From contig JBFRWN010000103.1 of NCBI GenBank assembly GCA_051439605.1, forward strand, positions 1-38,977: a stretch of 38,977 nucleotides of DNA, in the 5' to 3' direction. The notes under the pieces were generated by a model. It made no database searches. It was not told the DNA's origin and saw only the letters and a list, made by a program, of their open reading frames with translations. Source of the stretch: Synechococcus sp. GTDB lineage: Bacteria > Cyanobacteriota > Cyanobacteriia > Thermostichales > PCC-7336. Numbering within the stretch: the first letter of the stretch is position 1; every line of letters starts with the position of its first letter. This document shows, in pieces, positions 1 to 38,977 of this stretch. Both the position numbers and the translations under genes were made by a program.

Positions 1-84
1 GTTAAGGGGCCTTTCGCTGTCTGAACCGGCAGGTATTTCCCGGCCCGGTCGAGATCGGTCGTTCCAACTGAGCGGAGGACAACA

Positions 85-468
85 GTGCCCAAATTCCAAG
101 TCCGATTCCAGGTCACCGCATCTCCCAGCAGTCGGGAGGGAGTGTTGCTCGATTACTTGCTGGCGCGGGAGACTCCCTATCCGCTGCGGGACATGGTGAT
201 GCTGGCCGTCCAGAGTTTTTGGTTACCGCTGGCCTACCGCGATCGCCAAGCAACCTCCCTCCCTCCTCCAGAACTGGAGCAATTGGTTCGCAGTTGCGTC
301 CTTCGCTTGCAAATGCAGCAGCAATACTTGCAGGCGCTATTGCCCAAGCCTTTAGCAGAGTTCCCCGAAGCTCCTGTGGAACGGAAACCGCTTCTGACTA
401 TCGGAGGAACATCGGTAGGGACAGATGTCGCGGATGAACGAGAAGCAGTTTGGGACCCCTTTGCCTAA
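85..468 (+). CDS. hypothetical protein (127 aa)
   Basis: GTG start preceded by a GGAGGA RBS; first of three tightly spaced + strand ORFs. Resembles small cyanobacterial plasmid proteins from memory only. Confidence 0.6.
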   Translation: MPKFQVRFQVTASPSSREGVLLDYLLARETPYPLRDMVMLAVQSFWLPLAYRDRQATSLPPPELEQLVRSCVLRLQMQQQYLQALLPKPLAEFPEAPVERKPLLTIGGTSVGTDVADEREAVWDPFA

Positions 469-495
469 TTCAAATGCAGCTTTTGGAGATAGACA

Positions 496-1062
496 GTGCA
501 AACCAAGAAAGATTTAGTCGCCCAGATGAGTGAGGACGATATTGCCTCCACATTCAAGGCTTGCAGTCTGCAGGACAAGGACAAATACACGGACGAGGAA
601 GCCGATCGCTTCAGGGACTGTCGCGCTTTAATTCAACAGGGCAAGTCCTACGAAGAAGCAACGCAGCTCCTGCAGAAATCGGCACCCAAAGTTACTGCGA
701 AGAAGAAGCGCAACTCTCGCAACCGACCTGAGCAATCGGATAAACGTCCTTTGGATATGGCAGAGCTTGAGGGTACCCGTGACGAATTGTTGAAGGCGAT
801 CGCTGGACAGAACGACTGGGAAAATGCGGCTCAAGCTGCAGCGGAACAGGTGGTGGGTTCGTTCTTGGCATCTTTCCAATTTCATCTCCAGCGGTATATG
901 TCTGAGACCACGCAGGTGCTTCAACAGCGACATGCCAAATCGCAAATTGAGACCGATGGAAATAGCGATTATCGCCAAAGAATAGAAGCTCGCGTAGATC
1001 GCTTGTTTGGCAGCCCGAAGTCCCAAAAGCAACTGAGCGATGGAGAATCTACCACCAGCTGA
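496..1062 (+). CDS. hypothetical helical protein (188 aa)
   Basis: GTG start with GGAGA RBS; charged helical sequence; overlaps next ORF by 23 nt. Confidence 0.6.
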   Translation: MQTKKDLVAQMSEDDIASTFKACSLQDKDKYTDEEADRFRDCRALIQQGKSYEEATQLLQKSAPKVTAKKKRNSRNRPEQSDKRPLDMAELEGTRDELLKAIAGQNDWENAAQAAAEQVVGSFLASFQFHLQRYMSETTQVLQQRHAKSQIETDGNSDYRQRIEARVDRLFGSPKSQKQLSDGESTTS

Positions 1063-1660
1063 CGATCAGGCCAAGGGGCTTGAGGAGGCGTTCGAGCAAT
1101 TTACTGCTGTCTTGACTCAGGCTGAAGCGAGTCGACTTGCGGGTAGAGCATCCGAAAGATTCTTGCAAGAATTCAGCCAGGAGCTATCGACAGAACGCGA
1201 ATTGGAGCTTTTGCTCAAAGCTCTGACAGTTTACCTGCGCAGTTATGCCGAGCAAGGTTGTGTCGAGCCAAAGCTGGCATCGGTTTTGCAACAGTGGTGG
1301 GGAAAAGCTGAATTTAAGGAGTTGGGGCAAGCGCTGCGATTGTTTGCGCGATCGGCAGAGAGTAGAGGGGCTGAGAGAGCGCGGATGAAGATGAAAGCAG
1401 CTTTGCCGCAGTTGGTGGAGCAACGGTTATCAAAGGGGAAACGTCATGCTGTGGTTGTTGGTAGGCGCTCGAAGATTCTGACAATGTCGGCTTGTTCAAC
1501 TGCGGTAATAGCCTCTCTGACTTTTACTTGTATGATTTGCGGCATGTTTATTGGGCTCAATTTTGTTCCTTGCGCGATCACCTGTGAAAGAGGTTCGTCT
1601 TTAGAAATCCGAAACGAAGTACTTCAATATCAGCAGAGAAGTTTGTTTGATTTTGAATGA
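1040..1660 (+). CDS. hypothetical protein with a C-terminal hydrophobic segment (206 aa)
   Basis: ATG start overlapping the previous ORF; hydrophobic stretch AVIASLTFTCMICGMFIGLNFV near the C-terminus; converges on the ATPase gene with a 27-nt gap. Confidence 0.55.
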   Translation: MENLPPADDQAKGLEEAFEQFTAVLTQAEASRLAGRASERFLQEFSQELSTERELELLLKALTVYLRSYAEQGCVEPKLASVLQQWWGKAEFKELGQALRLFARSAESRGAERARMKMKAALPQLVEQRLSKGKRHAVVVGRRSKILTMSACSTAVIASLTFTCMICGMFIGLNFVPCAITCERGSSLEIRNEVLQYQQRSLFDFE

Positions 1661-1687
1661 ATCAACTACTCAACACAACTTTGCGGC

Positions 1688-3118
1688 TTATTTCAATCGG
1701 TTTTCCTTGGCATACTCCCTCCGGATACCTTCAGAGAAGTCAGCTTGTCGCAGAACGGTTTCATCTCGGGAGATTGCCTTTAGGCAAGCAAATCGGATCG
1801 CGTTCATAATCGTTCCACCACTCATTTCGTACTCGTTAGCCATTTGGTTGAGATCTGCTCCAGGTTCTAAGTCAGCTGTATCGGGTAGACCTTTTTTCCA
1901 AATCAAGCGACGTTCACCCTGACGGGGCATGGGGAAATGGATGATTTGCTCGAAGCGGCGCGAGAAGGCTTCATCTACATTGTTGGCCAGATTCGAGGCT
2001 AGGATGACTAAGCCGTCGAAGGTTTCTACCCGTTGCAAGAGAAAGGATACTTCTTGGTTAGCGTAGCGATCGTGGGAGTCACGCACCTGGGTGCGTTTAC
2101 CGAAGAGGGAATCGGCTTCGTCGAAAAACAAAATCCAGCCTTTGTGTTCTGCTTTATCGAAAAGGGTGGCTAGGTTCTTTTCGGTTTCGCCGATGTATTT
2201 TGAAATCACCATAGACAAATCTATTTTGTAGACTTCTCGCTGGGTTGCTTTACCTAATAATGTGGCAGTTAAGGTTTTTCCGGTGCCTGGCGGTCCGCAG
2301 AACAGGACACGACAGCCTGGGCGCAGTTTTTTGCGCATGTTCCATTCGTCCATCAATACCTGTTCGTTTTGCAGCCAGTTCTCTAGTTCTTTGATTTGGC
2401 TGAGGGTGTGGCTGGGCAAGACCAGATCGTTCCAGTCCATGGCGGTTTCTAGTCTTCGGGCCGGAAACTGGAAACTCATGCGCGGTGGCCGGACTTTGCC
2501 GGTTAAAATGCGCTCAGCATACTCGGTATCGATAACTAAGCGACCGCTCATGGGGGGGTCTCCCTCGGGGGCGTCTTCGAGGGAAATGATGCCTTGCTGA
2601 ACTAGGGGGTGGTCACCCCAGAGCTGGGCTAGCCAGTAGAGGCGGGCTTCGAGAACGTCGCCTGCGAGCAGGAAAAGAGCGGTGTCGCCGGTAGGTAAGA
2701 AGCCTCGATGCTGGCGGCCGCGTATGCCCCCAATCCGGGGGAAATCTCCGGCTTGGGGCAAAACACTTTGAATCAGGCGATCGAAGAAGTCTGGCTGAAT
2801 CCAAGGAACAAGGGCTAGGAGGAGGAGGAGTTGGGAGTCGGCATCTAGGTGATAGTCGCAGATAAAGCAACTGTAGGGGTCATCTCCGCTGCAGGGGGGG
2901 AATTGGAATGTTTCTTGGTTCGGAGGAGCCTGGTTAGGGTCGCCGAAGGAAATCCTCAATCTTTGAGTTAATACCTTTTCTAGAACAGTGATCGCTTGGG
3001 TCAAATAGGACAATTGCCGTGTTATGGCGGATGAAAATTTGCTAAGTGTAACCATGGGGTAACCTCTACCATCGACTCCTGAAAGTAAACTCATTAAGCG
3101 AGATTTCAGTGTCTGCAT
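1688..3118 (-). CDS. eCIS-associated AAA+ ATPase (Afp15/Pvc15-like)
   Basis: Walker A GPPGTGKT, pore loop SKYIGETEKN, Walker B ILFFDEAD, DRYANQEVSFLLQR motif and arginine finger FSRRF. True start may be the ATG at 3055. Confidence 0.93.
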   Translation of the reverse strand: MQTLKSRLMSLLSGVDGRGYPMVTLSKFSSAITRQLSYLTQAITVLEKVLTQRLRISFGDPNQAPPNQETFQFPPCSGDDPYSCFICDYHLDADSQLLLLLALVPWIQPDFFDRLIQSVLPQAGDFPRIGGIRGRQHRGFLPTGDTALFLLAGDVLEARLYWLAQLWGDHPLVQQGIISLEDAPEGDPPMSGRLVIDTEYAERILTGKVRPPRMSFQFPARRLETAMDWNDLVLPSHTLSQIKELENWLQNEQVLMDEWNMRKKLRPGCRVLFCGPPGTGKTLTATLLGKATQREVYKIDLSMVISKYIGETEKNLATLFDKAEHKGWILFFDEADSLFGKRTQVRDSHDRYANQEVSFLLQRVETFDGLVILASNLANNVDEAFSRRFEQIIHFPMPRQGERRLIWKKGLPDTADLEPGADLNQMANEYEMSGGTIMNAIRFACLKAISRDETVLRQADFSEGIRREYAKENRLK

Positions 3119-3326
3119 AAAGCAAACGGATCGGGTTTACTGGAGATACATCAAACCTATCTTTCCCTAAGGCTCTGTTGAGATTTGGTTTGAACGGGCT
3201 CGAAATGGAGTACTAAACTGATGTGTTTATCGTATCTATTAAAGGTGACCCTTTAAAGCCTACGATTCTGTTTTTTCAAGGTTAACTTGCCTGTCCTTTC
3301 GCGATCGGGGCTGAGTTATCCATTGC

Positions 3327-4604
3327 TTATAACTCGAACTCATTTTCTACCTTGGTCAAGGCCTCATTGGGCGAGACGTCGCCGTAGATAACGGCCATGA
3401 TGCCAGGCAGATATCGATCCACTATTGCGATGTTGGTGTAGACCACCTGTCGAACTAGGGTTGTACTGAGGCGATCGCCTTCGACGTCAATGCTGGTTTT
3501 GTAGTGAATTTCGCCGCTGTCCAAGTCCATCTCGAAGTTGCCGATCGTGATGCCGTAGTTGACGCGGGTGAGGAATTCGGCCATGGCTAGCCGCTGTTTG
3601 TCTGGGACGTTGACGGGGCAGAGGGAGTAAAATACGAATTCTTGCCGTTCTTCATGGGTGATGGCATAGCAGGTCCATTGGCCGTTTTCGCCCTGGAATG
3701 CTAGCTGGAGTGAGGTCTTGCCTTCAACTTGGGCAATAGGCCATTTGTTGGTTTTAAAAAAGCTGACGACTGTTTCAAATATTTCTCCACCTGAGGAGTC
3801 CCAATCGGTTGCAGTGACATCATCGGTTAAGTTCTGGAAAACTCTGGTAATTTCTTCTACATGTTCGTCTGAGGCTTCTTGGAGGGCTTTGGAAAAGTTG
3901 GCTTCAACCCATTCTGCGAAAAAGTCAGCTATGCCTGCGGAAATTTGTTCGCCAGAGGTGGCTACCTTTTGCAGGATTGAGGGATTAATGTGAGACCAGA
4001 AAGTGCTGTAGCCAGTTTCTGTGTCTCCTTGTTGCTGTTTGACAGAGAGGCAGAGCCAGCTTTCAGTGTGGAGAAGTGGATCGATGGTTGCCTCGGTGGC
4101 TCTGGGTTGGTGAGATTCTATTTGATTGGGAACTTCGATAGTAGGTTCGCTCAGGGGAATTTGAGATTGGGAAGTGTCTACTTCTTGCTCGGGAACGCGG
4201 GGAGTTTCTGCTGGCTCTGTTTTCGGGCAGGGAAGTAGATCTTTTAACTGTTGCTGACTGAGATTGAGGAGGTGGGACGCGGCTTCCTCGGCATTGGTGG
4301 CGTTTGCAAAGAGGCGGGGAAGGAGGTCGGGGTGTAGGGTGACTTCAAGCTGGATGTTGGGTTCGGGAAGGAAGTCGCGGCCTGTGAAGGGGCCTCGAAT
4401 TTCGTCCTTGAGATTAAAAAGGCCTTGGGTATCGATGTGGTAGTAGAGATTAGGAGAGAGCAGGAACGTGAGGCAACATTTAGTGAATTTTTCATCCTGT
4501 CGGCCCAAAATTATATCAATTGCATGTGTATGCAGAGAAAATCCTCCTGATACTCTAAAAAAAAGATTATTATCTAGATGATAGTGTTCGATTTTCGCTT
4601 CCAT
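3327..4604 (-). CDS. YbjN-domain protein (T3SS-chaperone-like fold at the C-terminus)
   Basis: C-terminal FQGENGQWTCY...FYSLCP...EFLTRVNYGITIGNFEMDLDSGEIHYKTSID matches the YbjN family; starts 10 nt after the toxin stop codon. Confidence 0.8.
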   Translation of the reverse strand: MEAKIEHYHLDNNLFFRVSGGFSLHTHAIDIILGRQDEKFTKCCLTFLLSPNLYYHIDTQGLFNLKDEIRGPFTGRDFLPEPNIQLEVTLHPDLLPRLFANATNAEEAASHLLNLSQQQLKDLLPCPKTEPAETPRVPEQEVDTSQSQIPLSEPTIEVPNQIESHQPRATEATIDPLLHTESWLCLSVKQQQGDTETGYSTFWSHINPSILQKVATSGEQISAGIADFFAEWVEANFSKALQEASDEHVEEITRVFQNLTDDVTATDWDSSGGEIFETVVSFFKTNKWPIAQVEGKTSLQLAFQGENGQWTCYAITHEERQEFVFYSLCPVNVPDKQRLAMAEFLTRVNYGITIGNFEMDLDSGEIHYKTSIDVEGDRLSTTLVRQVVYTNIAIVDRYLPGIMAVIYGDVSPNEALTKVENEFEL

Positions 4605-4614
4605 AACCTGTTAG

Positions 4615-7600
4615 TTAAAATTTCTCCTTAGCCTGCTCGCGAAGATCGTTTAGTTCTTGCCACTCTTCACTATCTTCATCAAAGAATTCCATCATCTCGC
4701 TAAGCAGACCGAATATAGTTTCAGCAGAGTTAGGACTTAAATCAGATCTATCAAATCTCCCTTCTGGGGGTTGTTTCCCTTCTGGAGGCTGTTTCCCTTC
4801 TGGAGGCTGTTTCCCTTCTGGAGGTTGTTTCCCTTCTGGAGGCTGTTTCCTCTCTGGGGGTTGTTTCCCTTCTGGGGGTTGTTTCCCTTCTGGAGGCTGT
4901 TTCCCTTCTGAAGGCTGTTTCCCTTCTGGAGGCTGTTTCCTCTCTGGGGGTTGTTTCCCTTCTGGGGGTTGTTTCCCTTCTGGAGGCTGTTTCCCTTCTG
5001 GAGGCTGTTTCCTTTCTGGAGGCTGTTTCCCTGCTGGGGGTTGTTTCCCTGCTGGGGGTTGTTTCTCTTCAGGAGGCTGTTTCCCTTCTGGAGGCTGTTC
5101 TCCTTTTCCTTTGGGAGGTTGGCTGAGCAAGCACTTCATGAGACGTTTAATCACAAATTTTCCAGAATCAGACTTGCTGCAACCAAGATGTTCTTTAATT
5201 TTCTCAAGAGAATATTTTTCGTGATTAAAAATTTCGAGAACTAGTTCAACTTGTCTCTCTGTGGCTGGCTCGCCAGGTACAAATTCAAATTTTGATAAAA
5301 CATCTTTTTTGACTGTATTGATATTTTTTTTCTCCCATTCTGACCTCAAATCACTCAGCTCTTTTTCGTTTGATTTACCATCATTAGGTAGGTTGCATGG
5401 AAACTCTTTCTCATCAAAGCTACAAGCGCCGCCTGCTGAAGCTGCAATTGTAGATAGTCCTGCTAAATCGAGAGCCTCCTTAAGTATTGTTTGATACCAC
5501 GAGCCTAGTTTAGAATTTAAGAGCTCACATACTTTTTCGTTGATTAAATCTTTGAACTGCGAAGTTCTTGCAACCAAATCAATTACTAAGCTCATTGCAA
5601 ATTGACCGACAATTCCCCATAGACACCCCCAAGCAGGAGGAGAAATGCAAGAAATCGCCTGAAATACCCCTCTTATTGCCCATTCAAGACCTCCAATAAA
5701 ACCGAGAATTTCATTGCTACGATTAACAAATCTAAAGAACTTTTCAAAGCTACTATTAAAGTCTGCTAATGTATCTTCTAGCTTCTCTTTAGAACCTTCG
5801 ATTAAATCTATAACTGTATCAATTGGATTAAGCAATTCATCAGTAACATCATTGTTTTTAAGTTGTTCAAGAAAGTCATTCATGACTTTATCCAGGATTG
5901 CATTCATACAACCTGAAAAAAGTTTATATGCATGCCCAATTAATTGTCCAAAGCCTATCTTTGCAGCCTTAATAAGGACATTGAATACACGGCGCTTCCA
6001 ATTTCCAAGCCCTGATTTATATTTTTTAATGCCCGTTACTCGTTTCTTGAATTGCTTGAACCTATTTGCCAGGCATTTAAAGAAAGCTTCAACTTTCCCC
6101 AATACTCTACCAAGCTTAAATCGGAGTGAACCAAGTTTATCGCCTAATTTTCCGCTCCACAACCTTATTTTCTTAATATCTCTAACTGAGGCATCAATCT
6201 TTTTACTTTTGATGCCATTAATGCCTAATTTGCTATCAATTTTATGCCGCTTTATGACACTCCGAATATATCCCTTTTCACTCTCTAGAATTTTCTTAGG
6301 GCCTGGGGATTTTCCAACAGGCTCCTTGCCATCTATCCAGCCCTTTCTAGCCGTTTTCCATTTTGCTTCTGCAGACTTTGACCATTCCTTGTTCGGGGGA
6401 GCATCTGGACATTTACTAGCTTTTGCTTGAATGAATAAATTTTCTGATATAGCTTTCTGATCACTCTTTTTGAGTTGAATGTTAAATGTAGGAGGGCCAG
6501 GACGAGGCTTCAAAGCTGTTGGTATGGGTTTCCGTTTCTTGCTTGCTTTTGATGAAACATTCTCTTCTAATTTAGATAGCTGCTCCTTAAGCTCGAGTGG
6601 CTCCTGCTCCCCACTATAGGGACTTTGAAGCAGGAAATATGTATACATACCATTTGGTAATCTATAAAGCCAAAGGCGGTCATAGAGCTCGTCGTCCCCA
6701 GTTTTAGTTTTTTTCTTTGGTTTAAGAAATTCAGCTAGCTCAGGAGCCTTTCGTGTAAGCTTTAACTTTTTCGCCAAGGTACGTGTTTTTTCGTCAAAAG
6801 AAGCTAGGTTCTTTCGGGCTTTATTGTAATTTAGTACATCTGGAATCTCAATATCTACAAGCTTTCTTCCTGTACTATTTGAACGAGTGGCATTATTGCT
6901 TTGTGTGTTGACTTGATTGATAAATTTTTCAAATCCTATTATATAATTATCTATCTGAAGCGTTCCAGACCCAACAGATTCAGCTGTTTTAAAATCTGTC
7001 TTGAAGAGAGGCTTGATTTCTCCAACATAAAAACTCTCAGGAAAGTCATTACTCCACTTACTCCCTTTTCCACACTTTGGTCCAAGCTTCGGATTTCTTG
7101 CTGATTCTATATTTCCTACTCGAGGTGGTTTTTCATAGAAAAAGTTTTCATCCTTGGAAATACAGTTTCTGGGTTTTGTTTTGTCAAAATAGTTCTTTGC
7201 CCTAACACCAGATACAATATATTCTTCTTTACTCTTATATAAATCTGCAAAGCCCACTAGATTGTGCTCAGGTCTTCCTTTTCTATGTGCACCTGGGATT
7301 GGAACCTCCGTCATTAATCCCTTATTTTTAGGCTCCTTTACAAGTACGCTCTCTATATTATTATGTGCCCAGGTTCCAGTATATCTTTTGTCTTCATTGA
7401 CCGAGAAACGCTGAAGATATCCATCTTTTTGTGAGATAGGATCTTGTATTGCTCTAATACCTGTCTGCTGAACTACATGCGAAAGTTCATGTGCTAATAA
7501 TTGATCGCCACTAAAGGTGCCCGGTTGATATTTATCTGATGCGAAGTAGATATCTAGACCTGTAGTAAAGGCATATGCATGAAGGGCTTTGGTAAGGTTA

Positions 7601-8697
7601 TTTGCTTCAGCATCAATATGCACGCGAACCTTGTTGAAATCAACACCAAACTTTGTCTCCATCAATTGGCGAGTTGATTTTGGTAGTTTAGTCCCTTTGC
7701 CTTTTTCTCTTAGAACCCGATGCTCAATATCATTTACATCTGAGTATTGTGAAGTAGAATATTTATGATTTAGATCGATTAACTTCAGCTTTGTTTGAAT
7801 CGCTGTGCTCTCTTCTTCTGGATCAATTTGCCCTTGAATAGTAGAGAATGTTTGACCGTAATTAGATTTTGGTTGAACTCTTTTATTTTCTTCCTCTCCT
7901 AAGACTGGTCCCGTTTGGATCTGTGCAAGAGGTGTAATTTCACTTGCCAACGGTTTTATTTTAACCATACCTTCGTTTTCATTTGGATAGCTCTGCCGTT
8001 GCATTTGGGGCTCTGACATCTGCATCACTTGATCCGCAACACGATCCGCTTCCTGCTCATATTTATCATTCGGCTGCCCAATCTTCAGCTTTGGCTGAAC
8101 AATGCCTAGTCCAGCTTTTTCCTCCTTTTCACAGCTGACACATTTACGCTGAATTAAAGGTAAGCCCATGTCTGCGAGAGGCTTAGTTTGAACAGTATCA
8201 TCAGTCTCCTCTTCAGCTCCCTCTGATTCAGCTTGTTTCTGAACTAGCGGTTTAATCTGACCCGCCACCTGCTTAGATTGAATGAGTTCCGGAGCTTCCT
8301 CTTCTGCCTCATCATCCATCCGTCGCTGCAACGCTGGTGCTTTATTTGGAATTACCTTTTTAGCTATTGGGTCTGCCTTTTGCTCATGGAAATTACTTGG
8401 CGGAGCGAGCTTTAACTGGGTTTGAATTGTAGTTTTAGAGTTATGCTCCGAAGGTGGAAAGGGGGCCTCGCCAGCAGAGTATTGATGGCTTTCCTGTTCA
8501 GAATCATACTCTTGCGCCTGTACTTCTTCTAGCTCTTTCCGGTCGCCAACTTCGCGCTTCGGTAGAACAGTAGTGATTGAGGGAGAGGCTAGAGCAGAGA
8601 AAAAAGGTGCTGTTTCACTCTCATGCGCCGTTTTTGAGAAAAAAGGTCGGCTCGTGTGGTTTTGCGAAGATTGTTGATGGGTATGGGTGCTCAACAT
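4615..8697 (-). CDS. DUF4157 (eCIS core domain) polymorphic toxin/cargo: leader repeats, DUF4157, REase-like nuclease, hydrophobic helical domain, QPPEGK repeats
   Basis: KLKIGQPNDKYEQEADRVAD and METKFGVDFNKVRVH...AYAFTTGLDIYF...LLAHELSHVVQQ (DUF4157). GTWAH...EVPIPG...ADL...EIKP...QIDNY pattern follows. ATG at 8697 preferred over the TTG at 8715. Confidence 0.85.
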   Translation of the reverse strand: MLSTHTHQQSSQNHTSRPFFSKTAHESETAPFFSALASPSITTVLPKREVGDRKELEEVQAQEYDSEQESHQYSAGEAPFPPSEHNSKTTIQTQLKLAPPSNFHEQKADPIAKKVIPNKAPALQRRMDDEAEEEAPELIQSKQVAGQIKPLVQKQAESEGAEEETDDTVQTKPLADMGLPLIQRKCVSCEKEEKAGLGIVQPKLKIGQPNDKYEQEADRVADQVMQMSEPQMQRQSYPNENEGMVKIKPLASEITPLAQIQTGPVLGEEENKRVQPKSNYGQTFSTIQGQIDPEEESTAIQTKLKLIDLNHKYSTSQYSDVNDIEHRVLREKGKGTKLPKSTRQLMETKFGVDFNKVRVHIDAEANNLTKALHAYAFTTGLDIYFASDKYQPGTFSGDQLLAHELSHVVQQTGIRAIQDPISQKDGYLQRFSVNEDKRYTGTWAHNNIESVLVKEPKNKGLMTEVPIPGAHRKGRPEHNLVGFADLYKSKEEYIVSGVRAKNYFDKTKPRNCISKDENFFYEKPPRVGNIESARNPKLGPKCGKGSKWSNDFPESFYVGEIKPLFKTDFKTAESVGSGTLQIDNYIIGFEKFINQVNTQSNNATRSNSTGRKLVDIEIPDVLNYNKARKNLASFDEKTRTLAKKLKLTRKAPELAEFLKPKKKTKTGDDELYDRLWLYRLPNGMYTYFLLQSPYSGEQEPLELKEQLSKLEENVSSKASKKRKPIPTALKPRPGPPTFNIQLKKSDQKAISENLFIQAKASKCPDAPPNKEWSKSAEAKWKTARKGWIDGKEPVGKSPGPKKILESEKGYIRSVIKRHKIDSKLGINGIKSKKIDASVRDIKKIRLWSGKLGDKLGSLRFKLGRVLGKVEAFFKCLANRFKQFKKRVTGIKKYKSGLGNWKRRVFNVLIKAAKIGFGQLIGHAYKLFSGCMNAILDKVMNDFLEQLKNNDVTDELLNPIDTVIDLIEGSKEKLEDTLADFNSSFEKFFRFVNRSNEILGFIGGLEWAIRGVFQAISCISPPAWGCLWGIVGQFAMSLVIDLVARTSQFKDLINEKVCELLNSKLGSWYQTILKEALDLAGLSTIAASAGGACSFDEKEFPCNLPNDGKSNEKELSDLRSEWEKKNINTVKKDVLSKFEFVPGEPATERQVELVLEIFNHEKYSLEKIKEHLGCSKSDSGKFVIKRLMKCLLSQPPKGKGEQPPEGKQPPEEKQPPAGKQPPAGKQPPERKQPPEGKQPPEGKQPPEGKQPPERKQPPEGKQPSEGKQPPEGKQPPEGKQPPERKQPPEGKQPPEGKQPPEGKQPPEGKQPPEGRFDRSDLSPNSAETIFGLLSEMMEFFDEDSEEWQELNDLREQAKEKF
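4756..5097 (-). repeat. 18-bp in-frame tandem repeat, 19 units, encoding QPPEGK and variants
   Basis: Units such as tttcccttctggaggctg on +; I count 19 hexapeptide units in the translation. Confidence 0.95.
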
Positions 8698-9307
8698 TGG
8701 AAGGCAATGTGTCAATAGACCTGAAACTAGCCTGGGCTCTGTATACCGGTAACCGATACTAATTCTCGCTCTAGAGCCTTACATCTGGAATCGCTTGAAT
8801 TTATAGATAAGAGATGGAGCTAGTAAGGGGATAGGAAAAACAAAATATTGTTTAACCCGCCCCTAAACGATTAAGCGGCAGAACGTAGTGGTTCATTCTT
8901 TAAAAAATAACACGATACACGATGAACTGAACGTTATCGTAAAAGATCTAAATAGACACACGCACTATCTAACGCTTAGAACTTAATAATTTAGATTTTG
9001 AGCTTTAACTTGATTGCAAATCAAATACCTTCAGGAAAACCTTTAGATCTATATTGAAAGCATCTCGAATTTGGAGCAGCTCGATTATTATTAATGGCTG
9101 ATCTAAATTCTCGACACAAAGCTGAGCTATTCAATGATTCCAAGCAAAGAGCTTGATGATTACGATGTCCTTCTCCGCCTCAACAAAACTATTTCCTATT
9201 TCTATAAAATCCATAAGTCACTTGGAGCTACGTATGGGAAGGAAACTTATATTCTTGAGCAATTAGTAGGCTGTTTATAAGCTGAATAAAGGATTGTGAA
9301 AATATCA

Positions 9308-11353
9308 TCAATTGACAGGTGTAGGTGCGCTGAGACCAGTTTGAGAGCGCCAATGACTCATTCGCGCCATCCCAAGATTTCCGGGACATGACCTTGATGT
9401 ATTGTACTCTTTATGACCGCCTAAAAAACTAATATTTGGGAATCGACCGATGAGATAATGAATTAGTTGAAGCAGTGAAGCTTCCATATCATTTGTTATT
9501 TCGTCGTCGGCATCGTACCACTGCTCATCTAAGTCTGCTAATAAAACGATACCTATTTTCCCGGTATTTCCTGCCGCGATATGTGCGCCTTTGACACTGA
9601 TATCGCGTCCTTCAGAAATACCTCCCCATCGGTCAATACCAAAATGGTATCCAATGTCTGCCATATCTCTATCATCTATGTGAAAGTCCTGAACTTCATC
9701 AATCGTTCTATAACCTTCATTGCCAGCATGATGTATCGCGATGCTATCGTATATGTCTTCTAAATTCCCCGTGTAGGGTTCATAGGAGCGATCGGGATCG
9801 TTAACTATGGGGGGTCGGGCTCCCCAAATCTCTCTATCGATAATGGTGGTGGATAGATCATACCGATTCCGCCAAATGCTACGCAGCCGACTGTATTTAA
9901 TTCCTACGAACATTCCCACTTGTAATTCCGTGCTAACAGTAAACGGCTCTCCTCTCTCCTCTTCATCCCACACAGCCCAGATATCAGTAGCCAAAGACTC
10001 ATCTCCATACAAATCGGCTGCAATCAAGCGTGGCGTTACTCCGGTTGCAATAATGTAGACGCGTTCGGGTGTTTGTTCATCCCAACGAATTTTCCCTTGA
10101 CTAATCAAATCTGGGGGTGGGGTGGGGGCTGGAGCTGTCTCCACACTTGGGGCAGGTGCAGGTTCTGCGCTAGGTTCCGTTGCGGGCGCCGGGATATCCT
10201 CATCATGCCAGATGCGAACCTGACTCATACTGGGCGTGTCAGTTGCATCGTAGAAACCAGAAACATGTATTTCTACTCGTTCCCCTTCATTAAGGTCTCG
10301 CAAATGTCGTCTACTATGACGCCGATGGAAGCGACGTGTTGGGGTGTGAAAGGGTTGCCACATACTAGCGCGCGGAATACCAGCGAAATCACTACTCCTT
10401 GCTGTGGCCGCGACAATACGCCGATATAGTTCTGCGTAGTCGTCAGACCAAGCCACGTGTATGACACCTTCGTAATGGGTAGCACCATCCCTTTGTATAT
10501 TCTCGGAAACTTTTGCGCCTTGCTGGCTTTGCTGCACTACGTGAGTGGCCTCATGAGCCAGCAAATGGATGTCATTAGCGTTTTCCCTTGAGCCTAGAAA
10601 TATATCCTGACCATGTGTAAATGCCCTAGCTCCAAGTTGTTTTGCCGCCTCTTGGGCACTTGCACTTCTATGAAGTCTGACTGAAGAAAGATTTGTATTG
10701 AGCAATGGCTCAATATGTCGCCGTATAACTGGGGGCAAAGGTTCTCCCGCATTGGGATTGGCAACCTGATTAGCAACTTCGACTGTCACTGGAGGCGTTA
10801 GCTGCGTCTCTCTACTACCAATCGCTTGGATAACAGGCATTTGGATCGCCGCAGAGCTCCTATCATGCCGCCTGAAAATAGGCGTTATGTTGGGAGGATA
10901 GGATTCAAAATTTGCTTGTACTGCAGATGCAGTTGGAGAGTGTAATTGGCTGACAACTCGATCTGCAACGCGGTCGGCTTCCTGTTCGTATCGATCGCCA
11001 GGTTGCCCCACAGTGAGTTTAGTTTGCAACATTGGCTTCTCCTGTTGCTCCCTCTCACATTCGACACACATCCGCTGAATAGGTGTATCTGCTAAAGCAT
11101 TGGTTTGGACAACTTCTTCTTCCTCATCTGGTAGAGTTTGCTGCTGTAAGGTGTTATCTAAAGACTTTGTCTGGACTGGAAGCTCTGCTTCTTTTTCTTC
11201 GGGTAACTGAGAAGTTTCCGCCATACGCTGCACAACATCGGAGCGCTCGTTAGAGAAAAAGGGTTTTGAATTTCTATGTATCGACGCTTTAGAGAAAAAC
11301 TGTCGGTTTCTGGTGGGATTAGAAAATCTGTGGTGCGGACGGGTAAGTATCAT
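9308..11353 (-). CDS. DUF4157 cargo with LysM-like domain and C-terminal N-acetylmuramoyl-L-alanine amidase (Amidase_2/PGRP/T7-lysozyme type)
   Basis: DUF4157 ARAFTHGQDIF...LLAHEATHVVQQ; amidase motifs REIWGA, IAIHHAG, DIGYHFGID, EGR, GAH, GHKE, SCPG. Confidence 0.9.
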   Translation of the reverse strand: MILTRPHHRFSNPTRNRQFFSKASIHRNSKPFFSNERSDVVQRMAETSQLPEEKEAELPVQTKSLDNTLQQQTLPDEEEEVVQTNALADTPIQRMCVECEREQQEKPMLQTKLTVGQPGDRYEQEADRVADRVVSQLHSPTASAVQANFESYPPNITPIFRRHDRSSAAIQMPVIQAIGSRETQLTPPVTVEVANQVANPNAGEPLPPVIRRHIEPLLNTNLSSVRLHRSASAQEAAKQLGARAFTHGQDIFLGSRENANDIHLLAHEATHVVQQSQQGAKVSENIQRDGATHYEGVIHVAWSDDYAELYRRIVAATARSSDFAGIPRASMWQPFHTPTRRFHRRHSRRHLRDLNEGERVEIHVSGFYDATDTPSMSQVRIWHDEDIPAPATEPSAEPAPAPSVETAPAPTPPPDLISQGKIRWDEQTPERVYIIATGVTPRLIAADLYGDESLATDIWAVWDEEERGEPFTVSTELQVGMFVGIKYSRLRSIWRNRYDLSTTIIDREIWGARPPIVNDPDRSYEPYTGNLEDIYDSIAIHHAGNEGYRTIDEVQDFHIDDRDMADIGYHFGIDRWGGISEGRDISVKGAHIAAGNTGKIGIVLLADLDEQWYDADDEITNDMEASLLQLIHYLIGRFPNISFLGGHKEYNTSRSCPGNLGMARMSHWRSQTGLSAPTPVN

Positions 11354-11482
11354 AATTACCTCAAATTAACCGCCGTGCTTGTAGCGTAGCATGCCTAAAT
11401 AGTAGGACTGTTGAAATGCTAAAAAGCTTAAACTACTGAAAATGAGTGTTGTTTTTTTAAAAAGAATCCCTTTAATACAAAG

Positions 11483-12334
11483 CTAAAACAACCTTTGCAG
11501 ACTTGGAAACTTGGAGGCTAATTTGACTAAATCAACTGAGAGCATAGATTGAAAACCTGGCCCAGTTTTTATGGGGGGCAATCCGGGCACGTTCTGCATC
11601 AGTGTGGATGGCAACCCGAGATGACCGGGAACGGGAAGTACCTCGGGATATGGGCTGAGCTCGGTAAAGCTCTTACCTTCTGCTTTCAGACCGCCGCCGA
11701 GGAATTCCAAGCCAAACTTACCTCCCGTTAAAGACAAGCTTTGCCCGGGAGTATACGCTGTATCCAATCCGAAGGTTGCACCCGTGAGCGGTACTTGTGG
11801 ATAGCGATCGCGGAGCAACTCTAGGTAAGGATTAAATGTAAACTCTCCAGAAAAACCATATTCCGATTTTCCGGGCCTCGGCAGTTTGTATTTAAATCCT
11901 TCAATAGGAGAATATGGTAGCCAACCCAGAGGTTGCCCAATATTGACATCGGACAGTAACTCGCGTGCCTCTGGATTGAGTGCGAAAACTAATCCCGCCA
12001 GGCCTAGGTTGACGCCCCCAAAAGTAATTAGAGCTGCTTTTTCATGGCTCGGTCGCTTTTCCCACAGGCGTTGTTTCAAGAAATCCAATTTCGGTTCGTA
12101 CCAGGCTTTAAATTTTGGTACTTTCAAGAGTTGTTTCCCAGTTGTTTTTAAGCCTTCAACCAGGGGATCTTTTTCTTTTGGCTTTTCGGCTTCAGATTTT
12201 TCGGGTTCTGCGGGTTCCTGTCGCTGAACCATAGGCGATCCGATAGTCAAGGACTGAATAGCGGGAACGGGATCTGCTCGGAAGAATGGCTGACGCCCGC
12301 CAGTTGGGTCGTAACTGTGCGCTGGGCGAAACAT
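11483..12334 (-). CDS. hypothetical protein, putative CIS cargo with a short PFF/VQR leader
   Basis: N-terminus QPFFRAD...IQSLTIGSPMVQRQEPAE resembles the leaders of the neighbouring DUF4157 proteins; one hydrophobic segment AALITFGGVNLGLAGLVFAL; Gly-rich, beta-strand-like C-terminus. Confidence 0.65.
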   Translation of the reverse strand: MFRPAHSYDPTGGRQPFFRADPVPAIQSLTIGSPMVQRQEPAEPEKSEAEKPKEKDPLVEGLKTTGKQLLKVPKFKAWYEPKLDFLKQRLWEKRPSHEKAALITFGGVNLGLAGLVFALNPEARELLSDVNIGQPLGWLPYSPIEGFKYKLPRPGKSEYGFSGEFTFNPYLELLRDRYPQVPLTGATFGLDTAYTPGQSLSLTGGKFGLEFLGGGLKAEGKSFTELSPYPEVLPVPGHLGLPSTLMQNVPGLPPIKTGPGFQSMLSVDLVKLASKFPSLQRLF

Positions 12335-12533
12335 CGGCTGTGCGGCCGAGTACTGAATGAATTCCGTTTGGTTTTCCGGGTTTTCACGAGAACCTCCTCT
12401 GCTATCGGAAGGTTGAGGGAGGAGAAAAAGCTGAAAGAAAATTCTGCCATCTTGCTTCCAGCTTTTTCTTCAGTGCAGCGAATACAGGATGATACTGGCA
12501 TCCTTGATTATCCAATACAAATTTGGAAAAGCG

Positions 12534-14927
12534 CTAAGACTCAATACCGCTTACTGAATCCGAAGTACGACGCTTCCAAAACCAGAGGAGTAAAAGCAGC
12601 AGCAAGACAATTACAATAATCAAGATAACGAGCCATAAGGGAAACTTCTTAGTGGGACCAAATTGTTCGGCGGAACCCTGATAAATCTCTTCATCCAAGA
12701 ATTTGAATGAAATTGCTGTATTGGGCTCTTTTCTATCTAAGAGAAGGGTATAGCTGCCGTCTTGATGATCTCGAACACTAACAACATCAAGACCGTCAAC
12801 ACTCATGGCTGAAGCTTGTCCCGGTCCGATTAAACGACCGTCGATCGTCATCGGTCGCCAGTACACCAAGATGTTATTTCCATCAACAACTGTTGTTACT
12901 GAAGAGGAATCTAAGTCGATCGCTCCGGGGCGGACAAAGAGACTTTGTATAGCTTCCCGTTGGATTTTGCCTAGATTTGGGTCATCTGCAGTGATGCGAT
13001 AGAGAATTTGGTAAACATCTGAAATGTCGCCAGGATTATAAGCGGCACTGTAAATTCCATCTCCTTGATAGTCGAGGGTGAGTGTTTGTTGGTTTGGTTG
13101 GAGTCGATCGACAAAGTCAGGATTGTTAAGCAGTAGAGACCAATATTTTTCACCTCCAGCTGAATATGCGTCTTGAACACAGGTAAGACAAGAATCGACT
13201 CTGCCTGGAGTTTTAGCTAACAAATCTCCCAAATCATCCCCTGGCTTTAAGATTAATGCTTCGACGTTGGCATTAGAGATAGGCTGACCGAATACACTTA
13301 GCTTCACAGTTGGAGAGAAGGATTGATTAGTTTGTGGAGCATCAGGTGCGACAGACCACCTCATATCGAGAATACTATCGTCTGCGATACTCGCCAGACG
13401 GAAAGGAAGAGGACTTGTACTATTGGTGGGTTGACTGAGTTGAACCTCGTAGCTTCCCTCAGAAGGAAGAGGGGGTAAACTAGATTGGCCTGAAGGAGAG
13501 GATTGGAAGCGACTTTGTAACCAGATCGTTTGGGCAGTATCACCGACGATCTTCGGCTCAAAATAATTGGTAACAGGTTCCCCATCCTTAAGCACGTTAA
13601 TGTTTGCCAACAATTCCTCTAAGTCAGAACGAGGAAGCTCTCGTTCAAAGGTCAGTTTAAGAATTAGCTGGCGGACATTTTGATTTAAGTTGAAGGGAGT
13701 TAAAGTGATTTCCCCGCCAAGAACATCCTGGTATTGTGCAACAATTTGGGGACTACTGCCTGATAAAGCTGCAACTAACGCTCCATCTAAAGCAGAACTA
13801 ATGTCTCCTGTGGTTGTCAAAATGACTGAATTACCGCCGTTTTGGCTAGCCAGGTTTTGTAAGATTGTGAAATAATCGCTGCTGGGTTGGATAATACCGA
13901 CAGAAATAATTTCAATATCCGATAAATCTGGACAAGTAGCATTAATTGCTGTTGGGGGTGTGGTATCGTAGTTCACTCCATCTAGCTGTACATGAGATGG
14001 ATCGCCTTCCGGCTCTTGTTTGCCGTCTGTGAACAAGACAAGGATCCTGGGGCGGTTACAGTCATCTAGCTTCTCTTCTGCATCTTTCAAACCAAGTCCC
14101 ATTCTTGTATAGCCTGAAGGGCCACCGGCCTCTTCTAGCATTTCAGTAACGGTACTCTCTAAATCATCATCAACGGGCAGCAGGTCAGATGAAAATTCGA
14201 CTCCACCGTCAAAAATAGTCAGACCAAATCGGCTGCCGTCTGGTGGAGAGGTATCATCGACCATATTTGCTAGTACCGCACTGTCTAGGACAGCATTTGT
14301 CAAAGCTTGCCAACGGGTAATTTTATCTGGATCGGGAACCGTTGGATCGGCATAATTACTCATGCTTCCAGAGCGATCGAGCACGAAGCCCAAATCAAAG
14401 GGGACTTCAATATCTACAGCAAAGGTGCGTGTAGCCACCTCAGCAGCCCCCCCCTCTTCTGCAACCGTCAGACCAAAGGTGAAGGAAGTGGAAGCAGTTG
14501 GTTCCCCAGGTACTCTAGTTGGTGTCCCAAATACTCTAACTGGTAACCCCGCTGAAACTGGAGAATCGGGTGCCCCCATTGGAAGCTCGACAGTTACACC
14601 ATTACAGGTAGCAGAATTGGTAGGAGTGGACGGTGTACAAACGACGTCACCTCCGCTTGAAGGGGATGGATTAAATTCCCAGAACACTTCTCCAGGTGCA
14701 TTTTGGACATTAATGTGTTCGTCTTCTTCCACAATCGGCGTATCGACCACGACCTTAATCGTGTGAACGATCGTGTTGGGGGGGGGATCTGGTGTTGTTA
14801 TGTCAATTGCATAGGGATCGGCAATGGCCGTATTGCCTGTAAATACGAGAAATACAGTGGCCAGCCAAAGGCAATGCCAGATCGAATGGCTGGCCCTTGT
14901 TAAGTGAGTTCGTATTGAGACTTTCAT
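12534..14927 (-). CDS. secreted, membrane-anchored VWA-domain protein (signal peptide, Ig-like domain, VWA, C-terminal TM helix)
   Basis: ATG at 14927 gives signal peptide MKVSIR...LWLATVFLVFTGNTAIA/DP; MIDAS DRSGS plus T and FTDG; C-terminal PLWLVILIIVIVLLLLLLLWFWKRR stop-transfer. The ORF-track start at 15146 overlaps the tape measure gene. Confidence 0.85.
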   Translation of the reverse strand: MKVSIRTHLTRASHSIWHCLWLATVFLVFTGNTAIADPYAIDITTPDPPPNTIVHTIKVVVDTPIVEEDEHINVQNAPGEVFWEFNPSPSSGGDVVCTPSTPTNSATCNGVTVELPMGAPDSPVSAGLPVRVFGTPTRVPGEPTASTSFTFGLTVAEEGGAAEVATRTFAVDIEVPFDLGFVLDRSGSMSNYADPTVPDPDKITRWQALTNAVLDSAVLANMVDDTSPPDGSRFGLTIFDGGVEFSSDLLPVDDDLESTVTEMLEEAGGPSGYTRMGLGLKDAEEKLDDCNRPRILVLFTDGKQEPEGDPSHVQLDGVNYDTTPPTAINATCPDLSDIEIISVGIIQPSSDYFTILQNLASQNGGNSVILTTTGDISSALDGALVAALSGSSPQIVAQYQDVLGGEITLTPFNLNQNVRQLILKLTFERELPRSDLEELLANINVLKDGEPVTNYFEPKIVGDTAQTIWLQSRFQSSPSGQSSLPPLPSEGSYEVQLSQPTNSTSPLPFRLASIADDSILDMRWSVAPDAPQTNQSFSPTVKLSVFGQPISNANVEALILKPGDDLGDLLAKTPGRVDSCLTCVQDAYSAGGEKYWSLLLNNPDFVDRLQPNQQTLTLDYQGDGIYSAAYNPGDISDVYQILYRITADDPNLGKIQREAIQSLFVRPGAIDLDSSSVTTVVDGNNILVYWRPMTIDGRLIGPGQASAMSVDGLDVVSVRDHQDGSYTLLLDRKEPNTAISFKFLDEEIYQGSAEQFGPTKKFPLWLVILIIVIVLLLLLLLWFWKRRTSDSVSGIES

Positions 14928-14968
14928 GGTTGTAGGCTCATTCAGCTTGAAAATAAGTTTTTGCTTGC

Positions 14969-16738
14969 TTAAGATGTCCAGCTGACATGCAAAAAATCCG
15001 ACATCCAGGGCAGGCGAATCACTCCGATGCTCCATGGCAGCTTGTCGAGCAACACATCCTGGGCGCGGCGCTCGATCTCCAGCTTCCAGCCGAAATCCAC
15101 TCGGGTTAGCTTGCCATCGCGCCAGAAAAACTGTTGGCGTAACCAATCTGCCGAGCTACTGCGGAGAGCGCTCCAGTGTTTCAGCACTGCACCGAGTAAT
15201 TCTGCGGCAGCTTTGCATTCAGACTCGTCCAGTTCGTACGGGGGGAGAGGTTCCTCCCAAAGCCAACTGCAAAGAAGCTTGGGTAGCAAGAGATCGTATT
15301 CCAAAACATCGAGATCTCCGTAAGTTAGATAGGTCGTAAGGGCAACAGCACTCCGCTGGGCTTGCTGATCGCGGAACTGGAGATTGCTCAACAAGTCGAG
15401 GCTGCCAAACAGTTCTTGCAAGAATGGATGCACAATGACGGCACCCGCACCCTCTATATAGAGGGATTCGATTAAATCTTCGTCCAGAGAGACAGTTGCC
15501 TTGAAGGGAAGCACTGCATTCATTTGCACCAGTGCTTCTCTAGATTCCAGCAAATTCTTTCCAGGCTCTGTTGAACTCCTGTCAGATGAACGCAGATCGA
15601 CGACTAACGGTTCACTGGGTGTATCTATCGCACGTTGTCGAACCCAACCCTCTTTGTGTGTGGATGAATGAGGGCTTCCATCATCCTGTGTGGTTGACTT
15701 TGCTGGAGTAGCTGGTTGCTGTATGGGGGGATCGTCGCTGTCGCGATCGCAGGCTTCATAACTCGTCCCATCGATGGGTGCCTCTAGCTCTGGGGGAACA
15801 ACCGTTGTTTGCGAGTGCTGAAGTGGATTGATATATTGTGGAACGCTCTCCAGCCAGCTTTGCCAAGGTTGGGGCAGCTGCAACGATCGACCGGATCCAT
15901 CCACACAACCATTGGCAGGATGGCAAGCACCCGTTTCTGGGGCATTAATACCAGCGGCGTTGATCGACTTTTGTCGCTCTGCAAGCAGCCGTCTCACGAG
16001 CTTTGGTCCCCCTTGCCAGGTAGCCGTTAATTGAGCGGTTGAGCCAGCGAACGAGATCGCACTCGCTGGGATGGTTGACTCCAGCACGATGACCCAAAAC
16101 TGCTCGCGCCATAGCGATTGCGATTGTCGGCTCAGTCCCTCCGGCATCAACAACATCCGAACGCGGGCCGATGACGCCAGTTCGCAGAGTCTTTGGGGAA
16201 TGGTTTGCAAAAACTCATCGCTGACCGTGTAGATCGACCGTCGCAGGGCTCTGCTGTCTTGACGGAGGAGAGATGCGAGAGACCGATATTGGGCTCGAGT
16301 CATCGTGGATGGCAACGTCTCTAAAGATTCGCGAGAAGGCTTGCGACTCTCCCAGGGCAAACGGCCGTACTGGCAAAAGAATAAAAATTGCTGAAACAGA
16401 CCGTCGCGGGTGCTCCCTCGGGACGATGAGTGTTGCGATGTTAAATCCTGCGTTTCTAAAGCCTGTGTCAGCTTTTCTTCTAACTGTTCTGCCAAGCGAC
16501 GGCTGAATTGCTCCGGCCAATCGCTGCCGCGCAGCTCGCCCAAGTCTATCTCAACCCGTTCTAACCGAATCAGCTCGTCTGGGCCTACTAGGCGATCGAA
16601 CAGGGTCTCCATAACCCTCTGTCCCCGATCCCGAAACACTTGGGCGACAGCACTTTGGAGTTCAATTGCTCCTTCAGTCCGGTTCAGCTCCAGCGCTAAG
16701 ACCTGACGGAGAATCTGGTGGGTGTTGTCAGGTGCCAT
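14969..16738 (-). CDS. contractile injection system tape measure protein (Afp14-like)
   Basis: N-terminal HQILRQ...IRLERVEIDLG and FCQYGRLPW; C-terminal YIEGAGAVIVHPFL...LLPKLLC...VLKHWSAL...RDGKL...DVLLDKLPWSIGVIRLPWM. Confidence 0.9.
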   Translation of the reverse strand: MAPDNTHQILRQVLALELNRTEGAIELQSAVAQVFRDRGQRVMETLFDRLVGPDELIRLERVEIDLGELRGSDWPEQFSRRLAEQLEEKLTQALETQDLTSQHSSSRGSTRDGLFQQFLFFCQYGRLPWESRKPSRESLETLPSTMTRAQYRSLASLLRQDSRALRRSIYTVSDEFLQTIPQRLCELASSARVRMLLMPEGLSRQSQSLWREQFWVIVLESTIPASAISFAGSTAQLTATWQGGPKLVRRLLAERQKSINAAGINAPETGACHPANGCVDGSGRSLQLPQPWQSWLESVPQYINPLQHSQTTVVPPELEAPIDGTSYEACDRDSDDPPIQQPATPAKSTTQDDGSPHSSTHKEGWVRQRAIDTPSEPLVVDLRSSDRSSTEPGKNLLESREALVQMNAVLPFKATVSLDEDLIESLYIEGAGAVIVHPFLQELFGSLDLLSNLQFRDQQAQRSAVALTTYLTYGDLDVLEYDLLLPKLLCSWLWEEPLPPYELDESECKAAAELLGAVLKHWSALRSSSADWLRQQFFWRDGKLTRVDFGWKLEIERRAQDVLLDKLPWSIGVIRLPWMSDFLHVSWTS

Positions 16739-19700
16739 TGGCCACTCCGTTCAGAGAAATAATCAGGGCCTCTCGAGCAGCATCAACTTCTGAATCATCG
16801 ATGCCTGGGAATAGCTGGGTTTCCAGCCACCTGAAATAGGCGGCCTCGAAGTGTTCGAAACAACTCGGTATTGCTTCAAAGGTCGGAGAGGTATCGGTAA
16901 GTTGTATGTGTCGATCTACCCAGTAGATCTTGGGAAATAAATGCACCGGGCAGGCTTGTTGAACGATCCGTTCGGCGTGACGGCGAAATTCACGATCGCG
17001 AAATCGGGCAGGGCTTATTGGCTGTGGTTCTTCAGAATCTAGAGAAAAGTCACGAGCATACCCGGACGGGAATATCAAGGATAATCGTTGACTGTAGGGA
17101 TCCCGTTCTTGTTCGAGATCGGTCAAGGGCAACGAAAGGAAGCGATCTCCCTGCTGGTGCGGACGCAACAAAATATGTTCGATAGTATGAAACCCTTCTG
17201 CACTGTAAAGCGAGTACAGATGATGTATGGTTTCGTCAATGGCTGCTTGCGCTTCTCCCACTGAGGGTAGCGAGGGTAATCTCAGCGCCAATATCTCTCC
17301 ATTGGGATGGAGCAACTCAAAATTGAACGTACCCGGGCCTGCAGGTGAAACACGATAGTTCCAACCATTTAATCCATAGCGTAAGACGCGTTGAATCGAG
17401 CCCTGTGCCAGCGCAACTGCCTCACCATCGGTAGGAGCTTCAAAATGGAATGTACTGCTCAACAAAACAGATCCGGTGTATCCCCTTTCTGTCCACAAAC
17501 GCCACCGTTTTTCGATGATGCCATCGCTATCTAATTCGTCGTAGATTTCAAAAAACTCGTCAATCGGTAAGCTCAACCGGCGCCGCCTTCGATCGCGAAT
17601 CCCCGTGAGATGGGCAATGCGCCGTTCCATCGGCATCGCAGCAGTCTCTATTCGCAGTCTGGCAAACAAAGCTGAAGTTACGATTGATGCATCGTTAGCC
17701 GCATTGGTCGTAGTCCAAGTTCGCACGCTAGTGCCTACTATCCGAGCACTCATCTCAGCGCCAGTTCTCAGCTCGTAGTGAAAGCGACCCGACCCAGCAC
17801 TTTCCACCCTATAGAAATTGCGTTGTGTTGCTAGAATTGCCGCGTCTTCTGACTCAATCGTGGCTGCTGCTTGGGTCGGGAAACTGTCCGCCGAGCGCAA
17901 TCGTTGTTCGCCTTCTAGCACCAGTACCCAATGAAAGTAGCCATCGAGGTTTTGCTCCAACTGTAGCTGTTCTGGGTCGCGTCGCAGCGGATGCCCAAAT
18001 CCTTGCAATTTGTTCGAGTTCAGGTCGGGGATAGCAGCTAAAAAATCAGCCTTATCACCGATCAGGCCCGCGTTAACAGCTTGGCGCCGGGTATCAATTG
18101 GGTCGTCGGGAGGAAGGGGCGCGAGCTCGAGGGCTGAATTAAGCTCCGCTTGCGCCCAGCGATGCCGTTCCTGTGTCCAGGTCACCATGTCTTCCCCTTG
18201 GATTGCCAGCAAACGATCCAACATGCGGTTACGTCGATCTAATAACTGCTCGTGCGATTCAACCGCTGCTCGTAAGGCCACCCGATAAGAATTGTTGGGA
18301 TCGTCGACATAGCTGGGCCAGTCACTTCCCATTGGCAACCGTTTGAGGAGTTTTTGCATACCTGGTAATTCAAACAAGGCCCTGGTAAAGTATGTGGATT
18401 GTTCTTCAGGATTCGCCGAGAAGAATCGATTGATGTTGCCTAGTTGAGCGGTTAGGTCTGCCAGAAATTGTTCGAACAGTAATAAATATCCTTGGGTTTG
18501 CAGGGTTCGCGAGGGTAAATCACGAGCGGTTTCCCATGAAACGCTCCCTTCGCCAACACCAAAAATGCGAGGTAAGTCGTTCTGAAAGGCAAAGTAATCT
18601 TCTATTGGTAGCCAATCACCCGGCTGTACCGGCCAAACAGGTGAAAACGCCTGGGGGCGTGTCGAGCCCCGATATTGGCTTTGTTTTTCGTCGAATAGGG
18701 CCGTCACACGGCGAGGATCGTAAGCAACTTCTACATCGTTGCGGACAAAGTTAATGCGAGATTTGGACAAACTCAAGCGCGGTCGATACAGATCTATTTC
18801 TACGAGGTTTAAGCAGTTTGGTGCATCTGTTGTGATGGGACGGTTATTCACATAGTTGCTCAATGCCAAATCGGTCACTGCCACAATGTCTCGGCCTGTG
18901 GGATTTTCTTGGGCAACCACGTCCGTGCTAGAGGAACTGCGCAAGCGCATGATGATTCGCAGAATATCGGAGGTATAGATTTTGTCGTTGCGCAATAAAG
19001 GCTCGGTATCGCTTGCCTTAAGAAAACCGTGTTTCAATAAGGGGCCGTCATAGAGTGCTTCGGCACTTTTTCCGAGATCTCGCATTTCGGCCAGCGAAGA
19101 AAACTGCACGAGCGGTGACAGCGCCAAGTCAATGGTGAAATAGATTTCGGCAAGAAGCTGTTCTAGATCGGTGCTGCCGGTGACTTCGATACGGGCGCGA
19201 AGACCGATTTCCTGAACTCTGGCTACCTTTAGGCGGATTGGGTATTCGCATAGGTTTCGCCAGCTTTCCGCGTAACGATGGACTTGGAGCGCGCCAGTGC
19301 TTGCCTCCTGCACCCGAGCAACAAACTGCGAGATCGGGCTAGTTGAGTCACTAGTCTCTAAGAGAGTTCTGGCATTTGTCAGAATGCCGGTAATTACAGT
19401 CGCAGGTCTATCCAGCTCGCTGGTGATATGCAACAAAACCCACAGATCGATATGGTCAGTGGCGTCGCTGGTATCGTTATAGCTAACTCGTAAGGTGCCG
19501 AAGTAGCTTAGTGGCTCTGTTAGGGCACGCCATACCTGACCAGCTGGCGCGTCTTCACGCTCCAGCATAGCGATCGAATTCACAGTGGCACCGGCTCTGA
19601 AGGGGGCAGCCTCGGCCTCATCCCAATAGGGCAGGGCAATATCTAACTGGTAGGGATCGCCTCCATCTTCTGCTTCTATCGAAAAGGAATAGGTATTGCT

Positions 19701-20192
19701 ATTCCACTCTCTCGTTTCAAAAACCAGCATGACTTCGTAAAGACCGCGAGGCTCTATTTGAGATGAGCCTGGGTCGTAAGTGAAGGGCGGATCCATGCCG
19801 ACCGCTTGAAAAAAGGGAACTTCGCTATCGGTAGTCGCCACAATCCGGGCTTCACTGACCAAAGGATGGTCTAGCAGCATCTTTTGCCAGTCTCCTGCCG
19901 CTATCGGTGCCGATGGTAAGGCGCGATGGACAGGAACAAAATCTGGCAGCGCATGACTTTCTCCACTTCGGAGCAAATCCGCCACATCTTGCTGGAGCCG
20001 GAATCCCAACTCTGTCATGGCATAGCTAAACGCTTCCAGCAGCGTTATGCCTGGATCGTGGACATTATGGTCGGTCCACGTGTCTTGCGCCAGTTCGCGG
20101 ATTAGTTGCATGCCCTTCTCACGCAAGGCAGCGTAATTCATACTGGTGCTGGTGGGAGGAGTTGATGATATGCGGACGGGAGTATCGTTCAT
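16728..20192 (-). CDS. baseplate protein Afp12-like with an insertion of four YegP/DUF1508-like repeats
   Basis: WTDHNVHDPGITLLEAFSYAMTELGFR N-terminus; QTQGYLLLFEQFLAD; EGFHTIEHILLRP...DPYSQRLS...QACPVH C-terminus. ATG at 20192 preferred because it avoids overlap with the fibre gene. Confidence 0.88.
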   Translation of the reverse strand: MNDTPVRISSTPPTSTSMNYAALREKGMQLIRELAQDTWTDHNVHDPGITLLEAFSYAMTELGFRLQQDVADLLRSGESHALPDFVPVHRALPSAPIAAGDWQKMLLDHPLVSEARIVATTDSEVPFFQAVGMDPPFTYDPGSSQIEPRGLYEVMLVFETREWNSNTYSFSIEAEDGGDPYQLDIALPYWDEAEAAPFRAGATVNSIAMLEREDAPAGQVWRALTEPLSYFGTLRVSYNDTSDATDHIDLWVLLHITSELDRPATVITGILTNARTLLETSDSTSPISQFVARVQEASTGALQVHRYAESWRNLCEYPIRLKVARVQEIGLRARIEVTGSTDLEQLLAEIYFTIDLALSPLVQFSSLAEMRDLGKSAEALYDGPLLKHGFLKASDTEPLLRNDKIYTSDILRIIMRLRSSSSTDVVAQENPTGRDIVAVTDLALSNYVNNRPITTDAPNCLNLVEIDLYRPRLSLSKSRINFVRNDVEVAYDPRRVTALFDEKQSQYRGSTRPQAFSPVWPVQPGDWLPIEDYFAFQNDLPRIFGVGEGSVSWETARDLPSRTLQTQGYLLLFEQFLADLTAQLGNINRFFSANPEEQSTYFTRALFELPGMQKLLKRLPMGSDWPSYVDDPNNSYRVALRAAVESHEQLLDRRNRMLDRLLAIQGEDMVTWTQERHRWAQAELNSALELAPLPPDDPIDTRRQAVNAGLIGDKADFLAAIPDLNSNKLQGFGHPLRRDPEQLQLEQNLDGYFHWVLVLEGEQRLRSADSFPTQAAATIESEDAAILATQRNFYRVESAGSGRFHYELRTGAEMSARIVGTSVRTWTTTNAANDASIVTSALFARLRIETAAMPMERRIAHLTGIRDRRRRRLSLPIDEFFEIYDELDSDGIIEKRWRLWTERGYTGSVLLSSTFHFEAPTDGEAVALAQGSIQRVLRYGLNGWNYRVSPAGPGTFNFELLHPNGEILALRLPSLPSVGEAQAAIDETIHHLYSLYSAEGFHTIEHILLRPHQQGDRFLSLPLTDLEQERDPYSQRLSLIFPSGYARDFSLDSEEPQPISPARFRDREFRRHAERIVQQACPVHLFPKIYWVDRHIQLTDTSPTFEAIPSCFEHFEAAYFRWLETQLFPGIDDSEVDAAREALIISLNGVANGT

Positions 20193-20208
20193 TGGGAACC
20201 TACACCGC

Positions 20209-21360
20209 TTACTTATATTCGTCTTGGCTATAGGGGGCTTGTTGTAATTTGGCGATAGTCCCTTCCAGTTCTGCAACCCGGCCAGTCAGCTCTTTGACAG
20301 CATTGACCAAGACATAGGTCAGGGCCGAACCGTTATAAATGCGTAGCGGCTCATCATCGCTTGCAATTCCATCTGCATTGGGTAAGGGTCGCACCATTTC
20401 GGGGAAGATGGTTTCTATTTCCTGGCCAATGATGCCGATACTTTCTTTTCCTTTGGGCGTTCCAGCTTTGCCGTTGTAGCGGAAGCGTACGGGGCGCACC
20501 TGCATCAATTCATCCAACCCCACGTCTAAATCGCGAATGTCCTCTTTGACCCGAATATCAGATAATTCCGACCAGACACCTCCGCCTGGTTTCTGCGCGT
20601 CCCCTGCAACAAGCAAATCGTTTCGAACACCTAACGTATCGCTGACAAAAGCCGAGCCACGGACTTGAAATTCGGGATCTAACGCTCGGCTAATTTCATC
20701 ACCGAGATCGGTTTCCGAACCCACCACCACATGGCCATCTACGGCAGTAATGCCCAACCGTACGCTATTTCCATTTTGGCGAATGCTCAAAGGTTGATCG
20801 GCAGGGGCGTTGAGATGTACGTTCCCATTCTCACCCTGCCGAAAACCATAGGCTGTATTGGTGGCGTGACCTCGGTGAGCGAAATAAGCATAGTTCTGGA
20901 AAGCGCCTTGGCCATTACTACAAACTGCGTTGCCAAAGCGCACCTGCTCTTCAGTTCCCGTATTTCTACCTAAAGGAACTTCTAGACGATAGGTGGGTGG
21001 TTCTGCTGCCGTGAACCCGCTGCCAATACCGACGTTTCCCCTGTCATAAGCTACGGCATCTGAATCTCCAACAGATTGAAACGCTCCGCCGCTGCCACTC
21101 GCCAGACTCACCCATGCAGAACCGTTCGAATACTGCACCTGGGTGCCAGTGAAACGCAACGTACCTGCTGCAGTGACACGCTCGCTATTTCCCAACTGCA
21201 ATCCACGGGGTAAGAGTAAATCCTGTTCAACAGGATCGACGCTTAAGCCATCTTCTTGAATATTTAGAAAACTGTCTATTAGATCGGCAAAGTCTCTGCC
21301 TGAAGGCCGTTCGCCGTCTTTAAATTCCTCTTTTAGAGAGGTTCTGTTTCGAGTACTCAT
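20209..21360 (-). CDS. tail fibre (Afp13-like) with C-terminal intramolecular chaperone (peptidase S74)
   Basis: N-terminal RNRTSLKEEFKDGERPSGRDFADLIDSF (eCIS fibre attachment type); C-terminal SDIRVKEDI...RPVRFRY...GIIGQEIE...LVNAVKEL followed by a coiled coil. Confidence 0.9.
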   Translation of the reverse strand: MSTRNRTSLKEEFKDGERPSGRDFADLIDSFLNIQEDGLSVDPVEQDLLLPRGLQLGNSERVTAAGTLRFTGTQVQYSNGSAWVSLASGSGGAFQSVGDSDAVAYDRGNVGIGSGFTAAEPPTYRLEVPLGRNTGTEEQVRFGNAVCSNGQGAFQNYAYFAHRGHATNTAYGFRQGENGNVHLNAPADQPLSIRQNGNSVRLGITAVDGHVVVGSETDLGDEISRALDPEFQVRGSAFVSDTLGVRNDLLVAGDAQKPGGGVWSELSDIRVKEDIRDLDVGLDELMQVRPVRFRYNGKAGTPKGKESIGIIGQEIETIFPEMVRPLPNADGIASDDEPLRIYNGSALTYVLVNAVKELTGRVAELEGTIAKLQQAPYSQDEYK

Positions 21361-21402
21361 AATCTGTTCTCCAGAATTGTTGTTGAAGAAATCGACAAGC
21401 GG

Positions 21403-24400
21403 TTAGATCGTAAAATCAAGAGCTACCGTCATATAGCCAATGCCAACCTTCTTAGGTCCAGAGCAACGACCTTCACCGATGGAAATTGGGGTTATTCGGT
21501 GCTCCGGATGGGAAACCAAGATGCTGTGGGGGCGAGTGGTGATGGCAACTTCTACACCACGTCCAACCACAAACGTGTCACCAATAACCATGCCTGGCTG
21601 TGCGTGTGATATTGTCGGCTGTGGGTCAGGGCGAATAATGAAATCAACCCCCACTGTCATATCGTCAATACCGCCGCGCGGTGCTCCATCGTGGCTGTGA
21701 TAAAGCTGAAAATCTGTTATGTAGTCCACGTAATCTCGACCCTCCATAAAAGCCAAGATCTCGGACTTGTAAATTTGGGCTCCGAACGTAATGTCCCGTC
21801 CATCTTCGTAAGCCCACGGAGACAAAAAATGACTCAGTTCCTGATTTAAAACACCAGCGTAAAACCCTGCGTCCAAGCCAGATTGAAAGGCGACTTGCGC
21901 ATCAACCAGAATGTGTTCGTACGCAGGAGGGATAACATTCACATTCGCAAAGGCACTGGCAATTCCACTGTTGATATAGTCGCGAATGCGGTTCATCAGC
22001 ACCTCACCGGGGCGAGGTTCTAGTCGGTTACCGATAGTGACGGTGCGGAGATTAGGCACAATCACCAATGCAGCCTCACCTGCCTTCTCCGTGCCGTCAG
22101 TCGTACTGTGGGGCAAACATTTGACTTTGAATACCTCCGGAAACTGTTCGAGCACGAGTCGCTCAAAATCCCAGGGGGTGACCGCCCTGTTGCGATGTCG
22201 AAGCCGCTCGCTGCAGCGGCGGAAGAAAGCTTTATCAGTTTCGCTGGCGCGTCCTCCGTACGAACGATAGGGTTGACTGACCGACTTAATTGCTGCATCT
22301 CGCTGTTTCAGACGTTTGATAGTGTGCTCGGCTATTCCTTGTTGAAGATGGGTGTTGTAGCTCGACAGTTCGCCAGCCGTGGGCGAAAACCTAGCAATGG
22401 CAGCCTGAGAGTGTAAAGCGTGGGTTCGCGCTGCACTTTCAGGGGCTTGGCGAACCAGTGCTCGCAGCCACACCATCCCTGCTGGCATGATGGTGTGGAC
22501 AGTGGTGGCATCTCTGGCAACCGATAACACCACTAAGCCGGGTTGCTGAAAACCGTATGTACTGTCATTCAGGATTGCGTTTCTGGGCAAGCGCTTCCAC
22601 CCCTCGCGACTTAAGTAACTCCACTCGGTTGCAGTTGGCGCTAAGACAGGGGTTGCACTGGCGGTTCCACGGTCGATTTGAAACAACAAAGAGATATTGT
22701 CGGGGGGGGTGAAGTTTTCTAGACCGAGATAGAGCGCTCCCAGAGCAAATGGCAGATTGTTGGCATCAGCATCGGTTAGGTTCGGAATCAATCTGCTCCC
22801 TTGCGCTGAGGCTGGTGAGTAACCAAATGGCTCCAGCCTGAAAAACTGATTTTCGCTGTGAGCCGTCCCCGGTACTATGTCCACAGAGGCACAGTAGTCG
22901 AGGGAAAGACTTGCGAGCGTAGGCGTCCAGGGTGGGTTGGGCAATTCTACATTTTGGTTTTGACTGAGGGCGATCGCCTGAGTCCCGTACCGTTTTGGAA
23001 ACATTTGGTGTCCAAACGCTTCGAAAGTAGTCTGACGGACGTAAGGAAGGCCAAAAGAAGGTCCTGTCAGACTCAAGCGAATGAACCCATATTTTGTGTC
23101 GGCCTTGTAGGCGCCGAGTTCGCGCAGCTCGGGCTTGGGGGAATCGTCGGTGTCCGCCAAAGCGGACCGGAACGCACTGTCGTTAGCCTCAATGACTCGA
23201 CGATCTCTAGCAAGATCGTCATTGCTATTGAACAGCGACTGGAAAGACAATAAGGAGTGATCCCAGCTGTGATCGTAAAGTAGGTCAACCTTGGCAACAA
23301 AGTAGCTACTAAATGTATCTGTCAGTTGAGAGTCAGAACTATCAAAATAGGCGCGATAATAAGCATATAAATCCTTAGGAACATCTTGCCACTCCAAAAT
23401 GAGTTTTAAATTATTCAGGTGCTTGCTAAAAACTTCGGCACTTCCAATATAAAAAGAAGACCCCAGACGTGGTTGACTGCCAAAGAGCGCCATAGGTTGT
23501 TCGGGAGTAAGCAGTCCCTGCTCATTTTGGACTATCAACTGTTTCACCCCTTTAACATCAACATCTAGGGTGAGATGCTCGATAGTTAAGCCGTCCAGTG
23601 TTTCGTAGTGACCAGCAGCTCCATTGAGACGACAGCGCAATACTGGCCAAGAGACAGCCGGTGCGCCATCACCATGTAAAGTCGAATCGAAAGCCACAAT
23701 TGGTGGAGCCGTTTGGTCCAGTGATAGCTCTATTGTTAGGGTCGCGAGGTCACTATTTGGTTGATGCTGCAAGAGTGCGGTAAAGCTGTTAGGTGTAAGC
23801 CAACCTTCTACACCTGTTAGGTCCACTGTAAATGCCGAGACCAAACCTAACGTGCTTGGACCAATGGCTGTACTGCCACTCAGATCGATTCTTACAGTAA
23901 GCTTGCGAGCTCCCTCGGCCATCAGTAGGATGGGCGAGGCAATAGCAAAACCAATTTGGGCTTCGCTCATAAACCGCTGATTGGCGTCGAGATCCAGTTG
24001 CTTGCGCCCGAAGGTATACCAGCTTTTCCCTTCCAACTCAGAAGCACCAACACTCGAAAAAAAGTGTTTCTTATTCCGATAAGTTTCTCCCACTAAACGT
24101 CGGAATTCTTTAACCTTCGCCGCACTAACTACAAGCTCAGCTTGAGTCTCATAATAGCTAGGCCGACTTCTTTTCTCTTTATCGTCAACGACCTTGCCAG
24201 CATCTAATGAGGTATGAACCTTGATTCTTGTTGGGGCCGCATTACGAGCCAATTCAAAGATGACATGCACCTCGTCGGCCTCGGCCTCACGTCGCAATAG
24301 ACTCAGTTTCTTTTCATAATAATGTTGCAGGTGCAGTCGAGGTAGCGCGTTTAAGTCAGCTTGCAGAAACTCGTACAACTTCAGAAACACGACAAAAAGT

Positions 24401-24702
24401 GCCACGTGGGGTGGCCAATCATTGCGCAAATTTAAAGTGGTTTCTAAGGATTTTGCATCGTATATCTCTCCAGTCGAAGGATCGACCAGAGCATCTAGAA
24501 AAGGACGCCAGTCTCCCGTCGCTTGACCGTTCAGAGTATAGAATCTAATTTCAGCTGCTAACTTACGCGCATAGCCTATCAGGTCACTCAGTGACCTTTC
24601 GTCCGGCAAAATATAATCCGGCTCCAGTGCGGGTAGAAGGCGCTGCAACTGGTTAGTGCCGTCAAATTTCAGTAGGTTACCGTAACGTTGAAAGCGGTCC
24701 AT
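21403..24702 (-). CDS. baseplate J/gp6-like wedge protein (Afp11-like)
   Basis: DGTNQLQR...PDERS, PHVALFVVF, HLQHYY, DEVHVIF, GFAIASPILLMAEG, and RCSERLRHRNRAVTPWDFERLVLEQFP. Confidence 0.92.
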   Translation of the reverse strand: MDRFQRYGNLLKFDGTNQLQRLLPALEPDYILPDERSLSDLIGYARKLAAEIRFYTLNGQATGDWRPFLDALVDPSTGEIYDAKSLETTLNLRNDWPPHVALFVVFLKLYEFLQADLNALPRLHLQHYYEKKLSLLRREAEADEVHVIFELARNAAPTRIKVHTSLDAGKVVDDKEKRSRPSYYETQAELVVSAAKVKEFRRLVGETYRNKKHFFSSVGASELEGKSWYTFGRKQLDLDANQRFMSEAQIGFAIASPILLMAEGARKLTVRIDLSGSTAIGPSTLGLVSAFTVDLTGVEGWLTPNSFTALLQHQPNSDLATLTIELSLDQTAPPIVAFDSTLHGDGAPAVSWPVLRCRLNGAAGHYETLDGLTIEHLTLDVDVKGVKQLIVQNEQGLLTPEQPMALFGSQPRLGSSFYIGSAEVFSKHLNNLKLILEWQDVPKDLYAYYRAYFDSSDSQLTDTFSSYFVAKVDLLYDHSWDHSLLSFQSLFNSNDDLARDRRVIEANDSAFRSALADTDDSPKPELRELGAYKADTKYGFIRLSLTGPSFGLPYVRQTTFEAFGHQMFPKRYGTQAIALSQNQNVELPNPPWTPTLASLSLDYCASVDIVPGTAHSENQFFRLEPFGYSPASAQGSRLIPNLTDADANNLPFALGALYLGLENFTPPDNISLLFQIDRGTASATPVLAPTATEWSYLSREGWKRLPRNAILNDSTYGFQQPGLVVLSVARDATTVHTIMPAGMVWLRALVRQAPESAARTHALHSQAAIARFSPTAGELSSYNTHLQQGIAEHTIKRLKQRDAAIKSVSQPYRSYGGRASETDKAFFRRCSERLRHRNRAVTPWDFERLVLEQFPEVFKVKCLPHSTTDGTEKAGEAALVIVPNLRTVTIGNRLEPRPGEVLMNRIRDYINSGIASAFANVNVIPPAYEHILVDAQVAFQSGLDAGFYAGVLNQELSHFLSPWAYEDGRDITFGAQIYKSEILAFMEGRDYVDYITDFQLYHSHDGAPRGGIDDMTVGVDFIIRPDPQPTISHAQPGMVIGDTFVVGRGVEVAITTRPHSILVSHPEHRITPISIGEGRCSGPKKVGIGYMTVALDFTI

Positions 24703-24704
24703 AG

Positions 24705-25109
24705 CTATACCAAGTTGGCTTCATCCAGATAGAAGGGATACACCAAATTACTGCGGGTATTCGTGACTCGAATGGTGTAATCCAGCCGAATCTCAATCAG
24801 TCCCTCCCGGTTTGGAGGCAGTTCAAATGTGACCTTGTTGAGTTCGATCCGAGATTCGAAAAATAAGATTGCCGTTTCGATTTCCCCTTTCAGGTAGGAC
24901 GCAAAAGTAGTAGATAGTGGCTCGAACAACAATGCGTCGCGTTTCCACCCAAAAGCAGGTCGCATTACCCGTTCTCCTAACTCGGTAGAGAGGAGAATAT
25001 TCAGGCTTTGGCGAATGTCCTCTTCTGCCTCCGCCATCCGCACGCTACGGCCCTGATTTTCAAAAACCAAAGGAAAGGCCCATCCTTTACCGAGAAACTG
25101 TTCTTCCAT
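24705..25109 (-). CDS. baseplate GPW/gp25 protein (Afp9-like, sheath initiator)
   Basis: FLGKGWAFP...EDIRQSLNILLSTELGERVMRPAFG...NLVYPFY; ATG at 25109 preferred. Confidence 0.95.
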   Translation of the reverse strand: MEEQFLGKGWAFPLVFENQGRSVRMAEAEEDIRQSLNILLSTELGERVMRPAFGWKRDALLFEPLSTTFASYLKGEIETAILFFESRIELNKVTFELPPNREGLIEIRLDYTIRVTNTRSNLVYPFYLDEANLV

Positions 25110-25116
25110 AGCTGTA

Positions 25117-25407
25117 CTACCCCCCAATCATCACAGTGGGGCAGCCCGCGATAATACTTCCGCCATGGGCAGTACTATCTCCCAATCGGGCAGCTGGCAT
25201 CCCCCCGATCGTCACAGTGGCGCTACCCATAATTACGGTATCTGGAGGGCCGCTGCAGGTCAGCATGTCTCCCATCCTCAGGGCAGGCATGCTACCAACC
25301 ATCACGGTGGGTTCCCCTGGTGGCAAAGCGGGACCACCTAAATGAGGAACAGTGCCAGTAACCATTGGGCAAACATGCATATCGCCAGCGCGGGCTGCAG
25401 GGGGCAT
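25117..25407 (-). CDS. PAAR spike-tip protein (Afp10-like)
   Basis: MPPAARAGDMHVCP...PALRMGD...PAARLGDSTAHGG...GCPTVMIGG; AGGAG RBS upstream of the ATG at 25407. Confidence 0.95.
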   Translation of the reverse strand: MPPAARAGDMHVCPMVTGTVPHLGGPALPPGEPTVMVGSMPALRMGDMLTCSGPPDTVIMGSATVTIGGMPAARLGDSTAHGGSIIAGCPTVMIGG

Positions 25408-25488
25408 GGGTTCATCGCTCCTGTTTCGACTCAACAAAAAACATTTCAATCAACGGGATATACAAGGTTGTAAAAGACAAAGAAAAGA

Positions 25489-27228
25489 CTAGTTAATCTG
25501 TACCAGGGCTCCTTTAACCGTCATAGTGCCGCTACTACTGACTTCTGCTGAGGCGGATCCCTCAGCTTTAAACATTGCAGATGCTTTCAATTCGGTGTTG
25601 ACCCCCTCAGCAGCAAGATCGGAAGTTGCCACTAATTTCAAGGCTTGCGCACTTGAAATCTCGATACCTTCACTATTCATGGTGATTTTATTTCCATTTA
25701 GATCCTCCAACACGATGCCGCTGTCCGCGTCGGAGAAGGTCAGGGTATTGCCCTCAGGTGTGGCCAATGACAGCACGGCTTGGTCGTCATCGATCGATAC
25801 GGTGATGCCACTGCGAGACTTATATCTCTTTTGATGGTTATCCTCCGTAGCTTCAATAGGGGGCGTATTGGCGCTGCTGTGCAGCATGCCCAACACAACA
25901 GGCTGGGCCGGATCGCTGTGAAAGAATCCCAACACCACCTCGTCATCCACTTCAGGTCGGAAAAATGTCCCTCGATCGGCCCCGGCATCCAAAGTCGCCA
26001 CTCTTGCCCACACTCCTTGTTCGTCCAGACCGGCGATCGGAACTTTCACCCGAATGCGGTTCTCCCCTGCCGGATCGTCTGCTAGCTGGGTCACAACCCC
26101 TACCTGCAGACCGCTGACAGCAGGAGTTAGACCCGCTGCGGGGAGATGATTGACTTCAAACTGGTCTGCATGCCTCTGACGGGGTAGACCAAATTCAGCA
26201 TCGGTCAGCCAGTTGTTATTGCTAAATTCATGTCGAACGCCAGTGACGTAAACATTGCCATTGAACCGTTCGCTGATACTAGAAAGCTCCAGGACACGAC
26301 CTAGCTGCACCGCAGGCAAACCCTGAAACTGAGCCCTTCCCCGAGAAGCGGCAAGACGGGCTCGGAGCATGGCACCGTCGGCCCAAGCCTGCAAAGCGTC
26401 AGCCGCAAGGTTGCCTCCGTGCCAGAGCACATCCTCTTCCCGGGCCGTGGCACCGGTCATGTCAGCTGCCGTCAAGTTACCGTTGCCTTCCCAGCTGGGG
26501 TCAGTGCCTTCGGCTTCTACTAAGTCCTGATCGGCTGGACTCCAGGCCACCGATCGAATCGCGTCGCTTTGAGAACGTGCATCAAATCGGACATCGAGCT
26601 CCAGCAGGGTTGCCCCGAAAAGGATGGTGGCGTCCGGTTCTTCATCCAAAGCCGGCACCAAACTCCGCACCGTACCGTTATCGACCGCAACGATCTGGCC
26701 ATTGGCCTCCAGTCTGTTGAGCAGAAAATCCCAATCGCTAGCCTGGTACTGCAGTAATTGAGGATGGGTAACATCCGTGGTCGTAATATCTGCATCGAGG
26801 TCGTACTCCGACAGAAGAGTTTCCGCCACATCGCTATCTGTTACCTCCTCGAAGTAGCGGTTGCGACAGGTAAGGGTCATCTTGAAGGCTGGGTCGCGGC
26901 AGTCCACCTCCAACCACGAACTATTGCGGCGTACCATCACTCGTTGGGACAGCACAATACCTGTAAACAGCGGTTCTGTTTCACCGCTATACCCCGCATG
27001 CACTGTCAATTCGTTACCGGGAACGAAAAAGTCTCCCGTGCTTTGGGCAAAGTCTCCCACCGCCGGATCCCCATCAGCGACCCGCAATCGCGCATAGGGA
27101 ATCCGATTGGCCTGTCTAACCACTTCCACACTCTTAATGGCAACTGTACGGGGAAGTTCTTCGCCATTGACCTCAATCGTCAGACTAACGACATCGGTAC
27201 TGCGTTCGAGTGGTAAAAGACGACTCAC
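25489..27228 (-). CDS. vgrG: VgrG-like spike (gp27/gp5, Afp8-like)
   Basis: ANRIPYARL, QYQASDWDFL, GVVTQLADDPAGENRIRV, WARVATLDAG...FRPEVDDEVVLGF, ending KGALVQIN. Confidence 0.95.
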   Translation of the reverse strand: MSRLLPLERSTDVVSLTIEVNGEELPRTVAIKSVEVVRQANRIPYARLRVADGDPAVGDFAQSTGDFFVPGNELTVHAGYSGETEPLFTGIVLSQRVMVRRNSSWLEVDCRDPAFKMTLTCRNRYFEEVTDSDVAETLLSEYDLDADITTTDVTHPQLLQYQASDWDFLLNRLEANGQIVAVDNGTVRSLVPALDEEPDATILFGATLLELDVRFDARSQSDAIRSVAWSPADQDLVEAEGTDPSWEGNGNLTAADMTGATAREEDVLWHGGNLAADALQAWADGAMLRARLAASRGRAQFQGLPAVQLGRVLELSSISERFNGNVYVTGVRHEFSNNNWLTDAEFGLPRQRHADQFEVNHLPAAGLTPAVSGLQVGVVTQLADDPAGENRIRVKVPIAGLDEQGVWARVATLDAGADRGTFFRPEVDDEVVLGFFHSDPAQPVVLGMLHSSANTPPIEATEDNHQKRYKSRSGITVSIDDDQAVLSLATPEGNTLTFSDADSGIVLEDLNGNKITMNSEGIEISSAQALKLVATSDLAAEGVNTELKASAMFKAEGSASAEVSSSGTMTVKGALVQIN

Positions 27229-27995
27229 TTTTTTGCCTCCTTGTCTACCGGTGGAAATGCCAGCTGCGAGCCAGCTTGCAGGCGACGAAAGTTGATGAGT
27301 TTATTCACCCTGGCAATTTCAATATAAAGGTCAGTTTTTCCATAAATTCGATAGCTCATTAAGGGTAAAGTATCGCCTTCTTTAACCTCACGTAGGTGAG
27401 TCAAATCGGGCGAGCTAAACGCATCTGCCAAACTCCTTTCTGTATCGGACTTAGACTCCTGAAAAGAGCAAGAGGCAATCACTCGTAAGGGTGTGCCATC
27501 TGGATTGAAAAGTGTAAAACGATAGCTCAATGAAGTCAAAACACAAGGAAATCTAAAAAAATCCCCCCAAGTAAGTAACAATTTCCGGGGACGGTGACTC
27601 TCTGGATCTGCTTCGTATACGAGCTTATTAAATTTCTTGATTCTCTCGGTTACGTTAAGCTCTTTTTTTTCTGACAGCGCCGATGCAATTGCTCCAACAA
27701 GAGGAATTTCACTTAGGTTCGATTGTGGGGGAATAACGCCTGTACCGTCAAATAAGAAATCAAATTGCAAAGTAATTGGCGCACTTTTGCGGTAGACAGC
27801 TTCGCTGCCAGTGTCTCCCTGGCCTTGTTGGCAGCTATACTCAATAGCCTGGTTTAGAGTATATGTGCTGGGATTAACCTGGACAGTGTAAATGTCCTCA
27901 GGGTTATCTGAAGTCTGTGATGGCTTATCGGAATTACTTTGTGGCAAGTACGCTTGGATGGTTAATTTTTCAAGTTTGCCACTATCGAATAGCAT
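27225..27995 (-). CDS. CIS tube initiator/hub protein with C-terminal LysM (Afp7-like)
   Basis: KLEKLTI, VQVNPSTY, FDGTG, HRPRKLLLTWG, TLFNPDGTPLR, SPDLTHLREVKEGDTLPLMSYRIYG. Confidence 0.92.
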   Translation of the reverse strand: MLFDSGKLEKLTIQAYLPQSNSDKPSQTSDNPEDIYTVQVNPSTYTLNQAIEYSCQQGQGDTGSEAVYRKSAPITLQFDFLFDGTGVIPPQSNLSEIPLVGAIASALSEKKELNVTERIKKFNKLVYEADPESHRPRKLLLTWGDFFRFPCVLTSLSYRFTLFNPDGTPLRVIASCSFQESKSDTERSLADAFSSPDLTHLREVKEGDTLPLMSYRIYGKTDLYIEIARVNKLINFRRLQAGSQLAFPPVDKEAKK

Positions 27996-27998
27996 GAC

Positions 27999-28172
27999 TT
28001 ATCGCTCCCCCCTATCTTCCAACACACGCAGTACCTCCTGGACACAGGTGCGAATCATATCGTCATGACTACTACTGCTCGCTGTATTTGGAGATTCTTG
28101 GTTGTTCTCTGAACAGTCATCAGAAGAATCGACCTGCGCACGGATTACCATTTCACGAATTTCAATGGGCAT
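27999..28172 (-). CDS. small DUF5908-type protein (Afp6/Alg6-like plug), 57 aa, absent from the ORF track
   Basis: Hand translation: MPIEIREMVIRAQVDSSDDCSENNQESPNTASSSSHDDMIRTCVQEVLRVLEDRGER*. It fills the gap between the tube initiator and LysM genes. Confidence 0.88.
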   Translation of the reverse strand: MPIEIREMVIRAQVDSSDDCSENNQESPNTASSSSHDDMIRTCVQEVLRVLEDRGER

Positions 28173-28180
28173 GATATTAC

Positions 28181-28684
28181 CTAGAAACTAATACTTGCAC
28201 TAGCAGACAAACCCGCAGCGGCATCGAGAGCAATACTGGCAGGATCGTAATATTTGAAGTATTGATAACTGAGGGCAAAAGTTTCGACTACAATTTCATT
28301 ATTCATAGAGTTAAAACCACTGATTTCCAGCCGTTTTGGAACCGCATTGACTACATACCAGTTGTACAAGGGTATGTGATCGTTATTGAGCAATGAAATC
28401 ATCAGATTTGTAGGCTTATATTCAAAGTTTTCCATTGCTTGGCGTGCCCAGTGCAATACTCCCGATCCCAGAAACTTACCTCGCTTTAGTACCAGTTCGC
28501 CAAACTGCAATTTCTTTGGCAACTGATGGGAAAACCGATTTTCCCCTCCCTCCTCCCAAGACTCAAATTCTGTGCTGACTGTCAAGCCACTCACCTCCTG
28601 AAACTGAATGTCGTTCGGAAACTGAACTAAAAGCTCGAATATAACTGAAAAATGAAAGCCTGGTTGTGGATAGTCAAATGCCAT
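28181..28684 (-). CDS. T4 gp19-like tube/tube-initiator protein (Afp5-like)
   Basis: YPQPGFHFSV, FQEVSGL, EGGENRFSHQLP, LVLKRG. Confidence 0.93.
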   Translation of the reverse strand: MAFDYPQPGFHFSVIFELLVQFPNDIQFQEVSGLTVSTEFESWEEGGENRFSHQLPKKLQFGELVLKRGKFLGSGVLHWARQAMENFEYKPTNLMISLLNNDHIPLYNWYVVNAVPKRLEISGFNSMNNEIVVETFALSYQYFKYYDPASIALDAAAGLSASASISF

Positions 28685-28689
28685 CGGTT

Positions 28690-29121
28690 TTACCCATTCT
28701 CCATGGTTAAACCCTCGTGGGCTAGGACGAGTGTTTCAACTGCCACATCCGTTGCAGTTGAATTTAAGTCAGTGGAAGTTACTTTAGTGGGCCAGGCATT
28801 TTTTACTTTCCAGACCACGACAGGCTCGTGACTTTCGTTCAATAGACTAATAGTAATGTCGCGACGTTCAATGGTGTTGAGGGCAACCGTATTCCACCAG
28901 TCGTAGAACTCGTTGTCTCCATCGAAAATACCTCGTTTTAAGGTGAGATCGCCGTAGGTTTGCATCCCTGGAAAGTTGGTTTTGTTGTACTCTAGGCTGG
29001 CACCGCCTCGATATTCCAACTTCTCGGTTGTGACTTCTAAACCTGTCACTTCGGTAAAGCTAATGTTAGTACCACCCCATTCAACTTGAAAATGAAATTT
29101 TGGTAGTGGATAATCAGCCAT
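28690..29121 (-). CDS. major inner tube protein, gp19 family (Afp1-like)
   Basis: YPLPKFHFQVEWGG, FTEVTGL, EYRGG, LTLKRG, RRDITISLLNESHEPV, LAHEGL; GAGG RBS. Confidence 0.96.
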   Translation of the reverse strand: MADYPLPKFHFQVEWGGTNISFTEVTGLEVTTEKLEYRGGASLEYNKTNFPGMQTYGDLTLKRGIFDGDNEFYDWWNTVALNTIERRDITISLLNESHEPVVVWKVKNAWPTKVTSTDLNSTATDVAVETLVLAHEGLTMENG

Positions 29122-29164
29122 AATTCAACCTCTTTTTAGTGTATAAATTAAGATGGAGTTAAGC

Positions 29165-31270
29165 TTAAGAAACCTGCATTTTGTGGGCGAATTTCAAAAT
29201 AATAAATTCAGCCGGTCGTACTACCGCCATGCCAATCTCAACAATCATGCGACCCTCGAGAACGTCTTGGGCAGTCATGGTTTCCCCCAAGCCAACTTTG
29301 ACAAAAAAGGCTTGCTCAGTTTTTGCTCCAGCTAAGGCACCAGCCCGCCACTGCAAGGTCAGAAAGTTTTCAATCATGGCTCGAACTCGAACCCAAGTAT
29401 TTGCATCGTTGGGTTCGAAAACAAATGGCTCAGTAGCCTTTTTGATAGACTCCTCTGCCATGTTGAAAAAACGCCTGACCGGTATGTAACGCCATTCGTT
29501 GTTGTTACCAGCCAGGGTACGAGCCCCCCACACTAAGGTGCCTTTGCCGGTAAATGAACGAATGGCATTGATGCTTTTGCCGGTGGTATGCACGTTCAAA
29601 TCGGCCTGATCGGCATCGTTAATTTTGACCGCTGGACCGACTACGTTGGCAATTGAGACATTTGCAGGGGCTTTCCAAACTCCTCGGGTGTGATCGACAG
29701 TGGCATAGATCCCGGCTACTGCCCCACTGCTGGGCAATATGCTCATGGTTTTCTGAACTTGTTCGAGCACAGCCTTCATGATTGGATGGTTTGAAAATAA
29801 CTCTTTCTCGGCTTCGCCTGCCAGGAATTCCACCACATCGAATAGGGTTAGGATTGCTGCAGATAAGGTGTCAAATAAATCCTGCAGGAGGACAGTGGCG
29901 TTTAGTGCATTTTCGAGAACAGTTGTTCCTAAGGAATCAGGAGGATTAGCTGTAATGTCTGCCGTTGTATCATTTGTACCTATCCAGTCGGTGCCGTCAA
30001 GAATTGGAGTATTGTCAGGAGTAGTACCGTAGGTTGTGTCGACATCGTCAGCAGTACGAGTAGTTGACACGGCAGTCAGAACCCCAGGGTTTTTCTCTAA
30101 TGCAATCAGACCAATAATTGCGTCGATCAACGTAGAATCAGACTGCACGTTTAAAAGTGCTTGTCGTAATTCAGTTGGCAACGTTGTATCGGGTTGGGTA
30201 GTAGCAACATCAGTAGCTTGAAAAGCTAACGCAATTCCTCTAGGTATAAGTAAGAGATTTAGGAATCGCTGACGCACAGTAGCGACTGGTGTAGACGGAG
30301 TTTCTCTTAGTTCCTGTAATAAGTTTGCAAAGTGATTCGGTAGGTCCGAAAAATTATCTCGAGCTAAGGTTAACGCTGTTGTGTTGGCTACAGTACTTAC
30401 GGCAGATACAAGCACTCCTACAGCATCGTCAGCTTCAAGAGTTGTTGTTACGAGGTCGTTCAATCTTATATCCTCTTCTGATGGATTCGGACCACCTAGC
30501 AAGGAGGCTAAATCGGTGATAGGGGTGTTATCAGAAGGATCGATAAAGCGGAGATGGCGAAAATGGACATCAGGGCGATAGATTGTTTGGAGCCAAGGGT
30601 AATATGCAGCACCATATTTCAGATTGTTGGTTCCAATAGAACCTCGAAAGTCACCCACTGGATCGTCGCCAATTGGAGGATCTATAGCTCCTTGAGACAA
30701 ATCCATGATGACAAAACGATCTTGCAGTTTCTCGCATTGATTAAGAGCCTCAATTTGTAAGTCACCGAGATCATTGGAAATCGAAACACCATCAGGAAAA
30801 ACTAATAAGGTAGGCTCATCAAAGCTTTCTAAACGAGTCAATCCATTTCGTAAACCTGTTGATAGATCGTCAACTACTCCTAATATCGGAGTGGAGCTAT
30901 AACTTCCGACTGAAACAATATAGCAAGGACCACCTCCATTAGCGTAAAAATGTCGTAAACAACCGTATAAGTAATAGCGATGTTCGTCACCATTACTGTT
31001 TCGGGGGAAAATAGTTCCTATCGCGTTATCTGTGCCAGGGTTACTAATTTGTACTTGGTAAGTGGCAGGAAGATAATCACCTCCGAAGAAAGTAATATAT
31101 TCCAGCAACGATTCAATCCGAGTTGGCTCCATTAATAAGCTATTTCCGTCGGTATCTTCCGCCTTGTCTGTATAGCCAACAAAAGCTGGAATAGCAGTTT
31201 CTACGGGCACAACCGATGGAGGAAATGTGCTGATGTCTTTAATGTAGACCCCAGGAGTTTTGTAGACCAT
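29165..31270 (-). CDS. contractile tail sheath protein 2 (long, with a helical insertion)
   Basis: YKTPGVYI...ETAIPAFVGYT N-terminus; GVWKAPAN...WGARTL...VFEPND...AVVRPAEFI C-terminus. Confidence 0.95.
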   Translation of the reverse strand: MVYKTPGVYIKDISTFPPSVVPVETAIPAFVGYTDKAEDTDGNSLLMEPTRIESLLEYITFFGGDYLPATYQVQISNPGTDNAIGTIFPRNSNGDEHRYYLYGCLRHFYANGGGPCYIVSVGSYSSTPILGVVDDLSTGLRNGLTRLESFDEPTLLVFPDGVSISNDLGDLQIEALNQCEKLQDRFVIMDLSQGAIDPPIGDDPVGDFRGSIGTNNLKYGAAYYPWLQTIYRPDVHFRHLRFIDPSDNTPITDLASLLGGPNPSEEDIRLNDLVTTTLEADDAVGVLVSAVSTVANTTALTLARDNFSDLPNHFANLLQELRETPSTPVATVRQRFLNLLLIPRGIALAFQATDVATTQPDTTLPTELRQALLNVQSDSTLIDAIIGLIALEKNPGVLTAVSTTRTADDVDTTYGTTPDNTPILDGTDWIGTNDTTADITANPPDSLGTTVLENALNATVLLQDLFDTLSAAILTLFDVVEFLAGEAEKELFSNHPIMKAVLEQVQKTMSILPSSGAVAGIYATVDHTRGVWKAPANVSIANVVGPAVKINDADQADLNVHTTGKSINAIRSFTGKGTLVWGARTLAGNNNEWRYIPVRRFFNMAEESIKKATEPFVFEPNDANTWVRVRAMIENFLTLQWRAGALAGAKTEQAFFVKVGLGETMTAQDVLEGRMIVEIGMAVVRPAEFIILKFAHKMQVS

Positions 31271-31335
31271 GATTGTCAGTATCCCGTAATAGTTAGACTC
31301 ATAAATCGATTAATTGAAGCTATCGTGGAGCGGAA

Positions 31336-32802
31336 TTAAGCTTCTTGCATTTTGTGAGAGAACTTCAAAATAATGAATTCGGCTGGGCGCACTACAGCCA
31401 TACCAATTTCTACATTCATGCGGCCTTCAAGAATGTCTTGGGCAGTCATGGTAACTCCTAAACCCACCCGTACGTAAAAGGCATCTTCGGGTTTGGCACC
31501 CGCCAACGCTCCAGCCCGCCACTGCAAAACTAAAAAGTTTTCAATCATTGCCTTAACCTTCACCCAGGTGTTGGCATCATTGGGTTCAAAAACAAAGGGC
31601 TCGGTAGCTTTTTTGACTGACTCTTCCACCATGTTGAAAAATCGCCGCACAGGCACGTAACGCCATTCGTTATCGTTGCCAGCTAAGGTGCGTGCTCCCC
31701 ATACCATGAATCCTTTCCCCGTAAAGAATCGCAAGGCGTTAACCGACTTTCCAGTAGGATGCACGTTCATATGGTCGTTTAGCCCGTTATCGATGTTCAC
31801 CGTTAGAGAACGAACCGAGCTCAAGCTGACATTTGCAGGTGCTTTCCAAACTCCCCGTGTTCTGTCGACAGTGGCATAGACCCCAGCTATGGCTGCGGCT
31901 GGGGGGAGGGTGACCGTGTAGCGATCTAGTTCTTTACGTACGTTTCCATAAATAGTGGGGTTAACTGTTTCGGGATTGTCCTCATTGGACTTTAGCTCTG
32001 ATAACGTTGCTCCATTATGCGGGCTCGGTCCATCATCACCAGGCCGTGGGAGTTGCGATATGGTGATACTATCTTCATCCCAGCGCCACGGTAATGTTGT
32101 GGAGATGTAGGGATGGTAAACGGCACCATACCTTAGGTTGCTGGTTCCTATGCCGTTGCGAAAGGCATCAATACCGTCTCTTCCTGGTTCGTCACCATCC
32201 CAAAGATCGCAAATTAAAAAACGATCTCCTAAACTCGCACATTGGTTTAGTGCCTGCACTAATACGCTGTGATAGCTAGCACGAGTACTTGCAACTTCAT
32301 CATCATCATCTGGGTCTGCAGCCATCCCTCTCAGATCGGAGAAAACAATTAAGGTAGGCTCGTCTTCCTTTGCTAATGCGTCCAGTCCTCCAGTGTGAGC
32401 CTCGACAATATTGGAGGTGACTCCACTAGCTAAGTAATCGCCGATGCTGATGACGTAGCATTTCCCCCCACCGTTGTCGTAGAAGTGGCGCAGGGCATAG
32501 GCCATTCGAAAGCGAGCTAGCGCCTCTTCATGGGGATCGGTAATGCCTCCGATGACGTTACTCTCCGCATCGACTGATACTTCAAAACCGCCACCAATCG
32601 GAGGTGCTTCGCCAAAAGTCTGCTCGTACTCCAGAAAGGACTCAATCTCGACAGCCCGGTTAATTAAGTCCTCCCCTTGATAGCGAGTGCTTTCGGTGTA
32701 ACCAATAAACGCCGGAATGGCCGTTTCAACCGGCACAACTGAAGGCGGAAACTTCGCAATCTCGCGGATATAGACTCCGGGGGTTTTGAAACTAGAAACC
32801 AT
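31336..32802 (-). CDS. contractile tail sheath protein 1
   Basis: Same sheath motifs as sheath 2; ATG at 32802 (MVSSFKTPGVY) preferred over the TTG at 32814. Confidence 0.95.
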   Translation of the reverse strand: MVSSFKTPGVYIREIAKFPPSVVPVETAIPAFIGYTESTRYQGEDLINRAVEIESFLEYEQTFGEAPPIGGGFEVSVDAESNVIGGITDPHEEALARFRMAYALRHFYDNGGGKCYVISIGDYLASGVTSNIVEAHTGGLDALAKEDEPTLIVFSDLRGMAADPDDDDEVASTRASYHSVLVQALNQCASLGDRFLICDLWDGDEPGRDGIDAFRNGIGTSNLRYGAVYHPYISTTLPWRWDEDSITISQLPRPGDDGPSPHNGATLSELKSNEDNPETVNPTIYGNVRKELDRYTVTLPPAAAIAGVYATVDRTRGVWKAPANVSLSSVRSLTVNIDNGLNDHMNVHPTGKSVNALRFFTGKGFMVWGARTLAGNDNEWRYVPVRRFFNMVEESVKKATEPFVFEPNDANTWVKVKAMIENFLVLQWRAGALAGAKPEDAFYVRVGLGVTMTAQDILEGRMNVEIGMAVVRPAEFIILKFSHKMQEA

Positions 32803-32810
32803 GACATCTC

Positions 32811-34193
32811 TCAAAGTGGGAGGTTAGACAGATGAATTTCGGAATACCACTGGGCATTTTGACGCCGAATTCGGTTAATACCCGGCTCAGGCAATAGCAC
32901 TTCTTCAGCCATTTGTGGAGGCTCCGTATTCTCGGCTTGTAGAAGAATACCGGTTGCAAAAAGGGTCAGCGGGCGGGGTAGAGCAGTGACAAGAATACGG
33001 CTGTTATCAGGGTCTTCAGGAGTAACATCAGCCCCGTTACCAACAGCTTGATCTGCCGGAAAATGGTATCGCCAACGGGTCGCTCGATTGAGAAATCGCA
33101 ATGTATAGCGGGGCGTACGCAGATTGCCACTGTCGTCTAAAAGGGCTAGTTCACCACTGCCCAATCCAATTTCGATGACTCCGAACCAGCCTTCTCGAAC
33201 GGCGGTGGAGTCCAGATAGAACTCAAATCCTAATTGAGGGATGATTGCCAAAGATTCATCGAGTACCTCTAAACGGTACAAACCTGGGACAATACCCGAT
33301 AGAACCACTTGAGCTGTTTCAAGATTGCCATTCTCAGCTTCATAATGCTGTTCCCAGAGTGCAACAGTCTCACCATGTCGAAAGATGCGCAATGTAGCCC
33401 GAGGAAGTGGCAAACTGCTCAGATCGATGTTGAAAAGATTCGGATGGATGGTGACTCGATCGGCTGATGTCACATACTGGTTGGCCAGGGTGTCAAACTG
33501 TTCCCACTGGGTATCGTCATCGAGGTCACTACCAGGTCCGAGATCGATCAAAGCTCGATAAATTCTGTTTTCAGCAAGAGCGATCGAGTTCTCTAAATAG
33601 CCTTCGCTAGCATCAAACGTGTCATTAGGAATGCGTTCCCAATCGGCAGCGACTGGAGCTACTGCAGATCCCGTATCGCGTAAGGCTCGAAAAAGGTTGA
33701 CGGTGTCCCCTGATGGTTCGCTGTAAACCTCGTCGGCTTGATAGGCTTGGCTAGGGTCGAAAATTGGGACTGGCACAGACAAAAACTGACCGCCAGTGGC
33801 TTCGTTACCCGATTGATTGCTAAAAAAGAAAAACCCTTGTGAATCGGAACTCAGAGCTGTGTAGTTGTAAAAGTAAGGATCGCTAACCTGTAACGCAAAG
33901 GCCAACTTGAAATTTAATGATAGAGGTATGGTCGGTCGTGATTCCGATGACTCTGGGTCAAGCTTGACAGCCACTAAAAATCCTGTTGCTGTAGTCTTGA
34001 ACAGCATTTGGTGGCCTGCAAGAACGCGAACTGTTGGGAGCGTTGGTGTGATGCTGAGAAATCTGGTACTTGAGTATTGCTCCATCACCCGAGCTTGATG
34101 TTCGAGGTTGAGTGCCTCATGCACAATTTCCCCACGATTTAAGCTGTAATCGTGCAGCACCTCAACTTCAAGTAAGACATCATATCGAGTCAT
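32811..34193 (-). CDS. conserved CIS protein, putative cap adaptor (Alg16B/Cis16B position) with two CBM5/12-like repeats
   Basis: Lies between DUF4255 and sheath; LLEVEVLHDY N-terminus and YTLRFLNRATRWRY...LPEP...YSEIHL C-terminus. Function is inferred from synteny. Confidence 0.7.
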   Translation of the reverse strand: MTRYDVLLEVEVLHDYSLNRGEIVHEALNLEHQARVMEQYSSTRFLSITPTLPTVRVLAGHQMLFKTTATGFLVAVKLDPESSESRPTIPLSLNFKLAFALQVSDPYFYNYTALSSDSQGFFFFSNQSGNEATGGQFLSVPVPIFDPSQAYQADEVYSEPSGDTVNLFRALRDTGSAVAPVAADWERIPNDTFDASEGYLENSIALAENRIYRALIDLGPGSDLDDDTQWEQFDTLANQYVTSADRVTIHPNLFNIDLSSLPLPRATLRIFRHGETVALWEQHYEAENGNLETAQVVLSGIVPGLYRLEVLDESLAIIPQLGFEFYLDSTAVREGWFGVIEIGLGSGELALLDDSGNLRTPRYTLRFLNRATRWRYHFPADQAVGNGADVTPEDPDNSRILVTALPRPLTLFATGILLQAENTEPPQMAEEVLLPEPGINRIRRQNAQWYSEIHLSNLPL

Positions 34194-34789
34194 TGCGTTG
34201 CATCCCGACCCGCAACTTCGATCTCGCTGATGAGACCACCAGCATCGAGTAATCGACGGTCTTGTAAGGTAATCAAGCGACCGCGATAGGCCGCAAAGGG
34301 CAGCTGCTTACCGCCAAGAGCTCCCCACAGGTGGTTAATTTCTTCAAGGCTAAGTGAGAGAAACTCCATTGTGAGAGAAAAATCTACAAAAGGAGAAATA
34401 TCAGACTCAGGTGAATTCCCAAGAGTAAATTTGCTTTTCCCCTGAAAAAAAATCATCACTTGGCTTAAACGTCTCAAAGCCGTTTCATAGTTTTGATAGT
34501 TGGCCGTCCATAGTAAGAACAAATTTACATGTAAGGGTACATTATGATAATTCACGTTATTGTTTGGTCTAAGAGAAAATGTTCGACCATTCTTGAGAGT
34601 ACTTTCTTCCTCTAGGTTCACTAAGCTCAAGACCAGATGATTCTGCAAATCTGCGCCAATACTATTTACATCAACCTGGGAAATATTACCCATGATTGCT
34701 ACATCGGCAGTGCCCTGTGGGCTTTCATCTTCCTGATGTATATACTGATTCAGCTGAGTCAATAAAAGAGATAATGCATCGGCAATCAT
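34190..34789 (-). CDS. DUF4255 tail terminator/cap protein (Afp16/Pvc16-like)
   Basis: LVLSLVNLEEE...LHVNLFLL...YETALRRLSQV..FFQ...LSLEEINHLWGALGGKQLP; AAAGGGGA RBS; ATGA overlap with the next gene. Confidence 0.93.
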   Translation of the reverse strand: MIADALSLLLTQLNQYIHQEDESPQGTADVAIMGNISQVDVNSIGADLQNHLVLSLVNLEEESTLKNGRTFSLRPNNNVNYHNVPLHVNLFLLWTANYQNYETALRRLSQVMIFFQGKSKFTLGNSPESDISPFVDFSLTMEFLSLSLEEINHLWGALGGKQLPFAAYRGRLITLQDRRLLDAGGLISEIEVAGRDATQ

Positions 34790-35200
34790 GTCCCCTTTCC
34801 ATATGTTAGGTAGGCGGCTCTAAGTAGCCTGGTCCAATTAAACGTAAGATAGAAGCCTCAGAAGTTCTTTGAAGACTGAGGATCTTGCAACATTAATTTG
34901 ACGACCTACTTAGATAAAGATCAAATTGACGAGCAGAAACCTTAGAGGGTTTATTTCACCTTCTCTAATTTTTCTATCGTCAGCAAGGCCTATATCCTTG
35001 AAACAGGTTACTAATGACCCTGATACTAACAGAGCTAATTACAGTCCTAAGCCAATTGATTAGAAGCAATATTGACTAATGAATTAAATGACACTTCTGT
35101 CAATAATTTACTTTCTCACAAGCTAGATTGACAATCAAGTATGTGTTTAAAAAATGAAATATACGTAGTTGTAAATAGTCAATTATCGTACAGTCACAAT
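34790..35200. promoter_or_regulatory. AT-rich upstream control region of the CIS operon, with palindrome TGACA-N4-TGTCA (35089-35102)
   Basis: Non-coding, AT-rich and directly upstream of the first gene; several TTGAC/GTCAA half-sites. No promoter was firmly located. Confidence 0.4.
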
Positions 35201-35424
35201 TTTCTCCGGTGAACTTCGTAAAGGGGGAATTCGATCGCTTCTATCTCGACACGTTCCAGACTGCCTACAAGCAGGAAGGTAAGAATATCGGCCGGGTTCA
35301 ACAAGGGGTTACAGTCCGAGAGGTATTTCTCGATAAAATCAGCAATCATTCCTTGGGATTTGCGATCTGTGGAGCGTGAGTGGCGATACTTGCCAGTTGG
35401 TGTGTCCCAGTGCGTTCGTTCAGC

Positions 35425-36900
35425 ATGAATTCAGCCCCTTCAATTGCATCCAGCTTATGCCCAGACGTTCGAAAAGTGATAGCCATTCAGGCACTTTCTA
35501 AGTCAGAACCGATCAGCCATATCGCTGCAGAGCTTCAGGTCAGCCGAAAATTTGTGTATCAACAGGCGCACAAAGCTCAAGAGGTGCTGGATGAGTCATT
35601 TGCACCAACCAGCGACGAGTCAGAGGTGCTGTTCCATCTACCGATTACCAAGACCTGGCTATTCCAGCTCATCCTGGGGTTGGTGCTGATCTGCCACTGC
35701 TCTTACCGAGGAGTGAAAGAGCTACTACGTGATTTGTTCGATCTACCCGTCAGCATTGGTACTATCCACAACCGTCTCCAATCAGCAGCAGCGATCGCAA
35801 CCAACATCAATCAAGCACAAGATTTGTCTGGGATTGAGGTCGGTCTCCAGGATGAGATTTTTCAGGGCTCCCAGCCAGTATTGGCGGGTGTTGATGCCGC
35901 CTCAACTTATTGTTACTTGTTGCAGGGAGTTGAGCGGCGGGATGAAGATAGCTGGGGCTGGTATTTGCTCGAGGCCATCGAACAAGGATTCAATCCCAAG
36001 TACACTATCGCTGATGGGGGCCAGGCTTTGAGAGCTGGTCAGAAAGCAGTGATGCCGGAGACTCTCTGTCATGGGGATGTTTTCCATATGCAGCAGCAAT
36101 TTTCTGGAGTTGCCAACAGTTTGTCTCGACAAGCCCAAGGGGCGACCTCATGTCGATGCAAGCTGGAGCAGAAGATCGAAAAAGCCCGACTGAAGCAGAA
36201 AGTGACGCGATCGATGAGGAGCCGGTTGATTCATGCTAAACGACGAGAACGCAAGCTGGTGTCCCTGGCCAAGGATCTCAAAACCCTGTCACAGTGGATG
36301 TCTCATGATGTCCTCGAACTGGCTGGACCACCGCTGGAGGTGCGTCAGGAGCTGTTCGACTTTATCGTGAGCGAACTCCAAAAGCTTGAATGCCAGCAGC
36401 ATCCTAATATTCGTAAACTCCGCAAAGCGTTAAACAACCAACGACAGGAGCTGCTGGCGTTTGCTGGCATTCTGGATCGTAAGTTAGCTGAAATTGCCCA
36501 TTGCTTCGACATGCCCTTGAAGTCAGTGCGCGAGGTTTGCCTACTCTATCGGAAACAGCCAACATCCCAGGCCTACTGGGAACAGTGGAATCAGTTGCAT
36601 CGCCAGCTTTCTCGTCAGTTTCGTCCTCTGATGGAGGCTGTGGGTGAGGTCCTCAAGCAGACGCCGAGAGCCAGTTCCCTGGTGGAGAATCTCAATTCAA
36701 GATTGCGCAATTACTTTTTCCTGCGCAAAACATTGGGAGGCTCCTACTTGAGCCTGCTGCAATTCTTCCTGAACCATCGACGGTTCATGCGCAGTGAACT
36801 GCCCAAGCGAGCTGGAAAAAGCCCTGCTGAGCTAATGACGGGGATCGCTCATCCGCACTGGCTTGAGCTACTGGGATTTGAGCGCTTCCAAAGAGCATAA
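35425..36900 (+). CDS. DDE-type transposase
   Basis: N-terminal HTH (ISHIAAELQVSRKFVYQ), VSIGTIHN, catalytic-type motifs LQDEIF, IADGG, DVFH and RASSLVENLNSRLR; ATG at 35425 preferred. Confidence 0.85.
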   Translation: MNSAPSIASSLCPDVRKVIAIQALSKSEPISHIAAELQVSRKFVYQQAHKAQEVLDESFAPTSDESEVLFHLPITKTWLFQLILGLVLICHCSYRGVKELLRDLFDLPVSIGTIHNRLQSAAAIATNINQAQDLSGIEVGLQDEIFQGSQPVLAGVDAASTYCYLLQGVERRDEDSWGWYLLEAIEQGFNPKYTIADGGQALRAGQKAVMPETLCHGDVFHMQQQFSGVANSLSRQAQGATSCRCKLEQKIEKARLKQKVTRSMRSRLIHAKRRERKLVSLAKDLKTLSQWMSHDVLELAGPPLEVRQELFDFIVSELQKLECQQHPNIRKLRKALNNQRQELLAFAGILDRKLAEIAHCFDMPLKSVREVCLLYRKQPTSQAYWEQWNQLHRQLSRQFRPLMEAVGEVLKQTPRASSLVENLNSRLRNYFFLRKTLGGSYLSLLQFFLNHRRFMRSELPKRAGKSPAELMTGIAHPHWLELLGFERFQRA

Positions 36901-36918
36901 TCCGGCTTCATACAGGCT

Positions 36919-36949
36919 GCCAGGCCATCCTCAAATGATGGCCGGCTTT
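36919..36949 (+). terminator. hairpin after the transposase, possible intrinsic terminator
   Basis: GGCCATC-N7-GATGGCC stem with a GCC/GGC extension, followed by a short TTT. Confidence 0.35.
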
Positions 36950-37174
36950 GCCGTGAAAGTGTTACCCAAAAACAGCCAATTCTGAACCATGCCATTTATT
37001 TATTTACTCGCTATTCTCGATTCACGATTATGATTTCGCTATTCATGCAAGAGGTCTATAGTGTTAGAAAATTGCATACCTCAGAAGAATGAGAGATATT
37101 TAACTATAGAGCCTACCTAAAGCTTTAACGGCGATCTTGCATATTTAATTCCTACTAGTTATGAGGTAGATATC

Positions 37175-37513
37175 ATGAGCAACACAGCGATGTTTGAGGC
37201 TAAGGTTAAAGTTCGTAGAAAGTCAGTTCGACTTATGGCAGCCGAGCTGGAATTAGTGACCTCAGCCGTTGAGGTAGATGAGTACGAAATTGCGAAAGAA
37301 TTTTTTGATTCTGCTCGAAAGATTTGGTTCCGGTTTGGAGGGACGATTAAACGTCAATCAGCAGAAGCTTACGAAAAAGTACAGGAAAACTACGCAGCTA
37401 GTGTCACTGCGTTTGAAGAAGCACCCAATAACAAAGCACTGCTGATGAGTAATTTACGTGCGTTAAATACTTCTGCAAATGATGCCGTTGTGGTGAGCGA
37501 CACCAACTTGTAA
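37175..37513 (+). CDS. hypothetical helical protein (112 aa)
   Basis: ATG with GAGGT RBS; protein-like composition; family not recognised. Confidence 0.6.
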   Translation: MSNTAMFEAKVKVRRKSVRLMAAELELVTSAVEVDEYEIAKEFFDSARKIWFRFGGTIKRQSAEAYEKVQENYAASVTAFEEAPNNKALLMSNLRALNTSANDAVVVSDTNL

Positions 37514-37911
37514 TGCACCTATCGATCATTGACTCTGCTCTTGCCTCTTTGACAGTACGAGTTTGCCATCTTCTCCAATTATCTGTATGGGCTGTCCAAG
37601 TTAAAAGATAGTTCAAATATTACCATTTTCCACTGTGTCAGTAATTTTGAAATAGCCGCGCACTTCTGAATCGTTGATACTATCCACCGAGCAAGGGAGC
37701 GGGTTCACAAAGCTAGAGCCGATACTTGACTCGTATGCCACGATCGTTTGATACTTCCAAGCGATAGCCATTTAATACAGTAAATATTTAGAGAGATTTT
37801 TCCATATTTGATTGTTGTTTAGCAAGTATTTGAAAACAAATATCAAAAAAACTAAAATAATCTATCCAAGTATATTGCAATAGAATTCTACATGTTTGGG
37901 AATCAAAGACT

Positions 37912-38709
37912 ATGGACAATAATGTATTGAAAGGCTGGGGTTTGCTATCATTCCCTCCCAGTACTGGCTGTGAGTTAGCACGGTGGGCCATGCAGCTCTA
38001 CGGATTGGAGTTTTCAGAGGAATGGCATACTGTCCCATTTCTGCAGCAACGCAGCCAACAAGTAGGAACTACCGACAAATCGTTTCCAATTATCTATAAA
38101 GGGGACAATGTTTATTCCAGTAGCATTACAGGATTGGGTTATCTCGAGTCTATCGTTCCAAGCGATCGCAAGTTAGTTCCCGCCAATCTCTCCCAAGCGC
38201 AGTCAGTCCTGCAATTGTGGACGGCATCGTTCTATACATTAGGTCAATATGCGGGGCCCTGGGCTTATTCCTACCTGTTGCCGGTCCGGGATATTATGGT
38301 GCCGGTATTTGGTCACAACTGCCCTGCCAACGAAAAAGAATTTGTGGAAACGTCCTATCCTACAGTGGCTAACTTAGTCGGTGGAGCGCTAAAGATTGGC
38401 CCTGATACGGCGAAAGAAGCCATGGTCGCTATTGAGAGAATGTTTTCGCTAATAGATGGTTTGCTTCAGGATGGACGAGAATTTTTGATTGGCAATCGTC
38501 TTACAATAGCCGATATGAGTTTCGCTTGTTTGGGGGTTCCGTTAGTGTGGGCACCTGGATTTGATGGAGCATTGCCTCCATTGGAGAAAACACCGAACGA
38601 AATCCAAACAACTGTCGCTAAATTTAGAAACCGTCTCTCCGGAAAATTTATTCTAAGGATGTTTGAAGTTTATCGCCCTTCCCTCATTCGAGATAAGGTC
38701 AACAGTTAA
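37912..38709 (+). CDS. glutathione S-transferase family protein
   Basis: N-terminal STGCELARWAM, cis-Pro region SFPII, C-terminal FLIGNRLTIADMSFA. Confidence 0.82.
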   Translation: MDNNVLKGWGLLSFPPSTGCELARWAMQLYGLEFSEEWHTVPFLQQRSQQVGTTDKSFPIIYKGDNVYSSSITGLGYLESIVPSDRKLVPANLSQAQSVLQLWTASFYTLGQYAGPWAYSYLLPVRDIMVPVFGHNCPANEKEFVETSYPTVANLVGGALKIGPDTAKEAMVAIERMFSLIDGLLQDGREFLIGNRLTIADMSFACLGVPLVWAPGFDGALPPLEKTPNEIQTTVAKFRNRLSGKFILRMFEVYRPSLIRDKVNS

Positions 38710-38977
38710 ACTATCGCCATCGTGCTATGTTCTATTTTTGCATTGCAAAACATCACAAGGGGTCAACCGTTCACTCTGACCCCCTTCCAAACAGGGACAA
38801 ATTTTGAACCAGACTCTCTATAGAACCCGAGAATTGCCCATTGTCACTTGCCTAGTTCTAACGGTTTCTGTGGTAGCGGCGTATATTGAAGCACTAATGA
38901 ATGTTTGATAGATCGTAGCTTGTCCCCAACTGGTCAACCAGAATGGCTTCAGCTCAACGAGGCGACAAGAGTATCTG

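Follow-up and report, generated by a model that had tools for sequence, protein, structure and literature searches.

The question raised by this stretch of Synechococcus sp. DNA is whether its long series of minus-strand genes encodes an intact contractile injection system (CIS) and, if so, where the particle and its cargo would act. The window (the whole stretch of 38,977 nucleotides that was analysed) is the entire contig C103 of a 4.9 Mb genome in 143 contigs, in which 15 phycobilisome matches were found; the stretch occurs in sequencing runs of DNA only. The GC content of the contig is 0.477, as against 0.513 for the genome, and a transposase-like ORF adjoins the CIS locus.

Gene content and order of the CIS locus

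The CIS locus comprises 21 genes, all on the minus strand (as are all features given below), and runs unbroken from position 1688 to 34789. The locus is intact, with a full and unbroken structural gene set, as the initial annotation had proposed: all 21 ORFs are open, and their translations showed neither frameshifts nor internal stops. Of the 20 large ORFs, 17 match at least one Pfam family, the exceptions being those of 460, 1182 and 283 aa. The structural families are Pvc16_N, two sheaths, two gp19 tubes, CIS_tube, VgrG, PAAR, gp25, Baseplate_J, Peptidase_S74 and CIS_TMP, while the others are VWA, eCIS_core (twice, once with Amidase_2), YbjN and AAA. The clustering of sheath, tube, VgrG-PAAR, gp25, Baseplate_J wedge, tape measure, cap and AAA+ genes in the Pfam results places the locus in the CIS superfamily. 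The order is cap, cap adaptor, two sheath paralogs, tube, tube initiator, a plug-sized ORF of 57 aa, Cis7, VgrG, PAAR, gp25, Cis11, Cis13, Cis12, tape measure, five accessory genes and the AAA+ ATPase; ORFs, Pfam and PDB matches agree with the order read earlier from cap to Cis14. The count of five accessory genes also stood, with the correction that the fifth is the ORF of 283 aa.

The cap protein Cis16A (199 aa; 34190..34789) matches Pvc16_N (Pfam, 1.6e-28), and the cap adaptor Cis16B (460 aa; 32811..34193), for which the Pfam search gave no family, was recognised by phmmer against the PDB through All3326 (1.6e-17) and the Algo2 cap adaptor (2.5e-16). The tube protein Cis1 (143 aa; 28690..29121) and the Cis5-like tube initiator (167 aa; 28181..28684) both match Phage_T4_gp19 (2.5e-46 and 4.4e-33), the role of the latter being assigned by position. 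The 57-aa entry of the ORF list (27999..28172) is placed at the Cis6 plug by position and size, and we take its N-terminus to resemble those of Afp6 and Pvc6. Cis7 (256 aa; 27225..27995) is a CIS_tube protein (9e-48); the LysM assignment also made for it is weak, the LysM-like tail matching under the cut-off (E 0.068).

The spike is formed by the VgrG-like Cis8 (579 aa; 25489..27228; Phage_base_V 1e-22, Phage_GPD 3.5e-12) and a PAAR tip (110 aa; 25117..25449; PAAR_motif 9.7e-23), followed by the gp25-like Cis9 (140 aa; 24705..25127; GPW_gp25 6.1e-22) and the baseplate protein Cis11 (1099 aa; 21403..24702; Baseplate_J 1.1e-4), which is 65% identical to its ortholog in G226, a genome from a different cyanobacterial family. 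The short fibre Cis13 (383 aa; 20209..21360) carries a C-terminal chaperone domain (Peptidase_S74, 7.4e-14), and its PDB matches are intramolecular-chaperone or fibre domains only. No transmembrane segment was found in it by hydropathy scan, with no 19-residue window reaching a mean hydropathy of 1.6. The baseplate protein Cis12 (at most 1182 aa; 16728..20276) matches All3315 (5.3e-59) and Algo12 (5.1e-47) in the PDB; since the listed TTG start would put it 68 nt into cis13, the true start probably lies downstream. No gene separates cis12 from that of the tape measure protein Cis14 (589 aa; 14969..16738; CIS_TMP 1.2e-100), which it abuts. At the far end stands the AAA+ ATPase Cis15 (476 aa; 1688..3118; AAA 1.3e-27), in whose translation the Walker A (GPPGTGKT) and Walker B (FFDEAD) motifs can be read, and which is 79% identical to its G226 ortholog.

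Two sheath paralogs

Pfam and PDB matches for both genes confirm that the locus encodes two sheaths. Paralog A (492 aa; 31336..32814) has Pfam sheath domains and its best PDB match, over the full length, in All3325 (2.8e-140); paralog B (701 aa; 29165..31270), likewise assigned by Pfam, matches All3325 (8.5e-148) and the AlgoCIS sheath (2.1e-140), and carries an insert of ~265 aa for which the PDB sequence search found no relative. The two are 72% identical in the C-terminal part and 42% in the N-terminal part, and A is 74% identical to its G226 ortholog. In a tree of the window and G226 sheaths, each paralog clusters with its G226 counterpart (94/100 for A, 100/100 for B): the genes were duplicated before the two loci diverged.

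Several sheath paralogs per particle are known from the clade Ia eCIS Afp and PVC (Afp2/3/4 and Pvc2/3/4), all of which are PDB matches of both window sheaths. Apart from the G226 orthologs, however, A and B are each other's closest relatives, so that their duplication is independent of that in Afp and PVC. Furthermore, Afp and PVC differ in having no cap adaptor, a long single-protein cap and cargo without DUF4157. One of the window paralogs may build a specialised layer, or both may co-polymerise.

Relationship to solved systems

By sequence similarity, the nearest solved systems are the tCIS of Anabaena sp. PCC 7120 and AlgoCIS, a clade Ib eCIS of Algoriphagus machipongonensis. The available part of the AlgoCIS description (PMC8894135) contains a short Cis16A with a separate cap adaptor, as here (Alg16A has 197 aa, compared to 199 aa), together with a plug-sized ORF, large Cis11 and Cis12 proteins, an AAA+ ATPase in the cluster, and cargo built from a leader (disordered in AlgoCIS), DUF4157 and a variable C-terminal domain. 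The AlgoCIS sheath, cap adaptor and Alg12 are significant PDB matches to window proteins. In contrast to the window, AlgoCIS has a single sheath gene, and VWA membrane, p283-like (see below) and YbjN proteins were not found in that part of its description (PMC8894135). No counterpart of its targeting fibre Alg19 was detected in the window.

The tCIS supplies the best PDB matches for the sheaths (All3325), the cap adaptor (All3326) and Cis12 (All3315), and its host is likewise cyanobacterial. According to the part of its report that was available (PMC8894136), it too has one sheath gene where the window has two, two DUF4157 proteins are encoded beside its cluster, and its Cis13 carries a membrane segment, whereas the window Cis13 has none and ends in the S74 domain. 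In the phmmer alignment of Cis12 with All3315, residues 13-164, 193-538 and 1095-1258 are the only ones aligned, leaving the tCIS Cis12 extension (All3315 residues 610-1100) without an aligned counterpart in the window protein. A Cis19 crown gene was not found at the locus, and the PDB searches run with window proteins gave no match to All3314. Eight of nine other cyanobacterial loci have a gene for 885-1714 aa between cis12 and cis14; judged by position only, its products may be Cis19 homologs. The likeness to tCIS noted earlier hence holds in sequence, but does not extend to its thylakoid-anchoring features, namely the Cis13 segment, the Cis12 extension and Cis19.

An exported VWA membrane protein

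The first accessory gene after cis14 (797 aa; 12534..14927) encodes a VWA protein (VWA_2, 1.2e-9; 39.2 bits against a cut-off of 27). It comprises a signal-peptide-like (Sec) N-terminus, an N-terminal domain, the VWA domain with its MIDAS motif, a beta-rich region, a C-terminal transmembrane helix and a 13-aa tail. The hydrophobic segment (residues 756-789 by hydropathy) and the signal-peptide-like N-terminus bear out its earlier designation as a membrane protein. The gene most likely starts at 14927, which gives this N-terminus. An alternative TTG start at 15146, which overlaps cis14, is less likely. Fifteen other homologs were retrieved from a large database, and across the 16 sequences the MIDAS residues (DxSxS, T, D) are D184, S186, S188 and T274, each at least 90% conserved, and the invariant D301. 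Homologs also stand directly after cis14 at the loci L012 and L030, and wider relatives have Invasin_D3-like matches.

With a cleavable-signal-like N-terminus, nearly the whole protein (~720 aa) is predicted to lie outside the cytoplasm, leaving a non-conserved tail of 13 aa for contact with a baseplate, and the PDB search found no similarity to solved CIS chains. It most likely does not belong to the particle. The Streptomyces coelicolor CIS offers a parallel in CisA, a single-pass membrane protein encoded with that system but outside its particle; as described in the available part of PMC12237407, the layout of CisA is nonetheless the reverse, with a cytoplasmic N-terminal region of 285 aa and a small outside domain. 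The least supported of our proposals is that the VWA protein might be an accessory on the envelope side that serves in adhesion, release or self-recognition.

Three predicted cargo proteins with a common leader

Cargo 1, cargo 2 and the 283-aa protein (p283), together with their G226 orthologs, have in common an N-terminal leader made of an FF-containing motif followed by a Q-R/K motif. Only three of the 3,903 genome ORFs of at least 150 aa match this pattern, all within the CIS locus; as the pattern was built from these three proteins, the scan speaks for its specificity and is no independent discovery. The DUF4157 protein of a second system in the genome does not have the pattern. In AlgoCIS, loading has been reported to require the N-terminal domain and the AAA+ protein Alg15, with DUF4157 dispensable and leaders system-specific (10.64898/2026.05.27.728243; PMC8894135, both as available in part). 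By analogy with the AlgoCIS proteins Cgo1 and Cgo2, the leader may act as a loading signal.

Cargo 1 and cargo 2 have the DUF4157 cargo layout of the Cgo1/Cgo2 type: the shared leader is accompanied by eCIS_core with its HExxH motif and a variable C-terminal domain. In cargo 1 (681 aa; 9308..11353; eCIS_core 6.4e-22, HEATH), this domain is Amidase_2 (Pfam, 1.8e-8; 35.2 bits against a curated cut-off of 26). Its translation contains a His and a His-x8-Cys motif (GHKEYNTSRSC), which we take to be the zinc ligands of Amidase_2, and the protein would be expected to cleave peptidoglycan. In cargo 2 (1366 aa; 4615..8715; eCIS_core 5e-28, HELSH), it is a PD-(D/E)xK-like domain (about 445-700), past which lie a Lys-rich and hydrophobic region and a (PPEGKQ)n repeat of 19 copies of an 18-nt unit. 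Residues 425-720 have 77 representative homologs, and 53 sequences show no variation at H451, E470, D491 and K568; E566 of the E566-x-K568 motif is outside this invariant list. The AF2 model of the domain has a pLDDT of 82 and a pTM of 0.83. In the fold search, the VIA list carries nuclease titles in at least 35 of its 50 rows; its highest Z, 6.5 (rmsd 4.1, 118 aligned), falls under the tool's noise range of 7-8. Foldseek gave nothing at E <= 0.001, and Pfam no match, for this domain. Cargo 2 would cut nucleic acid by means of it. The effector activities claimed at the outset are thus readable in both proteins, through Pfam in one case and through invariant residues, model and fold search in the other. 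No immunity genes are evident.

The predicted third cargo, p283 (11483..12334), has the leader motif and no DUF4157 core. Searches of Pfam, NCBIfam and the PDB gave no match, and a fold search with its AF2 model (pLDDT 69) found no relative above noise. It has 126 homologs, 46-75% identical across phyla (cyanobacteria, Pseudomonadota and Acidobacteriota, names as given by the sources), and one of them, P0127, carries an inserted DUF4157 core with a leader motif on either side. p283 is lacking at the 13 further cyanobacterial CIS loci that were compared, and at L012 an unrelated leader-only protein occupies its position. We propose that p283 is a third, conserved co-cargo, whose helical-hydrophobic and beta-rich parts may act on membranes.

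A long-form YbjN protein

The YbjN protein claimed for the locus is present (425 aa; 3327..4604), with a Pfam match over the cut-off (7e-7; 30 bits against 22), and its C-terminal part alone scores 31.4 bits. The YbjN fold may be chaperone-like, akin to that of secretion chaperones; a search of the PDB with the family profile found no chain. Of its 475 homologs, those bearing names are almost all cyanobacterial; YbjN homologs exist outside CIS contexts too. At 14 of 18 long-form loci in other cyanobacteria, a DUF4157 gene lies within ~6 kb, and at 13 of the 18 a large DUF4157 gene precedes the YbjN gene on the same strand, 6-1474 nt away. The host genome itself contains a second module of DUF4157, 152-aa and YbjN genes on contig C16. 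The effectors at the loci in other cyanobacteria do not have the C-terminal domain of cargo 2, and this speaks against a function in immunity; the protein is likely a chaperone or adaptor for large DUF4157 cargo.

Rarity of the gene combination

Among the cyanobacterial loci compared, only that of G226 likewise combines two sheaths with the membrane-protein slot and p283. Parts of the combination have been catalogued previously. VWA_2 is enriched in eCIS operons with an odds ratio of 8.0 (55 genes, 3 phyla; Geller 2021, PMC8213781, supplement file 4) and YbjN with one of 6.1 (14 genes); nine of the 14 YbjN gene rows, from the part of this source that was available, come from seven cyanobacterial species and Solimonas. 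Operon 10661 of Lysobacter capsici (PMC8213781, file 12) has Phage_sheath_1 twice and, ahead of the AAA gene, a VWA_2 gene of 2583 bp; its sheath-tube-sheath-tube order is unlike that of the window, and the likeness lies in catalogued family names only. The same catalogue labels VWA_2 an anti-eukaryotic toxin (PMC8213781), which does not agree with the signal peptide and membrane anchor of the window protein. The literature searched yielded no experimentally characterised locus with the same accessory content, so that the proposal of an uncharacterised variant holds in this narrower sense, though not as regards the enrichment of VWA_2 and YbjN or the pairing of two sheaths with VWA_2, which were already on record. 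The locus is a rare variant within known CIS diversity.

Mode of action

How would such a particle work? If it were anchored in a membrane, as in tCIS or type VI systems, the baseplate would be tethered by the C-terminal helix of the VWA protein (in G226, of its 759-aa counterpart), which would replace the missing crown/long-fibre gene. We regard this as unlikely. The membrane-protein slot right after cis14 is indeed conserved (window, G226:C1, L012 and L030), the large gene between cis12 and cis14 that most other loci possess is absent from both the window and G226:C1, and membrane segments in fibre proteins have been described before, in tCIS (PMC8894136, available in part). A published catalogue, in the part available (PMC12923769), also ties crown-type (eBAP4) fibres to VWA, PKD and Invasin_D3 modules, and Invasin_D3-like matches occur among the wider relatives of the VWA protein. 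Against this, the short, non-conserved tail is all that would reach a cytoplasmic baseplate, the protein is unlike any solved CIS chain, and the known Streptomyces membrane partner CisA has the opposite layout. Comparison with the cis12-cis14 slot proteins likewise gave no hmmsearch match at E <= 10 and an hhalign probability of 0.02.

That p283 is a conserved structural or assembly factor (e.g. of the tube lumen or baseplate), which owes its leader-like N-terminus to descent from a DUF4157 gene, seems to us doubtful. Its conservation across phyla, far above that of the neighbouring toxin domains, is unusual for a toxin and fits such a role as well as that of cargo, and its position beside the membrane-protein slot is fixed in the window and G226. 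Yet it bears the system-specific leader of both DUF4157 cargos, P0127 has the DUF4157 core in a cargo arrangement, L012 has an unrelated leader-only protein in its place, and the 13 other cyanobacterial loci compared do without it. A silent relic or prophage tail module, with no working injection system, is highly improbable. The locus was acquired horizontally, the VWA protein being found in none of 60 relatives (three same-genus genomes included) and p283 in none of 400 phylum genomes, and the lower GC content of the contig and the neighbouring transposase-like ORF likewise favour this reading; but every ORF is open, catalytic and MIDAS motifs are intact, and the sheath paralogs and accessory genes are 62-79% identical in G226. 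Furthermore, capsid, portal and terminase families are absent from the window ORFs, and the CIS-specific genes CIS_TMP, eCIS_core, Pvc16_N and AAA are present.

We therefore favour, as rather probable, a CIS of the cap-adaptor group. Its particle most likely assembles in the cytoplasm, and the AAA+ ATPase likely loads it with the three leader-bearing cargo proteins. An extracellular mode is the more likely one, because the three anchoring features of tCIS were not found, and the S74-domain fibre is consistent with it. The particle would then be released from the cyanobacterium and act outside the cell on other bacteria.

Architecture and type of the locus

Searches against Pfam and solved protein chains agree with the initial annotation, which had claimed an intact contractile injection system (CIS) with an AlgoCIS-like gene order: an unbroken run of 21 open frames, all on the minus strand from 34789 to 1688 and spaced by short gaps or small overlaps, carries the structural genes in that order, followed by five accessory genes and the ATPase. 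The window corresponds to the entire contig C103, which at 38,977 bp is one of 143 contigs in a 4.9-Mb genome; 15 phycobilisome-family matches identify that genome as cyanobacterial. A Pfam family was assigned to 17 of the 20 large ORFs. The structural ones are a Pvc16_N cap, two sheaths, two gp19-type tubes, CIS_tube, VgrG, PAAR, gp25, Baseplate_J, a protein ending in Peptidase_S74, and CIS_TMP; the others are VWA, YbjN and AAA proteins and a pair with eCIS_core (DUF4157), one of which also carries Amidase_2. Three proteins had no Pfam family. The first, of 460 aa, is a cap adaptor by its matches to the solved chains All3326 of the Anabaena thylakoid-anchored CIS, tCIS (1.6e-17), and Algo2 of the Algoriphagus machipongonensis system, AlgoCIS (2.5e-16). 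The second, of 1182 aa, matches Cis12 of tCIS (5.3e-59) and of AlgoCIS (5.1e-47), while for the third, of 283 aa (p283), no named relative was found. A 57-aa ORF occupies the plug position.

Rfam returned no match in the window, and a promoter and terminator scan gave a signal no higher than shuffled controls. Relaxed Pfam searches on sub-regions yielded nothing usable, and two ESM Atlas queries gave best scores of 0.80 each, which are leads only. The sequencing runs containing this stretch are four DNA runs from one marine sediment metagenome study, with no RNA run listed. Past the end of the ATPase gene, 85-1660 (+) contains three oppositely oriented ORFs (127, 188 and 206 aa); Pfam gave no match to them, nor did NCBIfam to the two scanned, and the last of the three has a hydrophobic stretch at its C-terminus.

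The best solved relatives of both sheaths are All3325 of tCIS and the AlgoCIS sheath. On this evidence and that of the separate cap adaptor, the locus belongs with AlgoCIS (PMC8894135) and tCIS (PMC8894136). The tCIS paper ties thylakoid anchoring to three features, namely a membrane segment in Cis13, an extension of Cis12, and a crown (Cis19) gene. In the window, no hydrophobic segment was found in Cis13, which ends in an S74 intramolecular-chaperone domain; Cis12 aligns with its tCIS counterpart All3315 at residues 13-164, 193-538 and 1095-1258, whereas the 610-1100 extension has no alignment; and no gene is present between cis12 and cis14. Since none of the three features was found, we infer that the particle is more likely to be released and to act outside the cell than to be anchored to thylakoids.

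In eight of nine other cyanobacterial loci (the fetched stretches containing both cis12 and cis14), this interval holds a gene for a protein of 885-1714 aa, which we take, by position only, to be a crown or long-fibre gene (L085:1747-4626, L093:1671-4349, L081:3435-8501, L009:1891-7035, L089:1609-4347, L011:15015-17897, L087:16253-18910 and L095:15135-18020). The first 320 residues of these proteins are mutually 20-51% identical, and none of the six scanned gave a Pfam match above cut-off. By contrast, both the window and G226:C1, the nearest related cyanobacterial locus, lack such a gene.

Two sheath paralogs

Identity between the two sheaths is 72% in the C-terminal 206 residues and 42% in the N-terminal 245. 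An insert of approximately 265 residues sets sheath B (701 aa) apart from sheath A; no relative of this insert was found by PDB sequence search. The sheath region was fetched for eight other cyanobacterial loci, of which G226:C1 alone carries a pair of sheath genes and the remaining seven a single one. In a tree of 12 sheath sequences, the A copies of the window and G226 group together (94/100), as do the B copies (100/100), so the duplication is older than the split of the two loci; judged from these sequences, both copies have been retained since. The proposal that two sheaths, a VWA protein, DUF4157 effectors and YbjN may together define an uncharacterised variant holds in the narrower sense that paper searches turned up no experimentally studied locus of this makeup; VWA_2 and YbjN in eCIS operons, and a two-sheath operon of Lysobacter capsici (supplement file 12), had already been catalogued (Geller 2021).

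The membrane protein after cis14

The gene directly after cis14, read from the start at 14927, encodes a protein that opens with a signal-peptide-like stretch and an N-terminal domain, continues with a VWA domain in which the MIDAS residues are conserved and with a beta-rich region, and closes with a C-terminal helix and a tail of 13 residues. It has only 15 other homologs in a large database, all unnamed. No sequence match was found in the PDB, and NCBIfam gave none for the accessory proteins, nor a sorting-signal model at the VWA C-terminus. A scan of genome contigs with the single VWA protein returned one 33-residue match, which was spurious. Metagenomes were scanned with the narrower of two alignments (A2), A1 being too diverse, and CIS genes adjoin the VWA homolog in three of 67 loci (L012, L030 and L044), with the homolog directly after cis14 in L012 (41% identity) and L030 (24%). 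The remaining full-length matches are weak and belong to surface proteins that carry subtilase, sortilin-like or outer-membrane-barrel fusions, so the wider module is not specific to CIS. In G226, the corresponding position after cis14 is filled by a 759-aa protein, whose resemblance to the VWA protein is limited to the signal peptide, the C-terminal helix and, at 29% identity, the first 170 residues.

Two labels for such a protein can be drawn from the literature. PMC8213781 classes VWA_2 among the anti-eukaryotic toxin domains that eCIS operons encode, and PMC12923769 reports crown-type fibres with VWA modules. We rejected a crown-type fibre for now: against the cis12-cis14 slot proteins of eight other loci, hmmsearch found nothing and hhalign gave a probability of 0.02. 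Neither label fits, because the protein is exported and membrane-anchored, and no similarity between it and crown or slot proteins could be detected. We favour an envelope-side accessory over a part of the particle or a baseplate anchor.

A common leader on three proteins

Both DUF4157 proteins, of 681 aa (cargo 1) and 1366 aa (cargo 2), have an HExxH motif and a long N-terminal region. In each of them, and in p283, this region carries FF-containing motifs followed by (I/V/L)Q(R/K/T), a pair that is also present in the G226 orthologs. A scan of the genome with this pattern returned these three proteins out of 3,903 ORFs of at least 150 aa, a result that speaks to specificity only, the pattern having been derived from the three themselves. 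It was not found in the DUF4157 protein of a second CIS of the same genome. According to a preprint (10.64898/2026.05.27.728243), AlgoCIS loading requires a disordered N-terminal domain and the AAA+ protein Alg15, while DUF4157 is dispensable, and leaders are alike within one system and not across systems. By analogy, the same loading logic most likely applies to the leader-bearing proteins of the window.

Cargo 1 ends in an Amidase_2 domain (Pfam, above cut-off). Residues 425-720 of cargo 2 have 77 representative homologs, mostly in proteins of 1000-1450 aa with the domain immediately after HExxH, and H451, E470, D491 and K568 are invariant across 53 sequences. The domain was modelled confidently (pLDDT 82, pTM 0.83). 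Foldseek returned nothing at E <= 0.001, and a fold search gave a best Z of only 6.5, with restriction-endonuclease-like nucleases by title in at least 35 of 50 rows. We read the domain as a putative PD-(D/E)xK-like nuclease, an assignment with support that falls short of proof. The cargo 2 gene has a GC content of 0.41 (0.377 for residues 425-1200) against 0.477 for the contig, and is preceded by an AT-rich gap of 592 nt (GC 0.363); this stretch (4615-9307) looks like a swapped-in cargo module. Close to the C-terminus, (PPEGKQ)n is encoded by an 18-nt tandem repeat at 4758-5099 (19 copies, 89% matches).

A large database holds 126 homologs of p283, at 46-75% identity and with no Pfam domain, from sources named as Leptolyngbya, Lysobacter, and Pseudomonadota and Acidobacteriota MAGs. 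In one of them (P0127), a DUF4157 core is inserted between the leader motifs. In L012, a high-GC metagenome contig with cis14 and the 41%-identical VWA membrane protein, the position of p283 is filled by a different leader-only protein: the gene next after VWA (3748-4668) encodes 306 aa with the same kind of FF...FF leader and an unrelated C-terminal part, and is followed by a DUF4157 gene. The p283 model (pLDDT 69) comprises a disordered leader, helices, one of them hydrophobic, and a beta meander. No match was found among PDB sequences or plasmids, nor with Foldseek at E <= 0.001; the best VIA hit (Z 7.2, rmsd 9.6, 109 aligned) and the membrane beta-barrels named in about 30 of 50 VIA rows are within the noise range of that tool. 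From its leader, we read p283 as a putative third cargo, one without DUF4157. The high conservation of p283 would be equally compatible with the rival view that it is a structural component.

Long-form YbjN and large DUF4157 effectors

The long form of YbjN has 475 homologs, the named ones almost all cyanobacterial, and occurs in 51 of 301 genomes of the class (9 of the 17 that are cis14-positive and 42 of the other 284). We chose 18 loci in which the match, or its open frame, pointed to the long form. A DUF4157 core lies within approximately 6 kb in 14 of these, and in 13 of the 14 it belongs to an ORF of 845-2401 aa upstream of YbjN on the same strand, 6-1474 nt away. VgrG stands just before the DUF4157 gene in four of these loci, with PAAR as well in two. 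These rows of VgrG, large DUF4157 effector and long-form YbjN are found in L102 (G135:C49), L103 (G117:C49), L107 (G250:C208) and L109 (G298:C12), PAAR accompanying VgrG in L102 and L107, and presumably resemble the spike-effector-adaptor islands of type VI systems.

The DUF4157 effectors adjoining YbjN elsewhere match cargo 2 in the leader and DUF4157 part only, so YbjN tracks large DUF4157 proteins whatever their toxin domain. This independence favours a chaperone or adaptor over an immunity protein. YbjN has been listed as enriched in eCIS operons (Geller 2021, supplement file 4), with at least nine gene rows from seven cyanobacterial species and Solimonas, counts from the eCIStem gene table being lower bounds. 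A literature search found no paper with both "YbjN" and "contractile injection", and a PDB search with the YbjN profile gave no match.

The second CIS of the genome, which is more distant, extends over at least three contigs and has its own DUF4157/152-aa/YbjN module. On C16 (56900-73926, L099), gp25-like and Cis11-like genes are followed by genes for a YbjN-like protein (432 aa), a 152-aa ORF, a DUF4157 protein (1091 aa), an AAA protein with a winged-helix domain (688 aa) and a 427-aa Pvc16_N cap; C6 (4018-7931, L100) holds a 569-aa sheath and three tube genes, and C96 (17500-26600) VgrG, Cis7-like and tube genes.

Distribution and acquisition

The closest locus, G226:C1, is from another family of the same class and shares the gene order, with core genes at 46-90% identity (lowest for cis14, highest for the tube; best tblastn piece per gene). 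A cis14 query found matches in 17 of 301 genomes of the class. The VWA protein was found in none of 60 relatives, three same-genus genomes among them, and p283 in none of 400 other genomes of the phylum; among 61 genomes around G226, p283 had a match in G226 only. Of the contigs of 10 kb or more, 96% have a higher GC content than C103 (0.477, against 0.513 for the genome), and a transposase-like ORF lies upstream of the locus. A 506-aa ORF at 35380-36900 (+), oriented divergently to the CIS operon, matched nothing in Pfam or NCBIfam; towards its C-terminus, the stretch ENLNSRLRNYF is reminiscent of IS-family transposases. Binning of the contig is supported by a flank gene with 70% identity to a gene in the same-genus genome G003. 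This GST-like gene is the only one that the contig has in common with G003 in the synteny comparison, and it lies at a contig end, so insertion boundaries cannot be drawn from G003. Judged from composition and distribution, the locus looks horizontally acquired.

Two pairs of database homologs have matching longest contigs: P0019 and P0140 (p283 homolog, 75% identity, and YbjN homolog, 64%; 48,235 bp for both), and P0009 and P0027 (VWA and p283 homologs; 51,528 bp for both). Because of these matching lengths, closer relatives of the entire accessory block probably exist.

Implications

The locus represents a rare sublineage of the cap-adaptor CIS group that seems to move horizontally, and it leaves the picture of what a CIS is unchanged. 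A bolder reading would describe a cross-phylum sublineage that has lost the crown or long-fibre gene and has a two-paralog sheath, whose particle is coupled to an exported, MIDAS-bearing membrane adhesin; p283 would always be co-loaded, and its hydrophobic helices and barrel-wall-like beta sheet would open the target envelope as a pore or translocator, admitting the amidase to the cell wall and the nuclease to the cytoplasm. We regard this combination as improbable.

Few contractile injection systems have been characterised so far, and these are under development as protein-delivery tools. The locus raises the questions of how a two-sheath arrangement of independent origin functions, what accounts for the recurrence of an exported VWA membrane protein beside the tape-measure gene, and what the conserved 283-aa family, with a fold lacking known relatives, does. 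Three points merit follow-up: the common leader on a protein without DUF4157, the association between YbjN and large DUF4157 effectors, and the membrane-protein slot after cis14. The link between long cyanobacterial YbjN and these effectors suggests that cargo handling includes a chaperone or adaptor step, for which we found no earlier description. With three proteins under one common, putative loading leader, one of them without DUF4157, the locus offers a compact natural case in which the sufficiency of the leader is directly testable.

Follow-up and report, generated by a model that had tools for sequence, protein, structure and literature searches.

Introduction

Contractile injection systems (CIS) of the PVC and Afp types load their cargo into the tube in an AAA+-dependent manner, and the cargo carries a polar N-terminal leader of 20-50 aa (PMC11495950; bioRxiv 10.1101/2023.11.13.566157; PMC11297309). 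These leaders are described as mutation-tolerant, and no consensus has been found among them. The ATPase of the PVC system, Pvc15, is a 698 aa protein with N, D1 and D2 domains (PMC11495950).

The cargo proteins of AlgoCIS from Algoriphagus machipongonensis have an NTD-DUF4157-CTD architecture and the system has a short AAA+ ATPase, Alg15; in the accessible text of the two sources the loading signal is mapped to the whole NTD and no motif is named (PMC8894135; bioRxiv 10.64898/2026.05.27.728243). According to the preprint, deletions of the whole NTD showed that the N-terminal region is needed for loading while DUF4157 is not, sufficiency was demonstrated for the NTD together with DUF4157, and Alg15 activity is essential; its authors hypothesise ATPase-specific recognition (bioRxiv 10.64898/2026.05.27.728243). 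In the supplement of PMC11297309, Cgo1 and Cgo2, both validated as tube cargo, have FF at residues 28-29 and 23-24, respectively, just ahead of Q-A-K-L (positions counted by hand). Since each has a single pair, a tandem FF is not required. In the same supplement a 1340-aa DUF4157 protein of Nostoc PCC 7120, a validated or co-purifying cargo, has FF at residues 21-22, 30-31 and 41-42, again by hand count. The thylakoid-anchored CIS of Anabaena/Nostoc PCC 7120 has Alr3311 and Alr3312 as cargo candidates (PMC8894136).

The available parts of PMC11297309, bioRxiv 10.1101/2023.11.13.566157 and bioRxiv 10.64898/2026.05.27.728243 report no conserved eCIS loading signal sequence, and how eCIS choose their cargo is stated to be unsettled. 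A core of two residues would make the question accessible to point mutation in AlgoCIS, for which loading assays are established.

Comparison of the locus with known systems

The window, i.e. the whole stretch of 38,977 nucleotides of Synechococcus sp. DNA that was analysed, encodes, as predicted from Pfam matches, a full set of CIS components: tube, sheath, spike, PAAR, gp25, baseplate, tape measure and cap. The structural genes occupy 14969..34789 and comprise the tape measure, baseplate, an S74-chaperone fibre, gp25, PAAR, spike, tubes, two sheaths and a Pvc16-like cap; like all features named below they are on the minus strand. The DUF4157 cargo genes and the AAA+ ATPase gene both lie within the cluster; in tCIS-type genomes the cargo genes are ~26-30 kb away from the ATPase.

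The closest solved sheath is Anabaena All3325 (E 3e-140), followed by 7adz and its companion entries including 7aeb, titled AlgoCIS (E 6e-138), compared to at best E 4e-69 for the Pvc and Afp sheaths. The ATPase (1688..3118) is ~455-476 aa long, ~455 aa when read from the ATG at 3055, has one Pfam AAA match (PF00004) and is placed with Alg15-like enzymes by the tree. The earlier note had drawn on PVC, whose cargo is packaged with Pvc15 involvement. Judged from its genes, the window belongs instead with clusters of the AlgoCIS/tCIS type, its short ATPase resembling Alg15, and not with PVC. Of the PVC and Afp leaders, the two given in the sources consulted (the first 8 aa of Pdp1 and the first 20 aa of Afp18) have no FF. 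Compared to AlgoCIS, which has one FF per cargo, the DUF4157 cargos of the window have two, with VQR repeats between them and the QxKL module, and the window has in addition a family without DUF4157.

The leaders of the cargo proteins

The three N-termini quoted in the earlier note are present in the sequence as written. The big cargo gene (4615..8715) encodes an FF leader, repeated [VI]Q[RT] units, a CxxC and a QxKL-G-PxD-YEQEAD module, DUF4157 (Pfam PF13699, 7459-7686), a nuclease-like domain, a long helical region and QPPEGK-type repeats. The amidase cargo gene (9308..11353) combines an FF leader with DUF4157 (PF13699, E 6e-22, 10520-10741) and Amidase_2 (PF01510, E 2e-8, about 9377-9748). 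The leader of the big cargo (8575..8697, likely start ATG 8697) has FF at residues 19-20 (8643-8638) and 32-33 (8604-8599), and that of the amidase cargo (11231..11353, start ATG 11353) has FF at the same residues (11299-11294 and 11260-11255). The third gene, an ORF of 283 aa without DUF4157 (11483..12334), has MF at residues 1-2 from its ATG at 12334 and PFF at residues 16-18 (FF 12286-12281). Of the shared FFSK/PFF leader that had been proposed for three consecutive genes, the FF pair holds; FFSK is not a conserved unit, and the residue following FF is variable (A in 22 cases, S in 16, G in 10, K in 9, and others). The C-terminal domains had been called unrelated, but ahead of them the two larger proteins, both with DUF4157, are homologous, with 34 % identity over 142 aligned columns (E 9e-18).

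As read from the sequences, the leader starts with a basic, Ser/Thr-rich stretch of ~16-24 residues, followed by [PSAT]FF, mostly 8-14 residues, a second FF and [VI]Q[RK]. It is located at the extreme N-terminus, is polar by composition, 20-50 aa long and likely disordered, as is described for eCIS N-terminal loading sequences. In the AlphaFold model of the 283-aa protein, residues 1-52 have a pLDDT of about 50 or lower, taken as a proxy for disorder.

A leader HMM, from whose training the window and its five closest loci were left out, was run on 7150 ORFs (37,781 candidate N-termini). Its two best scores went to the DUF4157 cargos, with 33.5 bits for the big cargo and 22.9 for the amidase cargo, the background maximum being 10.9. 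Two FF pairs within the first 50 aa were found in 11 of 2367 genome ORFs of at least 250 aa. In a shuffling test 29 proteins with two FF were observed, compared to 0.73 expected. The regular expression FF, 6-18 residues, FF was unspecific (28 matches in 7150 ORFs) and PFF alone showed no genome-wide N-terminal enrichment. The codons of the FF pairs track GC content, TTC TTC being used in 22 of 35 pairs at high GC and in 5 of 48 at low GC. Since the synonymous codons follow GC, the constraint is on the protein level, and an origin of FF from T-runs in the DNA was rejected on codon usage.

The same HMM served for the search for orphan cargo that the earlier note had suggested, and none scored above background in this genome (7150 ORFs). 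In five related genomes the matches were confined to training sequences; this is a weak test of low sensitivity, as it missed FF leaders that turned up afterwards in G298 and G177. A leader-only profile, of low power, gave 2 matches among 1.84 billion proteins, a low-complexity repeat and a fragment of the 283-aa family.

The 283-aa protein and its family

The 283-aa protein has a truncated leader (MF...PFF, VQRQE), three helices and a beta-meander, and has 126 homologues. The homologues start ~17 residues further upstream than the ORF in the window. In the region preceding the ORF (12335..12400) a Shine-Dalgarno-like AGAGGAGG (12400-12393), a GTG at 12387 and a basic 5' segment are found in another frame, so that the gene is broken between about 12350 and 12335. 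The leader claimed for this third gene is therefore present as MF...PFF, but cut by a frame break. One contig of depth 24, possibly the source of the window DNA, has identical letters at the break, and no piece listed from three other sequencing runs bridged it. The ORF as it stands obtained 8.6 with the leader HMM, within background, and 15.5 when read from the upstream start with X at the break.

All 104 homologues with a full leader have at least one FF, with variable neighbouring residues. The F columns of the family are conserved to 99, 99 and 100 %, and the residues between the pairs to at most 68 %. The family is predicted to be cargo, and the retention of FF after loss of DUF4157 supports the reading of the leader as a loading signal. 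A second domain family is found behind an FF leader alone, behind FF and DUF4157, and behind a non-FF leader and DUF4157, so that the leaders are modular. In its members without DUF4157 the shortest leaders are ~35 aa, with FF still present.

The AlphaFold model of the 283-aa protein has a mean pLDDT of 76, with the leader below 50. In structural comparison the best Z was 6.9, to beta-barrel walls, and Foldseek gave no match at E 0.001 or better.

Distribution among related systems

FF leaders occur on predicted cargo of many related systems from several phyla. Beside short ATPases similar to that of the window, 39 of 44 DUF4157 proteins, a count that includes the two of the window, have FF in the first 50 aa and 31 have two or more; FF is absent from five. 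In the sister subclade (17 loci, SH-aLRT 98) none of 20 DUF4157 proteins has FF, and beside long ATPases 1 of 21. When FI is allowed the numbers become 42/44, 2/20 and 1/21, respectively. The ATPase tree is a quick tree in which the FF-positive group is an unresolved remainder, not a supported clade, and related sequences are not independent. Six genomes with two systems (G000, G002, G346, G348, G586, G177) have an FF or FI leader on the cargo of the window-like cluster, and no FF or FI leader was found on the other DUF4157 proteins examined in the same six genomes. In a held-out test of three tCIS-type genomes, all five DUF4157 proteins had 2-3 FF, compared to none of two in a long-ATPase cluster. 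The scan of the genome collection gave 6 loci.

FF is inherited along with the entire locus, so a tree of the ATPase gives no reason to prefer this enzyme over other components as the partner. R-[PG]-[FW] is present in 21 of 30 cyanobacterial DUF4157 N-termini, compared to 43 of 2367 background ORFs.

Proposed role of the FF pairs in cargo loading

The earlier note regarded the leader as the tube-loading signal, and this is the best reading: it is supported by conservation in the clade, retention without DUF4157 and FF in the NTDs of validated AlgoCIS cargo. The motif is, however, FF and not FFSK, the system is not of the PVC/Pvc15 type, orphan cargo was not found in the genomes searched and the third leader is frame-broken. 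We lean towards the view that the known N-terminal tube-loading signal has the FF pairs as its recognition core, and that the short AAA+ ATPase of the cluster is the likely reader. The leader, rather than DUF4157, would then be required for loading, as deletions of the whole NTD demonstrated for AlgoCIS. The ATPase would engage the FF pair, and repeated pairs could add avidity on the hexamer. It would unfold the cargo and thread it into the tube; the need for the ATPase is taken from AlgoCIS, and the threading is the model of its authors. Prediction of a complex of the ATPase and the leader gave a score of 0.00, in a run in which the controls were not folded.

Other CIS clades may use other leader dialects, by which two systems in one cell could sort their cargo. 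In its wider form, which we put forward tentatively and hold with less confidence than the recognition core, each clade of CIS would sort its cargo by a short aromatic motif of its own, which its ATPase reads; in the AlgoCIS/tCIS lineage this would be 1-3 FF pairs, and in the long-ATPase systems of cyanobacteria one R-[PG]-[FW]. An FF leader of 35-40 residues would then make up the entire signal; it would render two systems in one cell orthogonal and would identify cargo families without DUF4157, such as the 283-aa beta-meander protein. If so, the loading tag would shrink from several hundred residues (NTD and DUF4157) to ~40, a rule for finding cargo without DUF4157 would be obtained, and the separation of cargo in two-system cells would be explained.

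It is also conceivable, but in our judgement rather unlikely, that FF is needed for loading through a structural partner (the tube inner wall, tape-measure protein, cap or baseplate) or through cargo-cargo packing in the lumen, and that the ATPase reads only disorder. FF is tied to the locus as a whole no less than to the ATPase, and according to the AlgoCIS preprint what loading sequences have in common is disorder. Against this, the AlgoCIS sources describe unstructured density in the lumen and an essential Alg15 activity, and Cgo1 and Cgo2 did not interact in the two-hybrid tests of PMC8894135.

To a similarly low degree we expect FF to be an inherited part of a homologous cargo NTD with another task, such as stability in the producer, release from the tube or contact with the target membrane. 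The real signal would then be composition and disorder, or the VQR or QxKL-YEQEAD elements. Besides FF, the NTD that was deleted in AlgoCIS contains the QxKL-G-PxD-YEQEAD module and VQR repeats, and one or the other could be the signal. The homologous NTDs of the two larger cargos, the Q of VQR, itself 97 % conserved in the 283-aa family, and the absence of a consensus in other eCIS signals are in line with this. However, the 283-aa ORF lacks the YEQEAD module, and a search of the second family found it in none of the members without DUF4157, whose shortest leaders, of ~35 aa, keep FF. Nor is the module a clade marker, as it is present in 39 of 44 proteins of the FF group and also in 8 of 20 and 9 of 21 in the FF-free groups.

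Chance or a DNA/RNA-level feature such as a T-run is a very improbable source of the resemblance. TTT TTC does encode four of the window's five FF pairs, and one FF within the first 50 aa is nothing unusual (176 of 2367 ORFs), but the held-out HMM ranking, the nearly invariant F columns, the GC-dependent synonymous codons and the shuffling test largely refute this explanation.

Other features of the cluster

A promoter scan of 8600-9400 was at chance level. The label "toxin" given to the big cargo has as its sole basis a predicted PD-(D/E)XK nuclease signature (about 6916-7395), assigned from motif residues and weak fold matches. Nucleases of this kind have an alpha-beta-beta-beta-alpha core with E, D, [ED]xK and QxxxY, and H, E, D, K, Q and Y are invariant across nine homologues of this part. 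The fold matches are rich in PD-(D/E)XK nucleases, at Z of at most 4.3 and a model pLDDT of 49; a PDB sequence search with the alignment gave no match, and the best value against the ESM Atlas, 0.79, is a lead only. The vWA-domain gene (12534..15146, Pfam VWA_2) has a hydrophobic C-terminal stretch and no FF leader. In the sub-lineage of the window such a gene lies between the tape-measure and 283-aa genes, and the window protein is 44 % identical to that encoded in the same slot of locus L133.

Results and discussion

A complete contractile injection system (CIS) cluster was identified by Pfam on the minus strand of the window, in the order cap, two sheaths, tubes, spike, PAAR, gp25, baseplate, fibre and tape measure. 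It continues with a vWA gene, then the genes of a 283-aa protein (11483..12334), the amidase cargo (9308..11353) and the big cargo (4615..8715), and closes with a YbjN gene followed by an AAA+ ATPase. The best solved relatives of the sheath are Anabaena All3325 and the sheath of the Algoriphagus machipongonensis system (AlgoCIS), with PVC and Afp far behind, and the ATPase is short (~455 aa), whereas Pvc15 is described in the accessible text as a three-domain protein of 698 aa (PMC11495950). The PVC/Pvc15 frame of the earlier note therefore does not fit this cluster. The genome (G000) encodes three DUF4157 proteins, namely the two larger cargos of the window and one on contig C16 adjoining a long ATPase. 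The latter belongs to a dispersed second CIS (C16:55000-73900, long ATPase, one DUF4157 cargo), with sheath and tube matches on C6 and tube and spike matches on C96.

In both DUF4157 cargos of the window, counted from the likely starts, FF occupies residues 19-20 and 32-33. Their N-terminal regions are homologous and DUF4157 is common to both, so that only their C-terminal parts are unrelated. The leader assigned to three consecutive genes holds for these two cargos, but that of the 283-aa gene is frame-broken in this strain. A leader profile of 37 positions was built from 40 leaders from outside the window, picked for two FF-like pairs, and a stricter version from 33 of these, with the five closest loci left out. 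The stricter profile put these cargos at ranks one and two of the genome's 7150 ORFs, with 33.5 and 22.9 bits against no more than 10.9 in the background. The C16 cargo was not picked out, and the scan for orphan cargo proposed earlier yielded none among these ORFs.

Read from its ATG, the 283-aa ORF carries MF at 1-2 and FF at 17-18. Of the 120 homologues listed, most begin some 17 residues ahead of this ATG, and since the strong ribosome-binding site and GTG upstream (12387) are in another frame, the leader is broken. The break lies within 12335-12400, between this start and the ORF, and has the same letters in one contig of depth 24, although the DNA of the window may itself derive from that contig. 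Either the gene is a pseudogene or its product has a shortened leader, both being possible. A full leader was present in 104 of 119 homologues, all 104 having at least one FF and 76 having two; in the latter the first FF is at 19-21 in 74 and the spacing is 13-14 in 66. Conservation in the three F columns of an 80-row alignment was 99, 99 and 100 %, and did not exceed 68 % at the positions separating the pairs. At 13 of 21 metagenome loci, which include some near-duplicates, the neighbour was a CIS structural gene, an ATPase or a DUF4157 gene; one further locus is itself a DUF4157 fusion and seven are on contigs below 5 kb. In one homologue (P0110) the C-terminal domain of the 283-aa protein follows an FF leader and DUF4157, a domain layout which supports a cargo role for the family. 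The structure model contains three helices and a beta-meander, and its likeness to the walls of beta-barrels is no more than middling (Z 6.9, rmsd 6.8-8.9, 94-109 aligned); a membrane-active role would be a guess.

ATPase loci were sampled from 301 cyanobacterial genomes, 301 of Botryobacter's phylum and 351 of Nitrosomonas's phylum. Regions were taken for part of the matches (80), and six other loci were added, giving a quick tree of 86 ATPases. Of these, 32 were long-ATPase loci, three of them represented by long-branched short ORFs; 17 short-ATPase loci formed a supported subclade, and the 37 remaining short-ATPase loci, window included, were not resolved as a single clade. FF occurred within the first 50 aa of 39/44 neighbouring DUF4157 proteins in the remaining short group, 0/20 in the subclade and 1/21 in the long group (26/29, 0/13 and 1/15 by locus, with 8, 4 and 17 loci left out for want of a 5'-complete cargo within ~10 kb). 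No p-value is given, because related loci are not independent. Three of the five exceptions among the 44 have tandem FI, as does a fourth if read from a GTG start. Six two-system genomes are stronger controls than the clade counts: among the proteins examined, which exclude three DUF4157 matches of G002, FF or FI leaders were confined to the cargo belonging to the window-like cluster. In a held-out set of three genomes with systems of the thylakoid-anchored type (tCIS), all five DUF4157 proteins had 2-3 FF; in one (G212) cargo and ATPase are on separate contigs.

The motif was also present in three more cluster genes without DUF4157 (L135, L137, L099). Among the 32 homologues listed for the L135 gene, FF was found in the first 50 aa of 14 of the 20 without DUF4157 annotation, several of the six others appearing partial; some have as few as ~35 residues ahead of the domain. 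Only 2 of the 12 with DUF4157 had FF, and seven had a CACGGxC-type leader. The domain thus travels behind different leaders.

In the accessible dataset of PMC11297309, a Nostoc PCC 7120 protein of 1340 aa has three FF, and Algoriphagus DUF4157 proteins of 498 and 1228 aa have a single FF each, immediately ahead of Q-A-K-L, whereas the DUF4157 cargos of the window have two. The lengths 498 and 1228 aa are those given for Cgo1 and Cgo2. A 496-aa Pseudoalteromonas luteoviolacea nuclease, which we take to be Pne1, has none. As far as the accessible texts go, Cgo1 and Cgo2 fill the tube lumen (PMC8894135) and tCIS co-purifies with Alr3311 and Alr3312 (PMC8894136). According to the available part of a preprint (bioRxiv 10.64898/2026.05.27.728243), deletion of the cargo N-terminal region abolishes loading, DUF4157 is dispensable and activity of the ATPase Alg15 is required; its authors add that loading sequences show no conservation from one system to another and are perhaps ATPase-specific. 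N-terminal loading sequences as such are thus already known. The FF motif may be new: no description of it was found in the largely freely readable texts searched, but the preprint's alignment of the six cargo N-terminal regions (Extended Data Fig. 3b) may display the FF in register.

The FF pairs have a defined position, are conserved, follow a clade pattern, are modular and are constrained at the protein level, and their codons track GC content. We lean slightly towards FF being the core of a loading signal read by the ATPase, the need for the N-terminal region and the ATPase being carried over from experiments on AlgoCIS. FF would be a needed element of this signal and the ATPase its partner, and repeated pairs would add avidity. 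It is rather unlikely that the partner is a structural part instead. That FF is an inherited motif with another function seems similarly doubtful. Chance, set beside the near-invariant F columns, is very improbable.

Other leader types were observed. A second dialect, with one R-[PG]-[FW] near residues 20-35 and no FF, was noted at the cyanobacterial DUF4157 loci L001-L030, in the C16 cargo (C16:66917-70192) and at L155 and L158; 21/30 N-termini have it (background 43/2367 ORFs), and these leaders adjoin long ATPases wherever context was seen. Cys-rich QRKCxxC and CACGGxC modules, possibly metal-binding, recur in cargo N-terminal regions (loci L138-L149, proteins P0138-P0148); leaders with the CACGGxC form lack FF and make up a third type.

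A YbjN-domain gene, possibly an immunity or chaperone gene, adjoins a DUF4157 cargo or ATPase in both CIS types (window 3327-4604, C16:65148-66446) and also in L042, L044, L115 and L134. The vWA-like gene with hydrophobic ends lies between the tape-measure and 283-aa genes in the window (12534-15146) and in L129, L133, L144 and L153, and other genes of ~500 aa fill this slot in L137-L140 and L147. In tCIS-type cyanobacterial clusters (L037-L039, L154, L159, L162) ATPase and cargo genes are ~26-30 kb apart. A transposase-like ORF with weak ISH6 and ISLre2 matches (35380-36900) lies at the upstream edge of the window's cluster.

The amidase assignment is a Pfam match above cut-off. In the big cargo, H, E, D, [ED]xK and QxxxY persist across nine homologues in the domain that follows DUF4157. 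A low-confidence model of this domain matched many PD-(D/E)XK nucleases, all at Z of at most 4.3; the protein is a predicted nuclease. About 20 tandem QPPEGK-type repeats lie near the C-terminus of the same protein (~4750-5100).
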